Part shown: positions 1 to 64,000 of the stretch, piece by piece | How the letters are laid out: each line of letters begins with the position of its first letter | Numbering within the stretch: position 1 is the first letter of the stretch | IMG/VR virus record: IMGVR_UViG_3300042397_003635 | Source of the DNA: a virus | Lineage: Duplodnaviria > Caudoviricetes | Reading direction: 5' to 3' (one strand) | Length of the DNA: 64,000 nucleotides | Position numbers and translations under genes: made by a program | Notes under the pieces: model-generated | Seen by the model: the letters and a program-made list of their open reading frames with translations, nothing else | Databases searched by the model: none | Told to the model about the DNA's origin: nothing

Positions 1-972
1 GCACGCAAAGTAGATGAAAACCTCTACAATCCTGGACCAGATCAAGCTCAAAATGGAGTTTATCGTTCAGTAATCAGATTTATTCCTTGGATCGGGGATC
101 CAGCTAAGAGTAAGTACAAAAAGTACTATGCTCGAATGACAAACCCTTTGACTGGTGAAAGATTTACAATCGATTGCCCTTCTTCATTAGGAAAATCTTC
201 AATCTTATGGACTCTTGATCTAGAGCTTCGTAAATTAGCAAACGAAGAACCAGAAATTGTAAAAGAGATTCAAAAGAATTTCATGAGAGCTTACAATTAT
301 TACTCTCTTGTTTACATTAAGAAAGACCCTCAGTTTCCACAGCTTGAAGGAAAAATTAAAGTGTATAGCTTTGGCTACAACATTGATAATTTGATCCAGC
401 AAGAATTGAGTCCAGAAGCAGAATTGATGAACATCAAGAAAATCAATCCTTACTCAATGTTGGAAGGAAAGGACATGGTACTTGTAGTAAAACGTAAAAC
501 TAAGAGCTGGAGAGATTATTCTTCTTCTAAATTTATGTCAGAAACAAGTCCACTAATCCTAAAATTAGATGACGGTCGTGAACTTCCAGTAAATGGAGAA
601 GAAAAAGTTCAAACCTATGTAAAAGGATTCTTGGAGAAAAATTCTCCAGATCTAGGTCAATACTTCTACAAAGAATGGTCTGACTCAGATTATGAAAAGG
701 TTGCAGAATTTATTAAAGCAATTATTCCTCACAAATCTATTCTTGATGCAGTATTAGCAAACACAAGAGATGAGAAAATCAAACCTTACTTCTCTGCAAT
801 TAAGTCTGCTCAACCAGTAAACCGAGTAGTAGCAGACGATTTAGATTTTGCTACACCATCTAAACCAATTTCAACTAATGCATTTGATGATTTCGATTCA
901 GCTCCAGCACCAGCTGCTCCAGCTAAGTCTACACCATCTAATGATTTTGATGACTTATTGGCAGATCTTTAA
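1..972 (+). CDS. gp32: Single-stranded DNA-binding protein (T4 gp32-like), 5'-truncated by window edge
   Basis: Frame 1 is open from base 1 (ARKVDENLYNPGPDQAQNGVYRSVIRFIPW...). YRSVIRFIP resembles the gp32 'AVIRFLP' motif; acidic C-tail DFDDLLADL. Confidence 0.85.
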   Translation, partial: ARKVDENLYNPGPDQAQNGVYRSVIRFIPWIGDPAKSKYKKYYARMTNPLTGERFTIDCPSSLGKSSILWTLDLELRKLANEEPEIVKEIQKNFMRAYNYYSLVYIKKDPQFPQLEGKIKVYSFGYNIDNLIQQELSPEAELMNIKKINPYSMLEGKDMVLVVKRKTKSWRDYSSSKFMSETSPLILKLDDGRELPVNGEEKVQTYVKGFLEKNSPDLGQYFYKEWSDSDYEKVAEFIKAIIPHKSILDAVLANTRDEKIKPYFSAIKSAQPVNRVVADDLDFATPSKPISTNAFDDFDSAPAPAAPAKSTPSNDFDDLLADL

Positions 973-993
973 TCTTTAAAATAATTTAAATAC

Positions 994-1308
994 ATGTCAC
1001 AAGAACAAGTAAATGCTGAGGCAACTCCTCAACCAGAATTACAGAAGACATATTTGTTATCTACCATTTCTTACACAGATAAGGCAGACTACGATAAGTT
1101 TTTAGAAAATTTGTCTCCTGAACATGCACTAATAGTGTTAATTTCAGCAGCAAATCATGGACAACTTAAAGGAGCATATAATTTGGATGAAGCTGAACTT
1201 ATTGCAAAAGCAATTCGTAAAATTACTCCATCTGCTGCTCAAGAAGAACAACCCGCAGAAGAGGAAGCTCCTAAGAAAGCAAAAACTACTGCTAAAAAAG
1301 CTAAATAA
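994..1308 (+). CDS. Hypothetical protein (104 aa, Lys-rich C-tail)
   Basis: ORF packed between ssb and rnh; stop overlaps the next start (TAATG). Confidence 0.7.
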   Translation: MSQEQVNAEATPQPELQKTYLLSTISYTDKADYDKFLENLSPEHALIVLISAANHGQLKGAYNLDEAELIAKAIRKITPSAAQEEQPAEEEAPKKAKTTAKKAK

Positions 1309-2420
1309 TGAATATAGTAATTGATGGAAATGCTTTTCTTAACGTATCCGCTTCTATTGTCAAAAATATGTTACATAATGACAAAAGAATTGGCGAAAAG
1401 TACTTTGTCAATGATCTATTGGATGACAGCAAGTTTATGCTTAAACAGCAAGCTGCTGTAACATTTAGAAATTTTGTTATCAACTACTTCAGCTCCATTG
1501 TTTCTCCATTTAAGGGAAGCGCTGGAGCTGTTTTTTTCGTTTTTGACTCAAAAAGCTGGAGAAAAGAATATATTAAACAATTCTTTGCAACAGAAGAAGA
1601 CAGAAAAGACGACCAATTTGAATATAAAGGCAATCGAAAATACGATGATAAAATATATCTTTTCTTTGAATTATTTCAAAATGAGATATTATCAGACTTA
1701 AAGGAAATGGGAGCAGTATCTTCCAGAATACTTGGAGCTGAGGGCGACGACTTAATCGCGCATATCGTTGATAATTTTGAAGGAGATATTTGTATTTGGT
1801 CAGTAGATAAGGATTTAATTCAATTGTTAGAAAGTGGCAAACGCTCAGTTATATTAGTTACACCAAAAATGATGACTAAAAATAAAAGAGTATTTGTTGC
1901 ACATAAAAAACAAGAAGAAGCCTCAATTGATATTTTTAATTTTGAATCAGCTGTTGATAATTCTAATATTGATGAACTTCTTAGAGAATTTACTCAAAGA
2001 GATTTTGTTAAATATGAAGTAGACCCAGCCGAAGAGCTTATGTTAAAGATATTAGGTGGAGATCCATCTGATGCAATTCCTAGAGTCCATCCAAAGATGA
2101 CAAAGTCTAAGATTGAAGCAGTAATTTCTAAACTTAAAGAAAATGAAGGAGACTGGTCAATCCTTGTACATAAACTAAGAACCAATGATCCTTATGTAAA
2201 GGATATGATTGTTGAAGCTAGTACAAAAGAGCTTAAATTAACTACCCAAGAGCTACAGGATCAATTCAGAAAGACCTTGGACTTTAATATTAAGATTATA
2301 TGTCTTTCAATAGATCATGTCCCTGCGAAGCTCTCTGGCTCAATACGAGAGTCGTTTGACTTTACCTCTATAAAGAGATTTGACATTAACTCATTTAAAA
2401 AATATCATTCTACAAAATGA
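1308..2420 (+). CDS. rnh: 5'-3' exonuclease / T4 RNase H (FEN1-like)
   Basis: Motifs IVIDGN, VFDSKSWRK, EGDDLIA, SVDKDLIQL, ILGGDPSDAIP. Confidence 0.87.
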   Translation: MNIVIDGNAFLNVSASIVKNMLHNDKRIGEKYFVNDLLDDSKFMLKQQAAVTFRNFVINYFSSIVSPFKGSAGAVFFVFDSKSWRKEYIKQFFATEEDRKDDQFEYKGNRKYDDKIYLFFELFQNEILSDLKEMGAVSSRILGAEGDDLIAHIVDNFEGDICIWSVDKDLIQLLESGKRSVILVTPKMMTKNKRVFVAHKKQEEASIDIFNFESAVDNSNIDELLREFTQRDFVKYEVDPAEELMLKILGGDPSDAIPRVHPKMTKSKIEAVISKLKENEGDWSILVHKLRTNDPYVKDMIVEASTKELKLTTQELQDQFRKTLDFNIKIICLSIDHVPAKLSGSIRESFDFTSIKRFDINSFKKYHSTK

Positions 2421-2731
2421 ATTCACCAATAATCCCAATTTACGATCGAGTGGTTCTTCAACCAGACGAGCAAAATAAAAAAACTGAAACAGGTATTATT
2501 CTTCCACCTGACACCAGAAAGCGCTCAAATAGCGGAACTGTTATTGCAGTCGGTAATGGTTTAGAGCGACCTATTCCATTGGAACCAGGAGATAGAGTAA
2601 TCTATCAGCGCCATGCAGGTTTAGATATGCAATGGAATGGCGAAAACTATCTAGTAGTTCTTGCCCATGAAATTGTTGCTAAAATTGTAGCAGACTCTGT
2701 TCCAACCTTTGTTGAACCAGGCGAAAGATAA
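2417..2731 (+). CDS. groES: Co-chaperonin GroES (Cpn10)
   Basis: PIYDRVVL, KTETGIILP mobile loop, GTVIAVGNG, GDRVIY. Confidence 0.92.
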   Translation: MNSPIIPIYDRVVLQPDEQNKKTETGIILPPDTRKRSNSGTVIAVGNGLERPIPLEPGDRVIYQRHAGLDMQWNGENYLVVLAHEIVAKIVADSVPTFVEPGER

Positions 2732-2747
2732 TCTGATTTAACTTCAT

Positions 2748-2773
2748 AAAAAAAGCCGCATTAAGCGGCTTTT
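2748..2773. terminator. Bidirectional intrinsic terminator between convergent groES and sheath genes
   Basis: AAAAGCCGC-ATTAA-GCGGCTTTT perfect inverted repeat flanked by A/T runs. Confidence 0.85.
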
Positions 2774-2796
2774 CTTGTTTATTGAGAGTCTTCTTA

Positions 2797-5700
2797 TTAG
2801 AAAGAAGGAATAAATCCAGTAGCTTGAGAAGAAAGACCTCCACCAACTTTTGTAATTGTAATACGGTTGATGAATTTGTGAATACCTCTTGGGAAATCTA
2901 AGAATACGTCAATTATTGCTGTATTTGCAGATAATACCTCTGGGCCATTATTTGTTGTATCAAATACCACAGTGTATGTTGCAATACCTTGTGCATTCTT
3001 CGCTCTCTCCAAATATCCTTCAACTAGAGTTTTAATTCTTAGGCGAGTAATCTCATCATTAAAATCAAATAGGAAGTTGAATAGGATTCTTTCGATATCT
3101 TTTTCAATTGTTGCAAGAGCTTCTCTAACGTGAATGTTGTTAAGAGCTGAATTAATTTTTTGATATGCAGTATTGTTTGTGAATACCATAATACCAAAAC
3201 CTCTTCTTCTAACAATCATATTAAAACCAGCTGGTTCTAGATAGTCTCTGTCTTCTTGTGATAATTCATATTCAACATTAACTACATCAGAATCTCCGAT
3301 TATACCGTGTTTACCTGCTACAATTGAGAAAGGTCTGCCGGATTCATACTTATTCATAAATGCATTTGCAACATACGCTGCAGGTGGAACTGATTTATTT
3401 CTTCCATTGTCATTTACAATTAAGTTAGGCATAAAGTATGCAGCATAAGATCCCATTGGAACTCCATTAACTTCTTCATCTACAAATCTAAATGTTGTAG
3501 TTGGATTAAGATCCAAATTACCACCATCTGCGATATGTTTAGCAGAAACTAATTTTGTAGTTACATCAGCAAATGAAGGTTCAGTTGATAATTCAAGTTG
3601 TCTAATTGATGGAGAGTTTAGGATAGCTAAACACTGTCCGTTATCTGCTGCAATTTTTGCTAAATAATATTTAGAAGAACCTGAAATATCTCCTTCAAAT
3701 GTATCAATAATGTATCTAAAATCTACGATTTCGCCTTCAGCTAACGTCTTAGCGATATTTGTATTTTCATACAACCATCCTAAAATATCAGATTGACGGG
3801 CAGATGTTCCATTAGGAAGTTGAGCATCTCTCATTGTAAATCCTCCTAGTTTTACACCTTTTGCTGCAGTAATATAATTTCTAATACCTTTATGGAAAAT
3901 TATATTTGAATCAATATCAATACCAATAATTGTTGAATCACTAGGTACTAACGTTGTAACTACAAAGTTCTTATAGGTTTTTACAGTAGTTGTTGTGTAA
4001 CCAGGAACTAAAGCTTTTGTAAACGTGTAAGTTCCACCGCTAACTCCGGTAGTTGGAGTAGATAGAGTTAATACTAAACCTACTTTATTTGTTACCGTAG
4101 TATTTGGTGCAATACCTGTACCAGATACAGCACATCCAATTACAATATTTGCATTTGCTGCGCTTAGCGTAATGTCAGTTGCTGCTGCGATAAATGCATC
4201 TACTGCGATTCCACTTTCATTAACTGCAGGCACGGCTGGCGTAGGTACTGAACTGTTTGAAATAATATCAGTTCCAGCAACTGAAACAATTTTTAAGAAT
4301 CTTGAACGACCTGCTCCATTTGCTTTAGCTTTAACATAATAGTTAGGCTTTACAAATTCTGTAACTTCTGCTAAATAAGAAGCATTGCTTGCTGTTACTA
4401 CAGGAGAAGCATTTCCTACCGTTACTGAAGTTGAACTAAGAACTTTCATCTCAATTTTATTAAGAGAAAGCTTAGTTGTTGTAATTTCAGCAACGTTATT
4501 ATTTGCAGCAAGTTCAGCAGCAAAATCAAATACTTTCGTAGTTGAGTTTGTTCCGTGAATGTCTAACGAAAGTTTAACAAAAGTATCAACTACTGTAATT
4601 ACTGGAATAGTTGCGCTCTGGTTAGTTAAAGTAATGTTATCGAAACACTTAATTTTAATATAGTTTTTGGTAACTAAGTTAACTACTTCAGTAAATCCTG
4701 ATTCAACTTTAACATATTTAGATGCAGTCGTTCCATTTTGAGTAGTAATAAAACCATTACCTGTTACAATAAATCCGTCATACCATGCTTTATAAAGTTG
4801 AGTACCTTCACGAGCAATAATAATTTGATTACCATTCTCAGTTACAACTCTACATGAATCAGAAATTCCAGTTGTAACTTCAAATACTGCAGTATTTTTA
4901 ACAGGAGCTTTATAACCAAGTACATCTAATTTAGCATTAGCATCGGTGTAATCTCCAGTGAAACCGTTATCGATAAAGTAATCTTGGAAATCTGCTGCAA
5001 TAAGGTCCATGTAACCATGTCCAGCTAAATCGATTCTGTGAGAATCCATAGAAGCATTTGCAAATGCAGTTTCAAGATCGATTAATTCGATTTTATTTTC
5101 ATCTAATGCGCAAAATAATTCGGTTTGAGAGAATAGTCTATTGAATACTCTATCAATTGAAATATCTGCACCAGATGCGTCTTTAAATTGAGGAATTAGT
5201 GAACCGTTTACTCTTGCGATATTCTTAACTTCTCTTAAGTTTAAGAATCCGTTAATCTTAGACATAATAATACCTCTTTCATTGAAGTATGATTTGTAAA
5301 CAGGGTCGTTTGCAAGTCTTGCATTATCTGTCCAATCACCTTCTACGGCGATTAATTCGATGATATAGTCAGCAACAATATCATCTGGGTGAAGATATGT
5401 CGGAATAGTTACTTTATCACCACCGGTAACTTTGTAATATTCCTTAATTGTTACATCGTATCCAGCAACATCAGCTAGTTTTGCCCAAACAGTAACTGGG
5501 CGCTTTCCTAGGTTAACAATAGAAAAAATCTTATTGTCATCTTCTGAGCTCAACGCGTTATTTTTAGTTCTGTTGAACTGGTCTTCGTCAGCATACCATA
5601 ATTTCTGTGTGTTAAAGAAACTAGAAAGTGGTTGCTCGAATGCAGATGCAGTAAAGTCTGAATTAAATGATCCAGATTCAGTGTTGAATGTTGCAAATGT

Positions 5701-6009
5701 TACTTTGTCTAATGTATCGTCAGTTGGCAATACGTTCAAAGCATAAACTGGGCCTTTTCTTAGCGCTACTTCTAGTGTTCTATGGAAATAACTGCCCTTG
5801 CTTTCAAGTTTAGTGTCTCTTTCACCATAAACTGCTAGCGCACTGTTTAAGTCGCTTAAAGCCACAACTGTATTGATTGGTCCTCTTTTGCTAGATCCGA
5901 TAACTAATCGGCCAGTTCCTAGAGGTAATGCAATGTTTTGGCTCTCATCGATTTCGACTGTGTAGACGCCACTTGATTTAAAGCGATTGAGATTTAATTT
6001 TTGTGCCAT
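2797..6009 (-). CDS. gp18: Tail sheath protein (gp18-like) with large central insertion
   Basis: N-term SSGVYTVEIDES and GSSKRGPIN; C-term PPAAYVA, GFNMIVRRRGFG, NNIHVREALATIEKDI, FLFDFNDEITR. 1070 aa versus about 660 aa for T4 gp18. Confidence 0.92.
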   Translation of the reverse strand: MAQKLNLNRFKSSGVYTVEIDESQNIALPLGTGRLVIGSSKRGPINTVVALSDLNSALAVYGERDTKLESKGSYFHRTLEVALRKGPVYALNVLPTDDTLDKVTFATFNTESGSFNSDFTASAFEQPLSSFFNTQKLWYADEDQFNRTKNNALSSEDDNKIFSIVNLGKRPVTVWAKLADVAGYDVTIKEYYKVTGGDKVTIPTYLHPDDIVADYIIELIAVEGDWTDNARLANDPVYKSYFNERGIIMSKINGFLNLREVKNIARVNGSLIPQFKDASGADISIDRVFNRLFSQTELFCALDENKIELIDLETAFANASMDSHRIDLAGHGYMDLIAADFQDYFIDNGFTGDYTDANAKLDVLGYKAPVKNTAVFEVTTGISDSCRVVTENGNQIIIAREGTQLYKAWYDGFIVTGNGFITTQNGTTASKYVKVESGFTEVVNLVTKNYIKIKCFDNITLTNQSATIPVITVVDTFVKLSLDIHGTNSTTKVFDFAAELAANNNVAEITTTKLSLNKIEMKVLSSTSVTVGNASPVVTASNASYLAEVTEFVKPNYYVKAKANGAGRSRFLKIVSVAGTDIISNSSVPTPAVPAVNESGIAVDAFIAAATDITLSAANANIVIGCAVSGTGIAPNTTVTNKVGLVLTLSTPTTGVSGGTYTFTKALVPGYTTTTVKTYKNFVVTTLVPSDSTIIGIDIDSNIIFHKGIRNYITAAKGVKLGGFTMRDAQLPNGTSARQSDILGWLYENTNIAKTLAEGEIVDFRYIIDTFEGDISGSSKYYLAKIAADNGQCLAILNSPSIRQLELSTEPSFADVTTKLVSAKHIADGGNLDLNPTTTFRFVDEEVNGVPMGSYAAYFMPNLIVNDNGRNKSVPPAAYVANAFMNKYESGRPFSIVAGKHGIIGDSDVVNVEYELSQEDRDYLEPAGFNMIVRRRGFGIMVFTNNTAYQKINSALNNIHVREALATIEKDIERILFNFLFDFNDEITRLRIKTLVEGYLERAKNAQGIATYTVVFDTTNNGPEVLSANTAIIDVFLDFPRGIHKFINRITITKVGGGLSSQATGFIPSF

Positions 6010-6031
6010 TTCGGTCCTACTATTTTTAAGT

Positions 6032-6038
6032 TATTTAT
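6032..6038 (-). promoter_or_regulatory. Putative late promoter (ATAAATA, T4 TATAAATA-like) for sheath gene
   Basis: TAAATAAATAAC about 23 nt upstream of the start; the motif recurs upstream of many virion genes. Confidence 0.65.
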
Positions 6039-6157
6039 TTAACTTAGGACTCATGATTTTGGTCTAGATTGTCCTTTGCTATCATTATTTATCATCGTAA
6101 AGATCTTAGTATATCTAAGACAGTATAAGAAATTACTAAAAACCCAATTACTCACAA

Positions 6158-6646
6158 ATGAATGCAATGAAAAGAACTCCAAAACCTCTATCTAGAGGAG
6201 AATTAATTAGATTTATTAAGATTGGTGACGTAAAAACTCCCGAATATGGAACTCCAGGGTCGGCTGGTATCGACTTTTTTGTTCCAAATGATTTTAAATC
6301 AGTTTTTCTTGAGCCAGGCGAATCAGTTTTAATCCCAAGCGGTATTCGTGCAAGGCTTCCTCTACATACAGCCCTAATCGCATTTAATAAAAGCGGAGTT
6401 GCTACAAAAAAGAGACTCCAAGTTGGCGCCCAAGTAGTAGATTGTGATTACCAAGGAGAGATCCACCTCCATCACTATAATTGTGGAACAACCGATCAAT
6501 TAATTTCGCCAGGCGATAAGATAGTTCAGTTTATTTTAACCCCAATTATTAAAGCCAAATTAATTGAATGTCACAGTGAAGAAGAGGTATTTCCAACTCA
6601 GTCAGAAAGAGGTTCTGGCGGATTTGGTTCCACTGGAACAAATTAA
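6158..6646 (+). CDS. dut: Trimeric dUTPase
   Basis: GSAGIDF, KSGVA, VVDCDYQGEI, RGSGGFGSTG motifs. Confidence 0.95.
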   Translation: MNAMKRTPKPLSRGELIRFIKIGDVKTPEYGTPGSAGIDFFVPNDFKSVFLEPGESVLIPSGIRARLPLHTALIAFNKSGVATKKRLQVGAQVVDCDYQGEIHLHHYNCGTTDQLISPGDKIVQFILTPIIKAKLIECHSEEEVFPTQSERGSGGFGSTGTN

Positions 6647-6675
6647 TTGGTATATTAACCCAAAGTAAGATAAAA

Positions 6676-8055
6676 ATGATAATAAGCTCAGAATTTAAGC
6701 AAGACGATTCTAAACTAGTAGTTTCATATTATGATGATGCAGGTAATGTTGCATATGCGGTAAAGCATATCCACGATGCGGATCAATTCAATTGGAAATT
6801 GACAGGTCGCCCTTCAGAATATCGAAATTGGGATAATAAATTTGTTGACAAAAGTAAAAGTAAATGGCTTAGCCGATTCAGAATCGAAGAGCTTATTCAA
6901 ACCCGTTTTTCTGAAGAAGAACTTGCTCAAATCTATTCTGACCATAATCCAAAGAAATACTTTCTCGATATTGAGATTCAGTTAACTTCAAACGAGTTCC
7001 CTGATCCAGCTAAAGCTGCCATGCCAGTTAACCTAATTTCATTTTGTGGTCCAGATAATGTGACGTATATTCTATCAACCATGAAAAAACTTGATAATGA
7101 AGCCATTTCTAAAATGGAATCAGAAATCAATGAATATTTAAGTGCTCAAGGCCAGGTCTTTACTATTAAATATATGTTCTTTGAGAAAGAAGAAGACTTA
7201 ATGTCAACCTTCTTTCATAGAATTCTTCCTAAACTTCCATTTATTACTGGTTGGAATGTAATTGAGTTTGACTGGAAATATCTAATCAATCGCTGTAAGC
7301 GCCTTAATATTAAACCAATGGAATCTATGGTTTGTGATAAGCTTATTGGTAAAGGTCAATCTCCAGTTCACTTAGGCCTTCTCGATTATCTTGAAGTATT
7401 TATGAACCTTAAACCAATTAAGGTTGTTGAAAACTATAAATTAGATTATATTTCACAATTGGTGCTTGGTGTAAGTAAATTACATCACGATTATGGATCA
7501 ATGATGGAAGCTCAGCAAGATGTTGAAAACTTCGTAAAGTATAACGCGATTGACGTTATGCTAGTTAAACTAATTGAAGACAAATTAAGTCTTCTTGATG
7601 TAGCATTTGCTATTTCTAAAACTGCACAAGTCGATGTATCAAAAGTCTTTAGTGCAGTGTTTATTACAGAATCCCTAATGTGTCGCCACTTTTTACGAGA
7701 TGGCAAGAAAATGGCTTCAGATAAACGCGATCTAGCTGAACAAGTAACGTATGAAGGTGCTTATGTAAGTAAACCTGTTCCAGGTCACCACAAATACGTT
7801 TCATGTTTTGACTTCTCATCAATGTACCCTAACGTACAAATTCAATTTAATATTTCACCAGATACCTATTTAGGTAAAATGAAACCTGGTCATACTCTTA
7901 AAGAGGATGAAATCTATACAAAAAATGGTACTCTTTTTACTAAGAAAAAAGACTCTGCTGCAAGAGTTATTTTAAAGTCGATGTACGATCGACGTATGAG
8001 TATTAAAGGCCACATCACAGAATTAAAACAAGCAGCTAAAAAAGCAGCAAACTAA
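6676..8055 (+). CDS. gp43A: Family-B DNA polymerase, N-terminal subunit (3'-5' exonuclease + motif A + first fingers helix)
   Basis: ExoI LDIE, ExoII GWNVIEFDWKYL, ExoIII YNAIDV, motif A DFSSMYP; ends before motif B. Confidence 0.9.
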   Translation: MIISSEFKQDDSKLVVSYYDDAGNVAYAVKHIHDADQFNWKLTGRPSEYRNWDNKFVDKSKSKWLSRFRIEELIQTRFSEEELAQIYSDHNPKKYFLDIEIQLTSNEFPDPAKAAMPVNLISFCGPDNVTYILSTMKKLDNEAISKMESEINEYLSAQGQVFTIKYMFFEKEEDLMSTFFHRILPKLPFITGWNVIEFDWKYLINRCKRLNIKPMESMVCDKLIGKGQSPVHLGLLDYLEVFMNLKPIKVVENYKLDYISQLVLGVSKLHHDYGSMMEAQQDVENFVKYNAIDVMLVKLIEDKLSLLDVAFAISKTAQVDVSKVFSAVFITESLMCRHFLRDGKKMASDKRDLAEQVTYEGAYVSKPVPGHHKYVSCFDFSSMYPNVQIQFNISPDTYLGKMKPGHTLKEDEIYTKNGTLFTKKKDSAARVILKSMYDRRMSIKGHITELKQAAKKAAN

Positions 8056-8648
8056 TGCTAAAATGGATAAAAAACAAAATAAACAAATATATGTACGATA
8101 TTGATGCACTTGCCCAAACAAGAGATTTTATTATGGGCAAAGATTACCAATGGGTAAACACACCAGACGATACTAAAATTGCAACTGTAACTAGAGTAAT
8201 TGATGTATTTAGTCGAGGCGGTCTAATTGCTGCCAAGTTAGAGGATGGCTCAGTTGTTAGTTTAGATGAATTAAACTCTAGGCTTATGGCAATTATGGAT
8301 GGACAAGAACCTTTAACTAGAGGCGAATGTATGTCTATTAGAGGACCAATTATTGATCCAAATAAGCCTAAAGCTGAACCTGTACAAGAATCAGCGACGC
8401 CTCAAGTCAAGGCAGTGATCCAACCAAATCCAAAGTCAGCTGGCATTTTTGAAATGTTTGCAACCGAGGAGTCTCTTCTAAACTTAAATCTAAGAGTGAA
8501 CTTACCGTCTATTAATCTATTAAAGATGATGTATAAAAGCTCACAGAATAAATCTGAATTTTTAACTGAATTAGCAAACCATATAAATAATCAAATAACA
8601 GCAGACCACATTAAAGATGCTCTGTTGAAAAAACTTGATTCTAAATAG
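8055..8648 (+). CDS. Hypothetical protein (197 aa)
   Basis: ORF translationally coupled to the pol N-subunit (TAATG). Confidence 0.75.
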   Translation: MLKWIKNKINKYMYDIDALAQTRDFIMGKDYQWVNTPDDTKIATVTRVIDVFSRGGLIAAKLEDGSVVSLDELNSRLMAIMDGQEPLTRGECMSIRGPIIDPNKPKAEPVQESATPQVKAVIQPNPKSAGIFEMFATEESLLNLNLRVNLPSINLLKMMYKSSQNKSEFLTELANHINNQITADHIKDALLKKLDSK

Positions 8649-8998
8649 TGGAGCTAATTATTTTACCGATTGAGGTTTCTGACTCAGAAAAATTAAGAGC
8701 AATTTATTGCACGCCAGAAGGCGAACCAATAACAATACAAGTCGATCATGCAAAGGACGCATCAAGCTTTTCCGCAATTAAACGCATGTATCAAGAGCTT
8801 GGGGTAGAAGACTTAGACCAATCTAGAATATTTAAATTAGGAAAAATAGACAAGGATATTTGCTTTGCAGTTAACATTAGTGGATTAAAACCAGAATCAG
8901 AGTTAACCAGAGTTCCTTTTTATAAAATAATGCAGGGTGATTATTCAAACTCAAAATTACTTTCTGCAAGCTTCCTAACTATATCATACTTTGCCTAA
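8648..8998 (+). CDS. Hypothetical protein, possibly degenerate NUDIX fold
   Basis: GTG start overlapping the upstream TAG; SAIKRMYQELGV weakly resembles a Nudix box. Confidence 0.6.
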   Translation: MELIILPIEVSDSEKLRAIYCTPEGEPITIQVDHAKDASSFSAIKRMYQELGVEDLDQSRIFKLGKIDKDICFAVNISGLKPESELTRVPFYKIMQGDYSNSKLLSASFLTISYFA

Positions 8999-9052
8999 GA
9001 TCCTTTATCCCCTGCTGTGTAAAAGAGGGTATAACAAAAGGATTAAATATTT

Positions 9053-10246
9053 ATGGCAAAATCTACATTAGATGCATTCGCAAAGTTTAATGATTTACTT
9101 GAAAAGAAAGTAAAATCTAAAATTGAAATTCGTGGCTTCTCCGATATTGAGGAGTATATTCCAACCGGAAATTATCTACTAAATGCCCAAATGTCGGGCT
9201 CTCTATTTGGTGGATATCCAAACACAAGAAGTATTGGAATCGCTGGAGATTCAGGTGCAGGTAAAACATTCCTATGTTTAAATGCAGTTCGTGAATTACA
9301 GAAAAAAGACTACATGGTATTTTATATTGATACTGAAGGTGCAATCGACTCTTCGGACTATGTAAAATTTGGAGTTGACTTAACTAAACTTAAGTATCTT
9401 CGTATGGGTCTTATTAGCGAAGTAAAATTCTTCGTTAATGACTTAATTGATACAATCAAAGAAAATCCAGGTCTTAAAATTGCTCTATTCGTTGACTCTG
9501 TTGGAATGTTAGATACTGATAAAAGTAAAACTGACATGGACAAGGGTAAAAATGCAGCGGATATGGGTCTTCGTGCAAAGGAGATGCGTTCTCTATTTAA
9601 GTCCCTAACCCTAGACCTTTCTAATCACAAAGTTCCATTTATTTTTACAAACCACACCTATGCCTCAATGGATCAATATACTCCAAAGGGAATGTCAGGC
9701 GGAGGTGGACCAGAGTTTTCTGCTTCAATTATTTTAATGTTGAGCAAAGGAACGCTTCGCGATGAAAACAAAACGACAACTGGTATTATTGTTCGTAGTA
9801 AAACCAAAAAGAATCGTTTGGCTCGTCCTCTTGATATTGAATTCCATATTTCATTCCATAAGGGTATGAATCCATTCGTTGGATTGGAACAATATGTAAG
9901 TTGGGAAACATGTGGAGTAGGTCGTGGAGTTATTGTAACACAAAAGGAATTTGAAAAAATGAAAGCTGACGAGCAGGAAATACTGTCACCATTTGAATTA
10001 AATGGAGAGCAGGTTTATTTCTATCCTAAAAAGCTCGGAAAATCTTATATCGTTCGTCATAACGGTGATGCTGTTCCAGTCAAGGAATTTTTCTCATCAA
10101 GACTATTTACCGATGAGGTCCTAAAACAACTTGATGAAAAAATTATTAAACCAACCTTTAAGTTCCCTGAAACTCAGGATGGAATTGATGATATGGAAAC
10201 AGACGAATTAAACGAAATGACAGAATTTGATGGATCAGAAGATTAA
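9053..10246 (+). CDS. uvsX: RecA-like recombinase UvsX
   Basis: IPTGNYLLN, Walker A GDSGAGKT, YIDTEGA, FVDSVG, FTNHTY, SGGGGPEFSAS. Confidence 0.95.
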   Translation: MAKSTLDAFAKFNDLLEKKVKSKIEIRGFSDIEEYIPTGNYLLNAQMSGSLFGGYPNTRSIGIAGDSGAGKTFLCLNAVRELQKKDYMVFYIDTEGAIDSSDYVKFGVDLTKLKYLRMGLISEVKFFVNDLIDTIKENPGLKIALFVDSVGMLDTDKSKTDMDKGKNAADMGLRAKEMRSLFKSLTLDLSNHKVPFIFTNHTYASMDQYTPKGMSGGGGPEFSASIILMLSKGTLRDENKTTTGIIVRSKTKKNRLARPLDIEFHISFHKGMNPFVGLEQYVSWETCGVGRGVIVTQKEFEKMKADEQEILSPFELNGEQVYFYPKKLGKSYIVRHNGDAVPVKEFFSSRLFTDEVLKQLDEKIIKPTFKFPETQDGIDDMETDELNEMTEFDGSED

Positions 10247-10574
10247 TTATAAGCTTAAGCCAGAGTTACCGATTAAATACGAATTAAATTTGCATAGGGT
10301 TCTTCCGAGCTACCCAACTGAAACTGATTTTGTAGTTGATATTATTCAGTACATAATTAAGGTTTGCGAAATAAAGAATAAAGAATTTAATCCTTCCGAC
10401 TTAAAATTTTCAGCAAAAACTCTTAAATATGTGTTTAATGAAAATGAGGTAACTCCTGGTTTTAAGGATAAACTAAGAATTGTAATAAAAAATTTAATGG
10501 ATGCAGAAACTCTTGTTAAAAAGGGAGAATTTTTGTATATTAATAAAGCAGTATTTAACGAACTGTATAACTAA
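10230..10574 (+). CDS. Hypothetical protein, possible winged-helix C-terminus
   Basis: ORF between uvsX and helicase; KLRIVIKNLMDAETLVKKGEFLYI resembles a wHTH recognition helix and wing. Confidence 0.65.
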   Translation: MDQKINYKLKPELPIKYELNLHRVLPSYPTETDFVVDIIQYIIKVCEIKNKEFNPSDLKFSAKTLKYVFNENEVTPGFKDKLRIVIKNLMDAETLVKKGEFLYINKAVFNELYN

Positions 10575-10579
10575 AAAAT

Positions 10580-12067
10580 ATGATAGACTTTAAAGAAAAC
10601 ATCGAGTTGCTAGAAAAGGTTATTCTTAACTTTATTCTAATGGATGACAATAATGAGACCCTAATTAGGCCAAAGAACGTAGAGGCCCTTGATATTAGGG
10701 AAGTTATTCCAAAAATGAAAACTCAGTATTTCAATAACGATGATCTTGGAAATATCTTTAAAGTTGTAAAAAACTATTATAAAGAATATCATAAGATTCC
10801 ATCGAAAACTGAAATTCGAGAAATGCTTAACTTAACAAGTTATGAAATTTCAGATGACACTTTTAATACTCTACTTGGTGTAAATCTTGGAGAATACAAT
10901 TATGAGTTCTTAACCAAGTATACAAAATCATTTATCTTAATTAAGAACCTTAACTCATCAATTGTTGATATTTTATCTTTCTTAAAGACAAGTGAAATAA
11001 GTCCAGAAAATGTTAATATTATTACAGATCAGGTTAGAACTAAGCTTAATACAAACTTAAATGTTTCCTTTAGTAATGCTGAGTCTGGCTTAAATTTCTT
11101 TAATGCAGTCGATCACGTTCAGGTTTCTAAAACTGGAACTCCAACTGGGTTTCCATTTTTTGACAAGACATTAGGCGGAGGTTGGAACCCTAAAACTCTA
11201 GTTGTTTTCCAAGGTCGACCTAAGGTTGGTAAATCAATGGTTCTTTCAAATATTGCAGCTCGTGCATTTATGTCAGGCTGTCAAACTGGTGTTGCAACAC
11301 TGGAATTGGCTGATACTAAATATATGAAACGTTTAGGATCAAATATCTTAAATATTCCATATAATCAATATAATGAGATTACGTCAAAAGATCGTACTCA
11401 ATTAATTGAAGCTAAAATCGAACAATTTAAACAAAGCGGCTCTCAGCCTGGAGAATTATGGGTTAAAGAATTTGCAACAGGTAGTGCAACTGCAGTTGAT
11501 ATTGAAAATTACTTTTTAAAAGTTCAAGAAAGCACAGGAAAGCGTCTTCAAGTTGTAGTCGTAGATTATATTAACTTGATGAGACCTATGCGCGAGCAAG
11601 GAAATACTTATGAGAAAATCAAAGTAATTTCTGAGGAATTGCGTGCAGTAGCTCAACGTAATGAATGGACTATTATTACTGCGACTCAAATTAAACGTGA
11701 TGCAGTAGATGACCAAGATATTGGAATGTCAGATATTGCTGAATCCTTTGGTCTTGTGCACACAGTGGATTCTCTATATGGTCTAATGAGAGGGCCTATG
11801 GAAAAAAGAATTAAAATCAAGGTTATTGCTAACCGTGATGAAGGCTACACAGAAAGCTTTAAAATGTATCGAATGTTCTATGATTTCTCTAGACTTGTAG
11901 AAGAAACTGATCCAGCAAGCGAATACTACTCTGATGACGATGATATTTCTTCAATTGAAGACGATTTGCGTCAACAATATGCAAACGTCCAAGTTAAACC
12001 ACAATTGACAGTTGCTCCTAGTATCAAGCAGTTTGGTGAACATGAAGATATTTTAGGAGATTTATAA
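10580..12067 (+). CDS. gp41: Replicative DnaB-like helicase (gp41)
   Basis: TGFPFFDKTLGGG, Walker A GRPKVGKS, VVVDYINLM, TATQIKR, IAESFGL. Confidence 0.93.
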   Translation: MIDFKENIELLEKVILNFILMDDNNETLIRPKNVEALDIREVIPKMKTQYFNNDDLGNIFKVVKNYYKEYHKIPSKTEIREMLNLTSYEISDDTFNTLLGVNLGEYNYEFLTKYTKSFILIKNLNSSIVDILSFLKTSEISPENVNIITDQVRTKLNTNLNVSFSNAESGLNFFNAVDHVQVSKTGTPTGFPFFDKTLGGGWNPKTLVVFQGRPKVGKSMVLSNIAARAFMSGCQTGVATLELADTKYMKRLGSNILNIPYNQYNEITSKDRTQLIEAKIEQFKQSGSQPGELWVKEFATGSATAVDIENYFLKVQESTGKRLQVVVVDYINLMRPMREQGNTYEKIKVISEELRAVAQRNEWTIITATQIKRDAVDDQDIGMSDIAESFGLVHTVDSLYGLMRGPMEKRIKIKVIANRDEGYTESFKMYRMFYDFSRLVEETDPASEYYSDDDDISSIEDDLRQQYANVQVKPQLTVAPSIKQFGEHEDILGDL

Positions 12068-12082
12068 AAAAACTACAATATT

Positions 12083-12751
12083 ATGTGGAAGAAAAAAACT
12101 AAAGAAGAGGACCTATTCATTAATGAAGGTGACGATTGGTCAGCTTTAGATGGAGAAGATTTTGAAGGACTTGATCAGCTTGAAGGAGATGAAGACGATG
12201 AAATTGGACAAGTTGATCACGAATCAATTGATGATGAAGATGAAGCCAGATACCAACAACATCTAAAATTAAAAAGAGAAGATAAGATCTTTAATAATTC
12301 TTGGAATAGTGGTGAAGGAGTTAGTGACGAAATGTATCATAATACTGGAATTAGATTAGATCCAGGTCATACAGATAGTCATCTTTTAGATGGTGCATCA
12401 TATGACAAATACATGGATAAAGTTATCATTGAAAGAGATCTAAACAATATCGCGATTAATGATGAGATTTTAGTTAAATTGATGGACATTACCATGGTTG
12501 AAGGTAGAAAATTTACAAAACCTGAAATCAATCTTGCCTTTTCTAGACTTTGCGATTTAGTTAGAGAAAATAATAAAACTACATTCATTGGTCCAATCGA
12601 TGTTTTAGATTTTGTTTCAATGATTTCTCAAATGGATTTTAAAAGATTGTTTGAGTCTCTTGAATATGAATACAAAGAAGTTCTCTTATTAGAACTTAAT
12701 AATAAATTTGGAATACTAGACGGTAAAGTTAGATTTAAAAAACTATTTTAA
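12083..12751 (+). CDS. Hypothetical protein with acidic N-terminus; C-terminus possibly gp33-like
   Basis: 222-aa ORF overlapping the gp47 start; only a weak pattern match to gp33. Confidence 0.7.
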   Translation: MWKKKTKEEDLFINEGDDWSALDGEDFEGLDQLEGDEDDEIGQVDHESIDDEDEARYQQHLKLKREDKIFNNSWNSGEGVSDEMYHNTGIRLDPGHTDSHLLDGASYDKYMDKVIIERDLNNIAINDEILVKLMDITMVEGRKFTKPEINLAFSRLCDLVRENNKTTFIGPIDVLDFVSMISQMDFKRLFESLEYEYKEVLLLELNNKFGILDGKVRFKKLF

Positions 12752-13872
12752 TGAAGTTAAACAATATAAACAAAATATTCTTAGTAGGAGACTTACACCT
12801 AGGGATTAGAAATAATTCAGTGGAGTGGGCAGATATTCAAAAAGATTTTCTTTTAGAAGTTTTGCCAAAGACTGCTCAAGAAAATGGTTTTAATCCAGAT
12901 ACAGATATTCTTATTTTAGAAGGCGATATCTTTCATTCTAGAGAATCAATTAATGTTAGAATTCAAAATGATTCAATGGAAATTTTTGAAAAACTTTCTA
13001 AAGTATTTAAGCGAGGAGTCTTTATTATTTTAGGAAACCATGATGTTTATTATAAAGACTCTAATCAAGTTAATTCAGTTAGACACCTTAAACACTTAGC
13101 CGAAAATATTCATGTATTTGAAAGTCCAGAAATCTTAACGATTAATGATACTGAAAATTGGTTAATGTTACCTTGGGTTGAAGATACTAAGACTTTAGGT
13201 AATTATGTTGCAGATTATGCAAATATGTGTAAGCGAATTGTATGTCATGCCGATATCAAAGGACTAAAGTTTAATCGATGGACTAAAGTTGAACATGGAT
13301 TAGAAATTACAGCGCTATCCCAGTATGACAGGGTTTACTCTGGTCACATCCATCACAGACAAGAACAAGATAATATATTGTATACTGGAACTCCTTACCA
13401 GATGGACAGGGGTGATCGTGGGAACACTAAGGGCTACTATATAATAGATGCTAAAGATAATTATAAAGAAACCTTTATTGAAAACCAGGCATCACCAAAT
13501 TATGTCAAATATGATATTTGCGAATTATTAGATATGAACTTAGATCAACTAAAGAGTCTATTAACTAATAATTTTGTTGACGTTATGATTGAAATTAACT
13601 TATCAAATAAAATTCCAATTAGTCAATTCTTAATGGTCTTAGAACAGGTCAAATATAGAAAAATTGAATTTTTTACATATACGAGTGATTCAACTGAATC
13701 TCCAACTGCAGATATTTCATTAGATCTTTCTAGTTCAGATAAATTTGATGCGTTTGAGATTTTTAAAACATATTTAAATTCAAAACAATATTCTCAAAGT
13801 ATGAAAAAGGATTTGGTTACCAAGTTTTTTGAAATACAAGAGAGAGCAAAACAAGAAAAAGATTATGCTTAA
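12751..13872 (+). CDS. gp47: Recombination nuclease subunit (gp47 / Mre11 / SbcD-like)
   Basis: Metallophosphoesterase motifs GDLHLG, GDIFH, GNHD, SGHIH. Confidence 0.93.
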   Translation: MKLNNINKIFLVGDLHLGIRNNSVEWADIQKDFLLEVLPKTAQENGFNPDTDILILEGDIFHSRESINVRIQNDSMEIFEKLSKVFKRGVFIILGNHDVYYKDSNQVNSVRHLKHLAENIHVFESPEILTINDTENWLMLPWVEDTKTLGNYVADYANMCKRIVCHADIKGLKFNRWTKVEHGLEITALSQYDRVYSGHIHHRQEQDNILYTGTPYQMDRGDRGNTKGYYIIDAKDNYKETFIENQASPNYVKYDICELLDMNLDQLKSLLTNNFVDVMIEINLSNKIPISQFLMVLEQVKYRKIEFFTYTSDSTESPTADISLDLSSSDKFDAFEIFKTYLNSKQYSQSMKKDLVTKFFEIQERAKQEKDYA

Positions 13873-14365
13873 ATTAGGATTATCTGACAAGGCTCAAGTA
13901 CTATTTGATCATAAAGATGGGATTCCATCTGTAATTTCTACTGAGCGTATTATCATTGGCGAAATTATTGAAATACTATGTGCCCAGCACATTTCAATTA
14001 GCGACGGTTTTGAAATATACGAAAGACTTCCGTCATTTGCAAATTGTGTTCAGCCTAATGAAATTAAATTGCGAGAGTTAAATCAAAAAACTGAAGAGTT
14101 ACATCAGCAGTTACTTGCAGAGCTTATGACAAATGGAGAACCGTCTGCTGAAGAAATTGAAAAATTAAAGGAACACCCAGAACTGCTTTCATTTTTTAAT
14201 TCATATAAGTGGCTAGACATGTTAATTGGAAATATTCCATATTATCATATGGCAGAGCAGCCAAATGCTAGAATTGTTTGGAATACTGAAACCAATGTTT
14301 GGAACGTTGTTGCATTTACTGAAATTTTACCTGGGAAAACTATAACTTTACCTATTAAGAAATAA
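13865..14365 (+). CDS. Hypothetical protein
   Basis: ATG at 13865 overlapping the gp47 end; ORF fills the gap to gp46. Confidence 0.7.
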   Translation: MLKLGLSDKAQVLFDHKDGIPSVISTERIIIGEIIEILCAQHISISDGFEIYERLPSFANCVQPNEIKLRELNQKTEELHQQLLAELMTNGEPSAEEIEKLKEHPELLSFFNSYKWLDMLIGNIPYYHMAEQPNARIVWNTETNVWNVVAFTEILPGKTITLPIKK

Positions 14366-14367
14366 TT

Positions 14368-16032
14368 ATGAAGATAAAAGAATTTGCTTTTAAAAATATA
14401 TGTTCATATGGAAATAAGGTTCAAACCTTTAAGTTTTCAGATGATCCAAATTTAATCCTTGTTCAAGGAACAAATGGCTCAGGCAAATCTAGTATATCTG
14501 ATGCATTAACTGTATCGATTTATGGAAAATCTGGTATCAGAAAGATTAAGGAAATTCCAAATCGTATTAATAAAAACGCCTATACTTCAGTTAAATTTGT
14601 TGCAAATAATGGAGATGAAGTTGAAATAGAAAGAGGACTAGAACCAAATTTTTCAAAGATCTTAATAAATGGAAATGACTATAACTTACCAGATAAAAGA
14701 CGAGTTGATGAATTTATTGAAGAAGAATTAGTTAAAATTCCATTTAACGTTTTCTCAAATACAATCTCTCTTTCTGTAAATGACTTTAAAAGTTTTGTTA
14801 AATTAAGCCCAGCCGATAAACGCAAGATTATCGATAAGATCTTTGGATTGGACTTAGTTAATGATATGAATCAATTGGTTAAAGAAGATGCAAAGACAGT
14901 AAAAGGAAAACAGTCTTCCAGTCAAACTGCTCTTTTAAAAAACCAGCACTTATTAGAGCAATCAGTTCAACAATTATCTGCTCTACAAGAAGATTTAACT
15001 CAAGAAAAGGAAAATCGAATTGCTCAACTAACTGATATTTTAACTAGAGCTAAAACAAAACAAGATGAAGTTAAATCTTCCTATGCTGAACTTAAAACAC
15101 AATTAGACTCTGCCAAAAATGATTTAAAGGCGGCTAGAGAATCTAAATCAGCATGTACGTTTAATATTGCAGAAATTGATAAAAAATTGGCAATTTACGC
15201 CAAAAATAAATGTCCTCATTGCTTAAGTGACTTAACTGATACTGTACATATTGGAATTAAACAACAGCTTGAAGATAACAAAAGTAAATTCTTAGAAGAG
15301 CTTACACCAATTGCGGCTAAAATATCTAATATAGAGGGTAGTTCTAGAGAATTAGAAAGTTCACAGGAAAAATTTAGAAATGATCATGCTAAATTGTCAT
15401 CTGCTTTAGATTCTGCAAAAAGAGAATTAGATTCTTTAACCCAGTCTCAAGATTCAGAAAAACAAACACAATACCTTCAAAAGATTATCGATCAATTAAA
15501 TGAAGATATTGAATCTACTAAATTAGAAATAGGCGAATTAGAAAAAGAACTTTCTGTTAACCAGGAGCTTGAAGTAATTCTTTCAGATAATGGAATGAAG
15601 AGAATCTTAATGAACCAAATTATTCCACTTCTAAATAAGAATATTCTAAGAACTTCTAAACTACTTGAATTTAAATTTGCATTTGAGTTTGATTTAGAAT
15701 TTAATCCAATTATTACCCACCTTGGAATGCAGATTTCGCCAGAGTCTCTATCCGCTGGCGAACAAAAGAAAATGAATCTAATTGTTCTTTTATGCATATT
15801 AGAATTAATTAAGATGAAGAACAATAAAATTAATCTACTTTTCTTAGATGAGATCTTTTCTTCTCTAGATTCTGTAAGCATTTACAAAGTAGTTGATTTA
15901 TTAAAAACATTTGCTAAAAAGCATAATATGACAGTATTTGTGATCTCCCATGATCCACTGCCAGAAGAGTTTTTCGATATTAAGTTATTTGTCGAAAACA
16001 AAGACCATTTTTCTGATATAAGAGTAAATTAA
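14368..16032 (+). CDS. gp46: Recombination ATPase subunit (gp46 / Rad50 / SbcC-like)
   Basis: Walker A GTNGSGKS, coiled coils with CPHC zinc hook, signature LSAGEQK, Walker B LFLDE, ISH. Confidence 0.95.
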   Translation: MKIKEFAFKNICSYGNKVQTFKFSDDPNLILVQGTNGSGKSSISDALTVSIYGKSGIRKIKEIPNRINKNAYTSVKFVANNGDEVEIERGLEPNFSKILINGNDYNLPDKRRVDEFIEEELVKIPFNVFSNTISLSVNDFKSFVKLSPADKRKIIDKIFGLDLVNDMNQLVKEDAKTVKGKQSSSQTALLKNQHLLEQSVQQLSALQEDLTQEKENRIAQLTDILTRAKTKQDEVKSSYAELKTQLDSAKNDLKAARESKSACTFNIAEIDKKLAIYAKNKCPHCLSDLTDTVHIGIKQQLEDNKSKFLEELTPIAAKISNIEGSSRELESSQEKFRNDHAKLSSALDSAKRELDSLTQSQDSEKQTQYLQKIIDQLNEDIESTKLEIGELEKELSVNQELEVILSDNGMKRILMNQIIPLLNKNILRTSKLLEFKFAFEFDLEFNPIITHLGMQISPESLSAGEQKKMNLIVLLCILELIKMKNNKINLLFLDEIFSSLDSVSIYKVVDLLKTFAKKHNMTVFVISHDPLPEEFFDIKLFVENKDHFSDIRVN

Positions 16033-16041
16033 TATAGAACT

Positions 16042-16926
16042 ATGCATACTTACAAAGGAACATCATTTGCGGAAGCTTACCAAAAGTCATTAATCGATTT
16101 AATGGACAATGGTGACTTATGCGAAACGCGAGGAACTACAAGCAGAGAATTATTAAATGTTTCTCTAGAAATCACTGATCCAAGTCAGTGTATGTATACC
16201 AATATGACTAGGTCTACCCAGACTAAATATATTGCAGCTGAATTTTTATGGTATTATGCTGGTCGTAATGATGTAGCATTTATTTCAAAATATGCAAAAT
16301 TTTGGGAGCAGATTCAAAATCCAAATGGTACCGCTAACTCTGCTTATGGTAACCTAATATTTAAACCAAAATCTCTTGGTGGAATTACTCAATACGAATG
16401 GGCAATTGCATCATTAGCAAAGGATAAAGATAGTAGACAAGCAATTCTTCACTTTAATACGCCAGAACATCAATATAATGGTAATAAAGATTTTGTTTGC
16501 ACAATGTATGGAATTTTTCATATTAGACACAATAAACTAAACTTTAGTGTCTATATGAGATCTAATGATGCTATTTGGGGTACACCAACTGATGTTGCAT
16601 TTTTCTGTTCTCTACAAATGCAGGCTCTTGCTCATCTTAAGGAATTTTATCCAGAATTAGAGTTAGGAACCTATACTCACCATGCAAACTCATATCATAT
16701 TTATGATAGACACTATGATCTAGTTAGTCGTATGTTAGTTGGAGAGTTCGTTCCATCTAGACTGCCTTCAATTAAAACTAATCTTGTTTCAATGTCAGGT
16801 CACCCTACACAAGAGTTTAATGACATTTTTGAATTTATTGAACATGATCAAGATGATATTTTAATACTACAAGAAAAAGAAGATCTATTAACTTGGATCG
16901 TAAATCAATTTGGCGATGATAACTAG
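16042..16926 (+). CDS. Thymidylate-synthase-fold enzyme, dCMP hydroxymethylase/methylase-like (T4 gp42-like)
   Basis: NSAYG, DSRQAI, DFVCT (catalytic Cys), RSNDAIWGTPTD with Asp at the TS Asn177-equivalent position, ANSYHIY. Confidence 0.78.
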   Translation: MHTYKGTSFAEAYQKSLIDLMDNGDLCETRGTTSRELLNVSLEITDPSQCMYTNMTRSTQTKYIAAEFLWYYAGRNDVAFISKYAKFWEQIQNPNGTANSAYGNLIFKPKSLGGITQYEWAIASLAKDKDSRQAILHFNTPEHQYNGNKDFVCTMYGIFHIRHNKLNFSVYMRSNDAIWGTPTDVAFFCSLQMQALAHLKEFYPELELGTYTHHANSYHIYDRHYDLVSRMLVGEFVPSRLPSIKTNLVSMSGHPTQEFNDIFEFIEHDQDDILILQEKEDLLTWIVNQFGDDN

Positions 16927-17362
16927 ATACGATATTGTATACATGAAAATGGCCTCAGAATGGGGACAATTATCGAATGCTCGTCGTAAAAAAGTTGGAG
17001 CGCTCCTAGTTAAGAATAACACTATTATAGCTGATGGTTATAATGGAACTCCATCTGGTTTTGAAAATGAATGCGAAAATCCTTTATTTGATGCAGATGG
17101 TAATTTTTTAGACTATGAAACAAAATGGTATGTTTTGCACGCCGAATCTAATGCTTTAGCTAAAGTTGCAAAATCTACTCAATCTTCTGAGGGTTCTACT
17201 CTTTATGTTACAATGTCTCCGTGTAGAGAGTGTAGCAAATTAATTCTTCAAGCAGGAATTAAAAGAGTAGTCTATTCGGAATCATACAGAGATTCTGCCG
17301 GTCTCGACCTCTTAAAAAAGGCAGGGGTTGATGTAGTTCAGATTCTACCCGAATCAGAATAA
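16916..17362 (+). CDS. dCMP deaminase
   Basis: KVGALLV, GYNGTPSG, HAESNAL, SPCRECSK zinc motifs. Confidence 0.93.
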   Translation: MITRYDIVYMKMASEWGQLSNARRKKVGALLVKNNTIIADGYNGTPSGFENECENPLFDADGNFLDYETKWYVLHAESNALAKVAKSTQSSEGSTLYVTMSPCRECSKLILQAGIKRVVYSESYRDSAGLDLLKKAGVDVVQILPESE

Positions 17363-17379
17363 AAAATTCCATTCGTATT

Positions 17380-17781
17380 TTGACAGAAGATATTGCAACC
17401 AGAGAATTAACAATTGTTTTCGTAAGAGATTATAAAACATTCGTTGAACACTTTTCTAAAAAATGTAAAAGTGATTACGTTCTTAACATTAATAAGATCG
17501 TAAAAGAGAAATTTCAAACTGAAATCTTTATTCCAAATAAAGTTCAGGCTTTTTTATTAAATTATGAAATTTCCAAACTTATTGATAAGGTAATTAAAAT
17601 AAAGAATCAAAAGTATTCCAGACTAATCTACTTGAATACAGAGCTTTCTCCCACTGGAATTTTAAATTCAATTAACTTTTTAAAGACCACATATACATGG
17701 GTCGAATTTGATTTTACTGTTATTGATCCAGATAAGGAATTCCATGCCGTACTAAAGGACATAAAAAAAGGAGAGCTATAA
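17380..17781 (+). CDS. Hypothetical protein (133 aa)
   Basis: TTG-start ORF ending in a terminator. Confidence 0.65.
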   Translation: MTEDIATRELTIVFVRDYKTFVEHFSKKCKSDYVLNINKIVKEKFQTEIFIPNKVQAFLLNYEISKLIDKVIKIKNQKYSRLIYLNTELSPTGILNSINFLKTTYTWVEFDFTVIDPDKEFHAVLKDIKKGEL

Positions 17782-17794
17782 AGTTCTCCTTTTT
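17765..17794. terminator. Bidirectional intrinsic terminator
   Basis: AAAAAGGAGAGC-TATAAA-GTTCTCCTTTTT hairpin between convergent genes. Confidence 0.75.
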
Positions 17795-17813
17795 AATTTA
17801 AATTAATTTCTAA

Positions 17814-18620
17814 TTATTCTTCACTAGCTTTCTTTAATCTTAGAATACCAGCTTGGGCTTCTTTGTAATCACTTACAAATTTTACAGCTCTTTTATCAGA
17901 ATCTTTATCTTTCCAATCACTTAAACTTTCCTTTGTATCTTTTCCATTATGGTGTGGATACGCAAATACAGTCATGTGTCCATCTTTTCTAAAATCGTAA
18001 GTTGCATAAGTTTCTTCACCTTCTGCTGATTCAGTAATAGTATCAAAGTCTTCATCTAATTCTTCATCAGATTCGTCCTCTTCTGGCATTTCTGAAACTT
18101 TTTGAATTGCAGCTTTAAATATTTCAACGCATTCTTCTTTTTCAATTTCCATCTTTTCGCAAGCGATTTCTAAAATTTCTTTTAGTTCATCACTAAACTC
18201 TTCCATAAACATTTCAAGAGCTTCTTCGTCGATTTCTGGAGTTTCTTCTAGATCTGTGTCTTTAATTTCATCAGCTTCTTCTTCGAACATATAGTTTTCA
18301 AATTGAGGAACATGACTTTCTTTTACAATCTTAACTCCCATTGTAGGAATTGCAGTTAAAGGTTCTTCTGTTTTAATTTTAGCAGTACGACTAGGTACAT
18401 CGCTATTAAATGCTTTCCAATAACCATCATAATTGTGGTTTTTTCCGCCATTTTCAAAGTTAGCATCTCTTTGTGCAACATTTGTCCAATCTTTTAAAGA
18501 CTTTCGTTTAGATTTATCAAATGACTCAGTTTCACTAGGTCCACCAAATGATGGAGCTTTCATGTCCATGAATCTCTTAAAGTCTTTAACATCGTTACTT
18601 TTTAGGTTAAAAATATCCAT
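17814..18620 (-). CDS. Acidic hypothetical protein, putative head-internal protein
   Basis: Downstream of tail tube gene; contains VKDFKRF, VKESHVPQFENY and ITES motifs; very E/D-rich centre. Confidence 0.75.
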   Translation of the reverse strand: MDIFNLKSNDVKDFKRFMDMKAPSFGGPSETESFDKSKRKSLKDWTNVAQRDANFENGGKNHNYDGYWKAFNSDVPSRTAKIKTEEPLTAIPTMGVKIVKESHVPQFENYMFEEEADEIKDTDLEETPEIDEEALEMFMEEFSDELKEILEIACEKMEIEKEECVEIFKAAIQKVSEMPEEDESDEELDEDFDTITESAEGEETYATYDFRKDGHMTVFAYPHHNGKDTKESLSDWKDKDSDKRAVKFVSDYKEAQAGILRLKKASEE

Positions 18621-18641
18621 TTTAAAGTGGTTTTTAAATTT

Positions 18642-19232
18642 TTAGAATTGTCCATTTCTTACTTCAGTATAACTATCAGCAATAAAGCTAAAAGTCGCAT
18701 TATAAATTGAATCTGAAGTATAATCCAATTTCATATCTTCAACCAAATTAGTATCTCCATAAACAAATACTGGAGAGAAATTAAATTCTCTATAAACGTC
18801 ACCTGCACGGTTGTGTACTCCAACATAAACTCCGGCTCCGTTTGGCGCATAGTCTTTCTTAAGACCTTGTCTACCAGTCAATGGATCGTATACTAGGTTT
18901 GCCCAAGCTCTAAATAAGTTGTAAACATACATCTCATTAGCATTGTTTAAGTTGACTTCAAAATCAATTGTAAACTTAGCGCCAGTTTCTTTAGGTTTTG
19001 CACCTGCAAAATATCTCTTAGAGAATCTGTAGCTTTGGTCAACTGTTCCACCAGTACCAGCTTGTTCTGGAAGTCCAGTAATCTTTTTTACGTGTTCAAC
19101 TAATAAATCATTAATAGCTGTATTATTGATACTAGAAGGCGGCGTAATAATTACCGTAAACTGGTTAAGGTATAACGGTTCAAATAATTGCTGGCCTACT
19201 TTTGAATTTTTAAAATGTGGTAACCCTGCCAT
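18642..19232 (-). CDS. gp19: Tail tube protein (gp19-like)
   Basis: 196 aa; FEPLYLNQF, WANLVYDPLTGRQGLKKDY, LDYTSDSI, FIADSY pattern typical of T4-like tubes; late promoter upstream. Confidence 0.85.
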   Translation of the reverse strand: MAGLPHFKNSKVGQQLFEPLYLNQFTVIITPPSSINNTAINDLLVEHVKKITGLPEQAGTGGTVDQSYRFSKRYFAGAKPKETGAKFTIDFEVNLNNANEMYVYNLFRAWANLVYDPLTGRQGLKKDYAPNGAGVYVGVHNRAGDVYREFNFSPVFVYGDTNLVEDMKLDYTSDSIYNATFSFIADSYTEVRNGQF

Positions 19233-19252
19233 TTATGTTGGACTTTTTTGTT

Positions 19253-19259
19253 TATTTAT
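19253..19259 (-). promoter_or_regulatory. Putative late promoter ATAAATA
   Basis: GAATAAATAAAC about 21 nt upstream of the tube start. Confidence 0.65.
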
Positions 19260-19267
19260 TCGCTAGA

Positions 19268-20446
19268 TTATGATATATCTCTACGCTCTGTTTCCTCCCA
19301 TTTAGAAATGAGTTCCTTAAAGCGTTTTTCCTTTTCTTCTGGAGTTAGAGCTGCATTTCTTTCATCAAATTCAAATGCATTAATTTGAGCCTTAAGTTGT
19401 TTTGCACTAATTTCACTATATGCCTTAGGCTCCTCCTTTTCAGGCATAGTTTCATTTCCAATAAGCGTCAATTCCAAGGTAGGAACGACCGCAACAATTA
19501 GGTTTCCAGGATAAGATGGATTATCACTATTAAAATCTTCAAGCTTCATATCGTAACTTGCACCAAAAATCTTAGTTAATCCATTTGATGCAGGCGTAAT
19601 TGTAATAGTAAACTTATCAGAATTTGATATTTTATCATCTCCTAAATCTTTAAGCATGTTATTTGACATTAAGTATCTAAAGCTAAATGTCTTAGTTCCT
19701 TTACCCTCTTCAATCATTCGAAGTTTAGACGTTTTAATTGTAACGTAATAATTACAGCAGTCTTCTTCAGATGATTCTTCGATAGTGCACTCTTTTTCAA
19801 CTTCTTCCAGTGTTTTAAACGGTCCAGCTACAAGTTTAACCTTTCCCTTATCTTCAAGGTCAGTTCCAACTAGCGACTGTACAGGTTCAGCTTCTTTTCC
19901 TATTTCAACTTCAATTGAGTGTACAACCTTTTTTTCATCTTCCATTGTTAAACAATAAAAAAACGTTGCCATTCCTGGAGGTAGAAGTTTCTTTTCTTCT
20001 GGTTCGCCTAATAGTTTTTGGGGTTCAGGTCCAGTCAATAACTTTTGACCAGGCTCCTCTTGTTTTGCGTACTGTGCAGCATTATATGGAACCGGCAAAC
20101 CTGGTTTTTGTGTAGTTGCAAGTTCACGACTTCCTTGAACAGCCGGTAAGTTTGATCCACCTGCCGGAAGCTCCAATGCTTCATTTTTGGTAGAAGTTTC
20201 TGCCTTTTTAGCATTAACTTTTTCGCAAACATGTTTATGAATTTCTAATAGTAATTCACGAATCTTTTCTGCACTTGTATACTTAACATAGGTTGAAGTA
20301 CCTTCAGCTTTAACATAATCCAAATCTGGATATAAAGTCATGCTATGCAGAACGGTCTTTTGATCATTCTGATTCCATTTTGGCTCACAGTCTTTGATTT
20401 GCCACTTAAGTTCATGACTTTGGAAAATTTCGCAAATTACGCTCAT
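19268..20446 (-). CDS. Hypothetical protein (392 aa) with short KLL-x-x-PE repeats
   Basis: Long ORF in the late operon; QKLLTGPEP/QKLLGEPEE/KKLLPPG. Confidence 0.75.
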   Translation of the reverse strand: MSVICEIFQSHELKWQIKDCEPKWNQNDQKTVLHSMTLYPDLDYVKAEGTSTYVKYTSAEKIRELLLEIHKHVCEKVNAKKAETSTKNEALELPAGGSNLPAVQGSRELATTQKPGLPVPYNAAQYAKQEEPGQKLLTGPEPQKLLGEPEEKKLLPPGMATFFYCLTMEDEKKVVHSIEVEIGKEAEPVQSLVGTDLEDKGKVKLVAGPFKTLEEVEKECTIEESSEEDCCNYYVTIKTSKLRMIEEGKGTKTFSFRYLMSNNMLKDLGDDKISNSDKFTITITPASNGLTKIFGASYDMKLEDFNSDNPSYPGNLIVAVVPTLELTLIGNETMPEKEEPKAYSEISAKQLKAQINAFEFDERNAALTPEEKEKRFKELISKWEETERRDIS

Positions 20447-20450
20447 TTAA

Positions 20451-20930
20451 TTATGCTTGTGGTTTTTCTCCTCTAAAGGCCTTACCTTTATTAGAATCTT
20501 TTCTTTCTGGATCAACTGGCTTGTAGTTTGCCCAGATTTCATTGTATATTCTGCAGCTTGCGCCCATGAAATTGATAATTCCAACAAATTTCTTACGATC
20601 ATCGCCAGTCATTCTAGAAACTTTCTTTCCAATACGACGAGCATCATCAAGATCTAATTCTTCTTCATCATCTTTTCCAACTAATTCTTTAAGAGAATTT
20701 CTGGATTTTTCATTGATTGCAATAAAAGACTCGAATGTCATTGATTCAGTTGGAGTATCAGACTCATGGTCTGAAACATACGAATCAAAACGATCAACTT
20801 CATCACCAGTCATTAAACCAGTTGCATACGTTACAAATCTTTCATAAAGATCTGCACGGTCTTGCATTGGAATTCCGGCTTTGTCCATATACTGGACTAT
20901 GCTGCGAGGTACGCTTAATGTAATCCTCAT
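20451..20930 (-). CDS. Hypothetical protein, putative head-internal protein
   Basis: Internal MTFESFIAINE motif. Confidence 0.75.
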   Translation of the reverse strand: MRITLSVPRSIVQYMDKAGIPMQDRADLYERFVTYATGLMTGDEVDRFDSYVSDHESDTPTESMTFESFIAINEKSRNSLKELVGKDDEEELDLDDARRIGKKVSRMTGDDRKKFVGIINFMGASCRIYNEIWANYKPVDPERKDSNKGKAFRGEKPQA

Positions 20931-20941
20931 CGAGTTTTTAA

Positions 20942-21295
20942 TTATTTTTGTTTGTTAGCCATCTTAGGGTCAACTGACTTAGTGATAGCTTTTCCTTTGA
21001 TAACTAAATTACCGAAACTAGGATCTACTGACTTAGTGATAGCCTTTCCTTTAGGGTTTGCTTCAGCTAAGTTAGAATTAACTGACTTAGAGATTTTAGA
21101 ACCTTTAGCAGCTTTAAGATCAGTCATTTTAGCGTCAACTGACTTTTTAACGCTAGAACCCTTAGGCATATCTAATTTAGCCATTTTAGGATCTACGCTT
21201 TTTCCTAATTTAGAACCTGTTGCAGGTAATACTGCCAAGTTTTGGTTAACTTTTTCAGTTAGGAACTCTGTGTAAGACAATACTGGGTTTGCCAT
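20942..21295 (-). CDS. Small basic repeat protein with N-terminal CTS-like motif (putative DNA-condensing internal protein)
   Basis: MANPVLSYTEFLTE followed by five K-rich G-x-x-[IVL]-x-KSV repeats. Confidence 0.8.
   Translation of the reverse strand: MANPVLSYTEFLTEKVNQNLAVLPATGSKLGKSVDPKMAKLDMPKGSSVKKSVDAKMTDLKAAKGSKISKSVNSNLAEANPKGKAITKSVDPSFGNLVIKGKAITKSVDPKMANKQK
20945..21217 (-). repeat. Five tandem 17-19 aa repeats (GKAITKSVDPKM-like)
   Basis: GSKLGKSVDPKM / GSSVKKSVDAKM / GSKISKSVNSNL / GKAITKSVDPSF / GKAITKSVDPKM; near-exact DNA duplication ACTGACTTAGTGATAGC. Confidence 0.9.
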
Positions 21296-21296
21296 T

Positions 21297-21374
21297 TTAT
21301 TGTTTTCTTTTTTTAATTACTCGATCTTCTCTGGGCACTCCTGGTCTCTCCAATCTTTCAATATGAGTATTCAT
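21297..21374 (-). CDS. Possible 25-aa small ORF (MNTHIERLERPGVPREDRVIKKRKQ)
   Basis: Lies between a late promoter and the repeat protein; its TAA is 1 nt before the next ATG. Confidence 0.35.
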   Translation of the reverse strand: MNTHIERLERPGVPREDRVIKKRKQ

Positions 21375-21452
21375 ATTAAAATAATATTAAGGCCGTCAGA
21401 GGTCTCAGATTAATTTCTTTTTATAATTACCTAATTAGACAATTATTTTAGT

Positions 21453-21459
21453 TATTTAT
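21453..21459 (-). promoter_or_regulatory. Putative late promoter ATAAATA
   Basis: GATAAATAAC just downstream of the capsid-gene terminator. Confidence 0.65.
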
Positions 21460-21471
21460 CTGACCTCTTAA

Positions 21472-21499
21472 AATAAGAAAGCCCTCCGAAGAGGGCTTT
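21472..21499 (-). terminator. Intrinsic terminator of the major capsid gene
   Basis: Minus strand AAAGCCCTC-TTCG-GAGGGCTTT-CTTATTT, with a C(UUCG)G tetraloop. Confidence 0.88.
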
Positions 21500-21523
21500 A
21501 CTTTAATATAACCTGGGTTAAGA

Positions 21524-23041
21524 TTATGCTAATTTAGCAAGAGAACCAGATGCCAATGAGAATTGAACATACTGAGTTCCAGGATGCCATCCAGCTTCAA
21601 CCAATGCATATCTTGACTTCATACCGATTTTCGGAGAGAAAGTACCCTCAGAAATAGTTTGAAGAGATTCTGCCATGATGTAAGGCATGAATTTAAGACC
21701 TGGCTCTTCGTCAGCACCTTTACGACCAATTAATACAGTCGCATCGTCAAACTTCAAGTTAGGATCAACGTATACGTTAAGACCGTAAACTTTACCAGCA
21801 GGGTACAATGTACCAGCAGCAGAACCTAAATCGTTGTTGAAAGGAGCAATTGAGTAACCAGCAGCATCAGCCATAGCAGATGCAACTTTAGCACCAACTA
21901 CTGCGAAAGTACCAGCACCAAAACGTGCTCTGTGGTAGATCAAGTTAGCAGATTCTAACATCTTGCTAGCAAGTCTTCTTTGAGCAGTTGTTACGTTTTC
22001 GAAACCACCAGTATAAGTAGCAGCAGATAAGTCTAATGTAGCAGAATAACCTTCAGCTGTTGCAGCTGCAGCAGCGTGAGTTGTTGCTAAATTCTTAACT
22101 TTAGAAACGATTTCTTTGTTGATTGTTTGAGCAAGCTCGTTAACAGCAACATTCTCTAACATAGAGATTGCGTCGAAATTCCAAACTCTGTTAAGATCTT
22201 GGATTTGCTCAACTGTTGCAGAGATAGAAACTTGAGAAGTTTTAGCCTCAACAAACTTAGTGAACATTTTAAGACCCATTTGACGGAATTTAGAAGTTTC
22301 ACCAGCACCTCTATTCATAGATTGAGTGTACTCTTGACCATCTAAGAAAGGACCATACCAAGCAGAAGCTTCAGCTGTACCTGCAGGAGCTGCAGTTGAA
22401 GTGAAACCAGAGATATGATTTTCTAAAGCAGATACTAATTCTACTTCAGCTTCTGAAACAGCAATACCTGCAGCAACCGCTTGAGCAGCAACTGAAGTAG
22501 AAGCGTCTGTACCAGAAATAACTTTGTAGATGTATTTTGCATCTAGACGAGATACACCAACATAAGCAAACTCTCTGTCACCAGTGTTATCTGGAGTTGT
22601 ATCAAGAGTTGCAGTTTTGATCAAATATGGTTCAAACTCACCAGTTACGTTACCACCTTGGTAAACATAATCTAAGTAAGGAAGGAAACCAACTGGAGAG
22701 TCCATAGGAACTACACCAACTAGGTCAAAACCAATAGTTTTTGCTGCTACTTGAATAGCAACTGGCAATAAACTTGGGAATTTATCACCTGAACCATTTG
22801 CACCAGTTGTTGGAGCTAATGGGTTACCGATTCCACTGATAGAACCTGGTTGTTGATAGAATAAACCTGGAGCAACAGCTGATTCGTTGATTGCACCTGC
22901 GTTTTCGAACATTGCGTGATAGTGGCAATAATCTACTAACCAAGGACGTGAATCTGCGTTTACACCATAGCTTTCTAAAACTGGAGCCCAAGTTGACTTA
23001 ACAGAGGCATCGTTTAGTCTTTTAAATACTTTTGTAGACAT
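21524..23041 (-). CDS. gp23: Major capsid protein (gp23-like)
   Basis: LLPVAIQVAAKTIGFDLVGVVPMDSPVG, ELAQTINKEI, GTFSPKIGMKSRYAL; probable maturation site INE/SA. Confidence 0.95.
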   Translation of the reverse strand: MSTKVFKRLNDASVKSTWAPVLESYGVNADSRPWLVDYCHYHAMFENAGAINESAVAPGLFYQQPGSISGIGNPLAPTTGANGSGDKFPSLLPVAIQVAAKTIGFDLVGVVPMDSPVGFLPYLDYVYQGGNVTGEFEPYLIKTATLDTTPDNTGDREFAYVGVSRLDAKYIYKVISGTDASTSVAAQAVAAGIAVSEAEVELVSALENHISGFTSTAAPAGTAEASAWYGPFLDGQEYTQSMNRGAGETSKFRQMGLKMFTKFVEAKTSQVSISATVEQIQDLNRVWNFDAISMLENVAVNELAQTINKEIVSKVKNLATTHAAAAATAEGYSATLDLSAATYTGGFENVTTAQRRLASKMLESANLIYHRARFGAGTFAVVGAKVASAMADAAGYSIAPFNNDLGSAAGTLYPAGKVYGLNVYVDPNLKFDDATVLIGRKGADEEPGLKFMPYIMAESLQTISEGTFSPKIGMKSRYALVEAGWHPGTQYVQFSLASGSLAKLA

Positions 23042-23058
23042 TTTGTTTTAAAAATTTT

Positions 23059-25092
23059 TTAGTTGTTTGCTCTTCTTTTTAGAGCGTCGAGGTATGCATT
23101 ACCATAACCTCTTTGATGTTCCGCAACTTTCTCAATCGAGATAAAACCTTCTCTACCTTGGCTTTCGTTGATGTGTTGCGCTGTTTTATTTTGTTTTTCG
23201 AAATAAATTCTTTCATTAACTCCTCTTAAATCTCTGCTCTCCCAGAAGTTTTTAACTTGGTAAGGAGTGTTAAGAACAGTTAAAGAAGCTTGAGCTTCTA
23301 AACGGCTCTTTTCTGCAGGAGTCATGCTTTCAAAAACTTCTTTGAATTTAGCAGGCATGAACTTAATTAAGTTTGGAGTATTTTCTTGTTGTTTGTTAAG
23401 AACTGATTCAATGATTTGGATAACGTCTTCTTCTTTGAAGTAAACTGCACCTGAAAGAGCTTCAATAATAGCAGTTTTTTGAGTTTGATCTAAATTAAAG
23501 AATCTTGATTTATTATCTTCGTTAAGAAGTTTTAAGAATGGATATCTGCTTTCTAATACAGATTTAGCAGAGTTATCTTTGATATGCTTAACAATTGAGT
23601 TAACTGAACTTACAATATCAGAAACATTAGAACCTTCAGAAACTTGATAGTTTACAGACTCATCTAATTTTTCGATTTGGCTAAATGCAGAGGCAGTTTT
23701 AGTAGAAAGACCTACTTTACCTTCATTTAATTCAGTTGCAATATACTCAGAATATTTAATTCCTCTTTCAAGGTTTTCAGCAAGATAGTTAGCGTAACCA
23801 ATAGAGTGCTTTAAGTTTTCAGCAACGTATTCAGTGTATCTGATACCTTGTTCTGATTTTTCAGCAACATACTCAGAATATTGAATTCCTTTATCAAGGT
23901 TTTCTGCTAAGTATTCTGTGTATTTAATATTTTTGTTTACGTTTTCAGCAATATGCTCAGAGTAATCAATTGCATTATTTAGGTTTTCTCCAACGTATTC
24001 AGCATAACCGATACCTTGTTCAACTTTTTCTGCAAGATAATCAGAATAATCAATTACTTTATTAACTTTCTCAGCAACGTGCTCAGAATAATTAATTGAT
24101 TTGTTCATCATTCCAGAAAGGTAATTGTTATATTCAATTACTTTGCTAAGCTCGCTTGAAAGATAGTTAACATACTCAACTAATTGTTCATTAGTTGCAG
24201 GTGTTTGTTCTTCATCTTGTTCAGCATTTGGATCTTCAACCACTGGAGCATCAGCAGGTTGGTCGTCTTCGGTAACTGCGAAGTTATCAACCATTTTATC
24301 TACACTTTCTTTAAGTGCGTCAAACTTGCCTTTAACAAGTTCAGAGTATTGGTTGAACGCTTCTTTCGTTACAAACTCATTAGTCATGTGTTTGTTATTA
24401 TTTTCCATAGTTTGTACTATCTCTTCATTATTTATCTTATAAACTTTGATTGATTCCTCGAGGTTTAAGCTTTCAGAAATATCAACCAATTTATTTACAA
24501 TTGACGTAGATTTAATATTTTCCAAAGATTCGAAAAGCATAGAGTAATTGCTTTGGAAGCTCTCGTTAACAGATCTTCTAAGAACAGCTTCACTGAAACC
24601 AGGTTCAGCTACTAGATCGTATGTGAATATTCTTTGGATTTTTACTTTACCTTCATTCATTACCTGACCAGCGGCTCTTGAAGAAGTTGAAATTGTACAG
24701 CCTGACTCAACTAGAGTTTTTGCAATCTGGCCAGCGGGAGTGTTAAGCAGACGTACTTTAATTTTTACGTTATTAGAATTTTGATCGTACCATAATTTCT
24801 CAACTACGTGAGAAACGTTTTTAAGTGAAACGTCAAAATTTTGAGGGTGGTCTAGCTCACCAAATAATTGACCTCTTTCGATTTTCTCGTTTAGGTATTC
24901 TAGGTGAGGAAGATACTCTGCTTTTTCGTAGATACGGTTGTTGTTATTCTTTGTGTCAAATACTGCACAAACACCTTCCATAACGATATCACCATTATCT
25001 AGTTTTGCTGAGTTTAAACCTTCATTTACTCTTTCTATAATGAAGAGCATATCTGAGGTTTTTGTAATTTCGTTTACGCCTGTAAGGACCAC
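23059..25092 (-). CDS. gp21: Prohead protease (gp21-like) fused to scaffold/core domain
   Basis: MEGVCAVFDTKNNNNRIY, GELDHP, VSHV, STSSRAAG, YDLVAEPGF protease motifs; C-terminal helical repeats; immediately upstream of the capsid gene. Confidence 0.9.
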   Translation of the reverse strand: MVLTGVNEITKTSDMLFIIERVNEGLNSAKLDNGDIVMEGVCAVFDTKNNNNRIYEKAEYLPHLEYLNEKIERGQLFGELDHPQNFDVSLKNVSHVVEKLWYDQNSNNVKIKVRLLNTPAGQIAKTLVESGCTISTSSRAAGQVMNEGKVKIQRIFTYDLVAEPGFSEAVLRRSVNESFQSNYSMLFESLENIKSTSIVNKLVDISESLNLEESIKVYKINNEEIVQTMENNNKHMTNEFVTKEAFNQYSELVKGKFDALKESVDKMVDNFAVTEDDQPADAPVVEDPNAEQDEEQTPATNEQLVEYVNYLSSELSKVIEYNNYLSGMMNKSINYSEHVAEKVNKVIDYSDYLAEKVEQGIGYAEYVGENLNNAIDYSEHIAENVNKNIKYTEYLAENLDKGIQYSEYVAEKSEQGIRYTEYVAENLKHSIGYANYLAENLERGIKYSEYIATELNEGKVGLSTKTASAFSQIEKLDESVNYQVSEGSNVSDIVSSVNSIVKHIKDNSAKSVLESRYPFLKLLNEDNKSRFFNLDQTQKTAIIEALSGAVYFKEEDVIQIIESVLNKQQENTPNLIKFMPAKFKEVFESMTPAEKSRLEAQASLTVLNTPYQVKNFWESRDLRGVNERIYFEKQNKTAQHINESQGREGFISIEKVAEHQRGYGNAYLDALKRRANN
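23719..24180 (-). repeat. Eleven tandem 14-aa repeats (I-x-Y-x-E-Y-[LVI]-A-E-x-x-x-x-x)
   Basis: VEYVNYLSSELSKV ... IKYTEYLAENLDKG / IQYSEYVAEKSEQG / IRYTEYVAENLKHS ... IKYSEYIATELNEG; 11 x 42 nt = 462 nt. Confidence 0.92.
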
Positions 25093-25111
25093 GTTGCCTG
25101 ATTTTTTTTAT

Positions 25112-25119
25112 TATTTATA
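25112..25119 (-). promoter_or_regulatory. Late promoter TATAAATA for the protease-capsid operon
   Basis: Exact T4 late consensus about 20 nt upstream of the GTG start. Confidence 0.75.
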
Positions 25120-25162
25120 TCATATCGATAGAAATAATTCGCAACAAGTGACAAGTTGACAC

Positions 25163-26026
25163 CTATTTAGTCTTATTTATTAGGCTTATTAGATCCAGCT
25201 TCTCAGAATCAGTTAGTTTATCGAAATTAGGAACCTTGGTGTGAATTTTAAAGATATAAGAACCTTTATTTTGTGTGCCAGTTGACATTCCTCTACCAGG
25301 AATAGTTATTCTAATGTCATTAAATGACTTAGCTTTGATTGACTTTATTTTAAAATTGGTTCCAGAAACTGAAGTAAAAATAAAATTTTCAATATTAATT
25401 AGTTCATCGAGACTTACTTCTCGATTATCAATAATATTACCTGATACATCAAGAGAAACTCCAGCGGGTAATACAATATCCAATAAAACATACAAATTGC
25501 CAATAAATGCACGGTTAAACATGCTTCCACCTCCAAGTTTTCCATGATTTCCCATATTTTGAAAGGTTAATCTGGAAAAGGCCTTATTGCCATCGAATAT
25601 TAATTGGTGTTTAGTTGTATCTGGGTTAAGATCAACACTAAATCTAATTGGAGAAGATTCTCCCTTTTTTGTGTAAGTAACCTCAATAGTTTTTCCAATT
25701 AACAAATCTTTAAGATCGATTTTTTGGTTAACAACAATGTCTAGATTAAGACCCCAGTTTTGAGTAAAAATATCTTCAGCAGCAAAGCCGCCAAACATGT
25801 CTCTAAGATCTTCAAAGGTTGATCCAGCTGATCCACCTCGATCGTAGTTTTTACGTTTTTCCGAATCTCCTAATACACCATAAGCCTCAGCGATTTCCTT
25901 AAATTTGGATTCGCCGTCTGGATTTTTATCAGGGTGATATTTTACAACAAGCTTTCGGTAAGCCTTTTTAATATCTTCCTGACTGCATCCACGCTCTACT
26001 TCTAGTATATTATAATAGTCTTTCAC
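25163..26026 (-). CDS. dnaJ: DnaJ-family co-chaperone (J domain, no zinc finger)
   Basis: [10 protein letters not shown]...KYHPDKNP...[11 protein letters not shown]; G/F-rich region; C-terminal domain with GRG and GSYIFKI. Confidence 0.9.
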
Positions 26027-26045
26027 TATAATTAATATACCTAAA

Positions 26046-26846
26046 TTAGTAGCCTACTGTAACGGTTTTTGATAAAATGTTAGGTTCCAGTGCAGCAAGT
26101 ACACCGGCATTTAGTCCTGGTGTTGCTGGAAGTTTTCCATCCACTGCGCTGGCTAGACTTTTTAGGGCAGTCATTACCGCATTACCCATAACTGCAGGTT
26201 CAGTTGATGAGCTGTGACCAAGTCGAGTAAAATCACCATTTAGCCATACTTGGCTTGATGTGACTCTAACTTCTGATGTTGCATTAATATCAACAGTTGA
26301 ATTTGCTATAATATTAATAGTTGGACCCTCTAATTCAATAATAGATTGGGTTTCTTTATGTTCAATTGTTATCTTGGAATCTTGTGCAATATTAATTCTA
26401 GATGACTTATTTTCAAAAGTAAGGCCCTTTCCAACGGTAAACCATAATTTAAGCGCTTCGTCTCCATCCCATAAAATAAAATGGGATCCTAAATATTCGC
26501 CGTCCTTTTTAAGTTCTTCTTGAAGGTCTTTTGCAAGTTCTTGTAATTGTTCGTATTCTGGGCTATAGATATCTCCTTGGTCAAATCTCACTACAACGAG
26601 TGCACCATTTTTTGGTATTGAAATACTAGCCGCGCCCTCTTTTCCAAAGAATGTAGATTTTGTTCCTGGATTAGCCCATGGAATATCTTCAATCGCAAGG
26701 GAATCGAATAGTCCATGTACCCTAACTCGACAGCGTCCTTCTTTCAATGGATCATTTACGTCAACAACAGTTCCCATATATCTCTTAATAAGATACTCAA
26801 TTGAACTATCATCAGATCTATTAATATCGGTGTTACGGTTTAACAT
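26046..26846 (-). CDS. gp5: Baseplate central spike / gp5-VgrG-like OB-fold protein (no lysozyme domain)
   Basis: [39 protein letters not shown]; C-terminal beta-strand repeats. Confidence 0.8.
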
Positions 26847-28558
26847 TATGACTTATATGGGTTTTGGCTAGTTATTTTACCTCCTTGTTTTCTTTGGTTT
26901 ACAATTGATGAAACTGTAGAATCGCCTGGAAAAACATCAAACCTAATAGATCCAGTAGATTTAGTTGTATTATTTACAAAAACATCGGTCTTAATTGGCG
27001 ATGCATATTGAGAAGACTTTCCAGGAAAAATATCATTCTTAATTGGCGGAGCCTTTCTATTATCAGCGCCAGTAAATTCATCTCTTGTAATTTTTGGAGC
27101 CTTACGGTTATCTGTTCCAGTAAACATGTCCACGTTTATTGGTAAGGCTGTCCTAATATCGGTTCCTTCAAAAACATCGCTATTCAGTGGAGTTACTCGA
27201 CGTCCATTAACCACGTCTTCAACTGATATGCTTGGCCCATATGGATTTATTTTAAGACCATTTTCTCCTAGGAAATTATTAACACCACTTTCAAAATTCT
27301 GCTGTACTCCTTGTAGAGCATCATTTAACAATCTCTGTGGAGTACCTAAAACATTAGCAAGCTTATTTTTTGCTGCGGTTAATACTCTAGTAACTCCTCC
27401 AGTAAATGGCCCAAGGTTAAGTGCTCCATTAAGGGCGCTAGTAATAGACGTAGTTACAAATGAATTTGGTTCTCCTAGTGATGCAAAACCAAATGACTGA
27501 TCACCAAAATGGGTCGCAGGTAAAACTCGTTTAATTTTAATCTTAAATTGTGGTTGAAAACTTGAATCGCTTACGCTAGATTTTACTCCAGATGAATAGC
27601 TGTCAAGAAATCCAGAAAAATCAAAGGTGCAACCTACACATCTAAATCCAATTCCACCGAAATTAATTTGTGCACTAAATGTGTCATCATAAAAAGCATT
27701 TGGTCCAAATCCTAATCCAATATTAATTCCGCTAGTATCTACTCCACTTTTTAGAAATCTTAAATCCATTAAGTATAAATCCATTGAAAATTGTTCAAGG
27801 TTATGCGGTAAAATCTTTCTATTATTAAATGAATCCCAAGAAAGCATTTTATAGTAGTGAGCAAGTTTAGTTATTCTTAAGTCAACACTTTCTTCACACT
27901 TTATTGTAATTACCGACTCTGCTACGCTATGCTTATATGACGCATCCCATAAAGAGTTAAGACCATCTATTTCTTTAAATGTCCATGGAGATTGTGTTAA
28001 AATTAGATTTAGTAAATTTTTAAATTCTGCTAAATAATAACCTCTATTAATATCAGTGACATCTGGTTTAATTCCATCAATTGTTGAGTTTGCTCGGTTC
28101 TTTAGTGGAACGCTGTTTGACCATTTTTCTTCATAATCATCATCTAGCGTTTCATTTCCAAAGTGGTTTAGATATTGAATTGCACTAGCTTCGCTTGGAT
28201 CACTTGCTAATTTTGTAAAGTTTTTTCCATCGTTTCTAATGGCCATCGATCCGGTTTCAACGTTAAGTGAACCTTCTTCTGGGAAATAGAAAAGAGGGTT
28301 TGCTCGCAATCCAGTAAAAGGATTTTCAATATCTTTTGCTTCGGAATTAGTTGAATGTATATCAATATAGAAACCAAAGTAAGTTGGATCTTCATTTCCA
28401 ACACTTTCTGTTCTACCGTTTCTAAATGCATAAATTATATTAGGTAGCTCATTGGTTCTTTTGTCAAATATTGAGGAGATTGCTGCCCCATACTTATTAC
28501 TATTAGAGCTATTTCCGCTTAGCGCATTCTGGATTCCTGATAAAGCATCACTTGGCAT
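26846..28558 (-). CDS. Putative baseplate/tail-tube-associated protein with C-terminal repeats
   Basis: 570-aa ORF within the baseplate cluster; no firm family match. Confidence 0.65.
   Translation of the reverse strand: MPSDALSGIQNALSGNSSNSNKYGAAISSIFDKRTNELPNIIYAFRNGRTESVGNEDPTYFGFYIDIHSTNSEAKDIENPFTGLRANPLFYFPEEGSLNVETGSMAIRNDGKNFTKLASDPSEASAIQYLNHFGNETLDDDYEEKWSNSVPLKNRANSTIDGIKPDVTDINRGYYLAEFKNLLNLILTQSPWTFKEIDGLNSLWDASYKHSVAESVITIKCEESVDLRITKLAHYYKMLSWDSFNNRKILPHNLEQFSMDLYLMDLRFLKSGVDTSGINIGLGFGPNAFYDDTFSAQINFGGIGFRCVGCTFDFSGFLDSYSSGVKSSVSDSSFQPQFKIKIKRVLPATHFGDQSFGFASLGEPNSFVTTSITSALNGALNLGPFTGGVTRVLTAAKNKLANVLGTPQRLLNDALQGVQQNFESGVNNFLGENGLKINPYGPSISVEDVVNGRRVTPLNSDVFEGTDIRTALPINVDMFTGTDNRKAPKITRDEFTGADNRKAPPIKNDIFPGKSSQYASPIKTDVFVNNTTKSTGSIRFDVFPGDSTVSSIVNQRKQGGKITSQNPYKS
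26900..27187 (-). repeat. Six tandem 16-aa repeats ([IL]-x-x-D-x-F-x-G...)
   Basis: LNSDVFEGTDIRTALP / INVDMFTGTDNRKAPK / ITRDEFTGADNRKAPP / IKNDIFPGKSSQYASP / IKTDVFVNNTTKSTGS / IRFDVFPGDSTVSSIV. Confidence 0.85.
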
Positions 28559-28560
28559 AA

Positions 28561-30117
28561 TTATGCATTAATATTTTTTAATCTTTCAGTTTCTAAATAA
28601 GAATCTGGTTTTACGTCTAGCCACTCTCTTTTTGCTAATACTAAAGTAGTTGACATTTTTGTATTGTCTAATTCCGAAAGTGCATCGTATTCATATATTA
28701 CGTCCTTTACATAATACAACCCTGACAAATAATAGTCATACGACTCTTGTGTAGTTGCTTCTGCTCCAGGGACCTCTTTAATATTATCATCAGTCTGCAT
28801 ATTTCTAGGATCGTCTGCACTCTTTAAATTTTTTATAACTACTCTAACCTTAACTCCACGAATAACATTTTGGTTCATACTAGGAATTTTTACAACCAAG
28901 TAATTTTTAGTTAATTCTGTTAAGTTGTGTAAATTTAGTAATTTAGCAAATTTATAGTTAGTATGACCATTGTTATAATCTATTCCCAGCCATCTTGCAG
29001 ATTGTTCGCCTTCTGTAAAGTTGTTGAGCATAGGCTTTTGGTATAAAACTTGATTATTAACAACCTCTCTTTTACTTAATGGCTCGTGGTAAAAAGACAA
29101 ATACTTACCAGTATTTAAGTATTCAGCTCGATCATGCCAGTTAATTTGTTTTTTATAGGCTTGAGTGGATAAAACTTCTCCGTGATTTGAATACATTGAA
29201 TATTCAACTATATTTAGAGCCGAACCTGATCTTTTTCTAGAACTATTTAGCTCAACATCAAAAAATTCATATTTTTTTTCCTTATTATCAGTTGTTGTTG
29301 TTGCGTCTAGGTTTGATAAGTTTGTTTGAGATGTTACATCTCCCGCAACAGCGTATTGGAATACTTTAGTTTCTGCACCCAATACCTTTTCAACATTAAT
29401 AAAATTTAAAATATAGTTTACATCAATAAATGAAGTAAAAAAACTAGTTTCATTTTTATATGCACGATCAGTTATATTTTTAATAAAATTTGCAACAGTT
29501 GAATTTGGATTTATCCAAGTCATTTCATCATTAGTTGACTCTTCGTTGGTTGCAAATCCAAGTTTTAAATCAGTTGCAATCTTTTTAAGAGCATCAATTG
29601 ACTTAAGTTTAGGTAAAGCTTTTATATTATCTCCATATAAACCTGGAATAAACAATGACCCAGTTATAGTGTAAATATTTTCTTGATTACTTCCAGTATA
29701 AGTATTATTCGTTGGACTTCCAACAATAGATTCAACTAAATAATCTCCCCTAATCATTTTTGTTTCAGGGTTATTTGATTTAACATATAACTTTAACAGT
29801 GGATTTCTTCTAGGAAAGTATCTTCCGCTAAATGCACCACTTTTATCAATAAAACTTAGAGTAATTTCAGGCAAAAATCCATTTTGGTATATGTTTAATG
29901 AGATAAAATCTCTCATCATTATACGATAATTATCAATTTCTGCATATGGAACAAGTGCACCAGCAACGTTTGCCACGTCTTGGCCAGCTTTTGATGAATC
30001 ATTAGACTGTCCACCCGATTGATTATTAAATCCCTTTATATCAGGTATTGCAATTGTATTAATCACCAGGGTAGGCTGAAATACGGTCGATAATGCGTTT
30101 GGATCAGTTGTTGCCAT
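28561..30117 (-). CDS. Putative baseplate hub protein (gp27-like)
   Basis: C-terminal IRGVKVRV...YLSGLYYVKDVIYEY...TTLVLAKRE pattern typical of hub proteins; between the gp53-like and gp5-like genes. Confidence 0.65.
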   Translation of the reverse strand: MATTDPNALSTVFQPTLVINTIAIPDIKGFNNQSGGQSNDSSKAGQDVANVAGALVPYAEIDNYRIMMRDFISLNIYQNGFLPEITLSFIDKSGAFSGRYFPRRNPLLKLYVKSNNPETKMIRGDYLVESIVGSPTNNTYTGSNQENIYTITGSLFIPGLYGDNIKALPKLKSIDALKKIATDLKLGFATNEESTNDEMTWINPNSTVANFIKNITDRAYKNETSFFTSFIDVNYILNFINVEKVLGAETKVFQYAVAGDVTSQTNLSNLDATTTTDNKEKKYEFFDVELNSSRKRSGSALNIVEYSMYSNHGEVLSTQAYKKQINWHDRAEYLNTGKYLSFYHEPLSKREVVNNQVLYQKPMLNNFTEGEQSARWLGIDYNNGHTNYKFAKLLNLHNLTELTKNYLVVKIPSMNQNVIRGVKVRVVIKNLKSADDPRNMQTDDNIKEVPGAEATTQESYDYYLSGLYYVKDVIYEYDALSELDNTKMSTTLVLAKREWLDVKPDSYLETERLKNINA

Positions 30118-30686
30118 TATTGATTAAAGATTTTAGCTTCAATTAAAGTTTTTAATACCTTTGACCTTGAGATTGGAGTTGGGCAGTCTGCTTTATTAAC
30201 ATTAGTAACATCTGCTCCGAATATAATATTTCCATCTTTTATTCTTATATTCTGATCTTTAGGTAAGGTTACATTTGGTGCAACTTTAGATGATGCTTTT
30301 TGCGTTAAATAATTAAGTCTAGATTTATCTGCAGTTGAAGCTGGAACAATATTTGGAATTGCTTTGATTGAGCCTTTGTCAATGATACTAAGCGCATTTT
30401 TAAAAAAATTTGCAGGATTTTTTGGTACAATCAATATTTGCCCTGCATAAATTGAAAATGGATTAGATATGCCATTATATTTACATAAAACATCCAAATA
30501 GTTTGGATTATTATAATAATAATCTGAAATAATATCAGGTCTCATTTGTTCCTCTTCTGAAACAACGTGTTTCCATGAACTTAGGGTATCTACTGTAAAA
30601 AATGAAAATATATTTGCGCCCAATATTCTTTCTGTGAAACTACCAGTTTTAAGAGGTTTACCAATAAGAAGTCTTAAATTAATCAT
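30117..30686 (-). CDS. gp53: Baseplate wedge protein, LysM / gp53-like
   Basis: EQMRPDIISDYYYNNPNYLDVLCKYNGISNPFSIYAGQILIVP. Confidence 0.8.
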   Translation of the reverse strand: MINLRLLIGKPLKTGSFTERILGANIFSFFTVDTLSSWKHVVSEEEQMRPDIISDYYYNNPNYLDVLCKYNGISNPFSIYAGQILIVPKNPANFFKNALSIIDKGSIKAIPNIVPASTADKSRLNYLTQKASSKVAPNVTLPKDQNIRIKDGNIIFGADVTNVNKADCPTPISRSKVLKTLIEAKIFNQ

Positions 30687-30703
30687 ATAACAATTTTAAT
30701 ATT

Positions 30704-32599
30704 TTATGAACCTTGTGTTGTTGTAATTTGAGTTCCGTTATCTTGCGACCCAGTTGGCAGGTCCTTTGCTGCACTAGGAATGTAGAAATATACATCATTA
30801 ACTAGTGACTGGGTATCTGGTGTCCACATAGCTTCGCCCCATCTATTTTTAATCCAGGACTCTGCTCTAACCATATTTACATTGGTATTTGTTCCAGCCC
30901 CTTCCGTTGACCCGGCTGCTCTTCCTGTTTGATCGGTTGCTTGCGTGCCATATGTATTTAGTTGATCTTGGGTTGCACCAACTCGACTATCAACATAATC
31001 CGTTCTACCAAGATCAAATGCTCTTCTAATATCTGCGCTATCTCTAGGTTTAGTTCTTTTAAGTGTAACTACAAATTTCATTTCAGTTGGAAAATCATTT
31101 GGTCCAAGTTCATCTCCAAACGTACATGATCCACCGGTTACAACAATATCTCCCATTTGCATAATAGGATTCATTGGATTTCCTATTGTTATATGCCAGT
31201 TTCCGGTTGGCTGATTACCAACGGCTGATCTTCTTTGAACAAATGCTGGAAATGTTTCTCCAAGCGCTCTAGTAACAGCAATATTCATCGCTGTTTTGAG
31301 TGCTCCCGTATCTTTAACATTTTTAATATCGTTAAGACCTATTAGAGATCCTAATAAGTTTCCTCCAGCATCAATTGCTTCTCCACCTGCTTGTAGAGTA
31401 AAATCCAGTGCCGCATTAACTCTTGCCTTTGTAATTTGTGCAAGTGCATTAAATAATGCGTCTGGGTTAAATGCAGAGCCTTGCATAGAATTAGAAATTA
31501 GGGCCTGTTCAGTTTTAGTTAAAGCTAATCCAACTTTTTTATAATAAACATTTAATACTTCTAACCAATCTCCATCTGAATATGTTAATTCGAGCATATT
31601 CGCTAAAATATCTAGGGCAACTCTTCGCTGATCTAATCCAAAGTATGAATCTGTTCTAAATTCAAATGTTAATGACATTTCATCATCAAAATCTGGGGTC
31701 AATCCTCGACTTCTCATTAAAAATTGATTTTTAACGTTAACTGGTCCAAGTATTTGATTAAAGTATGCACCATTATCTGAATATAAGCCTTTGATAAAAT
31801 CCTGTCTCTTTTGTTCAATCGATGATTTACCGGTTGACGTGGCAACCCTTTCAAAGTTATCCTTTAATTGTTTTTGATATCCACTTTGACTTGGATTTAG
31901 ATCCATATCTGATGCAGTTAGCGCAATGTCTAATACCGAATTAAATAGAGGGTTAACTTTATCTGCACCCGCATCAGTAAATACCTTTTTTAGAGATTGT
32001 CCGAAGTTAACAATTTCATTACCTTCAACATCCTTTTGATCAATTGATTTTTTGGTCCAAGGCATCGACCATTTATTTTGCCAAAATGAATTAATATCAT
32101 TACCTGTACCCTCGCCAAACCAAGTTACAGCTTGTGCAATTGGAATAAATCTTGCAGTGTTATTATTCTTTCTTCCAGGAATTGCAGTATCATTAATTGC
32201 AACTGGATATTTTCTAAGAGTAATCATTCGATTATTTGATACAACTCCATATAATTTACAAAAAATAAAGTCACTCCATGAATATGGGGCTGACCATAAC
32301 GTAAATTCACTAGCTAGAGTAGGTAGGTTTTTACCCCAATCGATAATTGAAGCAGCTGTTGGATTTGAATATTGCTTTCTAGTTGCGGCATTTACCAGAC
32401 TTCTGGCTTTAACATAAGTATCTTCTTTGATTTCTGCAACACCGCCAGTATATTTAAAAACATACCATGGGCTAAATAGAGAATAGTCCCTGCCTCCAGC
32501 AACAATGGACCCAGTAATGGGGTCTACCTGTAAAAATTCCTTTTTGGCAGAATCTTCGGCTGAAAGATCAGCTACACTTGGTAAAGCATCAGTTGGCAT
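30704..32599 (-). CDS. Putative baseplate/tail structural protein (631 aa)
   Basis: Heads the baseplate operon; ATAGATA promoter variant at 32619-32625; no firm family match. Confidence 0.65.
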   Translation of the reverse strand: MPTDALPSVADLSAEDSAKKEFLQVDPITGSIVAGGRDYSLFSPWYVFKYTGGVAEIKEDTYVKARSLVNAATRKQYSNPTAASIIDWGKNLPTLASEFTLWSAPYSWSDFIFCKLYGVVSNNRMITLRKYPVAINDTAIPGRKNNNTARFIPIAQAVTWFGEGTGNDINSFWQNKWSMPWTKKSIDQKDVEGNEIVNFGQSLKKVFTDAGADKVNPLFNSVLDIALTASDMDLNPSQSGYQKQLKDNFERVATSTGKSSIEQKRQDFIKGLYSDNGAYFNQILGPVNVKNQFLMRSRGLTPDFDDEMSLTFEFRTDSYFGLDQRRVALDILANMLELTYSDGDWLEVLNVYYKKVGLALTKTEQALISNSMQGSAFNPDALFNALAQITKARVNAALDFTLQAGGEAIDAGGNLLGSLIGLNDIKNVKDTGALKTAMNIAVTRALGETFPAFVQRRSAVGNQPTGNWHITIGNPMNPIMQMGDIVVTGGSCTFGDELGPNDFPTEMKFVVTLKRTKPRDSADIRRAFDLGRTDYVDSRVGATQDQLNTYGTQATDQTGRAAGSTEGAGTNTNVNMVRAESWIKNRWGEAMWTPDTQSLVNDVYFYIPSAAKDLPTGSQDNGTQITTTQGS

Positions 32600-32663
32600 T
32601 AATCACAATCTTTTTTATTATCTATTTGTGATAACGCTAGCGTTCGTAGTGGAGAGTAATGGA

Positions 32664-33383
32664 TTATCCGTGGAATGGATCGAGATCTGGATTAGGAATC
32701 ATTTTCCAGCGTCTTTCTAGATTTGCACCTTGACCCCGTGCAAGTTGAATTTCTTGTGAATTGTGTTTAATTACCTCTAGTGCATTAATATAATCTCCAG
32801 CATCAACTAAATCTTGCACCATTTCGGCATCATCATCAGATAATAAGACTCTATAAACTACTGGATGACGCTGCTCATTAAAACGACAACGCATTATCAT
32901 CATGCTTAGTTGGCCATTGTATTCTTTCATTACACTTTTTCTAGTTGGAGCAGTTTCATCTGCTAAACCTAAATCGTGAATTCTGTCTAATTGATCTAAA
33001 TAGGTATGATCAATATTTTCTTTATTAAAAGACTCAATTCCATGACAATCTGCAATTCCAAAATACCAACTAGCAGATTCGGTTGATTCATTAATGAAAG
33101 AAGAAAATCGTAATACTTTATTTTCTGCAAGTGGTTCATTTGCATCAATAAGGTCTAAATCTGCATCACGAAGATCATAAATTTCGTCAAATGTTGTTTC
33201 TTCGAATTTAATTGGCTCTTCTAGATCAACCATGTATAAAGTTTGATCTGGAGCATAGTCTAATTTATAAACTTTTCCAATAGTTACAATTTTATTATCA
33301 ATTGGTGCGCCAACAAGATTAAGACGATCCATTGTGTCTTTGGATAATCTAAGTTTAACTCTATCTCCGATTTCGAATGCCAT
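32664..33383 (-). CDS. Hypothetical protein, putative head-internal protein
   Basis: Internal LAENKVLRFSSFINES, nearly identical to the motif in ORF 54688-55914. Confidence 0.75.
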   Translation of the reverse strand: MAFEIGDRVKLRLSKDTMDRLNLVGAPIDNKIVTIGKVYKLDYAPDQTLYMVDLEEPIKFEETTFDEIYDLRDADLDLIDANEPLAENKVLRFSSFINESTESASWYFGIADCHGIESFNKENIDHTYLDQLDRIHDLGLADETAPTRKSVMKEYNGQLSMMIMRCRFNEQRHPVVYRVLLSDDDAEMVQDLVDAGDYINALEVIKHNSQEIQLARGQGANLERRWKMIPNPDLDPFHG

Positions 33384-33384
33384 T

Positions 33385-33651
33385 TTACGATTTGTAGATT
33401 TTTACAACCAAATTACCATCGCCTTTAATTAGTCTATGATAATCGTGCTTTTTAATATTTATTTTGGAGTTTTTAGTTAACTCGATCGGCAGTTGATTAT
33501 CTAATTGTATCTTCCAATTAGAGCCTTCAATTAATTCGAGGTCACGGTCTTCATCATCTCTATGCCATAATAGTTCAATTGGATCTACCGCTTGGGTGAA
33601 TTCTCGTATAACCCAGTTATCGCCAGATGCAATATCTTTGTATGGATGCAT
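33385..33651 (-). CDS. Small cupin-like protein
   Basis: ELLWHRDDEDR...WKIQLDNQLP...IKKHDYHRLIKG two-His cupin pattern; ATG at 33651 abuts the upstream stop. Confidence 0.65.
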   Translation of the reverse strand: MHPYKDIASGDNWVIREFTQAVDPIELLWHRDDEDRDLELIEGSNWKIQLDNQLPIELTKNSKINIKKHDYHRLIKGDGNLVVKIYKS

Positions 33652-33652
33652 G

Positions 33653-34135
33653 TTATTTAGTCTTTTTGACATCCGCCCAAGATTTACTTGGACTTGCCGC
33701 ATTTACTCTAGCCATTGCCCATTGATGAGCAGTCATTCCTGGTCTGGAACCAGAAGAGTAAAATGCACCTAGACCTTTAGTGTATTCTCGTTTTAAATCG
33801 GCAAAGGAATAACCCTTTTTATTAGCAACTGCTCTAATCTTAGCCAAAGTCTCTTTACTAAGGTTAGAAGATTTTTTCTTGCTAGCTTCAGTTACCTTTG
33901 AATCTGGTCTTGGTGTATTTTTCCAACCAGATTTCTTTCTTTCGGCTGCCTCCATCTCATCTCTAAGTTTATAGGCAGCATCCCTTTTACCTTTATCTAG
34001 TAATTGTTTAGCCTTATCTAGTTTTTTATCTCTAGAACTGCCTTCTGGGGCTTTGTATTGTGCTGGATTTTCAGAAGTTGACTTTTTCTCAAGTAAACTT
34101 ATGTATTCACTAAAAGGTTTTACGTACATATTCAT
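33653..34135 (-). CDS. Basic hypothetical protein (DUF5824-like) with N-terminal CTS-like motif
   Basis: MNMYVKPFSEYISLLE; C-terminal YTKGLGAFYSSGSRPGMTAHQWAMARVN. The DUF assignment is from memory and unverified. Confidence 0.7.
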   Translation of the reverse strand: MNMYVKPFSEYISLLEKKSTSENPAQYKAPEGSSRDKKLDKAKQLLDKGKRDAAYKLRDEMEAAERKKSGWKNTPRPDSKVTEASKKKSSNLSKETLAKIRAVANKKGYSFADLKREYTKGLGAFYSSGSRPGMTAHQWAMARVNAASPSKSWADVKKTK

Positions 34136-34139
34136 ATAA

Positions 34140-34667
34140 TTACCAGTAGCCTGGATAAGTTTTACCGCCCCATAGGTGAGCATATCTATTAATTCTGCAT
34201 GCCCAATATCCAGCTTTAGTTTTGTCTTTCTTTAGGTGGCATTGGTGTCTAGCAGCAAAACTTGCTCTAGCTTTAGGATTACTAACCTTTGCTGTAAGTC
34301 CACCATGAATATCACCAAATGCAATTTTCATTACTCGACCAGTCTTAGGATTCTTTACGTAAACATGATATTTCTTAGCGCCTCCTCTGCGTGGATAGTT
34401 AAGGTCTACGTCCTTTCCTTTATAATCCGCTTCATTAATTTCTTCAATTGGAAAATCCAATGGAACCGGTTCCCCTGCATATTCGGCAATAAATCCTAAA
34501 TCAGTTTTTATGAATAACTCTTCTGTAATTGGATCAAGAGTTACTCCATTTTCAAAATAAAACCTAGCCTCAGTCAATAACGAAATATGTGCATCGCTGC
34601 CAGGTCTAAAAACCGACTCAGCGATACACATATTTTCATTTAAATGATATTGTAGGTTAGGCGACAT
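34140..34667 (-). CDS. Conserved phage hypothetical protein, basic C-terminal domain after an INE site
   Basis: LNE and INE sites, then YHVYVKNPKTGRVMKIAFGD...ARASFAARHQC...KAGYWAC. Confidence 0.75.
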   Translation of the reverse strand: MSPNLQYHLNENMCIAESVFRPGSDAHISLLTEARFYFENGVTLDPITEELFIKTDLGFIAEYAGEPVPLDFPIEEINEADYKGKDVDLNYPRRGGAKKYHVYVKNPKTGRVMKIAFGDIHGGLTAKVSNPKARASFAARHQCHLKKDKTKAGYWACRINRYAHLWGGKTYPGYW

Positions 34668-34670
34668 TAA

Positions 34671-34883
34671 TTATTCTGCTTCTTTAGTCTCAACTACGGC
34701 TTCTACTGCAGCTTCTACTGCTTCAGCCGCTTCTTTTGCTACTTTCTCAGCTGCCTTTTGTGCGTCTTTTGCTGCTTTTTCGGCTGCCTTAACTGCTTTT
34801 TCTACGTCCTTTGTGATAACTGCTGGCGTAACAACTGCAGTTCTAAATCCTCTAGCCATTGCTAAATCTGATGCTTGTCCCAT
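34671..34883 (-). CDS. Ala/Lys/Glu-rich small helical protein
   Basis: KAVKAAEKAAKDAQKAAEKVAKEAAEAVEAAVE low-complexity helix. Confidence 0.65.
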   Translation of the reverse strand: MGQASDLAMARGFRTAVVTPAVITKDVEKAVKAAEKAAKDAQKAAEKVAKEAAEAVEAAVEAVVETKEAE

Positions 34884-34931
34884 GATTAAATTTATTAATT
34901 TTTTATTTTAATTGGCTTTTGGCCATTGTTT

Positions 34932-35285
34932 TTAGTTTTCTTCTCTAAAGTCAGTAAGAAGTTCAGTCTCTTTTGAGTCTTCTACTTCATTCATTAAAAA
35001 GTTAAGAACCTCTTCAACGTCATCCTTTGATGTTGCAATATGGTCAGCCGCCCATGCATGTCCATTAGATAAGATTGAGTCAACTTTAGCCTCATCCATT
35101 TCCAATAAAATGTCAACTAGACGCTTAATTGTTTTAAGATTTCCGAAAAACATATAGTTTTCATATTCTGCTCCATGGGAATCTTCCTCACTATGAGAAA
35201 TTTCTGGTTCGTTGTTAAATGGTTGAATTTGATTTGGTTCAAAATCATCATTAGCAAATGCTTCGAATGTTTTAATAGTTTTCAT
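34932..35285 (-). CDS. Acidic hypothetical protein with N-terminal CTS-like motif
   Basis: Starts MKTIKTFEAF. Confidence 0.78.
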   Translation of the reverse strand: MKTIKTFEAFANDDFEPNQIQPFNNEPEISHSEEDSHGAEYENYMFFGNLKTIKRLVDILLEMDEAKVDSILSNGHAWAADHIATSKDDVEEVLNFLMNEVEDSKETELLTDFREEN

Positions 35286-36908
35286 TTAGTTTTTTCCTAA
35301 ATTTTTATAAAAGCTCATAAAGTCCATAATATTCTTATTAGACTTTTTAGTTTTTCTTGGTTGGAAATTATCTCCAGAACCAACGTTAGTTTGAGTAGGT
35401 GCAACTGGATTACCTGATCCGCTTATTGAGGCAGGCGTTTGAAATGCTACACCAGGGGCAGTTGCGTCTTCTTTAACTGTACCAGATCCAACTTTAGTTG
35501 CTCCTTTGATTTTACTTTGTGGTGCATCTAGTCCACTTTCTGAACTAGTAAAAAGAAATCTAGTCCACTTTTCTGCTTTAAGTTGAGCTTCCTTTCCTCC
35601 TAATTGCTTAGCCGTTCTGGAAATAGTTCTACCTACAACCGGTTTAGTTGCTCTTCTAGCTCTAGCAAAAACTTCTCCTAATACCTTTTGTTCGTATCCA
35701 TCAACTTCATCACTAAATTTAAGAAAACCGGAACCAATAAGATCGCCAATCTTTAGTAGATAATTAATTCTACTTGAATCTAGCATCTGTTTAGATGTAA
35801 TAGGAATTATTTGCTTTTCATATAGAGGAAGTGTAATCTCTGGAGAATATGAAACTCCTTTATATCGCTTTAGATCTAGGTCAGTTTTATACTTACCTAA
35901 TCTTGCTCTAGCTTCCATATATGCTTCAACGGCAAGTGCCATATAGGTAGATTTAGCTTCTCTAGAAAGAGCCGTTTGATCATCAGTACCTCTCCTAGGA
36001 TCAGTCATAATCTCGGTTCTAACTTTAACAAACTTTGATTCAAGCGTATTTATGTCTGGCCAAGTTCTAAGTTCTTCAATCGCCAATCTAATAAGAACAT
36101 CACGTTTAGTAAACTTTTCAGCTCTACCTCCAGTTTTCTTGTTAAGTTCATCTGAAAGTTCTTTAATCTTTCTCTTAAGCTCTTCTATCTTTTCTTGACT
36201 TTCATCGTATTTAATAGCTTGATCTTCTTCAAACTCTGGACTAACTATTTCAATGAAATCAATATCTTCAATATCTGGCTCAACTCGGTTTTTCTTTTTA
36301 GAAAAACCATCTAATATTTCTGCGATTTGAACGGCTTGTCTAACATCGTCCTTAATTGCTTCATCATCAGTTGAATCTTTTCCAAAATTAGATTCAACGT
36401 ATTTCATTAAAGTTTCAGCTTGAGTTGCCTTTTCTTCACCAAGATCAGATGCTGCAATTTTTAGTTTAGATAAAAGATCATTTACCTCCTTTGTCCATTT
36501 AGACTCTTCTATTGCGTGATATGCATCCCAGATAGTTTTTAATCTTTGCTCATATACATTGATTCTTGCTTGCTGAGTAGTTGTATCTTGACCGTTTTTA
36601 ATTAGATCTTCCAATTCAGAAATTTCTAATTTTAAGACTTGTGAAACATAATCAATGTACTTATCTAAAATTTTGATCCATTGGGTTTGCAAGAATACTT
36701 GACTAAGTTGTTCTAAGATAACCGGATCAGTTTTAGATTTATTAATAATATCCTTTTCTATCAACATAGATAGAAATGCATCTAATTTTGCAAGCATATC
36801 TGCATCATTTTCGATGCTAATTATATCATTGGCTTCATTTCCAATAATAATAAGGTCAGCCTCCAATAGAAGATGTTCTAGAATATTTATGTGTTTAAAT
36901 TTAAGCAT
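35286..36908 (-). CDS. Coiled-coil protein (540 aa) ending in a copy of the capsid N-arm and a CTS-like motif
   Basis: C-terminal VKE-DATAPGVAFQTPASISGSGNPVAPTQTNVGSGDNF then NIMDFMSFY. Confidence 0.82.
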   Translation of the reverse strand: MLKFKHINILEHLLLEADLIIIGNEANDIISIENDADMLAKLDAFLSMLIEKDIINKSKTDPVILEQLSQVFLQTQWIKILDKYIDYVSQVLKLEISELEDLIKNGQDTTTQQARINVYEQRLKTIWDAYHAIEESKWTKEVNDLLSKLKIAASDLGEEKATQAETLMKYVESNFGKDSTDDEAIKDDVRQAVQIAEILDGFSKKKNRVEPDIEDIDFIEIVSPEFEEDQAIKYDESQEKIEELKRKIKELSDELNKKTGGRAEKFTKRDVLIRLAIEELRTWPDINTLESKFVKVRTEIMTDPRRGTDDQTALSREAKSTYMALAVEAYMEARARLGKYKTDLDLKRYKGVSYSPEITLPLYEKQIIPITSKQMLDSSRINYLLKIGDLIGSGFLKFSDEVDGYEQKVLGEVFARARRATKPVVGRTISRTAKQLGGKEAQLKAEKWTRFLFTSSESGLDAPQSKIKGATKVGSGTVKEDATAPGVAFQTPASISGSGNPVAPTQTNVGSGDNFQPRKTKKSNKNIMDFMSFYKNLGKN

Positions 36909-37327
36909 TAGTCTAGGGTTAATCTGTAAGCTAATTTATTTTTAAGAGATAAAAACTCATCTCTTAAGTTATACAATTCAGTATTTGATTCTTGTTCGAA
37001 TATTTCACAAAAATCTTGGCAAAATACCTTTTCGATATTTTGAATAAAGATTGGCATAGCTGACTCATAGTCCATTACAAGAATAGCGCTACCTCCAACT
37101 TTAAATCTGCCGTATTTTCCAATAACTTGCTCAGCAATTTCGTCAACTAAACCTAGGAAATCATCATAAAATGCACCAAACGCATTATGTTGAGCTTCGT
37201 TAGTTGTTTGCCAATGTAAAATATGAGCTTGGTCTCTAATTTGTAGTAGACTTAACATGAACGTAGATACATCCATGCCCTCGATTTGAGGTTCATCTAG
37301 TCCGCTTTGTAATTCAAATGGAATCAT
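36908..37327 (-). CDS. Ferritin/Dps-like four-helix protein (DUF5856-like)
   Basis: QAHILHWQTTNEAQHNAFGAFYDDFLGLVDEIAEQVIG; ATG at 37327 overlaps the upstream TGA (ATGA). Confidence 0.75.
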   Translation of the reverse strand: MIPFELQSGLDEPQIEGMDVSTFMLSLLQIRDQAHILHWQTTNEAQHNAFGAFYDDFLGLVDEIAEQVIGKYGRFKVGGSAILVMDYESAMPIFIQNIEKVFCQDFCEIFEQESNTELYNLRDEFLSLKNKLAYRLTLD

Positions 37328-37503
37328 TTCTTTGTAGTTTGTTTTTTCCAATCGGCGAACGGTTTAATCCAAAATGTTCTATTTGTTTCCTTCTTTAATA
37401 GATCCATAATTGGATTTTCTCCACTTGGATGTTGTATAACCGCATTTTCCAATCTGGTCTTACCTTGGAGATAATCTTTATAGTTTTTCTGAGAAGAATT
37501 CAC
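37324..37503 (-). CDS. 59-aa ORF missing from the ORF track
   Basis: GTG start 20 nt after ATAAATA; VNSSQKNYKDYLQG...FWIKPFADWKKQTTKK; ATGA coupling to the ferritin-like gene. Confidence 0.7.
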   Translation of the reverse strand: MNSSQKNYKDYLQGKTRLENAVIQHPSGENPIMDLLKKETNRTFWIKPFADWKKQTTKK

Positions 37504-37522
37504 AAGTTTCGCCCTTTTAAGA

Positions 37523-37529
37523 TATTTAT
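37523..37529 (-). promoter_or_regulatory. Putative late promoter ATAAATA
   Basis: GAATAAATATC upstream of the 59-aa ORF and the CTS-gene cluster. Confidence 0.65.
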
Positions 37530-37545
37530 TCGAGCGAGTCTAGAC

Positions 37546-40440
37546 TTATTCTTGAGGAGCCGGTAAGAAAGAATCCATGTTAATATCGATTCCTAATAGA
37601 GAGTCTGAAGAAGTAGATTTAGTTCTAATATTATTAGCTTGCTCAACTTTAAAGTATTTAAGCTGATCGTCAGTTATCTTTCCATTGATTAAAACATAAT
37701 CTCCGGTATGCTTACTTACTGCCATAAAGTAGGTTCCATCTTGTAAGTATCGGTCAAATTCAATTTTCAAGACTCCATTTAGATAGGCCTGGTTTGTAAA
37801 TGTTCCGTCTTCAGCAATTGCATTATTAAATGTTGAAACCAATTCATCTTTATAGTTTTTATAAATTAGGTTAAATCCCGATGCTAAGATTTCAACAACC
37901 TCTGCTTTATTTGATGCCTGAACTGCGGCTGTAATTCCTTGGCTAAAATATTCCTTTCTTGGGTTAGCTGCAGCACTTGGTGCAAATGATGTAGAATTTT
38001 CAAGATATTCTGGAACTTCTTGTCCAGCTTCTGTAAATATGTCAGATAAACCTTTTCTAATATAGTTTCCAGCGTCAGCTCCCATACCGGTTCCGCTCTG
38101 TCCAGTTAATCTAAAATTATCTCCACTTGATTTAATTTCAATTGAATCACCTCCAACTTTAATATCTCCTTTAGTTTTATTATCCGCATTTACTGCATCT
38201 TTAACTAGGATAGACATCAAGATCTCTCCACGACCGATATTTACATTTCCAACTGATCCAATTAAATTGAATAATTGCTCATATAATTCTGGGCTAAGTC
38301 CTGTAGTATTAAATAGGGTTTTTAAATTTCCATTTGGGCTTGACGTAATATCTTCAAGCGTGATAGTTGGATTATCTAAATACGCTAATAGGTCATCGTC
38401 TTGGTCAAGCTCATCTGCGATTGTAACAATAGTTTTTGCTAAATCTTTATAACCCTTAGTTTTGCTAAGAATATCAAATAGATCTTTGGTTACATCATTG
38501 TGGGTTCTCTTTAAGAGTTTTTCAATCTTTTTATAGAGAGCTTCATTGTATGGAGCATCAATAATAAGATCCAATAGAGCAGTTTTCTTTTTATCCAACT
38601 CTTCAACTGAAATTGATTCAGTTAATAAAGACTCTTCAATTTCTTTACCCATATTATAGAATTCAGAATGAAGTGGTTTACTGGTTAAATTTTTGTATAG
38701 AACAAAATCTTGGTCTTTAACTGATTTAATTAAGTCGCTCTCTAATTCAATTTTAGGAACTTCAACCACTCTAAGCTGAGATGGAATCTTAGCGTATGGA
38801 GCCTTTTTATTAATTCGATTTAAATCTATTGATAAATCTGGAATAAAGTCTGGATTTGTTGCAATCGCCTTAATTGAATAACCTGGACCAACTGACTTTA
38901 TTAGTTCATCGATTCCAATTGAATCGACACTACCTCCCCCTACTACATAATCAGAGGTTTTAGAAAGTCTATCAATTGAACTTTTAACAGTATCGATTGA
39001 CATTGGAAAAACTGAACTTCTTTTTCCAGGGTGGTATGCTACCATTAAACAAGGAGAATCATATTTTCCTTTAATATTAGCAGCAATCTTTTCGTGCTCT
39101 TTACTTAGGGGTTGAAATTTATCTAGGTAAACAATTACCTCAACTTCTTTTTTTTTATTTTGGTCTGCTTGAAATTGACTGAAAAAATCAGTTGCATCCT
39201 CATCAGTTCCAAAAAATTGATTAAAGGTTGGGAAAAAAGATTCGTTTAACTTATCTTCTGCTGCCAATTGAACCTTAGATATTTGAGATTTTAGAGTTTC
39301 TTTCATAGTTTTATTAAAGAATGTTGAGCTAACTCTAATGTTCTTCTTTCTAAATGTATTTAGGAAAACTCTATAAAGTTCTTTGAGCGTTTTATCAGAA
39401 TCAATTAAATTAATAACAATATCATCATTAATTAATGATCGGTTAACGTCAAATTCAGGTTTATTTAAGAATTCTGGTGTTGTAATTTCAAGTCCACGAT
39501 ATTTGCTACCATGTTCCTGAACAAAATCTTTGAAAATTGCATTTATAATTTGAATGTATCTTCTTTCAAATGTTGTACCATTTGGTTTAATTGCATCAAG
39601 ATCCGCTTGTGAATAAGTCTCAATGAAATTCATTAAGTCAGCAGTCATGATCCAAATATAATCATCAGTTTTAGGTGCTTCAACTCTAGCCTGAGCCTTT
39701 TCCTTTGCTCTTGCTTGGAATACTGGGTCTACTAATTTTGCTAAAAATACAGAGTCTTCTCCATTTGGCTCATAAAATCTAAATACAATACCTTCAATAT
39801 CTTTGTCTGCACTATCTCTTAAAAATGAAGTTTTAAGTTCAGGGTTTAGGACATTAATAATGTATTTAGTAAATGACGCAGTTTTAAACTTTCCAACCAG
39901 TTCATCAAGAGGAGTATAGACAAAGTCTAAAATCTTTTCCTTTTGATCTTCGGTTAGCTTTCCTTGAAAAATAATTGGTGGGCGTTCAATATCTAAAATA
40001 TCTGCCCATTTGTCTAAATCTTCTTTATCTTGAATAGTCTCCGCTTGTTCGCCTGCCTCATCCAATATATGAATATAACTTAGGATTAGGTGATTCTTAG
40101 GAAGTCTATCATATTGGATTGACTGTGCAGTTGGAGAACTAAAATACTCCATTCCAAAATGATAATTACATGGAAGCTTTTCGATTACCTCTGACGATAA
40201 CTCATCAAAGTGCTTAAGTGCAGGATTATAGTATGAACTTAGGACACGATCTACTCCAGTTAATTTAGTATTACGTTTAAAAAATTCAAAAGGTTCTTCA
40301 GAATTTCCACAGTTTCTTTGAGCACCAAAGAAGGCACCGTCCATTTTTTCATTAACGATAACTTCTTTGTTTAATAGAGCTTCTAAGAATTCTTTGCCCT
40401 TTTTTTCGTAAATATCTTTTAAGTGGTTTAAACCTGCCAT
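37546..40440 (-). CDS. Multidomain protein: RNA-ligase-like nucleotidyltransferase + degenerate HIGH-type NTase + PD-(D/E)xK nuclease-like domain
   Basis: Ligase motifs EKMDG (I), FKRN (Ia), GMEY (III), EGIVFR (IV), AKLVDPVF (V); VYLDKFQPLSKEHEK; GRGE...KGDIKVGGDSIEIKS; linkers LNESFFPTFNQFF and LLTES. Confidence 0.75.
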   Translation of the reverse strand: MAGLNHLKDIYEKKGKEFLEALLNKEVIVNEKMDGAFFGAQRNCGNSEEPFEFFKRNTKLTGVDRVLSSYYNPALKHFDELSSEVIEKLPCNYHFGMEYFSSPTAQSIQYDRLPKNHLILSYIHILDEAGEQAETIQDKEDLDKWADILDIERPPIIFQGKLTEDQKEKILDFVYTPLDELVGKFKTASFTKYIINVLNPELKTSFLRDSADKDIEGIVFRFYEPNGEDSVFLAKLVDPVFQARAKEKAQARVEAPKTDDYIWIMTADLMNFIETYSQADLDAIKPNGTTFERRYIQIINAIFKDFVQEHGSKYRGLEITTPEFLNKPEFDVNRSLINDDIVINLIDSDKTLKELYRVFLNTFRKKNIRVSSTFFNKTMKETLKSQISKVQLAAEDKLNESFFPTFNQFFGTDEDATDFFSQFQADQNKKKEVEVIVYLDKFQPLSKEHEKIAANIKGKYDSPCLMVAYHPGKRSSVFPMSIDTVKSSIDRLSKTSDYVVGGGSVDSIGIDELIKSVGPGYSIKAIATNPDFIPDLSIDLNRINKKAPYAKIPSQLRVVEVPKIELESDLIKSVKDQDFVLYKNLTSKPLHSEFYNMGKEIEESLLTESISVEELDKKKTALLDLIIDAPYNEALYKKIEKLLKRTHNDVTKDLFDILSKTKGYKDLAKTIVTIADELDQDDDLLAYLDNPTITLEDITSSPNGNLKTLFNTTGLSPELYEQLFNLIGSVGNVNIGRGEILMSILVKDAVNADNKTKGDIKVGGDSIEIKSSGDNFRLTGQSGTGMGADAGNYIRKGLSDIFTEAGQEVPEYLENSTSFAPSAAANPRKEYFSQGITAAVQASNKAEVVEILASGFNLIYKNYKDELVSTFNNAIAEDGTFTNQAYLNGVLKIEFDRYLQDGTYFMAVSKHTGDYVLINGKITDDQLKYFKVEQANNIRTKSTSSDSLLGIDINMDSFLPAPQE

Positions 40441-40459
40441 AAATTTTAATGTTTATTAA

Positions 40460-40960
40460 TTAGTCTAGTGATCCGTGTTTACCAGCTGACATGTCTTTTG
40501 CAAACTCTTGTCCAGCTTTAGATGAAACTCCAAGGTTAATACCTTTTAGTAAGCCAGCATCTTCTGGGTTTTCTTCAAAATAGGTAACTAATTGATCTAA
40601 GTTAATATTTTGATATGGTTGGATAGTTCCCTCAGGAAGTTTCTTTTCTAATTCTCTACCAGAAGAATAGTCTTTCCAGTTAAGATTCCAACAGTAAAAT
40701 TTAACTTCTTGCTTCATTTTTGATGCAAAATAGTGATCAATATCTGCAAGTCTTGCCTGAACCTCTGAAAGATCTGTTTTGTATGAAGTAGAGTGTCCAT
40801 AGATATCAGCCGGGGTTCCGATACTTAAGCTATCTGAAGTTAAATCTGTTAATTTAACCAATTTGTCCATTAGCTCCTGAAATGGTATGCCTTTAAGATC
40901 TTGAGTATCTTCTGCTTCATTTAAGAATTGCTTGAAGTCTCCAATTACGCGATTTGTCAT
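40460..40960 (-). CDS. Hypothetical protein with N-terminal CTS-like motif
   Basis: Starts MTNRVIGDFKQFLNEAE; late promoter upstream. Confidence 0.78.
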   Translation of the reverse strand: MTNRVIGDFKQFLNEAEDTQDLKGIPFQELMDKLVKLTDLTSDSLSIGTPADIYGHSTSYKTDLSEVQARLADIDHYFASKMKQEVKFYCWNLNWKDYSSGRELEKKLPEGTIQPYQNINLDQLVTYFEENPEDAGLLKGINLGVSSKAGQEFAKDMSAGKHGSLD

Positions 40961-40981
40961 TTTATAGTTGCCTATTTCTAA

Positions 40982-41581
40982 TTATTTATCCCGAACTAGT
41001 TTTTGGATTAAATCGCAGAACTCATCAACTGATTCTGAATCAAAATTATTTGTGAATGTATTAAATGAATTACCTAATCGACCTTCTTTAAATGTCCATG
41101 GAGCAGATTGAATTAAATTATGCATAATTCTTTTTTCTTCACTCGGTGAAATTAAGCCATCCCATAGGTCTTTTTGACGAGATTGGTCTTGTTTAAATTG
41201 ATCGGGTGCATCAATCATAATAGTTTTACAGTCTTGATAGCCAGGACGATTAATTAGACCAGCCAGCTCAGATTGAGCTTCATCAAAGGTTATTCGATTC
41301 CATAAAGTAGCCCAGGTGGCAGCTGTAATATGAGCTCGGTCAAATACAAAAATCTTTTCTGGAAATTGCTTATGTAGATCTAGGATTGTCATAATATTAC
41401 CCATGCTAAAGTAGTGGATTCCTTTATCGGACTTATCCCAATCTTTAACGATTGCAGAGTATTCGTTTGCTAGGTAAAATTTATAATAAAATAGGTTTAG
41501 ATCAACACCATGTCTTTCAATTAATTGGTTTAGCAAATAGGTTTTGCCTGAATGACGTGTGCCTTCAATAAAAATTATCAT
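40982..41581 (-). CDS. P-loop nucleoside monophosphate kinase-like protein (dNMP/thymidylate kinase family)
   Basis: IFIEGTRHSGKT Walker A; FVFDRAHIT DR motif. Confidence 0.75.
   Translation of the reverse strand: MIIFIEGTRHSGKTYLLNQLIERHGVDLNLFYYKFYLANEYSAIVKDWDKSDKGIHYFSMGNIMTILDLHKQFPEKIFVFDRAHITAATWATLWNRITFDEAQSELAGLINRPGYQDCKTIMIDAPDQFKQDQSRQKDLWDGLISPSEEKRIMHNLIQSAPWTFKEGRLGNSFNTFTNNFDSESVDEFCDLIQKLVRDK
40983..40989 (-). promoter_or_regulatory. Putative late promoter ATAAATA
   Basis: GATAAATAAT overlapping the kinase stop, about 23 nt upstream of 40960. Confidence 0.6.
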
Positions 41582-42108
41582 GAGTATTTAAGTTGTATTC
41601 TTTCTCTAGTTAATATACCAATATTTCCATTGATTTGAAGTAGTTCAGTCTTATCAACAAACCAATATTCAATCTTTTCAGTGACTTTAGAAAGATATGG
41701 ATTTTTGACATACTTATCGATTTGAACCAATGAGTCTTCGAATATTCGAATTGTATCAAAGTTTGGTCCAACCTTATCTAAGTACTCTAATAACATCTGT
41801 GGCTTGTCAGTATTTCTTTCACATAGGATAATTTGATCAAATCTTTTACTAATACCAAACTTATCCAATACAGCTTCCATGGCCTTTCTAGTTTTCTCAA
41901 CTCGGTGACTTAATATAATAGTAGTATGGTCTTCAGATAATTGGTTAAATACTGAGTCAATTAACTGTAATCGATAGAGATTTGTATTCAGGGACTTTGG
42001 ATTATCAAACCATTCGTATGGCTTTTTAAATTCTGTTCCTGCATGGGTAAATGGCGGAACTCTAAAGAGGGTTTCATCAAAATCGACTACGTTTAAAACT
42101 TGCTTCAT
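41578..42108 (-). CDS. HAD-superfamily phosphatase (RNA-repair / PNK-phosphatase-like)
   Basis: VVDFDETLF (DxDxT), ILSHR, K in DKP, IFEDS; ATG at 42108. Confidence 0.78.
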   Translation of the reverse strand: MKQVLNVVDFDETLFRVPPFTHAGTEFKKPYEWFDNPKSLNTNLYRLQLIDSVFNQLSEDHTTIILSHRVEKTRKAMEAVLDKFGISKRFDQIILCERNTDKPQMLLEYLDKVGPNFDTIRIFEDSLVQIDKYVKNPYLSKVTEKIEYWFVDKTELLQINGNIGILTRERIQLKYS

Positions 42109-42145
42109 ATGAAATAAATAACTTTGAAATAATATTATACTAAAA

Positions 42146-42607
42146 TTGAACTTAGAGTTTATCAAAGGAGAGTACGAGGGTAATAGAGTTAATCTGGTTA
42201 GGGAAACTATTCAGAGAAAGCAGCCCTTTGTCATCTTTACTTTTAGTAATCCAAAGATTTATCGTCAAGTTTTAACAGATTTATCCAAATTTGGTGCACT
42301 TCCATATGTTCGTCAGACATTTATTCCAAATGTTCAAATGGGCGGCTATCCTATAATATACCCAAGTATTTTTGTAACAAACGTCGGATCTGATGTAAAA
42401 GACGGAGAATTTAAACAAATGATGCTTGGCAGCTTAAAACAATATCACATTGATTCTATTATTTGTCTCTATGCTGGACAGCTTAGTTCATATTATAAAA
42501 ATGGAGATACCCATTCAATTGGAACTGACATTTATACAACATTGGATCCACGTGAATTTGAAAGCTATTACTTTAAATTGGAGAGTACTTGTTATACCTT
42601 TGTCTAA
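42146..42607 (+). CDS. Hypothetical protein (153 aa)
   Basis: TTG-start ORF divergent from the HAD gene. Confidence 0.65.
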   Translation: MNLEFIKGEYEGNRVNLVRETIQRKQPFVIFTFSNPKIYRQVLTDLSKFGALPYVRQTFIPNVQMGGYPIIYPSIFVTNVGSDVKDGEFKQMMLGSLKQYHIDSIICLYAGQLSSYYKNGDTHSIGTDIYTTLDPREFESYYFKLESTCYTFV

Positions 42608-42638
42608 ACCTTAAGTCCAGTACCAAGTAAAAGAAGGT

Positions 42639-43088
42639 ATGGAATTCGAACAACAATCACAAGAAGTTAAGAAGAGTTTATCTGATGTTTTTTCAGCAAA
42701 GCGTAAGGTTGTGTCTGAAGAGGTGCAAGAAGGTATTGGCTATATGAATAATATTAAACGCCTAGCCGACGCTCAGGTTTATTTCTTAAGTTTAAGACAG
42801 AGATTGCTCGAAGAAAACCATACCCTAATTGAACATTACAATCGCTATAAAAAGAAATATAGAGAACAAAAAGGAGACGAATGGGAAGCAGTCTCCAGAA
42901 CATCCCAGCTAAGATACAATTCTAACGAAAAGACTACTATTGTCGACGGAAAAACGTCTAACATCAAAGAAACGATCGAACAAATCGAAAGCCAAACTCA
43001 ATTTTATCAAGACACAATCAAGACAGTAGATGCCGCTCTTTTCGGAATTAAAACTAGACTTGATATCGAAAAGATGCTGGGTGTGTAA
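42639..43088 (+). CDS. uvsY: Probable recombination mediator UvsY
   Basis: Helical 149-aa protein directly upstream of uvsW; C-terminal ALFGIKTRLD resembles T4 UvsY RGFAIKHIQD. Confidence 0.6.
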   Translation: MEFEQQSQEVKKSLSDVFSAKRKVVSEEVQEGIGYMNNIKRLADAQVYFLSLRQRLLEENHTLIEHYNRYKKKYREQKGDEWEAVSRTSQLRYNSNEKTTIVDGKTSNIKETIEQIESQTQFYQDTIKTVDAALFGIKTRLDIEKMLGV

Positions 43089-43103
43089 AAACATCTGCCA
43101 AGT

Positions 43104-44666
43104 TTGCTAAAGTTTAAGTTAACACCAGACAAAAGATATTTTCAGCTAATACATAATGATCTTAAGAAAGAAGTGGTCGATCTTAAGAACTTCTTTAAGA
43201 AAAGAGCAAAGGGCTATCACTTCAGTCCTCTATTTCAACGTCGCCTTTGGGACGGTTATGACAAGTTCATAGATCGAGAAAACCGAATTGGAGTAGGTCT
43301 TTGGTATCAAATCAAACAATTTAGCCAAATTTATGGTCATGAGATTGAATTAGATGGATTAGATTCTCTACTTAATCTTGAATTTACAAAGGATCAACTT
43401 GATAAATTTGCAAGCGTCTTATTAGATGGTGTGGATCTTACACCATACGATTATCAAATGGAAGCTGCATATCGAGCACTTAAGTTTAAGTTTAGCGCCC
43501 AAGAATTAGCAACTTCTGCTGGTAAAACCCTAATCCTATTTTTATATTTAAGCTTTCTTAAACGCAAAGGAATTATTAATGGCAAAGATAAAAAGGCCCT
43601 TATTGTAGTTCCTAATATTTCGCTAGTTGGCCAAACTGCAGAGAAATTTGTAAAGGACTATCACACTGGATTAATTAACTGGAATATCTTAGAAGTCGGC
43701 GGTAAAAACAAATACTCTGATAAGAAATTTGAAGAAGCCGATCTTGTAATTTCAACATATCAAAGTTTAGCAAAAAGGGACGGAGATTTCTTTAAGAAAT
43801 TTACTGTGCTTTGTGTTGATGAGTGCCATACTTCAAGAGGAGATACCATTAAAGATATTCTCCTAGCTTCAACTAATGTTGAATATAAATTGGGTCTTTC
43901 TGGAACAATTCAAGTAGACGAAGATTTTTCTGACTTCTATAAAATCCAAGAATATATTGGGCCTTTGAGTATGACTCTTAAATCCAGTTTCCTAATTGAA
44001 AACAAACACTCGCCGGATGTTTACATTAAGATTCTTTCCCTAAAATATCCCGAAAACGAACCATTTATTCAAAACTACAAATACATGCAAGAGCATGGTA
44101 AAAGTCAATTCCATCGTATTGAGGACTATGGTAAAAACATGTTCCAAATGGAAAAGGATTTTATTATTTCATATGAACCTCGAGTAGATTTTATTTCAAC
44201 CTTAGTTCAAAAACTTGGTGGAAATACCCTAATCTTATTCATTAATGTAAAGGACAAATACGGCCAGCGGATAAAGGAACGAATTTCCGATTGGAATCCA
44301 AATTCATTTTATATTGATGGCGAAGTAAGTGGTGATGACCGAGCTGAATATAAAGATGCAATGGAAGCTGGGTCTAATGTAACCCTAGTTGCAAGTTATG
44401 CAACCTTTGCGACCGGTATCGACTTAAAGAATGTGCAAAATATTATCTTTGCCGAAAGTTATAAATCTGAAATTACTATTCGCCAAGCAGTAGGGCGTGG
44501 CATGCGTAAACTTGCTGGAAAAAGCAAAGTAACAATTTATGATCTAATCGATGATCTAAATGGTTATATTGTAAAACACGGTAAAGTTCGTGAGAAAATT
44601 TATGAAAAGGAACAGTGGATTGTGTCTAAACACAGTTATGACTTAGGTAAATTCATTAAGGGTTAA
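43104..44666 (+). CDS. uvsW: SF2 DNA helicase UvsW
   Basis: LTPYDYQ, ATSAGKT, VVPNISLV, VDECH, GLSGT, TFATGID, QAVGRGMR. Confidence 0.93.
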   Translation: MLKFKLTPDKRYFQLIHNDLKKEVVDLKNFFKKRAKGYHFSPLFQRRLWDGYDKFIDRENRIGVGLWYQIKQFSQIYGHEIELDGLDSLLNLEFTKDQLDKFASVLLDGVDLTPYDYQMEAAYRALKFKFSAQELATSAGKTLILFLYLSFLKRKGIINGKDKKALIVVPNISLVGQTAEKFVKDYHTGLINWNILEVGGKNKYSDKKFEEADLVISTYQSLAKRDGDFFKKFTVLCVDECHTSRGDTIKDILLASTNVEYKLGLSGTIQVDEDFSDFYKIQEYIGPLSMTLKSSFLIENKHSPDVYIKILSLKYPENEPFIQNYKYMQEHGKSQFHRIEDYGKNMFQMEKDFIISYEPRVDFISTLVQKLGGNTLILFINVKDKYGQRIKERISDWNPNSFYIDGEVSGDDRAEYKDAMEAGSNVTLVASYATFATGIDLKNVQNIIFAESYKSEITIRQAVGRGMRKLAGKSKVTIYDLIDDLNGYIVKHGKVREKIYEKEQWIVSKHSYDLGKFIKG

Positions 44667-45451
44667 CGTATATGACCGTCTGTAATCTCGTCCGCTAAGA
44701 ACTCCATAAAATACCGTTCGGCATTGCGCTCAAATTCTTTATGTTGACGCTGGATTGATTTAAGATCGTCTTCAATTTGATCTAATTTAGCAGATTCTGT
44801 ATCGAACCATTTAATAAGTTCAGCTAATTTATCAGTAATTTCCTTTACTGCATCTTCGTCTTCTACTAAACCAAGTTCAGCAAGACGCTTCCATTCAGGA
44901 CTATTGATTGCGGTAGCAACTTCTGCAATAGTTTCTTCATCATAATACTCTTTAGTCTCTAAATAATCAGTAACAGTTTCTTCTGCATATTCTAGTAGAC
45001 GGTCTGCTCCTAATTCTGGTTCAATATGAACCCAACCGCCGCTATTTCCGCCCCAACCGACTGCATTTACCCAATCATAGGATTGTTCAATATCTTCTTG
45101 AAACATTTCCGCTTGATCTTGTAGCCATCTATACCAAATATCGCTTAGGTACTCTTCATCAAGTTCAATACCAAATTTAGATTCAACTTCATCTGTACTT
45201 GGCCATACATGAACCTTTACATTAAGCGCAAAATAGTCTCCTTTATGGTTGCTATAGCCTCTTCCTCTATTTAAATTCCAATCATCTGAAAATAGTGAAT
45301 CGACTTTAGCCTCAAATAATTCTAGTTTTTTAAGTATGTCCCTTTCTAACAGAAAATCGACAAGCTTATCTTTATAAAAAGCAACTAACGAATTATTGTT
45401 AGCCTTTAAATACTCTCTGCTAAAATTTTCAAATAGTTTAATATGTTTCAT
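44663..45451 (-). CDS. Acidic hypothetical protein with N-terminal CTS-like motif
   Basis: Starts MKHIKLFENF. Confidence 0.78.
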   Translation of the reverse strand: MKHIKLFENFSREYLKANNNSLVAFYKDKLVDFLLERDILKKLELFEAKVDSLFSDDWNLNRGRGYSNHKGDYFALNVKVHVWPSTDEVESKFGIELDEEYLSDIWYRWLQDQAEMFQEDIEQSYDWVNAVGWGGNSGGWVHIEPELGADRLLEYAEETVTDYLETKEYYDEETIAEVATAINSPEWKRLAELGLVEDEDAVKEITDKLAELIKWFDTESAKLDQIEDDLKSIQRQHKEFERNAERYFMEFLADEITDGHIR

Positions 45452-45453
45452 AG

Positions 45454-45705
45454 TTACTTAGATTCAAAATATTCGTTAAATTGTAAAATACTTTCGTTAA
45501 CTGATTGATATGCTGGAACCTTTGCTTTTTCTTTTACTGATGTTGATTTGGGTTGTGCAACAGCTTGTGTCTGTGACACCTTAACTGCTAGTTCAGTAAC
45601 CTTATCCCTAATCGAACAAATTTTTTGATAGTCCTGTTTTGTTAATTGAATCGTTGATTCATTTAGCGTAGACAAATAGTTTAAAAATTGGTCGATTTGC
45701 GACAT
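45454..45705 (-). CDS. Small hypothetical protein with LNE/VNE sites and C-terminal CTS-like motif
   Basis: MSQIDQFLNYLSTLNES...VNESILQFNEYFESK; ATG 1 nt after the upstream stop. Confidence 0.72.
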   Translation of the reverse strand: MSQIDQFLNYLSTLNESTIQLTKQDYQKICSIRDKVTELAVKVSQTQAVAQPKSTSVKEKAKVPAYQSVNESILQFNEYFESK

Positions 45706-45706
45706 T

Positions 45707-46321
45707 TTAAAGCGATATTTTTGCTGCAATAATTATCCCAAGTACCAATTTGCAATAAATCATTTGGAAATCGTAATACGTCATAATAATATCGTATTGC
45801 TTTTTATCCATTTTTATCACATTTGCACCAGAAGATAACTTATTGATATTATTTATCAATTGGACAGTCTCTTTGAGCTGCGTAACGCCGATCAGGCGCA
45901 TCAAAATGTCATTAAATGTGCTATAATTTAGCGTGGCGCGATCGTCGGCAATCTTTTTGAGCCAATGTTCAACTACCAGGACCGCATCTCTCTTTTTAAT
46001 AATATCATTAGTTGGCAAAGCTGTGTTAATTATCTTTACAATATCATCAAGTTCAGTAATTGTCTCTGCTCTGGCACTTAACCAGTCCAATTCTCTATCA
46101 AAAACTGAAATTGCAGTCTTTTGCTTTTCTCTGGTATAGACAAAATTAATTATGAATGGATTTGTTATTGGGCCTGCTGCCATGGCAAATTCCCCATCTT
46201 CAGTTTGGGGCTTTTTTAGCTCCTCCGCTTCAATGTGAAAATCCTGAAATGGAAAATTTCGCAAAAATGGATAATTTGCGTAAACTTTCGATAAAGTTCT
46301 GTCCTGTGCTACCAATGCCAT
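45707..46321 (-). CDS. Hypothetical late protein (204 aa)
   Basis: ORF directly downstream of ATAAATA. Confidence 0.72.
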   Translation of the reverse strand: MALVAQDRTLSKVYANYPFLRNFPFQDFHIEAEELKKPQTEDGEFAMAAGPITNPFIINFVYTREKQKTAISVFDRELDWLSARAETITELDDIVKIINTALPTNDIIKKRDAVLVVEHWLKKIADDRATLNYSTFNDILMRLIGVTQLKETVQLINNINKLSSGANVIKMDKKQYDIIMTYYDFQMIYCKLVLGIIIAAKISL

Positions 46322-46333
46322 GCTAATTTTAAT

Positions 46334-46340
46334 TATTTAT
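46334..46340 (-). promoter_or_regulatory. Putative late promoter ATAAATA
   Basis: AATAAATAAT 13 nt upstream of 46321. Confidence 0.6.
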
Positions 46341-46395
46341 TAGTATTATACTGATAGGTTAAACTAAGAACCCCAACCAAGTAAAATACTCATGT

Positions 46396-47826
46396 ATGCA
46401 AACTAAAGAACAATTAGACAAAGAGATTAAACGTCTTAATCTTGAGCAAAACGCTCTAAAAATCTTGATTAACTCGTTTTATGGAGCCTTCGGTAACAAA
46501 TATTTCTATTTTCACGATACAGATATTGCGCAATCAATTACTTTACAAGGCCAAGACCTTATTAAATTTTCAATTAAAGCAGTTAATCACTACTTTACAG
46601 AAAAATGGCATCTAGACACTGAATTACACGAAAAGCTTGGCATATCTAATCTAACGATTAATCAAGTTAAAGAAGAAGCCGCAATTTATACTGACACGGA
46701 CTCATGTTATGTTAGTTTTCATCCAGCAATTAAATCAATTGAAGGTTTTTCTTTAAATGATACAGAAGCTCTTAAGTTTTGCTTAGCAATCAATCGTGAA
46801 AGGCTAAGCGGCTATTTTAGAGCAGCTTTTCAAAAATATGCAACTGCATTTAACACTGATAATCGCCAAGAATTTGAAATGGAAAATCTTTCACGAGCTG
46901 CGATTTGGTGTGCTAAAAAGAAATATGTACTCAAGGTAAGTTATGAAGACAATCCAGCTGAAGAATTATCAGAAAAAGAAAGTCAAGTAGTAAAAGGTCT
47001 TGAAAAAGTTCAATCTTCTTATCCAATTTGGGCAAGAGCTCACCTTGAAAAATTATATGACTTCTTCTTAGATCGTGGCTATGATTTAGACCTTGAAGCT
47101 GAATTAATTCCTAAATTACAAGCGTTACGTGCTGAAATGGAATCTTTAACTCCAGATGATATTAGTTTCTCATTCTCTGTGCGTACTTATGATAAGTATG
47201 TTAAGTGTGAGCATCCTTTAAAATTAGATAAAGGCGTTCCAATCTATACTAGAGCAGCCGCTTATCATAATTTTATGTTAAAGGAAACCAATAATAAAAA
47301 ATACAATCGAGTTATTAGCGGTAAAGTTAAATTCTACTATGCTGCTCAAAACCAATATGATTTTGATATTTTTGCATTTTCTCCAGGCGTTTACCCAGCA
47401 GAGTTTGCAATTCCAATGGATAAAGATCAGCAATTCTTTCGTTTGATTTGCGAACCTCTAAATAAGTTGCTTCTTGCAATGGGATTGCCTCAAATTAATC
47501 CTCAGCTACGTCGTGCAATTGAAGTAGTTAAGCATAAACCTAAAAAAGGTCAAGATATTCAATCTTTCCCAATTCATATTGTAGATTCGGAAACATTTGA
47601 AAATACCTTGGTTCCAGAAGCTCTTCAAGAGTTTATTGCAAATCCAGATTCAGCAATTCCACCTCAATTGATGCCGCAGTACCTAAGTATTGTTTCTAAA
47701 TACGGTTTAAATACGGTAGTTGTTCCAGATGCAGAACTTGCAAAATATATTGATAAAATCAAGAAAAAGAAAGCTTCCAAAGCAGTCATAGTCGAAGAAG
47801 ATGAGCTAGAAGAAGTAGAAGATTAA
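46396..47826 (+). CDS. gp43B: Family-B DNA polymerase, C-terminal subunit (motifs B and C, thumb)
   Basis: EQNALKILINSFYGAFGN (motif B), YTDTDS (motif C), AKKKYVL, VVKGLEKVQSS. Confidence 0.92.
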   Translation: MQTKEQLDKEIKRLNLEQNALKILINSFYGAFGNKYFYFHDTDIAQSITLQGQDLIKFSIKAVNHYFTEKWHLDTELHEKLGISNLTINQVKEEAAIYTDTDSCYVSFHPAIKSIEGFSLNDTEALKFCLAINRERLSGYFRAAFQKYATAFNTDNRQEFEMENLSRAAIWCAKKKYVLKVSYEDNPAEELSEKESQVVKGLEKVQSSYPIWARAHLEKLYDFFLDRGYDLDLEAELIPKLQALRAEMESLTPDDISFSFSVRTYDKYVKCEHPLKLDKGVPIYTRAAAYHNFMLKETNNKKYNRVISGKVKFYYAAQNQYDFDIFAFSPGVYPAEFAIPMDKDQQFFRLICEPLNKLLLAMGLPQINPQLRRAIEVVKHKPKKGQDIQSFPIHIVDSETFENTLVPEALQEFIANPDSAIPPQLMPQYLSIVSKYGLNTVVVPDAELAKYIDKIKKKKASKAVIVEEDELEEVED

Positions 47827-47830
47827 TTAG

Positions 47831-48937
47831 ATGGAAATACATGAGGTTTCAAAGTTTGTTAAAAGTGTCTTGGGCGCCAGGTTTCCTGGCATTCACGATA
47901 AACAGACTATTGAAGAGAGCGACGGTAAATTAAATTTCGCTTGCCCATTTTGTGGAGACTCTAAGGTCAAAGCATCCAAAAAAAGAGGCCACCTCTATTT
48001 GGAAACTAAAACCTATAAATGTTTCAATGATGGTTGCATGGCATGGATGAGCCTTGCTGAATTTGTAGCCAGTTTAAGTAATCAATATGGAATTATTTCG
48101 TCCCTATTTCTAGAAGAAAAGGACCTTGAGGTAAATTACAAAAAAACTACTGAAAATCATCTTGTTAGATTCCTAACGTCTAATCGTAAAAGTATGATAT
48201 CGATTACTGATGTCATAAACAGATTTTCTTTAAGAAGACTTGATCAAATTTCAGAAAATTCTGCTGCATTTAAATTTGCACAATCCAGAGGCTTAACCAA
48301 AGTCCAAAACTTTGGCGATATTATGTATGCTGATGCAATGGACAATAAAGTTTATATCTTTAATTTTGATCACCGCTCTGGTAAAATTCTAGGTCTTGCT
48401 ACCCGAAGCTTAGATCCATTTACTGACAGAAAATATTTGATTAAATCCTATAACGAGGTTTCTAAAATATTTACAAATGGTGATACTCCAGAAATTATTG
48501 ATGATGCAAACTATCTTAATAATTATTTCAATATTTTAAATGTTGATTTTACCCAACCGCTTATGGTAACTGAGGGTCAAATTGACTCTATGTTTTTAAA
48601 GAATGGATTGGCTACTTCTGGTGTTTCCAAAGCCAAATCAATCCTAAAAGCAATGGGTGCTGTTGATATTAAAATTATATTTGACCGTGATAAAGCAGGA
48701 AAGGACTCAATGCTAGCCTTTATTAAAGATGGTTATTCTGTATTTCTATGGAATAGTTTAATTGCAGAATTAAAAAAGAAATTTCCTACTCAAATTATAA
48801 AGCTATCCAAAATTAAAGATATTAACGATCTTTTCTTATTTCTAAATCGACAGGATCCAACATTTACAATTTCAAAATTTCAAGACTTAATAGGTAAGCA
48901 CTTTAGTAATTCTGTATATGATATCGTCTATCTATAA
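47831..48937 (+). CDS. gp61: DNA primase (gp61-like)
   Basis: NFACPFCGDS...KRGH...YKCFNDGC zinc finger; TOPRIM VTEGQIDSMF and IFDRD. Confidence 0.9.
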   Translation: MEIHEVSKFVKSVLGARFPGIHDKQTIEESDGKLNFACPFCGDSKVKASKKRGHLYLETKTYKCFNDGCMAWMSLAEFVASLSNQYGIISSLFLEEKDLEVNYKKTTENHLVRFLTSNRKSMISITDVINRFSLRRLDQISENSAAFKFAQSRGLTKVQNFGDIMYADAMDNKVYIFNFDHRSGKILGLATRSLDPFTDRKYLIKSYNEVSKIFTNGDTPEIIDDANYLNNYFNILNVDFTQPLMVTEGQIDSMFLKNGLATSGVSKAKSILKAMGAVDIKIIFDRDKAGKDSMLAFIKDGYSVFLWNSLIAELKKKFPTQIIKLSKIKDINDLFLFLNRQDPTFTISKFQDLIGKHFSNSVYDIVYL

Positions 48938-48940
48938 ATA
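48933..48940 (+). promoter_or_regulatory. Late promoter TATAAATA for the gp4-gp2-portal block
   Basis: Exact T4 late consensus 5 nt before the ATG at 48946. Confidence 0.7.
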
Positions 48941-48945
48941 TTAAT

Positions 48946-49458
48946 ATGAAAGACCCTAATCAAAAAAAGAATATTAAAACATTTCTTAAACCTAGAATTG
49001 GTGGATCTGTAAAGCAAGGTTATTTTAGACCGCAACAGCCAGATCGATATATGGGAGATCCTACTCAGATTATTTACAGATCAAGTTGGGAATATAAGTT
49101 TTTGAAATGGTTAGATTCAAGTCCATCAGTTCTTAAATATTCATCTGAACCATTTGGAATTCCATATTACAATCCAATGGACAAACGTGGTCATATCTAT
49201 TACATTGATTTCTTTGTTAAGTTAGTTGGTCCTAATAATACTGAGGAAAATTGGTTAATTGAGATTAAGCCAAACAAATATGTTTCGCCTCCAACTAAAC
49301 CAAAGAGAATGACCGATAAACAAACTGCAAGTTATGTCTATGCTGCAAAGCAGTTTGTTATGAATCAGGCCAAATTTGAGGCAGCTAGGGACTATGCTGC
49401 GCAAAAAGGAATTAGATTCGGGATTATTACCGAAAACTTCTTATTTAAAAGTTTGTAG
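48946..49458 (+). CDS. gp4: Head completion nuclease (gp4-like, TnsA-type PD-(D/E)xK)
   Basis: KYMG-like RYMGDPTQIIYRSSWEYKF, SSEPFGIPY, YYIDF, LIEIKP, NQAKFEAA. Confidence 0.88.
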   Translation: MKDPNQKKNIKTFLKPRIGGSVKQGYFRPQQPDRYMGDPTQIIYRSSWEYKFLKWLDSSPSVLKYSSEPFGIPYYNPMDKRGHIYYIDFFVKLVGPNNTEENWLIEIKPNKYVSPPTKPKRMTDKQTASYVYAAKQFVMNQAKFEAARDYAAQKGIRFGIITENFLFKSL

Positions 49459-49467
49459 AATATAAAG

Positions 49468-50133
49468 ATGATCAAGCCAACATTTAGTGCCCAAATAGAC
49501 AATTTTAGAAATAGCGGAGAAAGATTAGACGATCCATTCTTTAGCGACATTCAGCCATTACCGGAATCTATTTTTATTCCAGGTCATGTTTATACATTTT
49601 TTGCACAACCAGTTGACGACCAACAAATTCCAACTGCAGATCAATATCTTGATGCAAGAGAAATGGCTAAATACCCAATTAAAAGACCATATTATGATCA
49701 GCGTCCAATTGGAATCTGTTTAGCTAATGGACAAACTGATGTTACCATATTAAACCTTAAAGTAATGCCCGTAGGGTCTACCCAAGTTATCCTGAATATA
49801 CTCTGGCAGGTCTTTAATAATATTATAAGTAAATCATATACAGACAAGGGAGAGTTCATAGGAGATACTCGAAAGCTATACCAGCTTCCCGAATATACTC
49901 CTCTTATTGGATTTAACGCAAATCCATTTGCCCTATCTGACCTTTTTCAAAATGCGAGCGGAGGTAAATTTAACGTCCGTTACGCAGTAAATAAATATCA
50001 AAAAGCAAATATTACAAACCCAACGCTTATTCCATTCCATCTGGTACCCAGAATTGCTCAAACCAATATTTTCGATGGAATCCAGACACGATCTTTAAGC
50101 ATGGACTCAGTAATATCACAATTTAACGCATAA
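49468..50133 (+). CDS. Possible DNA end protector (gp2-like)
   Basis: YTFF...PYYDQRPI...LNLKVMP resembles T4 gp2 PYYDxFPL...GLNLHY; adjacent to gp4. Confidence 0.55.
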   Translation: MIKPTFSAQIDNFRNSGERLDDPFFSDIQPLPESIFIPGHVYTFFAQPVDDQQIPTADQYLDAREMAKYPIKRPYYDQRPIGICLANGQTDVTILNLKVMPVGSTQVILNILWQVFNNIISKSYTDKGEFIGDTRKLYQLPEYTPLIGFNANPFALSDLFQNASGGKFNVRYAVNKYQKANITNPTLIPFHLVPRIAQTNIFDGIQTRSLSMDSVISQFNA

Positions 50134-50135
50134 TT

Positions 50136-51845
50136 ATGGCAGGATTTCTAGACAATATCGGCTTAGGAGGACTTAAATCAAGACTATCAGATTTAAGCCG
50201 AGTTGGTATGAAGTACGAGGATCTTTTAATTAAGAACTCACAATCGATAGGATTTATTGAAAGTCAGCTAATGCAAGCTAGAGGAAGCGCTCTACCCGGT
50301 GGACAAACTGATTCTTTAGCTAGAGCTACAATGGCAATATCAGATACAACATCTGCTCTTAGAACTAAAGCTATTGCATTCTTTCAATTAGATTACGCAA
50401 CAAAAAGAGAAAGACTAAGAGATCTTGCATCAAATGGTGAAATTGAATTTGTAATCGAGTCAATTACCGATGACGTTATTGTATTTGATGAAGATAACCG
50501 TTTTGCATATCCAAATGACCTAGTTGGAGAAATGCTCTATAAAGGAAAAAATAAAGAGCAGCGTCTTAAGTATCAAGAAAAAGTTATTGAAAAATATAAC
50601 GAAAATTTTGAAAGAATCTACAATGCATGGGGTTTCAATGAAGGAATTTCAGCATGGCAGTATTTTTATCAGTGGTTAATTGAAGGACATTTGGCATTTG
50701 AGATTCTTTATGATGATTTACAAAACCCAAGAGAAATTATTGGATTTAAAGAAGTCGATCCATCTACGCTATATCCTCAAATTAAAAAGGACGCAGCTGG
50801 AAAGATCTTTTTAGAATGGGCCCAAAAAGTTGCTGGAGAATCTAAAGTAAGAACCCTTACCGATTCCCAAGTTCTTTACTTATCATATTCAAACCATTTT
50901 AGAACTAAACGTATTTCTTTTGTTGAGCGAATGGTTAGATCATTTAATTTAATGCGTGTTATTGAGCACTCTAAAGTTATTTGGCATACAATGAATGCTC
51001 CTATTCGTTTAACTACTAAAGTTCCAATTGGAAGTAAGTCTCTAAACAAAGCAAAAGAAGATGTTCGTGAATTTGCAAACCAATTAAAGGAAGATATTTT
51101 CTTTGATACTAATACTGGAGAAATCCAAGTAGACGGCCGCCCTAACTTATTATTCTATAAGAATTATATTTTACCGGTAAACGATCAAAACCAAGCAATT
51201 GAAATTGCTCCATTGGAATACGCAGGTCCTAATATGTCAGGATCAGAGCTTCTTAACTATTTCAAAGAAAAGTTAAAGATGGACTCTAAGATTCCTTATT
51301 CAAGATGGGATTCTGCAAATGGCGCAGGTCAATATACAATGAATGCTGAAGGTATTCGTCGTGAAGAAATTCGTTATAATAAATTTGTAACTCGTCTTCG
51401 TTCAGCGTTTAAAGAATTATTGACAAAGCCTCTATATCTTCAAATGTGTCTTGATTTTAAAGATCTAAAAGATGATTATAGATTTAAGAATGCTGTAGGT
51501 ATTAACTGGCATGACGATAACGTATTTGAAGAAATCAAACAACAAGATTTACTTAATAAGCGTCTTGCTACACTTAATGCCCTTAAAGGAGTTGTTGATG
51601 ATGAAGGTAAGCCATACTTCTCTACTGAATACTTGGTTAAAGAGTATTTAAGAATGAGCGATGAGGATCTTCAAAAGAATAAAGATTATATGAATCAAAC
51701 TCCAACTGGAGAGGGTGAAGCTGGAGAAGCTGCAGCAGCCGGAGCAGCACCAGAAGCAGGTTCTGCCCCAGAAGGAGGCGCGGGTGGTGAAGCCGCTGCT
51801 GGTAAAGAAACAGCTAGCGAATTAGGAGCCCCAGGATCTTTATAA
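50136..51845 (+). CDS. gp20: Portal protein (gp20-like)
   Basis: EIEFVIESITDDVIV, WLIEGHL, LNYFKEKLKMDSKIPYSR, IRREEIRYNKFVTRLRSAF, STEYLVKEYLRMSDE. Confidence 0.92.
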   Translation: MAGFLDNIGLGGLKSRLSDLSRVGMKYEDLLIKNSQSIGFIESQLMQARGSALPGGQTDSLARATMAISDTTSALRTKAIAFFQLDYATKRERLRDLASNGEIEFVIESITDDVIVFDEDNRFAYPNDLVGEMLYKGKNKEQRLKYQEKVIEKYNENFERIYNAWGFNEGISAWQYFYQWLIEGHLAFEILYDDLQNPREIIGFKEVDPSTLYPQIKKDAAGKIFLEWAQKVAGESKVRTLTDSQVLYLSYSNHFRTKRISFVERMVRSFNLMRVIEHSKVIWHTMNAPIRLTTKVPIGSKSLNKAKEDVREFANQLKEDIFFDTNTGEIQVDGRPNLLFYKNYILPVNDQNQAIEIAPLEYAGPNMSGSELLNYFKEKLKMDSKIPYSRWDSANGAGQYTMNAEGIRREEIRYNKFVTRLRSAFKELLTKPLYLQMCLDFKDLKDDYRFKNAVGINWHDDNVFEEIKQQDLLNKRLATLNALKGVVDDEGKPYFSTEYLVKEYLRMSDEDLQKNKDYMNQTPTGEGEAGEAAAAGAAPEAGSAPEGGAGGEAAAGKETASELGAPGSL

Positions 51846-51846
51846 T

Positions 51847-52224
51847 TTATTGATAAGCAATAACAAATCTGATAGATTTGTCGATAGATATAACGACGTG
51901 AATTGAATCTCTAAATTGATCAATTCCGTCGTTAACTTTTAGTACCTCTACGTTCCAGTCACGGTTTTGTAATAAAGTACAATATAGTTTTAATTGAGAA
52001 ACAATGTCATCGTGAATTTTAGTTGTACTAAAACTATCACTAAAATCGAATAGATAAGTTTCTTCGTCAATTCCAAATCGATTTTCTCCCAAAACTGAAT
52101 CATTTTTGGTTAATAGAACCATTTTAATTTGAGCAATAATTAGTGCAAGATCCTCTGTTTCTAATAAAGTCTCTTCGCTATAATTGGGTTCATCTATACT
52201 TCTTATGTAAAAATCTATTGGCAT
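51847..52224 (-). CDS. gp25: Baseplate wedge protein (gp25-like)
   Basis: IAQIKMVLLTKNDSVLGENRFG...YLFD, 125 aa. Confidence 0.7.
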   Translation of the reverse strand: MPIDFYIRSIDEPNYSEETLLETEDLALIIAQIKMVLLTKNDSVLGENRFGIDEETYLFDFSDSFSTTKIHDDIVSQLKLYCTLLQNRDWNVEVLKVNDGIDQFRDSIHVVISIDKSIRFVIAYQ

Positions 52225-52225
52225 A

Positions 52226-52960
52226 TTAGAATCTCATTGTATACATCCAACCTGCAGAGTTTTCGCCTTTAATTGCTTCCATAACAGCAGTCATTTCAGC
52301 ATCAGCCTTTGTTACTAAGTTGGTATAATTTATTTTAACATCTCCTGGCAAAACATAATCAAATGTTGTAATCATTTCGCCAAGTCTTTGTTTAGATTTT
52401 GCTCTACAATATCTTTGGAACATTTCATCCTCGTACAGATTTGAAGGATCAATCTTTTTTGCAACTTCCAAAACAGCTCCTCTTTTTGGAGTTCTTCCAA
52501 GAACAGTTAACTGTTTAGTGTTTTTATTATAGTCGTATGCAATTGTATCTAACAAAAATGCTCTAGTTAAATCTAAGAATGAAAACATTACTGTTCTATA
52601 CATTAAGGATTCTCCAACAAATGGAGTTAAGTACATCTCAGATCCAACAAATTTATTTTCACCAAAGTCTCTATCCATTGTTGAAAAAACAGATGCCCCA
52701 GTTGGTTCAACTGCTTTATGTACAAATTGTACGCAATCTGGTAAAGTAATAGTGCGGCTGTCTTTAAATTGGCCAGCTGAAAAAACATCAACTGGAATTT
52801 GCAAATACGCTTTATCTAGAGCATATTGCCAATTATCATAAAAAAACACCTCGGCATTTTTAATAACCCTTTCTACTTCCTTTGTTGGAAGTTGATATGG
52901 AAGGGATCCCGAGAATGTTACTTCATCAATAATATCTGATATTAATTCTTGTCTAGTCAC
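52226..52960 (-). CDS. gp13: Neck protein (gp13-like)
   Basis: RYCRAKSKQRLGEMITTFDYVLPGDVKINYTNLVTKADAE matches the gp13 C-terminal pattern. Confidence 0.75.
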   Translation of the reverse strand: MTRQELISDIIDEVTFSGSLPYQLPTKEVERVIKNAEVFFYDNWQYALDKAYLQIPVDVFSAGQFKDSRTITLPDCVQFVHKAVEPTGASVFSTMDRDFGENKFVGSEMYLTPFVGESLMYRTVMFSFLDLTRAFLLDTIAYDYNKNTKQLTVLGRTPKRGAVLEVAKKIDPSNLYEDEMFQRYCRAKSKQRLGEMITTFDYVLPGDVKINYTNLVTKADAEMTAVMEAIKGENSAGWMYTMRF

Positions 52961-52979
52961 GCGATTTGCGTTATTTTAA

Positions 52980-53186
52980 TTATACAGTTGGCGCTTGCGC
53001 AGCAGCTAACTTTTGCTCTTCTGCTTGTTTAGCAGTAGTAGCTTTGATTTTTTCTCTGATTTCAGTTAATTTAATTTGAGCATCATTAACAACTTTCATT
53101 GCTTCAGCCTCTTGTTGATTTAATGTAACCAATTCAGTTGCTGCATCTTCGTTAACGCTAAAATAGTTTTGGAATGATTTAACCAT
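52980..53186 (-). CDS. Small coiled-coil protein with N-terminal CTS-like motif
   Basis: Starts MVKSFQNYFSVNED; late promoter upstream. Confidence 0.72.
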   Translation of the reverse strand: MVKSFQNYFSVNEDAATELVTLNQQEAEAMKVVNDAQIKLTEIREKIKATTAKQAEEQKLAAAQAPTV

Positions 53187-53205
53187 TTTTGATAGATTCT
53201 TTTTG

Positions 53206-54549
53206 TTATTTATCGGAAATATAGTCCGAAAAAGTTTTTATACGGCTTGTTCCAGAACCTGGATTTGCTCCAAGTTCCTGTCTTCCACCTTTATACATGC
53301 CCCATTGTGCAGGTACCTTTAAGGTTCCACCGACTCTCTGTGGAGCTCGCTCTGGCGGCAAATCATCCATATCTGGATTGCTTTTAGTGCGGTCTCTGAG
53401 TAATTCTGGGGTTAGCAGGTCCTCTTCAATCTTTCCGCCTAATATCATCCAAACCTTTTTAGGATCCTTTCCTTCAGGGATCCCCTGTGAAAAACTATTG
53501 AAATCTTGAGCTAACCAGAACTCTCTCATTAAAGTTCCAGAAACACCATCCTCGTCTCCGTCTGAACCAGTATTTCCTCCAAATTCAGGACGAGCTGTTT
53601 CAATTCGGTTAATTTTAGAGATACTGCCTCTCCACTTTTCCATGGCAGCCCATCTAGGCATGTCTTTATCTGTTGCATAAAGATTAACAACTGTATTTGG
53701 AGCATATTGGGTTTTACCAAGCGCCTCAACAAATTCATATCCACTTCTAACTGGGGTAACATCCGCTAGGTGGAGTTCAACGTTATCAAAATCTTCTAGA
53801 TAATATTCTAAAACTTCCATTGCAGTCTTACCGCTAATACCAGCCATTTCAGTTTTTGAAATAAAAACATGAACTTCATCGTTTTCTTCTGCAATTTTTG
53901 CAATTGCTTCATAGTGACCAGCATGAGGTGGCTTAAATTTACCACTAAATATTCCAACTGTTCTGATATCTAATTTTGGAACTTGAGTGCGACCAATTTT
54001 TCTAGTCTTCATTGTAATTTCTTCAAATTCGTCCTCTAGACTCTTTGCAAGTTCTAGATTTTTACGATCATCGTCATAGAAAGTAAAGTGTCTAAACCCT
54101 TTAGTGATTAGCTTTCGGAAGGCTTCTTTTTTCTTTTCAGCAATAGTTCCTTCAAATCCAAATTCTGGATCGCTAACTGCATAGATTAATTTTGGGTGAA
54201 TATCAATCCCATGGGACAATAGAAATTCTCTGACTAGTTTCTTATTATCTCTAGCTGTAATAATGCCGACAGCCGTCCCAGATTCATAGGCGGAACGTAA
54301 TATATTAAGTACCCATTCTACTAATCTTCCAGCCTTTAAAATATTAGCATCATTAAATTGATTATAGTCTACTTCGTGATGTGGTTCCTTTTCATATTCA
54401 TTAAACTCCTGTGGAGTAAGATCAAAGGTTTCACCAGTAAGTGCATCCTTAACTAGGATCTTTGCATTAGTGACAACTAGCGTGTCATCTAAATCAAATA
54501 TGATAATTGAGTTATCTCTAGAAAATGCCATTTCGTTTACTCTTTGCAC
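53206..54549 (-). CDS. HAD phosphatase fused to HIGH-class nucleotidyltransferase
   Basis: FDLDDTL, IITAR, KKE, FYDDD (HAD); IFSGKFKPPHAGH and VSGTLMRE (NTase); N-terminal VNE, C-terminal IKTFSDYISDK. Confidence 0.82.
   Translation of the reverse strand: MQRVNEMAFSRDNSIIIFDLDDTLVVTNAKILVKDALTGETFDLTPQEFNEYEKEPHHEVDYNQFNDANILKAGRLVEWVLNILRSAYESGTAVGIITARDNKKLVREFLLSHGIDIHPKLIYAVSDPEFGFEGTIAEKKKEAFRKLITKGFRHFTFYDDDRKNLELAKSLEDEFEEITMKTRKIGRTQVPKLDIRTVGIFSGKFKPPHAGHYEAIAKIAEENDEVHVFISKTEMAGISGKTAMEVLEYYLEDFDNVELHLADVTPVRSGYEFVEALGKTQYAPNTVVNLYATDKDMPRWAAMEKWRGSISKINRIETARPEFGGNTGSDGDEDGVSGTLMREFWLAQDFNSFSQGIPEGKDPKKVWMILGGKIEEDLLTPELLRDRTKSNPDMDDLPPERAPQRVGGTLKVPAQWGMYKGGRQELGANPGSGTSRIKTFSDYISDK
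53207..53213 (-). promoter_or_regulatory. Putative late promoter ATAAATA
   Basis: GATAAATAAC overlapping the upstream stop, about 21 nt before 53186. Confidence 0.6.
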
Positions 54550-54567
54550 TGGCCTACTATTTTTTGT

Positions 54568-54574
54568 TATTTAT
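54568..54574 (-). promoter_or_regulatory. Putative late promoter ATAAATA
   Basis: TAAATAAATAAC-AAAAAATAGTAGG, a leader nearly identical to that of the sheath gene. Confidence 0.65.
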
Positions 54575-54622
54575 TTAGCCAGTTATTCAATGTAAATATA
54601 CTAAACCTGGGCTAATAAAAGC

Positions 54623-54656
54623 AAAAAAACGCAAAGCTTCTTGGCCTTGCGTTTTT
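54623..54656. terminator. Intrinsic terminator
   Basis: AAAAACGCAA...TTGCGTTTTT inverted repeat downstream of 54688. Confidence 0.7.
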
Positions 54657-54687
54657 CGATTACCTTCTTCCAATTGGAAGATGTATT

Positions 54688-55914
54688 TTAGTTAAGTGCT
54701 TTTCCTATTCGGGTTGCACCAAGTTGATATTCTTCTGGAGTAATACCCATGGCAGCTGCCTGATCTTCAACTGATAGCGATAATAATTTATCTTGATTTT
54801 GGCTAGTCCAATTTGCAACGATTGCTGCAATTTGTTCAGGTGTTTTTGAGTTATCTGACTCATTTACATCAGAGTTTTCCATTTCCATTAACCCGTTTCT
54901 ATAACAACCGATTGCTTCTGCAACGTATTCATTGTATTCGATTGGAGTTTGATCATTATGGATTTCTAATGCTTCGCTACAAAGTTTTTCACAAACTTCT
55001 TTAATCATTTCGCAAGTTGATTCATAGCAGGCAGATTCGTTATTCCAGCCTTCATTAATTGTCATGCCGTCATCCACCATTTCGTACATACACTTTTCCA
55101 TATAAGCGCAAGCTTCATTAAGATAGCCTTCAAATTGATGTTCTGGATCTGAATCTGCTTCATACATTGAAGCATCTGAATAAGTTGATTCGCATATAGA
55201 TTCAATTAGGTGGTGTGCAGCTTCAGATAACATAGACTTACTTCCATCATGGCAAGTATGACCTTCATTATATGATTTAGATGAACCAAATTCTTCTGGA
55301 TTTTCTCCATCGCCTTCTTCATCCCAATATTCAGCTTCACAGTGTTCTCCACAATCAGAGCAAATATCGCCCATCATAACTGAAGCACCGCAGCAGTTTG
55401 AGGTTGCACCATATTCATAAGCATCGCTTGGATCCCATGATTCATTTGCTTTAGCATGTATTTTAGCTGAATCATATACAGTTTTTAGCCATGATTCCAA
55501 TTCTTTGTTATCGCCAGCGTCTAAATTACTGTATTCCTTTTTGAAAGCTCTAACAAAACTCTTAAAGGTTTTAGATTCCTGTGCCAATAAGTCAATGTCA
55601 GACATTGCACTCTCTTTAATTGCAGCAGGTTTTTTCTTTTTAATAGCGTCAGTTTTAAATGCTTTATAATCTTCAAAGTCATTGTCACCGTCTCCGTCCT
55701 TATCGTACTTTGGATTATATTTTTTCTTTTCATTTATGAATTGCGTAAATCTTAGAACTTTATTTTCAGCGATAGCTGGTTCTTGATCACAAGTTTCGCA
55801 ATCTTCTGTAACCTGAGGGTTACGGCCAGTTTCATTATCAAACTGTTCGTCCTCTGAGTAGTAATTTGGCTTCTTTAGGAAAGCAGGTAAGTCTTTATTA
55901 GAAAATTTTCCCAT
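54688..55914 (-). CDS. Modular acidic Cys-rich protein with CTS-like motif, EF-hand-like loop and many xNE sites
   Basis: IAENKVLRFTQFINEK; DKDGDGDNDFED; SNCCG...ICSDCGEHC; duplicated module of about 48 aa. Confidence 0.78.
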   Translation of the reverse strand: MGKFSNKDLPAFLKKPNYYSEDEQFDNETGRNPQVTEDCETCDQEPAIAENKVLRFTQFINEKKKYNPKYDKDGDGDNDFEDYKAFKTDAIKKKKPAAIKESAMSDIDLLAQESKTFKSFVRAFKKEYSNLDAGDNKELESWLKTVYDSAKIHAKANESWDPSDAYEYGATSNCCGASVMMGDICSDCGEHCEAEYWDEEGDGENPEEFGSSKSYNEGHTCHDGSKSMLSEAAHHLIESICESTYSDASMYEADSDPEHQFEGYLNEACAYMEKCMYEMVDDGMTINEGWNNESACYESTCEMIKEVCEKLCSEALEIHNDQTPIEYNEYVAEAIGCYRNGLMEMENSDVNESDNSKTPEQIAAIVANWTSQNQDKLLSLSVEDQAAAMGITPEEYQLGATRIGKALN

Positions 55915-55935
55915 TTTAACTAGTTATTTCAGGGT

Positions 55936-55942
55936 TATTTAT
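55936..55942 (-). promoter_or_regulatory. Putative late promoter ATAAATA
   Basis: GATAAATAAC overlapping the clpC stop, about 22 nt before 55914. Confidence 0.6.
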
Positions 55943-57930
55943 CTAGATCGGTCCTCTATACTTGACTCTTTTAGTCCATTGCCGTCTTCTGAGATAGTAA
56001 TATTGACATGGCCGTTATCTTTTAGCTTAGCATCAATCCAAAGTTCAGCTAGAAGGTCCTCAACGTGATTTTGGACCATTCGTTTAATTGGACGTGCTCC
56101 ATATTTCTCATCATAGCCGTGTTCAATAATAAAATCTTTAGCAAGTTGATCTAATTCAAAGGTGTAACCATTTTCTAGTGATCGTGCAAGCAAATCTTTA
56201 AGTTCAATTTCTAAAATTTGACCTATTTCGGCTTTTTCTAGTGAATCAAAGATAATAATATCATCTACTCGATTCAAGAACTCAGGTTGGAACTTATTTT
56301 TAAGGGCTTTATCTAAAATGCTCTTAGCCAGGGCCTTTTCCTTTTCAATATTGTTGGCAGTTGCAAATCCAATACCAACTCCGCGATCCTGCATGTCTTT
56401 TACTCCAACATTTGAAGTCATAATAACAACAGTATTTCTAAAATTGATTTTTCGGCCTCTTCCATCAACTGCATAACCCTCATCTAAGATTTGGAGCAAA
56501 TTATTAAAGATATCTGGATGGGCCTTTTCAATTTCGTCTAATAAAACTACTGAATATGGTTTTCTACGAACTTTTTCAGTTAATTGACCGCCTTCTTCGT
56601 ATCCCACATAGCCTGGAGGCGCTCCCATCATTTTAGAAGCTGTAAATTTTTCTCCATATTCATTCATATCAACTCTGATAATATTTTCTTCAGAATCAAA
56701 CATTTCTTTTGCTAAGGCTTTAGCCAATTCAGTTTTTCCAACTCCAGTTGGACCTAAAAACATAAAAGTTCCAATTGGTTTTTTACGAGAAGCAATATTT
56801 GCACGACTTCTCTTAATAGCTCTAGATAATTTTTTAATTGCCTCAGCTTGACCAATAACGCGCTTACTTAAATCTGATTCTAACGCTGCAATTTTTTCAA
56901 GATCGGTTTGCGTTAGCTTTGCTACTGGAATTCCAGTTATTTCGGCAACTACCTCAGCAATTTTGCGGTCATCTACTTCAAGTCGATTGTCTTTTAGCGT
57001 TTTTTCCCACTCAACTTTAGCTTCATCAATTTTAACTAATTGATCACGCTCAGCATCTCTTAATTTAGCAGCGGCTTCGTATTTTTGAGATTCAACTGCG
57101 CTTCTTTTATTTTTTGAAATTTCACCAAGCTCTTCTTCAAGCTCTCTAATTTTTTGAGGAACAACTATTCCATCGATATGGACATTAGCTCCAGCTTCAT
57201 CTAATAAGTCAATTGCTTTATCTGGAAAAAATCTTTCAGTTAAGTATCGATCTGCTAATTTTACACATGAGTCTAATGCAGATGCGCTATACGTAACTGA
57301 GTGGTGACTTTCGTAGTATTCTTTAATATTTTCAAGAATTTGACGAGTTTGTTCTGGGGTAGACTGTTCAACTACTACTTGTTGAAAACGTCTATTAAGT
57401 GCACCATCCTTTTCAATAGACTCTCTGTATTCATCAATTGTAGTGGCTCCAATACATTGAATTTCTCCACGAGCCAATGCCGGTTTTAGGATATTCGCAG
57501 CGTCTAGTGATCCACTAGCTGAACCTGCTCCAACCATAGTATGAATTTCATCAATGAATAGGATAATGTTTGGATTGGCACTTACTTCATTAATAATAGC
57601 CTCCATTCGCTCTTCAAACTGCCCTCTGTATTTAGTTCCAGCAACAAGGCTACTAATTTCAAGTGCAATAATTTTCTTGTCAAATAGAACCCTTGGGCAA
57701 GTTTTATCAATAATCATTTTTGCAATGCCTTCAACGATTGCAGTTTTACCAACTCCAGGTTCTCCAATTAAAATAGGATTATTCTTTTTTCGTCTAGATA
57801 AGATTTGGCTACAACGCTTAACTTCAGCAAGGCGGCCAATTACTGGATCCATTCTTCCTTCAAGCGCAAGTTGAGTAAGGTCCTTTCCGAAATTATCTAG
57901 GACTGGTGTTCGTGTGTCTCTTTTTGACAT
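55939..57930 (-). CDS. clpC: ClpC-like double AAA+ unfoldase lacking the N-terminal Clp repeat domain
   Basis: GEPGVGKT, FIDEIH, UVR-type middle domain (QKYEAAAKLRDAE), GPTGVGKT, LLDEIEKAH, GIGF ClpP-docking loop. Confidence 0.92.
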   Translation of the reverse strand: MSKRDTRTPVLDNFGKDLTQLALEGRMDPVIGRLAEVKRCSQILSRRKKNNPILIGEPGVGKTAIVEGIAKMIIDKTCPRVLFDKKIIALEISSLVAGTKYRGQFEERMEAIINEVSANPNIILFIDEIHTMVGAGSASGSLDAANILKPALARGEIQCIGATTIDEYRESIEKDGALNRRFQQVVVEQSTPEQTRQILENIKEYYESHHSVTYSASALDSCVKLADRYLTERFFPDKAIDLLDEAGANVHIDGIVVPQKIRELEEELGEISKNKRSAVESQKYEAAAKLRDAERDQLVKIDEAKVEWEKTLKDNRLEVDDRKIAEVVAEITGIPVAKLTQTDLEKIAALESDLSKRVIGQAEAIKKLSRAIKRSRANIASRKKPIGTFMFLGPTGVGKTELAKALAKEMFDSEENIIRVDMNEYGEKFTASKMMGAPPGYVGYEEGGQLTEKVRRKPYSVVLLDEIEKAHPDIFNNLLQILDEGYAVDGRGRKINFRNTVVIMTSNVGVKDMQDRGVGIGFATANNIEKEKALAKSILDKALKNKFQPEFLNRVDDIIIFDSLEKAEIGQILEIELKDLLARSLENGYTFELDQLAKDFIIEHGYDEKYGARPIKRMVQNHVEDLLAELWIDAKLKDNGHVNITISEDGNGLKESSIEDRSR

Positions 57931-57936
57931 AGTATA

Positions 57937-58566
57937 TTATCGTGGATTTTTATTAGTATGTTTAAGCATTTTACCTTCTAAACTTGCAACAGCTTGTTCC
58001 AAAGTTGTCTTTGAATTATGGAGCATTTTCTTTTCCATTTGTCTGCGACGACTTTCAATCATTCTATCAAATCTATCGAGTAGATAATCAAATACCGTTT
58101 GTGAAATTGCAATTTCATAATAGTATTGATGATTTGATAAAATTATAGTTTGGTACTTAAGAATAATAAAGACATGTGCGTTTGGGGTTTGTACATATCG
58201 TGCGCCGCTTGTTGGTGCAATTAAGAGAGTATTCTTTGGGTCTTTAAGTGAAACATCAAGGGCCTTTATTGCAAGAGCTGCTCTATCATCAATTGCAACA
58301 CCAGATCGGGTTGAGTAAAACTTTTTTAGTTTTTGATTAACTAAATATCGTTTAAATTTAAAAGCAAGACGATTAAAGAATCGCTTAATAAAGCCTGGAG
58401 TTTTCACAAGTTTGGGTGGGGTTAGAATAGAATTAAATGCAGCCTCACTAAGAATTTCATACGATTCATAGTTTGGTTTTACGGTATCTTCCTCGTGTTT
58501 TGGCTTAGCCGAAAAACTTTTGGGCGTCCTTTTAAGAACAATATCAAGAGTTGAGGAATTTCGCAT
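57937..58566 (-). CDS. Hypothetical basic protein (209 aa)
   Basis: ORF upstream of clpC, coupled to the preceding gene. Confidence 0.7.
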   Translation of the reverse strand: MRNSSTLDIVLKRTPKSFSAKPKHEEDTVKPNYESYEILSEAAFNSILTPPKLVKTPGFIKRFFNRLAFKFKRYLVNQKLKKFYSTRSGVAIDDRAALAIKALDVSLKDPKNTLLIAPTSGARYVQTPNAHVFIILKYQTIILSNHQYYYEIAISQTVFDYLLDRFDRMIESRRRQMEKKMLHNSKTTLEQAVASLEGKMLKHTNKNPR

Positions 58567-58793
58567 TATAGAATAATTTTAGATTCAGGGCCCTCCTCTG
58601 GAACTTCCATTCTTTCAATTAATAAATTAAAAGCCTCATCTAATCCAACTGCAATCAGATCCATCATATCGTCATCGGTTTTTAGTAAACCTATTACTTT
58701 AGCTTGACCCATTGCTTGCATCATGGCTTGAGCAGTTTCTTTTGCAAATTCTGTTATATCGCCACTAGGCAATTTCTTTAACTTTGATTCCAT
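58566..58793 (-). CDS. Hypothetical protein
   Basis: ATG at 58793 (MESKLKK...) preferred over the TTG at 58829. Confidence 0.6.
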   Translation of the reverse strand: MESKLKKLPSGDITEFAKETAQAMMQAMGQAKVIGLLKTDDDMMDLIAVGLDEAFNLLIERMEVPEEGPESKIIL

Positions 58794-58920
58794 ATGTTGT
58801 TTTATAAATTTTGTGAATTGATTCTGCAAGTTTTCTATCTAAGATTACTTGAGATAAGAGAATGCCGTGTTCCTTACAATATTCTCTAACAAATACTTTA
58901 AAGTTGGGTTTCTGTTTCAT
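58765..58920 (-). CDS. 51-aa ORF missing from the ORF track
   Basis: MKQKPNFKVFVREYCKEHGILLSQVILDRKLAESIHKIYKTTYGIKVKEIA; preceded by GGTATAAT. Confidence 0.55.
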   Translation of the reverse strand: MKQKPNFKVFVREYCKEHGILLSQVILDRKLAESIHKIYKTTYGIKVKEIA

Positions 58921-58939
58921 AATAATATTATACCTAATT

Positions 58940-59578
58940 TTAGTCCCACCAGCCTTTTAGGCCAGTACCATTAAACCAATTATTCCAAAGATCCCTATCC
59001 TCTCCCATTCCTTCTTTTTTGGCCTTTTTATATAGCCTACTGTATTCTTTATGGTTTTGGCCCTGTAAGATTTCAAATAATTCTTTCCACTCCAAGTCTT
59101 CGATTTCACGAGCCCTATCGAATACTTTACGATTATGCTTCTTTTCCTCTGGCGTGTCTTTATCAATTAGTCTGGAATATCCAGGTTTATCTGGAACCTC
59201 TTCGAACTCCCAATCGTGGAGATAAATTGGACCAAGTTCAGCCTCAGCCATATCAATGAAATTGCTTTGATTGTAGTTCTTGATAATTTCAACAGCTCTA
59301 CGCATAGCTGCTACCTTTTTCATTCTAGGTCCATCTACTTCCATTCCTTTAACTTCCAAGTTATCAGACATGTGAGTTAAGCCAGTTTCTAGAAACATTA
59401 AGGTGCCATGATGATCCCACCAATAGTGGTTAGCTAAGGCTTTTCTAAATCTCCAAACATTCTTGATAAATCGAGAAATATCATATCGAAAAAATGCCCA
59501 AAATTTATAGACACGACTTTCGTGCCAAATTAGTTTCTTTAAGCTTTTAGAAAAGCTATCTGCAAATTTAATATCCAT
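58940..59578 (-). CDS. Hypothetical protein (212 aa, Trp-rich)
   Basis: Long ORF ending GLKGWWD; preceded by AGTATAAT. Confidence 0.75.
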   Translation of the reverse strand: MDIKFADSFSKSLKKLIWHESRVYKFWAFFRYDISRFIKNVWRFRKALANHYWWDHHGTLMFLETGLTHMSDNLEVKGMEVDGPRMKKVAAMRRAVEIIKNYNQSNFIDMAEAELGPIYLHDWEFEEVPDKPGYSRLIDKDTPEEKKHNRKVFDRAREIEDLEWKELFEILQGQNHKEYSRLYKKAKKEGMGEDRDLWNNWFNGTGLKGWWD

Positions 59579-59609
59579 AATAACAAGTATTTAGGATATT
59601 ATACTTAAT

Positions 59610-60275
59610 TTACTTAACTTTGAACTTAAATCCGGTAATCTTTTCGATTTGGGCTACTGGCACTTCATTATTTTGCATACCATCTGGCTTGTCTGTAGTA
59701 TTTGCAAAAAGATATGCATGCCATTCATTTTTAGATTTGATGTAGATAACTTTCCAGCAATGAGTAGGAACTGCTGTTCCTTTACCGATAGTTTTAGCAA
59801 CTCCAATATTTCCACACCATACTTTAACTGAATCTGCAATTGCCGCTGTTTGGCGAGTATAGGTTTCCAATGATTTCCAGTCTCCAGCATTTAGGGAATG
59901 GTATTGAGCTGACATATTTGAAAAATAGAAACACTCATCTTGTACCGCTTGAGTTTGGCAAAGATTGTCTGCTGCTGGCATCATATGTCCACGGTCAGTT
60001 CCTGATCCAACATAGTCTGCTGCAATATTAGTTTCAATTGGAAGTAGTGGATCTGGCTTAAATGCGTCCTTTCTTTTAAGTGGAGTTGGACAAGTTACCA
60101 TTGCTTTGGTTGTCCACCATTCAACAAGAACAGGGTACTTCAGAGATTTTGAAAAAACTGCTGTGTAGTTTGTATGCTTTAGTCTAACTGTATCAGTAGT
60201 AGCAAATTTGGTTTGGATCTGTGCTGATGCTACCACCGGTAACAAAAATAGCAAAATGTAAAATATACGTTTCAT
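59610..60275 (-). CDS. Secreted DNA/RNA non-specific endonuclease (His-Me finger)
   Basis: Signal peptide MKRIFYILLFLLPVVASA/Q; DRGHMMPA, FSNMSAQ, LNAGDWKSLE. Confidence 0.92.
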   Translation of the reverse strand: MKRIFYILLFLLPVVASAQIQTKFATTDTVRLKHTNYTAVFSKSLKYPVLVEWWTTKAMVTCPTPLKRKDAFKPDPLLPIETNIAADYVGSGTDRGHMMPAADNLCQTQAVQDECFYFSNMSAQYHSLNAGDWKSLETYTRQTAAIADSVKVWCGNIGVAKTIGKGTAVPTHCWKVIYIKSKNEWHAYLFANTTDKPDGMQNNEVPVAQIEKITGFKFKVK

Positions 60276-60280
60276 AGGGA

Positions 60281-60287
60281 TATTTAT
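60281..60287 (-). promoter_or_regulatory. Putative late promoter ATAAATA
   Basis: GAATAAATATC 5 nt upstream of the nuclease ATG. Confidence 0.5.
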
Positions 60288-60529
60288 TCCCCAGTCTTAA
60301 CTATTTCAATCATTATACCAGCACGACCTGCAGAGATAGTATACGTATTAAAACGGTTATCGTGGATCCATCCATAATCCTTAAATCTAAATAAGATACA
60401 GTCCTTACCTTCAAACCAAACATGAATTGCATTGGTTGCATAATCTATTGAAGGCTGTGTAATTACACCAGCTTTCCAACTGTTCCTAAATTCTGGTTCA
60501 AATTCATCTGGCGTAATTAATATGTGCAT
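60284..60529 (-). CDS. Hypothetical protein (81 aa)
   Basis: ORF in a tightly packed minus-strand run. Confidence 0.6.
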   Translation of the reverse strand: MHILITPDEFEPEFRNSWKAGVITQPSIDYATNAIHVWFEGKDCILFRFKDYGWIHDNRFNTYTISAGRAGIMIEIVKTGE

Positions 60530-60553
60530 TAAATAAGGAGGGTGTTTTCAAGA

Positions 60554-60649
60554 TTATTTACCTTGATTGAAATATGAAATTATAATAGCTGCACCAATAC
60601 CAATTACGGCAAGGCCCAGTCCAATTAAATGTATTGTGGTTTCTAGCAT
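60554..60649 (-). CDS. Possible 31-aa single-pass membrane protein
   Basis: MLETTIHLIGLGLAVIGIGAAIIISYFNQGK fills the gap between neighbouring genes. Confidence 0.45.
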   Translation of the reverse strand: MLETTIHLIGLGLAVIGIGAAIIISYFNQGK

Positions 60650-60653
60650 AATT

Positions 60654-60890
60654 CTAATATATTTTTAAGCCAGGATATTCAACTATCCTTGCAAATCTTT
60701 TATCAATTTTAAATCTTTTCTCAAGTACTTCAGTCAAGGCCTCTTCTTTAGTTTTACCGCTATACAAATAAGACACCGATCCATATCCCATATCAACAAC
60801 GTATCTAAGTTCCAACCAGCCAAACCAGGTTTTTTGTTGAATTGAAAATTGTCCATCAAATTCAACAAATCTAATTTTAAAAGTTTTCAT
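60654..60890 (-). CDS. Hypothetical protein (78 aa)
   Basis: ORF 1 nt downstream of the thyA stop. Confidence 0.6.
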   Translation of the reverse strand: MKTFKIRFVEFDGQFSIQQKTWFGWLELRYVVDMGYGSVSYLYSGKTKEEALTEVLEKRFKIDKRFARIVEYPGLKIY

Positions 60891-60891
60891 A

Positions 60892-62082
60892 TTAATTACT
60901 TAGTGGTGCTTTAATTGAAGGATGTGATTTATAATTCTCTACTTTAAACGTAAAATCAGTATCAAACGTATTAATAATCTCATCTACTTCTAATAGGTGC
61001 CAATTTTTATTTCCAGAATTTATTACTAGCTTAGGTAATACATAAGGCTCTCTCTCGGCTATTCTGGGCACTCCCCATTGATCTATTTCTGAATGAGATA
61101 AGGTACTAGGGTCTCCACCAGTATAGATCTCATTGAACATCTCTTGAGTAACCATTGCTCTACGCTCGTCTAAACTGTATCGATGTCCAATCTGTTCTTG
61201 CGCTTGCTCTAGGTGATTTAAGTAAAGGTGAGTATCTCCTAAATTTCCAACTAACTGATCAGGTACCATATTAACCATCTTTGCAATAATTTCAAGTAAT
61301 AAACCATACGAAGCAATATTGAAAGGTAAACCTAAAAAAGTATCAACTGAACGCTGATTCCACATTAGGGAAACTGCTCTCTTTGGAGTTGAGTCTTTAG
61401 CAATTTCTTCAACAATATAGAGATTCTCTAATTCAACATCTGTATTTTTTAGAACCCATTGAACTTGTTCTTCCCATGTTAATTCTCTCGTATACATTTG
61501 AAATCCATAATGACAAGGTGGAAGAACCATATTATCAATTTCACCAACATTCCAAGCATTAACCATTAGTCGTCTTGAATCAGGATTTGTTTTAAGGTCG
61601 TTGATTAGGTTTTGGATTTGGTCTATATACTTAATACTTTCAGTATCTTCCCATTCAATCCCCCATCTTCTCCATTGCTTACCATAAATTGGTCCTAATT
61701 CGCCAAATTCTTTTGCAAAAGCATCATCAGTTTTAATGCGCTCAACGAAAGCTGGCATCTCCATTGGAATATAATATTTCGAATGAACTTTTGATAATTG
61801 ATTCACATAGTTTTTATATGCATCTCCATTCCAAATATTACAGCCATTTTGAACTAGGAATTGAATATTTGTATCTCCTCTTAGGAACCAAATTAGCTCA
61901 GTGACCATGGTTTTCCAAGCCATTTTCTTAGTAGTTAAGAGAGGAAATCCATCCTTCATATTATGACGAACCGTATAACCAAAAATAGATTTGGTTCCAG
62001 TTCCAGTTCGATCACCTTTGACAATTCCATGTTCTAAAATTGTTTTAAGCAGATCTTGATATTGAGTGTCTAAGTTATTCAT
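60892..62082 (-). CDS. thyA: Thymidylate synthase (canonical ThyA, with insertions)
   Basis: DRTGTGT, FPLLTTKK, LGPIYGKQWR, LPPCH, QRSVDTFLGLPFNIASY, GDTHLYLNH. Confidence 0.96.
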   Translation of the reverse strand: MNNLDTQYQDLLKTILEHGIVKGDRTGTGTKSIFGYTVRHNMKDGFPLLTTKKMAWKTMVTELIWFLRGDTNIQFLVQNGCNIWNGDAYKNYVNQLSKVHSKYYIPMEMPAFVERIKTDDAFAKEFGELGPIYGKQWRRWGIEWEDTESIKYIDQIQNLINDLKTNPDSRRLMVNAWNVGEIDNMVLPPCHYGFQMYTRELTWEEQVQWVLKNTDVELENLYIVEEIAKDSTPKRAVSLMWNQRSVDTFLGLPFNIASYGLLLEIIAKMVNMVPDQLVGNLGDTHLYLNHLEQAQEQIGHRYSLDERRAMVTQEMFNEIYTGGDPSTLSHSEIDQWGVPRIAEREPYVLPKLVINSGNKNWHLLEVDEIINTFDTDFTFKVENYKSHPSIKAPLSN

Positions 62083-62378
62083 ATATTTGCATCATATTTC
62101 TTTGCTAATCCAATTGCTCTAATTATGGTGAGAACTGCACCCATTACCATCCATACATAGTGCCTAAAACCCCAATGCCATTCTGGATCATGGAATCCAT
62201 TTCCTGCATAATTACAGCCTGTATAATGATAAGTATTTGGAATTGCTTCGCCGCTACCCTGACACAGCCAATCTCCAAAAAATTCTCTAAAGTATTCTGG
62301 AATAAAGGACACTAGCATTAATAACAGTCCAATCAATACTATGTCAATCATTAATTTTAAATTCTTACTCATTACCAC
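62079..62378 (-). CDS. Hypothetical membrane protein (2 TM)
   Basis: Hydrophobic N- and C-terminal helices around a Cys-Cys loop. Confidence 0.65.
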   Translation of the reverse strand: MVMSKNLKLMIDIVLIGLLLMLVSFIPEYFREFFGDWLCQGSGEAIPNTYHYTGCNYAGNGFHDPEWHWGFRHYVWMVMGAVLTIIRAIGLAKKYDANI

Positions 62379-62559
62379 CTATTTTTTTAATATTATAGGC
62401 ATAGCCCGAATCAGAATTTACTTGAAATCGTCTTCGCATTTCTTCAGCCTCAGTCTCATTTTCAAATTCCATTACTTCACTGTTACCATCTAACAAGATA
62501 ACTGGCAAGTGAGATGAACCATCAGAGGTTCTGACCATTTTTACAATTACGTAGCTCAT
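62365..62559 (-). CDS. Hypothetical protein (64 aa)
   Basis: ORF in a packed operon. Confidence 0.6.
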   Translation of the reverse strand: MSYVIVKMVRTSDGSSHLPVILLDGNSEVMEFENETEAEEMRRRFQVNSDSGYAYNIKKIGGNE

Positions 62560-62561
62560 AT

Positions 62562-62918
62562 TTAAAATTTTAAATCAATGTTTATATTGTTTGAGGTATT
62601 ACTCCAGAATTCATAAGTATCGCCATCTTTAAATTTATCGCGACCCTTTTCTAATTCTTTGGTAATCTTTTTAGCAAGTTCTTCAGTAAGCTTGCGTTTT
62701 TCAGCTTGGATTTCATTATTAATTTGAGTAATTACCTCATCTTCAAAATTAGCAGAAATTCCATCTTCTGTAACTAATACGGTTTTATCAGAATTAATTA
62801 CAAACCACTCAAATCCAGTTGTACAACCTGCTAAAAATAAGAGTCGACTTTGTGGATCTTCTCCATAAAAGTCGACTAGTCTATCAAATACTTTATGACC
62901 AATATCAATTACATCCAT
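62562..62918 (-). CDS. Hypothetical protein (118 aa)
   Basis: ORF in a packed operon. Confidence 0.65.
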   Translation of the reverse strand: MDVIDIGHKVFDRLVDFYGEDPQSRLLFLAGCTTGFEWFVINSDKTVLVTEDGISANFEDEVITQINNEIQAEKRKLTEELAKKITKELEKGRDKFKDGDTYEFWSNTSNNINIDLKF

Positions 62919-63208
62919 TTTGTTTCCGAAGTTTTCTGATTGTATCTTTTTCTAATTAATTTACCCAATTCCATATCGTTTGGAGTTTCATTAATTAGAT
63001 CAGTTTGAATTACTAAGAAATTTCCTTGTATTGAATTCCAAAAAACTCGGCTTGCTTCGTTAAGAGCCTCTTCGTCTTTCATATAGGTAATATTACCAGT
63101 TTTATCAATTTCAATTAGTCTTTCGCCAGCATCATTAATTGTAAAAAGATATTCTGGTTGAACTAATTTAAGTTCACCAATTGGTTCTAAATTTTCGTGA
63201 TTGTCCAT
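62909..63208 (-). CDS. Hypothetical protein (99 aa)
   Basis: First ORF after the terminator; AGTAAAAT upstream. Confidence 0.65.
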   Translation of the reverse strand: MDNHENLEPIGELKLVQPEYLFTINDAGERLIEIDKTGNITYMKDEEALNEASRVFWNSIQGNFLVIQTDLINETPNDMELGKLIRKRYNQKTSETKWM

Positions 63209-63259
63209 TATAGTAGGTTTAAGATATTTTACTATAGTTAATTACCAAAGTTTATGCAT

Positions 63260-63284
63260 AAAAAAAGCTGCCCGAAAGCAGCTT
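63260..63284 (-). terminator. Intrinsic terminator
   Basis: Minus strand AAGCTGC-TTTCGG-GCAGCTT-TTTTT. Confidence 0.85.
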
Positions 63285-63320
63285 ATTTAGAGTTGGAGCT
63301 CTAGGTTCCAAAGGAATCCT

Positions 63321-63860
63321 TTATTGTTTTTTCTTCTCAATATCAGAAGAAATTTTCTTTTTAAGTTGTTTAATTGAATTTAAGGCTTTACTATTATCAG
63401 TTCTTGTCTCAATTATAGTTGGTTCAGGTTCATCTGGTATTATTGAATATGCAACTTGAATAGTATCTTCAGTTGAGCTAGGCGAGCGTCTTATCATTCG
63501 ATTGCTAGTTTCTGCTCGTTTCTCAGTTCTAGTAATAGTGGTTTGTCCACGTTCCATTTCAATTTCAATTGAAGTAATAATGCCAAGAATTTCCTTTTCT
63601 TTTGCAATTAAGTCATTTGTGCAGCTACGTTGATTGTCTAATACTTGTTGTGTTAATTCTCCAACTCGTGAATTTAATTCAAAGATTTCAGTTTTTTGAC
63701 GATTTACCTTAAGGTTGAGTTCTTCATGGTCCATTGTAACACTATCGAATAGGCGTGGGCCAACTGTCATTAGTGTTATAGCAATTAGTAAAAATACCAG
63801 GGCAAAAAGTCTCTGCCCTGGTGTAATTGTAGTTAATATGTCTTTAATGTACTTAATCAT
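63321..63860 (-). CDS. Membrane-anchored coiled-coil protein (inner-spanin-like candidate)
   Basis: N-terminal TM RLFALVFLLIAITLMTVG followed by a coiled coil; coupled (TAATG) to the upstream putative endolysin. Confidence 0.55.
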   Translation of the reverse strand: MIKYIKDILTTITPGQRLFALVFLLIAITLMTVGPRLFDSVTMDHEELNLKVNRQKTEIFELNSRVGELTQQVLDNQRSCTNDLIAKEKEILGIITSIEIEMERGQTTITRTEKRAETSNRMIRRSPSSTEDTIQVAYSIIPDEPEPTIIETRTDNSKALNSIKQLKKKISSDIEKKKQ

Positions 63861-64000
63861 TATACAATATCCTTAGACTCAATTAGAGTGTAGGTAAATG
63901 ATTTACCATGGATTGCAGCGGCTTTTCTACAAAGAGCCATAAAATCTTCAAACTCAGCAGCCTTTTTAAATACTTGACATCCTTCTGACCAGTTTTCTAC
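63860..64000 (-). CDS. C-terminal end of a putative L,D-transpeptidase-fold peptidoglycan hydrolase (partial)
   Basis: Open from the window end: VENWSEGCQVFKKAAEFEDFMALCRKAAAIHGKSFTYTLIESKDIV*; S-x-G-C resembles the YkuD catalytic motif. Confidence 0.55.
   Translation of the reverse strand, partial: VENWSEGCQVFKKAAEFEDFMALCRKAAAIHGKSFTYTLIESKDIV

Follow-up and report, generated by a model that had tools for sequence, protein, structure and literature searches.

How does a large tailed phage come to carry one short peptide on many proteins that are otherwise unrelated? The question is raised by a 64,000-nucleotide stretch of DNA (the window) from a phage of the T4 superfamily that is uncultured, has a genome of ~260 kb and probably infects Bacteroidota. 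An initial annotation had described about 15 late proteins in the window that share a motif like the capsid-targeting sequence (CTS) of T4, and all of the strings that it quoted are present at their ORFs. The reading that we favor, and consider probable, is that these tags belong to a system like that of T4 for capsid targeting and cleavage, but expanded and tolerant of tag position. The window was compared to the relative G2 (217 kb, ~85% nucleotide identity) and to the further genomes G3, L011, L016 and LR756500, with T4 and PTm1 as controls. All features given with window coordinates below lie on the minus strand.

The loose consensus first proposed, [VIM]xx[FY]xx[FYW], has 37 matches in the 20,734 aa of the window, compared to 28.6 +/- 5.3 in residue shuffles, and is therefore not significant overall. 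It is enriched, however, at the protein ends, with 9 occurrences versus 2.4 in the first 15 residues (reached in 1 of 1000 shuffles) and 5 versus 1.3 in the last 12 (9 of 1000). The N-terminal consensus followed by Glu 1-4 residues later is found 6 times versus 0.78 (0 of 1000). At the N-termini of G2, the loose consensus occurs 27 times versus 5.2 in shuffles, the tight form [VIL][KR]x[FYW]xx[FYW] 17 times versus 0.45, and the tight form with h-x(1-3)-E 14 times versus 0.17. The motif start positions cluster at residues 3-6.

A 10-column matrix was built from the N-terminal tags of G2 and G3 only. Its consensus is I-K-x-F-x-x-[FWY]-[LI]-N-E, with 2.9 bits for Glu at column 9, and in G2 it yields 20 N-terminal matches versus 0 at a threshold T of at least 14. 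In LR756500, the capsid protein of which is 37% identical, 23 tagged N-termini were found versus 0.1 expected; the same matrix gives 3 matches in T4 and 1-2 in PTm1, where the N-terminal enrichment is absent. The tag, present on ~10% of ORFs, is an amphipathic peptide of about 10 residues, (M-x1-4)-[IV]-K-x-[FY]-x-x-[FWY]-[LI]-[N/x]-E, with a helical hydrophobic moment of 0.43 versus 0.30 for other N-termini. Several tags lack Glu at the canonical position (IKTFEAFANDDFE, IKLFENFSRE). A score of at least 15, expected at most 0.07 times per shuffled proteome, was reached by ten of the 18 quoted strings: six N-terminal (VLSYTEFLTE, VKPFSEYISL, IKTFEAFAND, IGDFKQFLNE, IKLFENFSRE and VKSFQNYFSV), two internal (VLRFSSFINE and VLRFTQFINE) and two C-terminal (IKTFSDYISD and IKPFADWKKQ). 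ILQFNEYFES is borderline (10.1, with 1.7 expected), but about 5-7 strings, roughly a third of those quoted, score at chance with the strict matrix, including MTFESFIAINE, VKDFKRF, VPQFENY, FPTFNQFF, IMDFMSFY and IDQFLNYLST. By these scores, the original count of about 15 tagged proteins falls to about 10-11 that are well supported.

The best score in the window, 23.1, belongs to IKLFENFSRE (45413..45442) at the N-terminus of an acidic 262-aa protein (ORF 44663-45451), and this tag is identical in G2. IGDFKQFLNE (40916..40945; score 19.5) is found on a 166-aa protein (ORF 40460-40960), with the sequence ATAAATA 29 nt upstream of its start. A basic DUF5824 protein (Pfam DUF5824, 3.2e-10) carries VKPFSEYISLLE (34088..34123; score 17.5); its ORF extends to 33653, with a likely start of MNMY or MY at 34135 or 34129, and the G2 orthologue begins MYVKPFNEY. 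IKTFEAFAND (35247..35276; score 17.0), on an acidic 117-aa protein (ORF 34932-35285), is kept in G2, and VLSYTEFLTE (21254..21283; score 15.3), on a 117-aa basic repeat protein of pI 10.0 (ORF 20942-21295), is kept in G2 and L011. The gene for this basic protein is the first after the capsid gene. A 68-aa coiled-coil-like protein (ORF 52980-53186), with ATAAATA 27 nt upstream, carries VKSFQNYFSVNE (53148..53183; score 15.3). Finally, a small protein (45457..45696; likely start MSQ at 45705) has an N-terminal variant, IDQFLNYLSTLNE, that is weak by the strict matrix, and the borderline C-terminal tag SVNE/SILQFNEYFESK just before its stop codon. Its G2 counterpart has a further 70-aa domain after the "C-terminal" tag.

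The proposal that the tag is portable among unrelated proteins is borne out in G2, where the 26 tagged proteins, with tags removed, fall into 26 singleton families. Turnover of the cargo between clades is nearly complete. Tagged proteins include enzymes (HAD/cytidylyltransferase-like, NUDIX and Amidase_2), many are strongly acidic (pI 4.2-5.2), and most show no excess of [ILV]xE. In distant relatives, with a protease-scaffold that is 32% identical, tagged small ORFs lie between the portal, protease-scaffold and capsid genes.

Tags are also conserved away from the N-terminus. IKTFSDYISDK (53209..53241; score 17.3) ends a 447-aa HAD plus cytidylyltransferase-like protein (ORF 53206-54549) and is kept in 15 homologues, to 45% identity, after an unalignable linker. 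Homologues at 45-50% identity read NE/SKVL[KR]FxDF, such that the NE/S site precedes the tag, and in one partial homologue the tag is N-terminal instead. IKPFADW(KKQTTKK), at the end of a 59-aa basic ORF (37324-37503; tag at 37327..37368; score 16.2), is identical in G2, where the ORF is 88% conserved; the TGA stop of this ORF overlaps the ATG of the next gene. A weak candidate, IMDFMSFYKNLGKN, at the C-terminus of a 540-aa protein (ORF 35286-36908; tag at 35289..35330), has a chance-level matrix score but is better conserved (ILDFTSFYKNL in G2) than the protein overall (57% identical).

Of the internal tags, LAE/NKVLRFSSFINE/S (33087..33131; score 17.7) falls at a domain junction in a 239-aa protein (ORF 32664-33383). 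Across 37 homologues, conservation of F93, F96 and E99 is 90% or higher, and an AlphaFold model places the tag in a linker (pLDDT <50) with two confident domains on either side. IAE/NKVLRFTQFINE/K (55729..55773; score 19.3), in an acidic 408-aa protein (ORF 54688-55914), is kept in G2. The two tags have residues in common, yet 5 of 12 identical residues differ in codon. The 408-aa protein also has 14 [ILV]xE sites versus 6.0 expected and a unit similar to the scaffold repeats, PIEYNEYVAE. A separate design for internal tags is not favored, given that more than 30 shorter homologues of the 239-aa protein begin with a homologous tag; internal tags are best explained as formerly N-terminal tags made internal through fusion of an upstream domain. 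The claim that non-N-terminal tags go beyond the T4 paradigm stands insofar as the C-terminal and internal positions are conserved rather than accidental, but the internal ones are probably fusion-derived N-terminal tags.

In T4, GFP and other foreign proteins enter the core by means of a CTS of ~10 aa, and gp21-type proteases cut after Glu (PMC9958956, PMC5694885). The CTS reads MKTYQEFIAE in IPII and IPIII and MKTFKEF... in IPI, and is removed by the prohead protease gp21 (PMC9958956 and PMC5694885, both citing Mullaney & Black 1996). The IPII/IPIII sequence, taken from the T4 genome, aligns in register with the tag, column for column, and scores 9.6 despite Met in column 0. The suggested likeness is upheld by this alignment and, judged by sequence, the tag is the counterpart of MKTYQEFIAE. 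In both cases, a ~10-residue N-terminal peptide has K at position 2, aromatics three apart and then hydrophobic-x-E, the head module has gp20, gp21 and gp23 homologues, and the carriers are small, fast-evolving and mutually unrelated. The present system differs in its scale (the 217 kb of G2 hold some 25 or more tagged ORFs, whereas T4 has 3 matrix matches), in the 1-4 residues before the tag, in the preference for Asn before Glu (I/L-N-E), and in having conserved tags at domain junctions and C-termini too. In addition, protease and scaffold are here a single fused protein, the scaffold part has tandem repeats that resemble the CTS core, and no gp22 or gp55 homologue was found by BLASTP at 1e-4.

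T4-type head genes in the window encode Gp23, Portal_T4 and Peptidase_S77 domains (Pfam). The prohead protease-scaffold fusion (23059..25092; 677 aa) consists of a gp21-type serine protease in its N-terminal ~200 aa and a scaffold-like remainder. It matches Peptidase_S77 at 7.4e-12, S80 at 7.2e-8, and the T4 gp21 structure 5JBL with an E of 8.5e-5. Its GELDHPQN and STSSRAAG align with the T4 gp21 motifs GELNHPPR and GVSSRGLG, with the catalytic His and Ser retained, so that the phage encodes an intact protease of the type suited to the terminal Glu of the tag, as the proposed cleavage rule had it. The 677-aa ORF has 37 [ILV]xE sites versus 17.6 expected, an approximately twofold excess. Within the scaffold part, aa 301-455 (23728..24192) hold a 14-residue unit repeated eleven times in tandem, with the core I-x-Y-[ST]-E-Y-[VIL]-A-E-[NK]. 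The tag-core matrix finds 6 matches in the ORF, 5 of them within the repeats, versus 1.06 expected from 500 shuffles, none of which exceeded 5. Repeats of this kind also occur in the scaffolds of G2, L016 and LR756500, but the PTm1 scaffold has none. N-terminal tags are not among the top matches of a scaffold-repeat matrix, and the likeness of tag and repeat is therefore limited to the [FY]xx[FY][ILV]xE core. The gp23-type major capsid protein (ORF 21524-23041) has a candidate maturation cleavage site, A-I-N-E, at residues 50-53 (22883..22894), upstream of the Pfam Gp23 domain that begins at residue 89. Its N-terminus shares W-x-P-[LV]-LE and FEN with T4 gp23, which reads FLTE/AEIGG, and we infer cleavage at A-I-N-E. 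The protease-scaffold gene is immediately preceded by one for DnaJ, and a gene for a ClpB-like double AAA+ protein adjoins tagged genes.

Giant phages of the phiKZ, 201phi2-1 and SPN3US type use S80 proteases to cut head and ejection propeptides at (S/A/G)-x-E, and these propeptides are thought to direct proteins to the prohead (PMC5694885). Processing of many head-internal proteins after Glu by a gp21-related protease is a point of likeness, although processed head proteins number only 8 of ~50 in SPN3US (PMC5694885). The propeptides are mostly longer than 100 residues with no common short motif (PMC5694885), whereas a short motif is shared here, and the present protease scores better as S77 than S80. 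Both ends of T4 Alt are reportedly processed by gp21, so that C-terminal trimming of an enzyme packaged in the head has a precedent (PMC5694885); no C-terminal targeting motif has been described for Alt, whereas the C-terminal element here is the N-terminal tag motif. No paper describing such tags was found in the literature.

A late-promoter-like element, ATAAATA, is located at 25112..25118, 26 nt upstream of the protease-scaffold start, and it also precedes the gene for the sheath and tagged genes at 37523, 40983, 53207, 54568 and 55936. Its distance to the start is 25-29 nt for the sheath, protease-scaffold and tagged genes. ATAAATA is associated with tagged genes in both G2 (12/26 versus 26/226, p = 5.5e-5) and G3 (9/18 versus 12/150, p = 3.2e-5). 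The description of the tagged proteins as late agrees with these co-regulation signals, common to tagged, sheath and protease genes, but not with the exact T4 late promoter, TATAAATA, which shows no association with tagged genes.

If the tags are such an expanded T4-like system, packaging, cleavage and injection might proceed as follows. The tagged proteins would be produced late, and the tag would dock its carriers onto the prohead scaffolding core, predicted to be the C-terminal part of the protease-scaffold with its eleven Y-x-E-Y-[VIL]-A-E units. Once the shell is complete, the gp21-type serine protease would cut after the final Glu of the tag and at many scaffold [ILV]-x-E sites, taking off the tag and releasing the cargo within the head, and part of the cargo would probably enter the cell with the DNA. 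The tag could function at a domain junction or C-terminus because it would dock as a linear peptide that is flexibly tethered, and at these positions the cleavage site would often be on its N-terminal side.

A distinctly less likely reading is that the tagged proteins serve as auxiliary parts of the prohead core (scaffold), co-assembled and then degraded or expelled like T4 gp22, gp67 and gp68; neither retained nor injected, they would not make up an "injected toolkit." T4 IPII and IPIII are basic, whereas many tagged proteins are very acidic, suggesting that some may be core proteins destined for degradation and not cargo kept in the head. The [ILV]xE excess and the repeat-like unit of the 408-aa protein are consistent with this, as are the small tagged ORFs that flank head genes, like those for T4 gp67 and gp68. 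However, the several tagged enzymes have no obvious assembly role, most tagged proteins are without an [ILV]xE excess, and the fast turnover of cargo between clades is unlike that of assembly components. It is improbable that the tag is instead a recognition peptide for another machine, such as the phage DnaJ or ClpB-like chaperones, with a role in protein folding, disaggregation or turnover and not in capsid entry. Chaperones typically bind short peptides rich in aromatic residues, and the positions of the DnaJ and ClpB-like genes would fit, but the tag is in register with the T4 CTS and ends in the Glu used by the protease, tagged ORFs lie inside the head module of distant relatives, and the likeness to the scaffold repeats would be left unexplained. 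A functionless pattern, produced by random matching of a degenerate motif, by hidden paralogy or by 5'-end codon or translation-initiation bias, is very hard to credit: although the loose consensus is unenriched proteome-wide and about 5-7 listed examples score at chance, N-termini are enriched 20- to 80-fold relative to shuffles, an excess not seen in the control PTm1, no paralogy is left once the tag is removed, tags are also conserved at domain junctions and C-termini, positions that translation initiation does not affect, and near-identical tags use different synonymous codons.

For a phage with an expanded capsid-targeting system of this kind, in which about a tenth of the proteins bear the tag, the set of proteins that is packaged, and possibly injected, can probably be read from sequence.

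A peptide of about ten residues recurs on otherwise unrelated proteins of this phage, and the best-supported explanation, which we consider probable, is that it belongs to an expanded, position-tolerant, T4-like system of capsid targeting and maturation cleavage. The initial annotation had described the peptide by the consensus [VIM]-x-x-[FY]-x-x-[FYW], and all the strings that it quoted are present in the window. Counted over the whole proteome, so degenerate a pattern shows no significant excess (37 occurrences versus 28.6 expected), but its placement is non-random: 9 occurrences fall within the first 15 residues, where 2.4 are expected, and 5 versus 1.3 within the last 12. The N-terminal excess of the same consensus is 27 versus 5.2 in G2, an IMG/VR relative of 216,815 bp that is about 85% identical to the window and has a CheckV completeness of 84%. 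A tighter form, [VIL][KR]x[FYW]xx[FYW], is found at G2 N-termini 17 times versus 0.45 expected, and 14 times versus 0.17 when the following h-x(1-3)-E is included; the motif starts cluster at residues 3-6. From 43 distinct N-termini, the consensus becomes I-K-x-F-x-x-[FWY]-[LI]-N-E, where the final Glu (column 9, counting from 0) has an information content of 2.9 bits and follows L/I and N. The rule for gp21 cleavage is L/I-x-E, and the hydrophobic-x-Glu with which the tag ends is, judged from its sequence, a site of this type.

A ten-column scoring matrix was built only from the N-terminal tags of G2 and of G3, a 114-kb IMG/VR relative with about 98% identity to the window, and matches in the window were counted at scores expected at most 0.07 times per shuffled proteome. 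Six matches are N-terminal, two are truly internal and two are C-terminal, with one more that is borderline. The list of tags proposed initially is therefore retained in part: ten are strong matches and one is borderline, but MTFESFIAINE, VKDFKRF, VPQFENY, FPTFNQFF, IMDFMSFY and IDQFLNYLST score at chance level. VKPFSEY, listed as N-terminal, is so only if translation begins at a shorter start, MNMY or MY, and the G2 orthologue bears this out. In G3, 12 further N-terminal tags were confirmed outside the region of the window.

The window is phage DNA with a G+C content of about 34%, and its head genes follow T4. Pfam searches identify both a gp23-type major capsid protein at 21524-23041 on the minus strand (Gp23, 2.5e-47) and a T4-type (gp20-type) portal at 50136-51845 on the plus strand (Portal_T4, 1.5e-66), the pair that characterizes T4 head assembly. 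Residues 50-53 of the capsid protein, N-terminal to the Gp23 domain, are A-I-N-E, a placement comparable to that of the FLTE/A site of T4. The C-terminal region of a 540-aa protein (ORF 35286-36908) contains a copy of about 40 residues of the capsid segment right after AINE (window 35364-35471 versus 22778-22885 in the capsid gene; 53% identity, E 3.8e-9), and the copy is kept in G2, G3 and G4, a further relative. Further T4 proteins match G2 by BLASTP, with an output in T4 coordinates only; from the T4 map, we take these to be, most likely, terminase, sheath, gp4, UvsX, UvsW, gp41, gp46/47 and polymerase. The DNA polymerase is apparently in separate pieces, with a 476-aa C-terminal part at 46396-47826 (plus strand) of the window and a second piece of 459 aa, which matches T4 gp43, at 140057-141436 of G2.

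Among GenBank phages, the closest capsid proteins come from uncultured huge phages (LR756500, 37%), Lak phages and the Tenacibaculum phage PTm1 (32%). No GenBank phage matched the head region by megablast, and IMG/VR contigs of up to 262 kb encode the same proteins. Shine-Dalgarno sequences are absent at the start codons, which lie in A-rich contexts, and these starts, together with the nearest relatives, suggest a host among the Bacteroidota. A DnaJ protein (J domain, 4e-26, plus DnaJ_C) is encoded at 25163-26026 (minus strand), immediately 5' of the gene for the protease described below, and a ClpB-like double AAA+ protein at 55939-57930 (minus strand) adjoins tagged genes; both may be assembly chaperones. 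A non-specific DNA/RNA nuclease (Endonuclease_NS, 4e-37) at 59610-60275 (minus strand) has an N-terminus that resembles a signal peptide.

The 677-aa ORF at 23059-25092 (minus strand) begins with a gp21-type prohead protease (Peptidase_S77, 7.4e-12) that matches the gp21 structure 5JBL at an E value of 8.5e-5. By these matches, it is an S77 (gp21-family) protease with both catalytic His and Ser, with the motifs GELDHPQN and STSSRAAG where T4 gp21 has GELNHPPR and GVSSRGLG. A separate gp22 scaffolding core protein was not found by BLASTP at 1e-4. Rather, the last 480 aa of the protease ORF appear to serve as the scaffold, and the annotation of PTm1 states likewise. This scaffold-like part has eleven tandem 14-residue repeats with the core I-x-Y-[ST]-E-Y-[VIL]-A-E. 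The ORF contains 37 [ILV]xE sites versus 17.6 expected, as would be anticipated for a scaffold that gets chopped up.

The repeat core resembles both the core of the tag and the YQEFIAE of T4. With the tag-core matrix, the protease-scaffold ORF gives six matches, five of them in the repeats, versus 1.06 in shuffles. Given that the upstream register differs, and that in the reverse test a matrix from the scaffold repeats does not retrieve the N-terminal tags, the relation is one of likeness and not of identity. Repeats of the same kind are present in the scaffolds of G2, of the distant relative L016 and of LR756500. In PTm1 the repeats differ, being rich in Trp, and the tag is not expanded; among the four clades compared, tag expansion and scaffold repeats of the Yxx[YH][ILV]AE type occur together in three, and one (PTm1) has neither. 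A specific and weaker reading is that the tagged proteins may dock on the scaffold repeats. Complex prediction of a tag (residues 1-40 of the 262-aa protein of ORF 44663-45451, which is tagged at its N-terminus) with repeats (aa 296-460) gave a score of 0.00 in a run without controls, which speaks neither for nor against binding. It is conceivable, if rather doubtful, that the tag is a free-standing scaffold repeat unit ([FY]-x-x-[FY]-[ILV]-x-E), such that tagged proteins would co-polymerise with the eleven tandem units and the same protease would erase the address. Co-polymerisation of this sort would make the address independent of its position, whether N-terminal, at a junction or C-terminal.

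The T4 capsid-targeting sequence (CTS) is a textbook device, known from a handful of proteins. The T4 genome, read directly, has MKTYQEFIAE at the start of IPII and IPIII, and MKTFKEF at the start of IPI. MKTYQEFIAE aligns with the tag column for column, with Lys at position 2, aromatic residues at 4 and 7, a hydrophobic residue at 8 and Glu at 10, and it scores 9.6 with the matrix despite the penalty for Met in column 0. As in T4, a short N-terminal peptide is borne by small proteins that are otherwise unrelated. The T4 internal proteins join the core via the CTS, and gp21-type proteases cleave after Glu (PMC5694885); foreign proteins such as GFP have been loaded into the T4 core by a CTS of about 10 aa (PMC9958956). 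The T4 record also has a 54-aa ORF at 18966-19130 (minus strand), outside the ip genes, with the CTS-like start MKTFKEFIKE. N-terminal matrix matches number three in the whole of T4 and one or two in PTm1; there are 23 (0.1 expected) in the first 400 kb of LR756500, a 462-kb relative with tags of the MKY-IKEYEEFLNE type. In L015 and L016, distant relatives with a protease-scaffold that is 32% identical, small tagged ORFs lie between the genes for the portal, protease-scaffold and capsid. A processing system like that of phiKZ and SPN3US does not fit, given that their propeptides (S80 protease) are long (>100 aa), family-specific and cut at (S/A/G)-x-E, whereas the tags here are only about ten residues long, with [LI]-[N/x]-E at the end. 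In addition, S80 is the weaker Pfam match for the protease.

The tag is a portable element. Once stripped of it, the 26 G2 proteins that bear it make up 26 singleton families at 1e-3, with no mutual similarity. Among 38 cargo proteins of the window phage group, one has a homologue in LR756500, also tagged, and none has one in PTm1. Most tagged proteins are orphans without a Pfam family; the recognisable cargo includes Amidase_2 (a peptidoglycan amidase), a NUDIX hydrolase, DUF5824 and a HAD plus cytidylyltransferase-like enzyme. The pI of the tagged proteins in the window ranges from very basic (10) to very acidic (4.2), and some that are acidic and rich in [ILV]xE, including the internally tagged 408-aa protein of ORF 54688-55914, may be consumable core components and not cargo. 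In that protein, [ILV]xE sites are in twofold excess. It also contains PIEYNEYVAE (window 54916-54945; AIEYNDYVKE in G2), a near-perfect scaffold repeat unit with a repeat-matrix score of 22.6. A 117-aa tagged protein encoded right after the capsid gene (20942-21295, minus strand) is basic, has repeats like GK-x-I-[ST]-KSVDPKM and is a candidate DNA-associated internal protein. By extrapolation from T4, the tagged proteins would be injected.

The claim that C-terminal and internal tags go beyond T4 holds up. IKTFSDYISDK, at the C-terminus of a 447-aa enzyme (ORF 53206-54549), persists in 15 homologues with identities as low as 45%; its Phe is invariant, and the linker before the tag is unalignable. 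Homologues at 45-50% identity end in NE/SKVL[KR]FxDFxKK, with a cleavage-type site right before the tag (the slash marks the predicted cleavage point), and one partial homologue has an N-terminal tag, MYKLKNIEQFVNE, instead. In the family of the internally tagged 239-aa protein (ORF 32664-33383), more than 30 shorter members (146-164 aa) start with the tag (MKNNYVKPFSIFNE/S and similar), and the longer members carry an additional N-domain of about 85 aa ahead of it. Therefore, internal tags are best explained as N-terminal tags that were captured through domain fusion and retained. F93, F96 and E99 each reach 90% conservation or more over all 37 aligned sequences, and the tag is flanked by [IL]-A-E and I-N-E. 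AlphaFold2 predicts two confident domains for the 239-aa protein, with the tag in the linker (residues 82-100, pLDDT <50). Foldseek of this model against the PDB returned nothing at E <= 0.001; the N-domain is weakly like a small SH3/Tudor-type barrel. A 91-aa ORF illustrates the same capture: in its G2 orthologue, a further domain of 70 aa comes after the "C-terminal" tag. Recent DNA copying of two near-identical internal tags was rejected, since different codons are used at 5 of 12 identical residues, which indicates that selection acts on the peptide.

A frameshift fusion of the C-terminally tagged 59-aa ORF (37324-37503) to the next gene was set aside, and the two are treated as separate because stop and start overlap as ATGA in an arrangement that is conserved in G2. 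The TGA of the ORF overlaps the ATG of the DUF5856 gene (36908-37351, minus strand) as AAATGATT, and an A6 run lies 20 nt 5' of the overlap. Coupled translation is likely; a -1 shift between the two is formally possible.

The exact T4 late promoter 8-mer, TATAAATA, is rare and shows no association with tagged genes: the window has three copies, and no tagged gene is preceded by one. It was dropped in favour of the 7-mer ATAAATA, which is probably a late promoter core. This 7-mer is depleted across the window (25 versus 37 expected, both strands). Copies precede the sheath gene, the protease-scaffold gene and many of the tagged genes, at a distance of 25-29 nt from the start. It lies upstream of 12 of 26 tagged genes versus 26 of 226 others in G2 (p = 5.5e-5), and of 9 of 18 versus 12 of 150 in G3 (p = 3.2e-5). 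About half of the copies in the window are 12-32 nt 5' of gene starts, including those of the sheath (6032) and protease-scaffold (25112). BLASTP of T4 proteins against G2 at 1e-4 found no gp55 homologue.

The principle of the CTS is already known. What is new is the scale, with about 10% of ORFs tagged, the conservation of the tag at junctions and C-termini, and a protease-fused scaffold with repeats like the CTS core. Literature searches for "capsid targeting sequence" gave nothing on this clade, and the hyphenated variant gave only HIV capsid papers. The tag marks about a tenth of the genes in a phage of about 260 kb, and at least 23 genes in the 462-kb relative, on payloads that are unrelated and turn over quickly. 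If the T4-like targeting reading holds, natural C-terminal and junction tags, unexplored in T4 work, are available, and the scaffold repeats become a candidate docking partner of the CTS. A simple sequence scan would then list the proteins that these uncultured phages carry into their hosts. Should the more doubtful co-polymerisation reading be true clade-wide (for the window phage group, the L015/L016 group, and LR756500 with similar huge phages), sequence alone could predict which proteins are packaged and injected by a large group of uncultured Bacteroidota phages, at tens of proteins per genome, and the tag could serve as a modular device for protein delivery.

Follow-up and report, generated by a model that had tools for sequence, protein, structure and literature searches.

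Encapsulins load cargo into an HK97-fold shell through a disordered C-terminal peptide placed behind a flexible linker. In phage T4, the capsid-targeting sequence (CTS) of IPI-III and Alt is a short peptide next to a site of the L/I-x-E type, the motif of the gp21 protease, and it brings these unrelated proteins into the prohead core before it is cut off (PMC9026906). CpmB of SaPI1 and the scaffold of 80alpha, which are otherwise unrelated, carry a common C-terminal peptide that binds one site on an HK97-fold capsid protein (PMC5644958). The T4 capsid protein gp23 has an N-fist (residues 66-91) upstream of its N-arm proper (PMC7136217). In the unexpanded T4 prohead, this gp23 segment is disordered and probably in contact with the scaffolding core; it is also where length mutants map, and after expansion it lies on the outer surface (PMC9546572). 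The N-fist makes contact with four subunits, and five N-fists stay disordered and unpartnered at the portal vertex (PMC9958956, PMC7136217).

We analyzed a window of 64,000 nucleotides (the whole stretch of viral DNA under study), in which a 540-aa protein, P0001, carries near its C-terminus a strongly conserved homolog of the N-terminal segment of the phage's own major capsid protein, P0002 (Table 1). No description of a capsid N-terminal segment copied onto a second protein was found in the literature searched. Within that literature, the statement of the sequence-only reading that no equivalent has been described holds, and in none of the analogs above is the copied peptide the N-terminal segment of the capsid protein itself. 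To our knowledge, no second T4 protein has a copy of the N-fist, and gp24 is without one.

Table 1 Positions of the capsid, protease, and P0001 features in the window.
Feature	Coordinates	Strand	Basis or remark
Major capsid protein P0002, 505 aa, T4 Gp23 family	21524..23041	minus	PF07068 and phrog_138
Capsid segment, residues 53-88 of P0002	22778..22885	minus	Translation; E53 is a candidate protease site (I-N-E)
677-aa presumed prohead protease (S77/S80 domain) with a scaffold-like C-terminal part	23059..25092	minus	PF03420, PF20034, phrog_207
239-aa neighbor ORF	32664..33383	minus	Homolog fused in frame behind a P0001-like protein in metagenomic P0043
540-aa protein gene (P0001)	35286..36908	minus	ORF and translation
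Residues 516-540 of P0001, Lys-rich stretch then hydrophobic tail I-x-x-F-x-x-F-Y-K	35289..35363	minus	Conservation
Capsid-like segment of P0001, residues 480-515	35364..35471	minus	E-x3-APG-x3-Q-x-P-x-S...G....PT....GSGD-x-F
V478-K479-E480 of P0001, candidate prohead-protease site ([ILV]-x-E, cut after E)	35469..35477	minus	Conservation

P0002 matched PF07068 with an E-value of 2.5e-47 over residues 89-484, as well as phrog_138, and hhalign aligned its family with T4 gp23 at 98.6% probability. Its nearest GenBank relatives were capsid proteins of metagenomic huge phages and of Lak megaphages (33-37% identity). Because complete-rated IMG/VR records of relatives are up to 270 kb long, the source is an uncultured T4-like jumbo phage. 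The gene directly upstream of the capsid gene encodes the 677-aa protein, in whose C-terminal part about eleven 14-residue repeats of the form Y-x-E-Y-[ILV]-A-E can be read in the translation. This protein appears to be a protease-scaffold fusion, presumed to be the prohead protease and one candidate binding partner for the segments described below. A gp24-like vertex paralog was not found in one complete 270-kb relative. The T4 late-promoter motif TATAAATA gave 3 matches where 9.8 were expected and is no general feature of this region.

The sequence-only reading had reported an ungapped 36-aa copy with 22 identical residues, and our recount of P0001 residues 480-515 against P0002 residues 53-88 agreed. 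The reported coordinates have to be read on the minus strand, as their plus-strand translation contains nothing but stops. BLASTP of the two proteins aligned 41 columns without gaps (23 identical, 28 positive, composition-adjusted E = 1e-11) and gave no further significant similarity outside them. The same 41 columns were recovered when the profiles of the two families (19 and 14 sequences) were compared (95.9% probability, E = 5.9e-9), so that the likeness is beyond chance. The motif occurred exactly twice in every record searched, once in the capsid protein and once in the P0001 homolog. A capsid or vertex (gp24-like) paralog was considered as an identity for P0001 and ruled out, as only these 41 residues align and the predicted fold is all-helical. 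Outside the shared segment P0001 has no homology to the capsid protein, and it is not a capsid paralog; the carrier is a non-capsid protein, as had been proposed.

The copied segment had been called the capsid N-arm, a name that the alignment with T4 gp23 does not bear out. Because GSGDKF-PSLLP of P0002 falls at the start of the T4 N-arm (G92-P93-A94...), P0002 residues 54-88 correspond by position to the T4 N-fist (66-91) and not to the N-arm proper (PMC7136217). Like the N-fist, the segment would lie upstream of the N-arm and make up the 25-35 residues that come first once the maturation cleavage has taken place; the T4 residues are disordered before expansion and form inter-capsomer contacts afterwards (PMC9958956, PMC9546572). 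However, the segments of P0002 and P0001 have no sequence similarity to the T4 N-fist. The AF2 monomer of P0002 was of low confidence (mean pLDDT 52), with residues 50-91 as coil, a pLDDT of 26-31 for the segment, and a first helix at residues 92-102. E53, which reads in the sequence as the last Glu ahead of the fold, closes the I-N-E of residues 51-53, kept as [IL]-x-E in all relatives. It fits the T4 protease motif L/I-x-E and is a candidate cleavage site.

The body of P0001 (residues 1-452) is acidic (pI 5.3) and predicted to be all-helical. In the AF2 model, helices extended to residue 452, the pLDDT was below 50 over residues 452-528, and a short helix covered residues 530-536; the C-terminal region, which holds the capsid-like segment, is disordered by prediction. 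P0001 had no Pfam or PHROG match, and the longer or fused members of its family had no informative match in Pfam. No relative was found among GenBank phages by tblastn with P0001 and its C-terminal part as queries. Foldseek matches of the P0001 model in the PDB were limited to generic helical-repeat and designed proteins (TM <0.2), and a look-up in the ESM Atlas gave no usable match. Close homologs numbered 27, at 48-99% identity, and an exhaustive profile search extended the family to 106 cluster representatives, none annotated, of which 65 had E<1e-10. Distant loci with both genes were recovered with a baseplate-like gene, located midway between the P0001 gene and the capsid gene, as a probe, together with 10-kb flanks. 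The P0001 gene adjoins baseplate genes, not head genes.

The C-terminal part of P0001 is built as a cassette whose elements follow one another in a set order. It opens with a [VI]-x-E site, after which comes [DE]; next stands the capsid-like core (APG-x3-Q-x-P-x-S ... G ... PT ... GSGD-x-F), then a Lys-rich stretch, and last a tail of the form [ILV]-x-x-F-x-x-F-[ILMY]-K. Among the [ILVM]-x-E motifs, V478-E480 alone is kept in 19/19 aligned members, with V478 and E480 invariant. INE and VKE thus stand directly ahead of the two segments, as the sequence-only reading had stated, and both remain candidates for the cleavage that it placed there. The C-terminal tag IMDFMSFY, which it described after the copy, is present in P0001, where K521, I527, F530, and F533 show little or no variation. 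A cut after E480 would be expected to give a 60-residue product of 6.3 kDa with a pI of 9.9.

This cassette is the most conserved and constrained part of the P0001 family. Ten of the 18 invariant columns of the 19-sequence alignment, which extends down to 20% identity, fall in the last 63 residues (V478, E480, P485, G486, Q490, P492, G510, G512, F530, and F533). Between P0001 and the far clade, identity falls to 20-25% in the body but stays at 58-66% in the capsid-like segment, about the same as the identity of the P0001 segment to that of its own capsid protein (61%). Homologs without the segment had been named as the finding that would speak against a mimic; every homolog examined kept some form of the cassette. 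The diverged P0083 keeps the site, an MD..SLAGP motif, the Lys-rich stretch, and the tail, with a degenerate PG...Q.P core that is almost gone. In a large sub-family, type B (L057, L062, L066, L071, L113, P0047, and others), the second half of the segment reads MD..SLAGP and not PT...GSGD.F, while the capsid proteins of type-B phages (G014, G015) retain the GSGDKF form. The mimicry in type B is confined to PG...Q.P, the first half of the segment. The distance from V-K-E-D to PG is also longer in type B, 15-20 residues versus 2-4 in the capsid protein of the same phage. Across the family, the site and the tail are more universal than the capsid-like core.

The cassette is portable between protein bodies. 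The body that bears it in P0092 and P0094 is unalignable with that of P0001, and the cassette alone aligns (98% probability); the P0092 gene lies upstream of baseplate genes, as does that of P0001. No phage of the P0092 type was found in IMG/VR, and the single locus, on a Logan contig, is without a capsid gene. P0130, P0118, and P0034 carry the cassette internally, and in the last of these the site stands in the context A-I-N-E, as it does in the capsid protein.

Each of the systems described above shares some of these traits. Tags of the CTS pattern occur in the neighbors of P0001 and in P0092, whose N-terminus reads F-E-F-I-A-E-A. However, the T4 CTS is an N-terminal peptide of about 10 residues with no relation to gp23, whereas the P0001 cassette is C-terminal and about 60 residues long, with a core that is a paralog of the capsid segment. 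The layout of P0001 also departs from that of a CTS: its site lies upstream of a C-terminal cassette, and its N-terminus (MLKFKHI...) has no conserved site next to it. CpmB and the 80alpha scaffold would offer a parallel for docking through a shared peptide, but theirs is a scaffold-derived helix-and-hook with an RIIK motif that binds the capsid N-arm, while that of P0001 is capsid-derived and predicted to be disordered. The cassette resembles the encapsulin peptides in being C-terminal and predicted disordered; those peptides have another motif, involve no protease step, and are unrelated to the sequence of the shell, and the binding of P0001 to a shell is putative. The scaffolds P22 gp8 and T4 gp22 have an elongated, acidic, all-helical body and a C-terminal part that interacts with the capsid; P0001 resembles them in its acidic body, predicted to be all-helical, and in its C-terminal cassette, a putative capsid-interacting part. 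Yet hhalign gave no homology between the P0001 family and T4 gp22 (0.3% probability), the C-terminus of P0001 is predicted to be disordered and not a helix-turn-helix, and the phage already has scaffold-like repeats fused to its protease. An old claim that gp67 or gp22 of T4 resembles gp23 was not found in the reviews searched and carries no weight here.

To what extent the cassette changes together with the capsid segment was judged from genomes that provide both. The two coding segments within five genomes had 62-70% DNA identity, and at identical residues the third codon positions agreed in only 40-63% of cases. Synonymous sites are thus randomized, which rules out recent gene conversion as the cause of the likeness, and the likeness is therefore kept at the protein level by selection. 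Among 11 genome pairs, identity was 20.9 of 34 columns within a genome versus 19.3 between genomes (permutation test, p = 0.00025, phylogeny ignored). Three lineage-level changes have occurred in parallel in both proteins: an insertion of two residues between the site Glu and APG, found only in L049, L050, and L051; N-P in the near clade versus [APS]-I in the far clade; and a Pro after Q-x-P-x-x-[LM], found only in G014 and G015. However, the capsid proteins of the far clade have an insertion of 10-16 residues before GSGDKF that is absent from the cassette, and the second half of the type-B cassettes likewise finds no match in the capsid protein. The co-variation that the sequence-only reading had asked for is thus real but partial, and it rests on few events, perhaps 3 or 4.

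With a little less than even confidence, and hence tentatively, we read the cassette as a signal for prohead incorporation and anchoring that mimics the capsid protein and is released by the prohead protease. P0001 would then be a head-internal protein of this T4-like jumbo phage, either part of the prohead core or a cargo. Its last ~65 residues would be a portable head-incorporation cassette of four elements: the protease site V-K-E|D, a paralog of the N-fist equivalent, the Lys-rich stretch, and an amphipathic F-x-x-F tail. Sharing the sequence of the capsid N-terminal segment, this paralog would engage the same partner in the assembling prohead, which may be the protease-scaffold core or a neighboring capsid subunit, and P0001 would thereby be built into the prohead. 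The protease would then cut after E480 and free the acidic 53-kDa helical body from the basic 6.3-kDa peptide. The sequences establish the homology, its strong conservation, the portability of the cassette, and the parallel changes; the cleavage of P0001, its location in the head, and the identity of its partner are our inferences. The reading also draws on the CTS-like tags of the neighboring proteins, on the repeats of similar pattern in the protease, and on the probable contact of the T4 segment with the scaffolding core. Counting against it are the small number of parallel changes, the far-clade capsid insertion that the cassette lacks, the reduced mimicry in type B, and the position of the gene beside baseplate and not head genes. 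A complex prediction for two copies of capsid residues 89-505 with P0001 residues 476-540 (score 0.02, mark 0.32) carries no weight either way.

An N-arm mimic occupying capsid grooves from inside, for instance at the portal vertex, or anchoring a coiled-coil cargo to the shell, had been suggested from the sequence. Of this idea, the functionally constrained copy of the capsid N-terminal segment on a helical body is supported by the conservation and the parallel changes. The occupation of grooves from inside the mature shell is not the obvious expectation, because the T4 segment ends on the outer surface after expansion (PMC9546572). The same point bears on an adjusted form of this idea, in which the cleaved, basic 6.3-kDa product acts in trans as a spare N-fist. 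It would fill lattice sites next to the portal or the pentons where the capsid N-terminal segment is missing, and would stabilize them or tether DNA through its Lys-rich part. Since the T4 N-fist ends outside the expanded shell, a peptide released internally would have to leave through the capsomer pores, and the second half of the mimic is lost in type-B cassettes; we consider this use unlikely. In its favor, the N-terminus of the cleaved peptide would equal that of the mature capsid protein, the parallel changes at the same residues fit a shared or homotypic lattice site, and the complete 270-kb relative gave no gp24-like vertex paralog. T4 retains small internal peptides cut from its core proteins, which also counts for it. 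So do the four subunits contacted by the T4 N-fist and the unpartnered N-fists at the T4 portal vertex (PMC9958956, PMC7136217). That the free N-fist copy in fact completes the capsid lattice, filling empty portal or penton sites and tying the shell to DNA or to core remnants through both the Lys-rich stretch and the F-x-x-F tail, seems to us less probable still. If true, the capsid would have a spare part that comes from a different gene and co-evolves with the capsid protein.

Two further explanations were considered. The segment could be left over from an old recombination and now act as no more than a flexible Gly/Pro/Ser linker, in which case the site, the Lys-rich stretch, and the F-x-x-F tail would be the functional parts and the likeness to the capsid would have no present function. 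Such a relic would agree with the predicted disorder of the segment in both proteins, with a tail and site that are more universal than the capsid-like core, and with the near loss of the PG...Q.P core in P0083. However, a linker would be expected neither to keep 58-66% identity, with P485, G486, Q490, P492, G510, and G512 invariant, beside a body at 20-25%, nor to change in parallel with the capsid segment, and we regard this explanation as improbable. The segment might instead be a docking element for the protease, an exosite downstream of the scissile bond that makes both proteins good or well-timed substrates without binding to the lattice or the scaffold. It does begin exactly at the conserved [ILV]-x-E in both proteins, one lineage has the two-residue insertion between Glu and APG in both substrates, and the A-I-N-E upstream context of P0034 matches the capsid site. 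Yet T4-type proteases need only a short motif (PMC9026906), and the segment, of which each genome has only two copies, is absent from the numerous further candidate sites among the scaffold repeats and tagged neighbors. With 15-20 residues in type B versus 2-4 in the capsid protein, the spacing is not fixed, and we hold a docking element to be quite improbable.

The preferred reading, a capsid-derived signal for entry into the prohead, would bear on a poorly understood process, as little is known of head assembly in jumbo and huge phages, and the selection of dozens of internal proteins for packaging has been explained only in the case of the short T4 CTS. If it is correct, the cassette would be a second kind of address label, capsid-derived, portable, and recognizable by sequence. 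It would then provide a route to annotate the head-internal proteins of metagenomic jumbo phages and a candidate tag to load foreign cargo into large capsids. It would also give a handle on the prohead partner of the N-terminal segment of T4-type capsid proteins, which bears on the control of capsid size in T4.

The genes around P0001 encode further proteins with related tags. The small neighboring proteins carry T4-CTS-like tags followed by [ILV]-x-E, and the tail of P0001 resembles both their F-x-x-F-I-x-E tags and the scaffold repeats. In P0043, residues 553-793 aligned with the 239-aa ORF by BLASTP (35% identity, E = 1e-42), and the tail tag aligned with the internal F-S-S-F-I-N-E tag of that ORF. 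This fusion lends independent support to a functional link between the two proteins.

The 540-aa protein is linked by fusion to one of its neighbours: in the 793-aa metagenomic cassette protein P0043, a P540-like protein is naturally joined in frame to a homologue of the 239-aa protein (35% identity, E=1e-42), which connects the two genes by the Rosetta-stone principle. The tags of the 239-aa and 117-aa proteins and that of another metagenomic cassette protein, P0092, whose N-terminus reads ...F-E-F-I-A-E-A, are similar to the sequence that targets internal proteins in T4 (Y-Q-E-F-I-A-E). Directly upstream of the 540-aa gene lies a DUF5856/Dps-like gene, whose stop overlaps the 540-aa gene start.

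Table. Features of the structural-gene regions and of the surroundings of the 540-aa gene.
Feature	Position	Strand	Remarks
Sheath	2797-6009	-	
Prohead protease fused to a repeat-bearing C-terminal part	23059-25092	-	S77/S80 domain at residues ~20-240
T4 late-promoter motif TATAAATA	25112-25119	-	~20 nt upstream of the start codon of the protease gene
DnaJ-domain protein	25163-26026	-	PF00226, E=4e-26; weak DnaJ_C match
Baseplate-like module	26046-32599	-	between the head genes and the 540-aa gene cluster
gp5-type OB hub of this module	26046-26846	-	
239-aa protein	32664-33383	-	F-S-S-F-I-N-E|S, internal
117-aa protein	34932-35285	-	N-terminus M-K-T-I-K-T-F-E-A-F
DUF5856/Dps-like protein	36908-37351	-	phrog_858, starvation-inducible regulator
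Portal	50136-51845	+	

The capsid proteins of the far clade (loci L043, L048, L050, L054, L116, and L135) carry a 10-16-residue insertion (…PT-SSMTPF…-GSGDKF) within their N-terminal segment, and this insertion is absent from the cassettes of the same genomes. In a protein search of the complete, 270-kb genome of the IMG/VR relative G012, only a single homologue of the capsid protein was detected, and a vertex paralogue of the gp24 type was not found. The G012 capsid protein may therefore form pentons and hexons alike, or the vertex protein may have diverged beyond detection.

The C-terminal part of the protease protein comprises ~11 repeats of 14 residues each with the pattern Y-x-E-Y-[ILV]-A-E, and a candidate cleavage site, [ILV]-x-E, occurs in every one of them. 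Because no separate gp22-like gene lies between the protease and capsid genes in the window, this part is probably the scaffold. The late-promoter motif that precedes the gene is otherwise under-represented in the window (3 matches observed versus 9.8 expected). Between the protease gene and the baseplate hub gene sits the DnaJ-domain gene, whose product could be a phage co-chaperone in head assembly.

Within the baseplate-like module, the 570-, 518-, and 631-aa proteins had no family matches, and the 189-aa protein gave weak PHROG matches to tail-sheath and baseplate-wedge proteins. The portal and sheath genes are distant from this module, and the structural genes are therefore scattered.

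Follow-up and report, generated by a model that had tools for sequence, protein, structure and literature searches.

A 964-aa protein, P0001, is encoded on the minus strand (37546..40440) of the window, a 64,000-nucleotide stretch of DNA from a large T4-related phage of fresh water. The reading frame, given with the same coordinates in an earlier preliminary description of the locus, is open from an ATG, and this start is supported because homologues of P0001 begin M-[APS]-G-[LI]. Every motif quoted in that description was located in the translation. An AlphaFold2 model resolves the chain into well-predicted blocks, with pLDDT below 50 at residues 398-431 and 606-611; elsewhere it drops below 50 at the two termini and in five short loops inside domains. 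With two flexible linkers between its modules, P0001 is a three-module enzyme from uncultured T4-related large phages. The linkers fall where domain borders had been proposed, but the folded part of the middle, nucleotidyltransferase (NTase)-like module spans residues 432-605, not 401-608.

The N-terminal module is a ligase, and here Pfam and structural comparison agree with the original assignment. Its nucleotidyltransferase domain (aa 1-240; 39721..40440, minus strand) contains EKMDG (aa 31-35), FKRN (aa 54-57), GMEY (aa 96-99), EGIVFR (aa 216-221) and AKLVDPVF (aa 234-241), which place K32 in motif I, E98 in motif III, E216-R221 in motif IV and K235 in motif V. The domain matches PF09414 at 33.8 bits, against a cutoff of 27, over aa 25-236 and profile positions 1-170 of 171. 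When 42 homologues were aligned, K32, E98, V219, F220, R221 and K235 were invariant, and D34, G35, E216 and G217 were retained in at least 90% of them. An all-helical C-terminal domain follows (aa 241-397; 39250..39720, minus strand), recognized from the secondary structure of the model and from Foldseek, and the best structural match for the whole module is T4 Rnl2 (2HVQ; E 8e-8), in an alignment of 383 columns to full-length Rnl2. P0001 shares with T4 Rnl2 (gp24.1; 2HVQ/2HVR; PF09414) the KxDG motif, motifs III and IV and the helical C-terminal domain; it differs in being only 13-14% identical, in being fused to two extra modules and in having a single lysine in motif V (LAKLVDP, K235), where T4 Rnl2 has K-x-K. 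With the catalytic K32 and motifs I, III and IV intact, module 1 is probably an active ATP-dependent Rnl2-type RNA (nick-sealing) ligase.

The middle module (aa 432-605; 38626..39147, minus strand) is predicted to adopt a HIGH/NMNAT fold. Foldseek matched it to NadD, PPAT, NMNAT and NadM at E values of 2e-4 to 2e-3, with TM scores by target of 0.34-0.62, mostly 0.5-0.6. It thus shares the Rossmann-like fold of NadM, NadD and CoaD (HIGH superfamily, PF01467), but a Pfam search with the window's domain gave no match, and neither signature motif is present in standard form. The variant DKFQPLSKEH (aa 440-449; 39094-39123, minus strand) replaces the HxGH motif, so that the window reads S446-K-E-H449 where homologues have HxGH or TxGH; in place of the second motif, ISxTxxR, the window has ELESDLIK, whereas distant members have TSATEVR. 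A HIGH fold with a degraded motif had been anticipated, and both the fold match and the SKEH substitution bear this out. Because both nucleotide-binding motifs are replaced in the window's clade, module 2 is probably a binding or adaptor domain rather than an adenylyltransferase.

Could this domain nevertheless still be catalytic, with an altered chemistry? It might then make or recycle a nucleotide cofactor for the ligase, such as NAD+ or an adenylylated intermediate. Distant members of the family have the canonical GRFQPFHxGH and TSATEVR, corresponding to the GRFQPFHxGH and SATxVR of archaeal NMNAT/NadM, and they match NMNAT/NadM models. Moreover, the variant D-x-F-Q-P-h-[ST]-x-E-H is conserved in lineages that are 19-26% identical to the window, and its retention over such distances suggests selection, not decay. 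However, the glycine of HxGH has become glutamate, SxTxxR is absent in the window's clade and the window's domain is not recognized by Pfam, and we consider a catalytic role quite unlikely.

The C-terminal module (aa 612-964; 37549..38607, minus strand) consists of an N-terminal helical bundle and a restriction-endonuclease-like PD-(D/E)xK core. Its signature, G736-x-G738-E739 ... D759 ... E768-x-K770 (38131-38235, minus strand), comprises GRGE at aa 736-739 and GDIKVGGDSIEIK at aa 758-770. Across 26 homologues, whose identity ranges from 12 to 88%, none of the six signature residues varies, E739, D759, E768 and K770 among them. In the model of this module (pLDDT 85) the signature is surrounded by a helix, three strands and a helix (131-137; 141-143, 152-154 and 157-163; 179-196 in domain numbering, to which 608 is added for the full-length protein), which is the alpha-beta-beta-beta-alpha topology of PD-(D/E)xK cores, in which D lies on strand 2 and ExK on strand 3. 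The pattern noticed at the outset in one protein is shared by divergent homologues and sits in such a core. By sequence and model, module 3 is a putative PD-(D/E)xK nuclease, similar to restriction endonucleases, whose catalytic signature is complete.

Type II enzymes such as HinP1I (1YNM) and HincII have the same E...D...ExK arrangement in an alpha-beta-beta-beta-alpha core, but module 3 has the helical bundle in addition and its structural matches are weak. HinP1I came top among solved structures in Foldseek, at an E value of 0.36, and in VIA-align no solved structure that covered the alpha/beta core matched better, though again weakly (Z 4.2, 121 residues, rank 48); HincII ranked below it. 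The nearest named Atlas cluster was R.HinP1I (score 0.82). Sequence searches of the PDB with P0001 and with a module 3 profile returned nothing useful, and when module 3 by itself was used in a word-index search, the matches were solely gene fragments from the same family. A scan of neighbouring genes identified no partner methyltransferase. The proposal that the nuclease cuts unmodified host DNA while modified cytosine protects the phage is pure inference. As a separate observation, a gene for a dCMP deaminase in the window has next to it a second gene of the thymidylate-synthase family, divergent in sequence.

The combination of ligase, HIGH-fold and restriction-like nuclease modules defines a large, unannotated family, with 439 representatives at 50% identity (E up to 0.001). 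Its members occur in two-module and three-module forms, and the phage-type contigs that encode them are uncultured and reach 400 kb. We found no description of the family in the literature searched, nor any cultured phage with a P0001-type protein in its virion proteome. PHROGs assigned P0001 to no family; blastn against deposited phage genomes gave no match and no cultured relative, and tblastn against the same genomes found six uncultured huge phages only, through the ligase part alone. Parts of the gene are also represented, in one case at 99% identity, among metatranscriptome contigs of four studies of fresh water or estuaries; these contigs say nothing on level, strand or timing, and could reflect DNA carry-over.

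The relatives suggest that the modules cooperate. In L004, a stand-alone homologue of module 3 (P0292; hhalign 99.8%, E 7e-29) lies directly downstream of a two-module homologue (P0082). The modules that are fused in P0001 are thus encoded by adjacent genes in a relative, a gene arrangement by which we take them to work together. Both the fused and the split forms, which show cooperation only, would also be expected of an uncleaved cytoplasmic enzyme of repair or processing, in which the nuclease would trim or cut, the ligase would seal and the NTase-fold domain would bind a nucleotide or a partner molecule. On this view the motifs in the linkers, described below, would be ordinary sequence, or would bind something else than the head protease. 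The L004 member lies among genes of replication and recombination, with gp32 and a UvsW-like helicase encoded on the same strand, and the stand-alone nuclease homologue there has no tag, which again favours a cytoplasmic enzyme. So does a precedent in jumbo phages, the Rnl2-HNH fusions, which Iyer et al. 2021 (PMC7824862, section 3.4.9) describe as a cytoplasmic enzyme that combines repair with attack. Like P0001, these join an Rnl2-family ligase and a nuclease in one polypeptide of a large phage. In the fusions, however, the nuclease is an HNH enzyme at the N terminus, whereas that of P0001 is a C-terminal PD-(D/E)xK domain, and P0001 adds the HIGH-fold domain and protease-type linkers. The P0001 architecture is not mentioned in that survey.

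The neighbouring genes bear on a more specific proposal. Upstream of the ligase gene, 19 nt from it, lies a gene for a 166-aa protein with a tag-like N terminus, IGDFKQFLNE/A (40460..40960, minus strand); L002, L004 and L005 likewise have a tagged gene upstream of their ligase gene, immediately adjacent in L002 and L005. Beyond it are a P-loop kinase gene, deoxynucleoside-kinase-like by profile search (40982-41581, minus strand), and a gene for a HAD phosphatase with a DxDxT motif (41578-42165, minus strand). The ligase had been suggested to reseal tRNAs, and these genes might complete a T4 Pnkp/Rnl-type cassette in which the HAD and P-loop proteins would heal tRNA ends cut by anticodon nucleases before the ligase sealed them. 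L002 and L005 show synteny of the P-loop and ligase genes, and the HAD gene, with its DxDxT, matches phrog_415 'polynucleotide kinase' (E 4e-6). Yet the profile of the P-loop protein leads to deoxynucleoside kinases (E 4e-7) and leaves the T4 Pnkp structures in the PDB unmatched, while the sole NCBIfam match of the HAD gene is a weak one to pyrimidine 5'-nucleotidase. In addition, Rnl2-type ligases seal duplex nicks and are not known to seal anticodon loops. Because the kinase matches deoxynucleoside kinases and the HAD protein is weakly nucleotidase-like, we dropped the idea that the two genes form a split Pnkp. They look like genes of nucleotide metabolism rather than Pnkp; this weakens the tRNA-repair rationale of the preliminary description, and we regard such a cassette as unlikely.

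The P0001 gene shares its minus-strand block with tagged genes and with head and tail genes. These include a gp23-type major capsid protein (21524..23041, minus strand; Pfam Gp23, E 2.5e-47, core from aa 89) and a 677-aa prohead protease fused to a scaffold-like region (23059..25092, minus strand; Pfam Peptidase_S77, E 7e-12). The prohead protease that the original interpretation presupposed is thus identified as a member of the gp21 family. In T4, gp21 cleaves after L/I-x-E; within the targeting sequence of that phage, residues 4 and 7 are the ones on which targeting depends, whereas processing depends on residues 8 and 10 (PMC9026906). Sites of this kind are abundant in the window's head proteins. 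The protease-scaffold protein has 22 h-x-E-[SAGN] sites, against 5.4 expected, and several tandem 14-aa repeats of the form I-x-Y-x-E-Y-[LV]-A-E, seven of them matched by a regular expression. The capsid protein has 9 sites, against 2.0 expected, and a cut-type site, AINE/SAV (aa 51-54), lies about 35 residues ahead of its Gp23 core. The window's proteins contain 13 copies of the narrower pattern [ILVM]NE[SA], compared with 2.7 +/- 1.7 in shuffles, an approximately 5-fold enrichment; the matches include capsid aa 51-54, two sites in the protease and aa 398 of P0001. The T4-type late promoter TATAAATA occurs three times in the window, against 9.8 expected, and so is not enriched; the protease gene has one of the copies upstream of it, the P0001 gene none.

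Both linkers of P0001 contain sequences resembling these cleavage sites. Linker 1 (aa 398-431; 39148..39249, minus strand) begins with LNE/S (aa 398-401; 39238-39249, with the E400 codon ending at 39241), and continues with the tag-like FFPTFNQFF (aa 402-410; 39211-39237), seen in the linker alignment, and then an acidic stretch. Linker 2 (aa 601-611; 38608..38640, minus strand) reads IEES LLTE/S IS, two adjacent h-x-E-S sites; IEESLLTES occupies aa 601-609, and the E608 codon lies at 38617-38619. Overall, P0001 has four [ILVM]xE[SAGN] sites (at 126, 398, 601 and 606), three of them in or beside the linkers. The total equals the 4.0 expected from shuffling, and with counts this small no avoidance of sites within the folded parts is discernible. 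Of about 1000 columns in the 42-sequence alignment, only those of E400 (41 of 42 sequences) and E608 (35 of 42) are conserved as [ILVM]-x-E-[SAGN], and both fall within interdomain linkers of pLDDT below 50. As a residue, E400 is invariant in the 42 homologues and E608 is at least 90% conserved. The placement of the cut-type sites is therefore more than chance, and protease-type sites at both domain borders, as first proposed, prove to be both conserved and located in disordered linkers. Nevertheless, h-x-E-S is a short motif and flexible acidic linkers are common; support for the cut-site idea is real but circumstantial.

Linker 1 had been described as a site followed by a tag. The site holds, but the tag in the window is degenerate: it reads FNQFFGT and lacks the hydrophobic-x-Glu end of the family consensus, F-x-E-F-V-G-E. 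The homologues' linker, h-x-E/[SNG]-x-F-P-[ST]-F-x-E-F-V-G-E, agrees in motif spacing with the repeats of the scaffold, Y-[ST]-E-Y-[LV]-A-E, and 29% of linker-1 windows contain the strict motif [FYW]xx[FYW][ILV]xE, compared with 2.1% of other windows. A further homologue, P0111, combines the ligase and NTase-like modules with a region homologous to a tagged 177-aa neighbour (45% identity, E 1e-55), and the neighbour's tag and its VNE/G site are kept internally in the fusion. Three two-module members terminate without any site. P0001 has no N-terminal capsid-targeting sequence; the ligase fold itself occupies the N terminus.

These observations suggest a comparison with the internal proteins IPI-III and Alt of T4 (PMC9026906). 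As there, a gp21-family protease and a gp23-family capsid gene are encoded in the genome, a hydrophobic-x-Glu is followed by a small residue, and the tag motif has aromatic residues at i and i+3. In T4, however, the tags are N-terminal and each brings in one protein, whereas the sites and tag-like motif of P0001 are internal, lying between enzyme modules. One reading, to which we give somewhat less than an even chance, is that P0001 is a natural enzyme polyprotein of the phage head. An internal T4-like motif would draw P0001 into the prohead core; the gp21-type protease would cut it after E400 and E608; and the ligase, the NTase-like domain and the nuclease, freed as separate proteins, would leave with the DNA at infection.

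Several findings count against head cargo. P0001 lacks an N-terminal tag, and the T4 precedent is N-terminal; taken over its full length, the protein shows no enrichment of sites; the internal tag in the window is degenerate; the L004 member sits beside gp32 and the UvsW-like helicase, and the nuclease homologue there is untagged; and the T4-type late promoter TATAAATA is absent upstream of the gene. The missing N-terminal tag, and the two-module members that end without a site, also argue for the uncleaved cytoplasmic enzyme, which we hold to be a serious possibility, if somewhat short of evens. What it leaves unexplained is why the sole two conserved sites in about 1000 columns should fall in disordered linkers, why the aromatic motif of linker 1, similar to the T4 capsid-targeting sequence, should be kept over deep divergence, and why an internal tag should be kept in the fused neighbour of P0111. 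Taking all of this together, the best explanation, to which we assign a little under an even chance, is a cooperating three-module enzyme that is most likely also head cargo, cut at E400 and E608 and then injected. The weak matches of the nuclease to solved structures and the single lysine in ligase motif V count against it.

Finally, the family offers, in its split-gene and fused forms, a clean handle on which activities cooperate. Should the linkers prove to be genuine protease sites, capsid targeting of the T4 type would extend beyond a few small internal proteins, and uncultured large phages would use it to deliver multi-enzyme chains. Sealing and cutting activities would then arrive ready-made in the host, ahead of the translation of any phage gene. 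This would also account for the joining of unrelated enzymes into one chain in such phages. P0001 and its relatives would then make up a further class of injected effectors, which could help to explain the many tagged genes in these genomes.

The gene for P0001, the 964-aa protein under study, lies on the minus strand at 37546-40440 as an open frame of 964 codons; its ATG start is supported by homologues whose N termini start alike. It sits inside a minus-strand block (17.8-42.2 kb) shared with head, baseplate, and other tagged genes, the tag being a motif like the T4 capsid-targeting sequence. Four metatranscriptome studies yielded contigs that cover parts of the gene, evidence of its presence in RNA libraries only. 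In the translated sequence we found every motif quoted in the preliminary description, at the positions claimed. The two linkers that separate the three modules map to aa 398-431 and 601-611, with proposed cuts after E400 (codon end at 39241) and E608 (codon 38617-38619).

Module 1 (aa 1-397) is an RNA ligase by family profile and fold, and its activity is predicted. Residues 25-236 match the Pfam RNA_ligase family (PF09414) at 33.8 bits, against a curated threshold of 27. When an AlphaFold2 model of P0001 (42 homologues as input; mean pLDDT 76) was searched with Foldseek, the top solved structure for this module was full-length T4 RNA ligase 2 (2HVQ; E 8e-8, 383 columns), followed by the RNA-editing ligase REL1, fungal Trl1, and T4 Rnl1. 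K32 (in EKMDG), E98, V219-R221, and K235 are invariant in the 42-homologue alignment, and E216 and G217 are retained in at least 90% of its sequences. One difference from T4 RNA ligase 2 is that motif V of P0001 (LAKLVDP) has a single lysine. The above-threshold profile match, the fold, and the conserved catalytic residues bear out the ligase first proposed for aa 1-400.

Module 2 (aa 432-605) has a HIGH nucleotidyltransferase (NTase) fold, with Foldseek matches to NadD, PPAT, NMNAT, and NadM at E values of about 1e-4 to 1e-3; a Pfam search with the window's module 2 alone matched no model. Its active-site motifs are lost stepwise across the family. GRFQPFHxGH and TSATEVR are both present in the most distant members, which match NMNAT/NadM models; an intermediate clade keeps HxGH, the second motif being gone; and in the window's clade the first motif reads DKFQPLSKEH and the second is absent. 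The fold matches and the replacement of the canonical motif by DKFQPLSKEH agree with the earlier view of a HIGH-fold domain with a degraded motif. The pattern D-x-F-Q-P-h-[ST]-x-E-H (h, hydrophobic) also occurs in three other lineages, 19-26% identical to the window's module 2, implying a conserved variant rather than random decay. Module 2 of P0001 is probably non-catalytic, an assignment from sequence that we regard as uncertain.

Module 3 (aa 612-964) resembles a nuclease and is built of a helical bundle and then an alpha/beta core. Across 26 homologues of 12-88% identity, its sole invariant residues are G736, G738, E739, D759, E768, and K770. In a separate model of the module (pLDDT 85, pTM 0.77), E739 lies on a helix, D759 starts the second strand, and E768-x-K770 is on the third strand, with a helix after it. 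This modeled arrangement is the canonical PD-(D/E)xK core, and nuclease activity is predicted. The PD-(D/E)xK pattern that had been noticed is strengthened by an invariant signature and a canonical core, with weak matches to solved structures: HinP1I came first in Foldseek (E 0.36) and gave the best VIA-align match to the alpha/beta part (Z 4.2, 121 residues), with HincII lower. The nearest annotated cluster in the language-model Atlas was R.HinP1I (a lead only, at a score of 0.82), and confident matches among AlphaFold DB clusters (E 4e-9 to 6e-4) were only to uncharacterised stand-alone proteins.

The family comprises 439 representatives (50% identity) at E up to 0.001, and 152 at E up to 1e-30. 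The metagenomic contigs that carry members reach about 400 kb, and those with the exact P0001 reach 262 kb; the deposited phage collection held no cultured phage with P0001. About half of the listed members are two-module proteins of about 640 aa, ligase plus NTase, and the remaining listed members continue into module 3 or some other C-terminal addition. At L004, a locus of another uncultured phage, a two-module member is followed at once, with a 17-nt overlap, by a gene that encodes a stand-alone module 3 homologue (hhalign 99.8%, E 7e-29). Because the same neighbors occur both fused and split, these comparisons argue that the ligase, NTase-fold, and nuclease modules work together. A jumbo-phage survey describes fusions of Rnl2 with HNH nucleases (Iyer et al.; PMC7824862), whereas P0001 joins an Rnl2-type ligase to a HIGH fold and a PD-(D/E)xK-like module, an architecture not described in that survey. 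At a further locus (L006; LR756500.1, a 462-kb uncultured phage), a 421-aa ORF at 1704-2969, directly upstream of the ligase-NTase gene, has a tag at its start (MKFLKSYEEFLNE/N; slashes mark cuts) and its own KLDG ligase-type motif, so the family member there is paired with another ligase-like gene, one that bears a tag.

The tRNA-repair rationale offered earlier for the ligase gains nothing from its context: the P-loop protein syntenic with the ligase gene matched deoxynucleoside kinases (E 4e-7) rather than T4 Pnkp, and the HAD protein is only weakly Pnk-phosphatase-like or nucleotidase-like. Such repair is a possible role. Two thymidylate-synthase-family genes lie at 16042-17362 (plus strand) and 60892-62082 (minus strand), one canonical (E 4e-86) and the other divergent (E 3e-24). 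The divergent gene is directly upstream of a dCMP deaminase gene and could encode a pyrimidine hydroxymethylase, which is relevant to a possible modification of the phage DNA; the protection by modified cytosine first proposed is hypothetical.

The phage head is T4-type by its sequence matches: the major capsid protein matches Gp23 (E 2.5e-47), and a 677-aa protein encoded upstream of it matches Peptidase_S77, the gp21 family (E 7e-12). This second protein (23059-25092, minus strand) is a gp21-type protease fused to a scaffold-like region. T4 gp21 cleaves after L/I-x-E, and in the ten-residue T4 capsid-targeting sequence positions 4 and 7 are needed for targeting and 8 and 10 for processing (PMC9026906). 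Sites of this kind ([ILVM]xE[SAGN]) number 22 in the protease-scaffold protein (5.4 expected) and 9 in the capsid protein (2.0 expected). The scaffold region, about aa 320-460, contains several tandem 14-residue repeats, I-x-Y-x-E-Y-[LV]-A-E-[KN]... (7 regex-matched), each ending in a protease-type site. The window's proteins contain the pattern [ILVM]NE[SA] 13 times versus 2.7 +/- 1.7 in shuffles, including capsid aa 51-54 (about 35 residues ahead of the Gp23 core), two places in the protease protein, and P0001 aa 398. Within the window the T4 late-promoter octamer shows no enrichment, and none lies upstream of the P0001 gene, which tells against the proposed loading and cleavage.

Several other proteins of the window were also recorded. 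Between the protease and baseplate genes lies a gene for a full DnaJ-type co-chaperone (25163-26026, minus strand; J domain, E 4e-26, plus DnaJ C-terminal domain), and a ClpB-like double AAA+ protein is encoded at 55939-57930 (minus strand). In a 408-aa protein without any Pfam family (54688-55914, minus strand), h-x-E-[SAGN] sites number 10 (2.3 expected), and the tag-like VLRFTQFINE/K lies internally at aa 56-68; a 239-aa ORF at 32664-33383 has the near-identical VLRFSSFINE/S at aa 93-105. These are either internal tags or a sign of start codons called too far upstream. The 1070-aa tail-sheath-like protein (2797-6009, minus strand), in which Pfam shows the C-terminal sheath domain only, has 8 protease-type sites (3.6 expected), including PAVNE/S at aa 596.

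In the P0001 model, pLDDT falls below 50 at 398-431 and 606-611, the two interdomain segments, and otherwise only at the chain ends and in five intradomain loops of 4-10 residues. P0001 has four sites in all, three of them at 398, 601, and 606, and as a whole shows no site enrichment, a point against cleavage. Across the whole 42-sequence alignment only two site columns are conserved, E400 (41/42) and E608 (35/42). Both fall in the interdomain low-pLDDT segments, which argues against the main rival reading, that P0001 is an uncleaved cytoplasmic enzyme. In linker 1, L, I, V, or M invariably occupies the third position ahead of the cut and S, A, N, or G the position following it, and most homologues read h-x-E/[SNG]-x-F-P-[ST]-F-x-E-F-V-G-E. 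The spacing (aromatic i/i+3, hydrophobic i+4, Glu i+6) is that of the scaffold repeats and equals that of T4 tag positions 4, 7, 8, and 10; more distant members have one or two tag-like motifs here. A strict tag pattern matches 29% of linker-1 windows versus 2.1% of other windows, in related sequences that are not independent. The window's own linker-1 motif is degenerate (F-N-Q-F-F-G-T, lacking the Glu), and the P0001 N terminus belongs to the ligase fold and has no tag; both points speak against the proposed loading and cleavage.

At loci L002 and L005 the gene immediately upstream of the ligase gene starts with a tag (MKNLKGF..F..E and the like), and at L004 the tagged genes are the second and third upstream. 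A tagged, stand-alone 177-aa protein of unknown function is encoded two genes downstream of the L004 ligase gene (11058-11591), after the stand-alone nuclease gene. In P0111, a ligase-NTase family member of 863 aa, a homologue of this protein (45% identity, E 1e-55) is fused at the C terminus (aa 641-863) and retains its tag and V-N-E/G site, now internal, which again speaks against an uncleaved enzyme. On the other side, the L004 family member runs in the same direction as gp32 and a UvsW-like helicase, its stand-alone nuclease homologue has no tag at the start, and three two-module members end without a site in the alignment. We consider the uncleaved enzyme a serious contender, if on balance doubtful. 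As for the original proposal that the linkers are protease sites loaded by a single tag, the conserved sites in low-pLDDT linkers and the presence of a gp21-family protease fit its first half; the single tag is less well supported, the window's copy being degenerate.

Overall, we read P0001 as a set of sealing and cutting enzymes that cooperate, joined to a degenerate adaptor for nucleotide binding; it is more probably than not a substrate of the phage head protease and would so become injected cargo. From the sequences and models we hold this whole chain tentatively, at a little short of an even chance. Its interest lies in a sharp prediction of the cleavage reading: fragments starting at S401 and S609. 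P0001 is a variant, itself new, of known Rnl2-type ligase fusions and T4-type head cargo.
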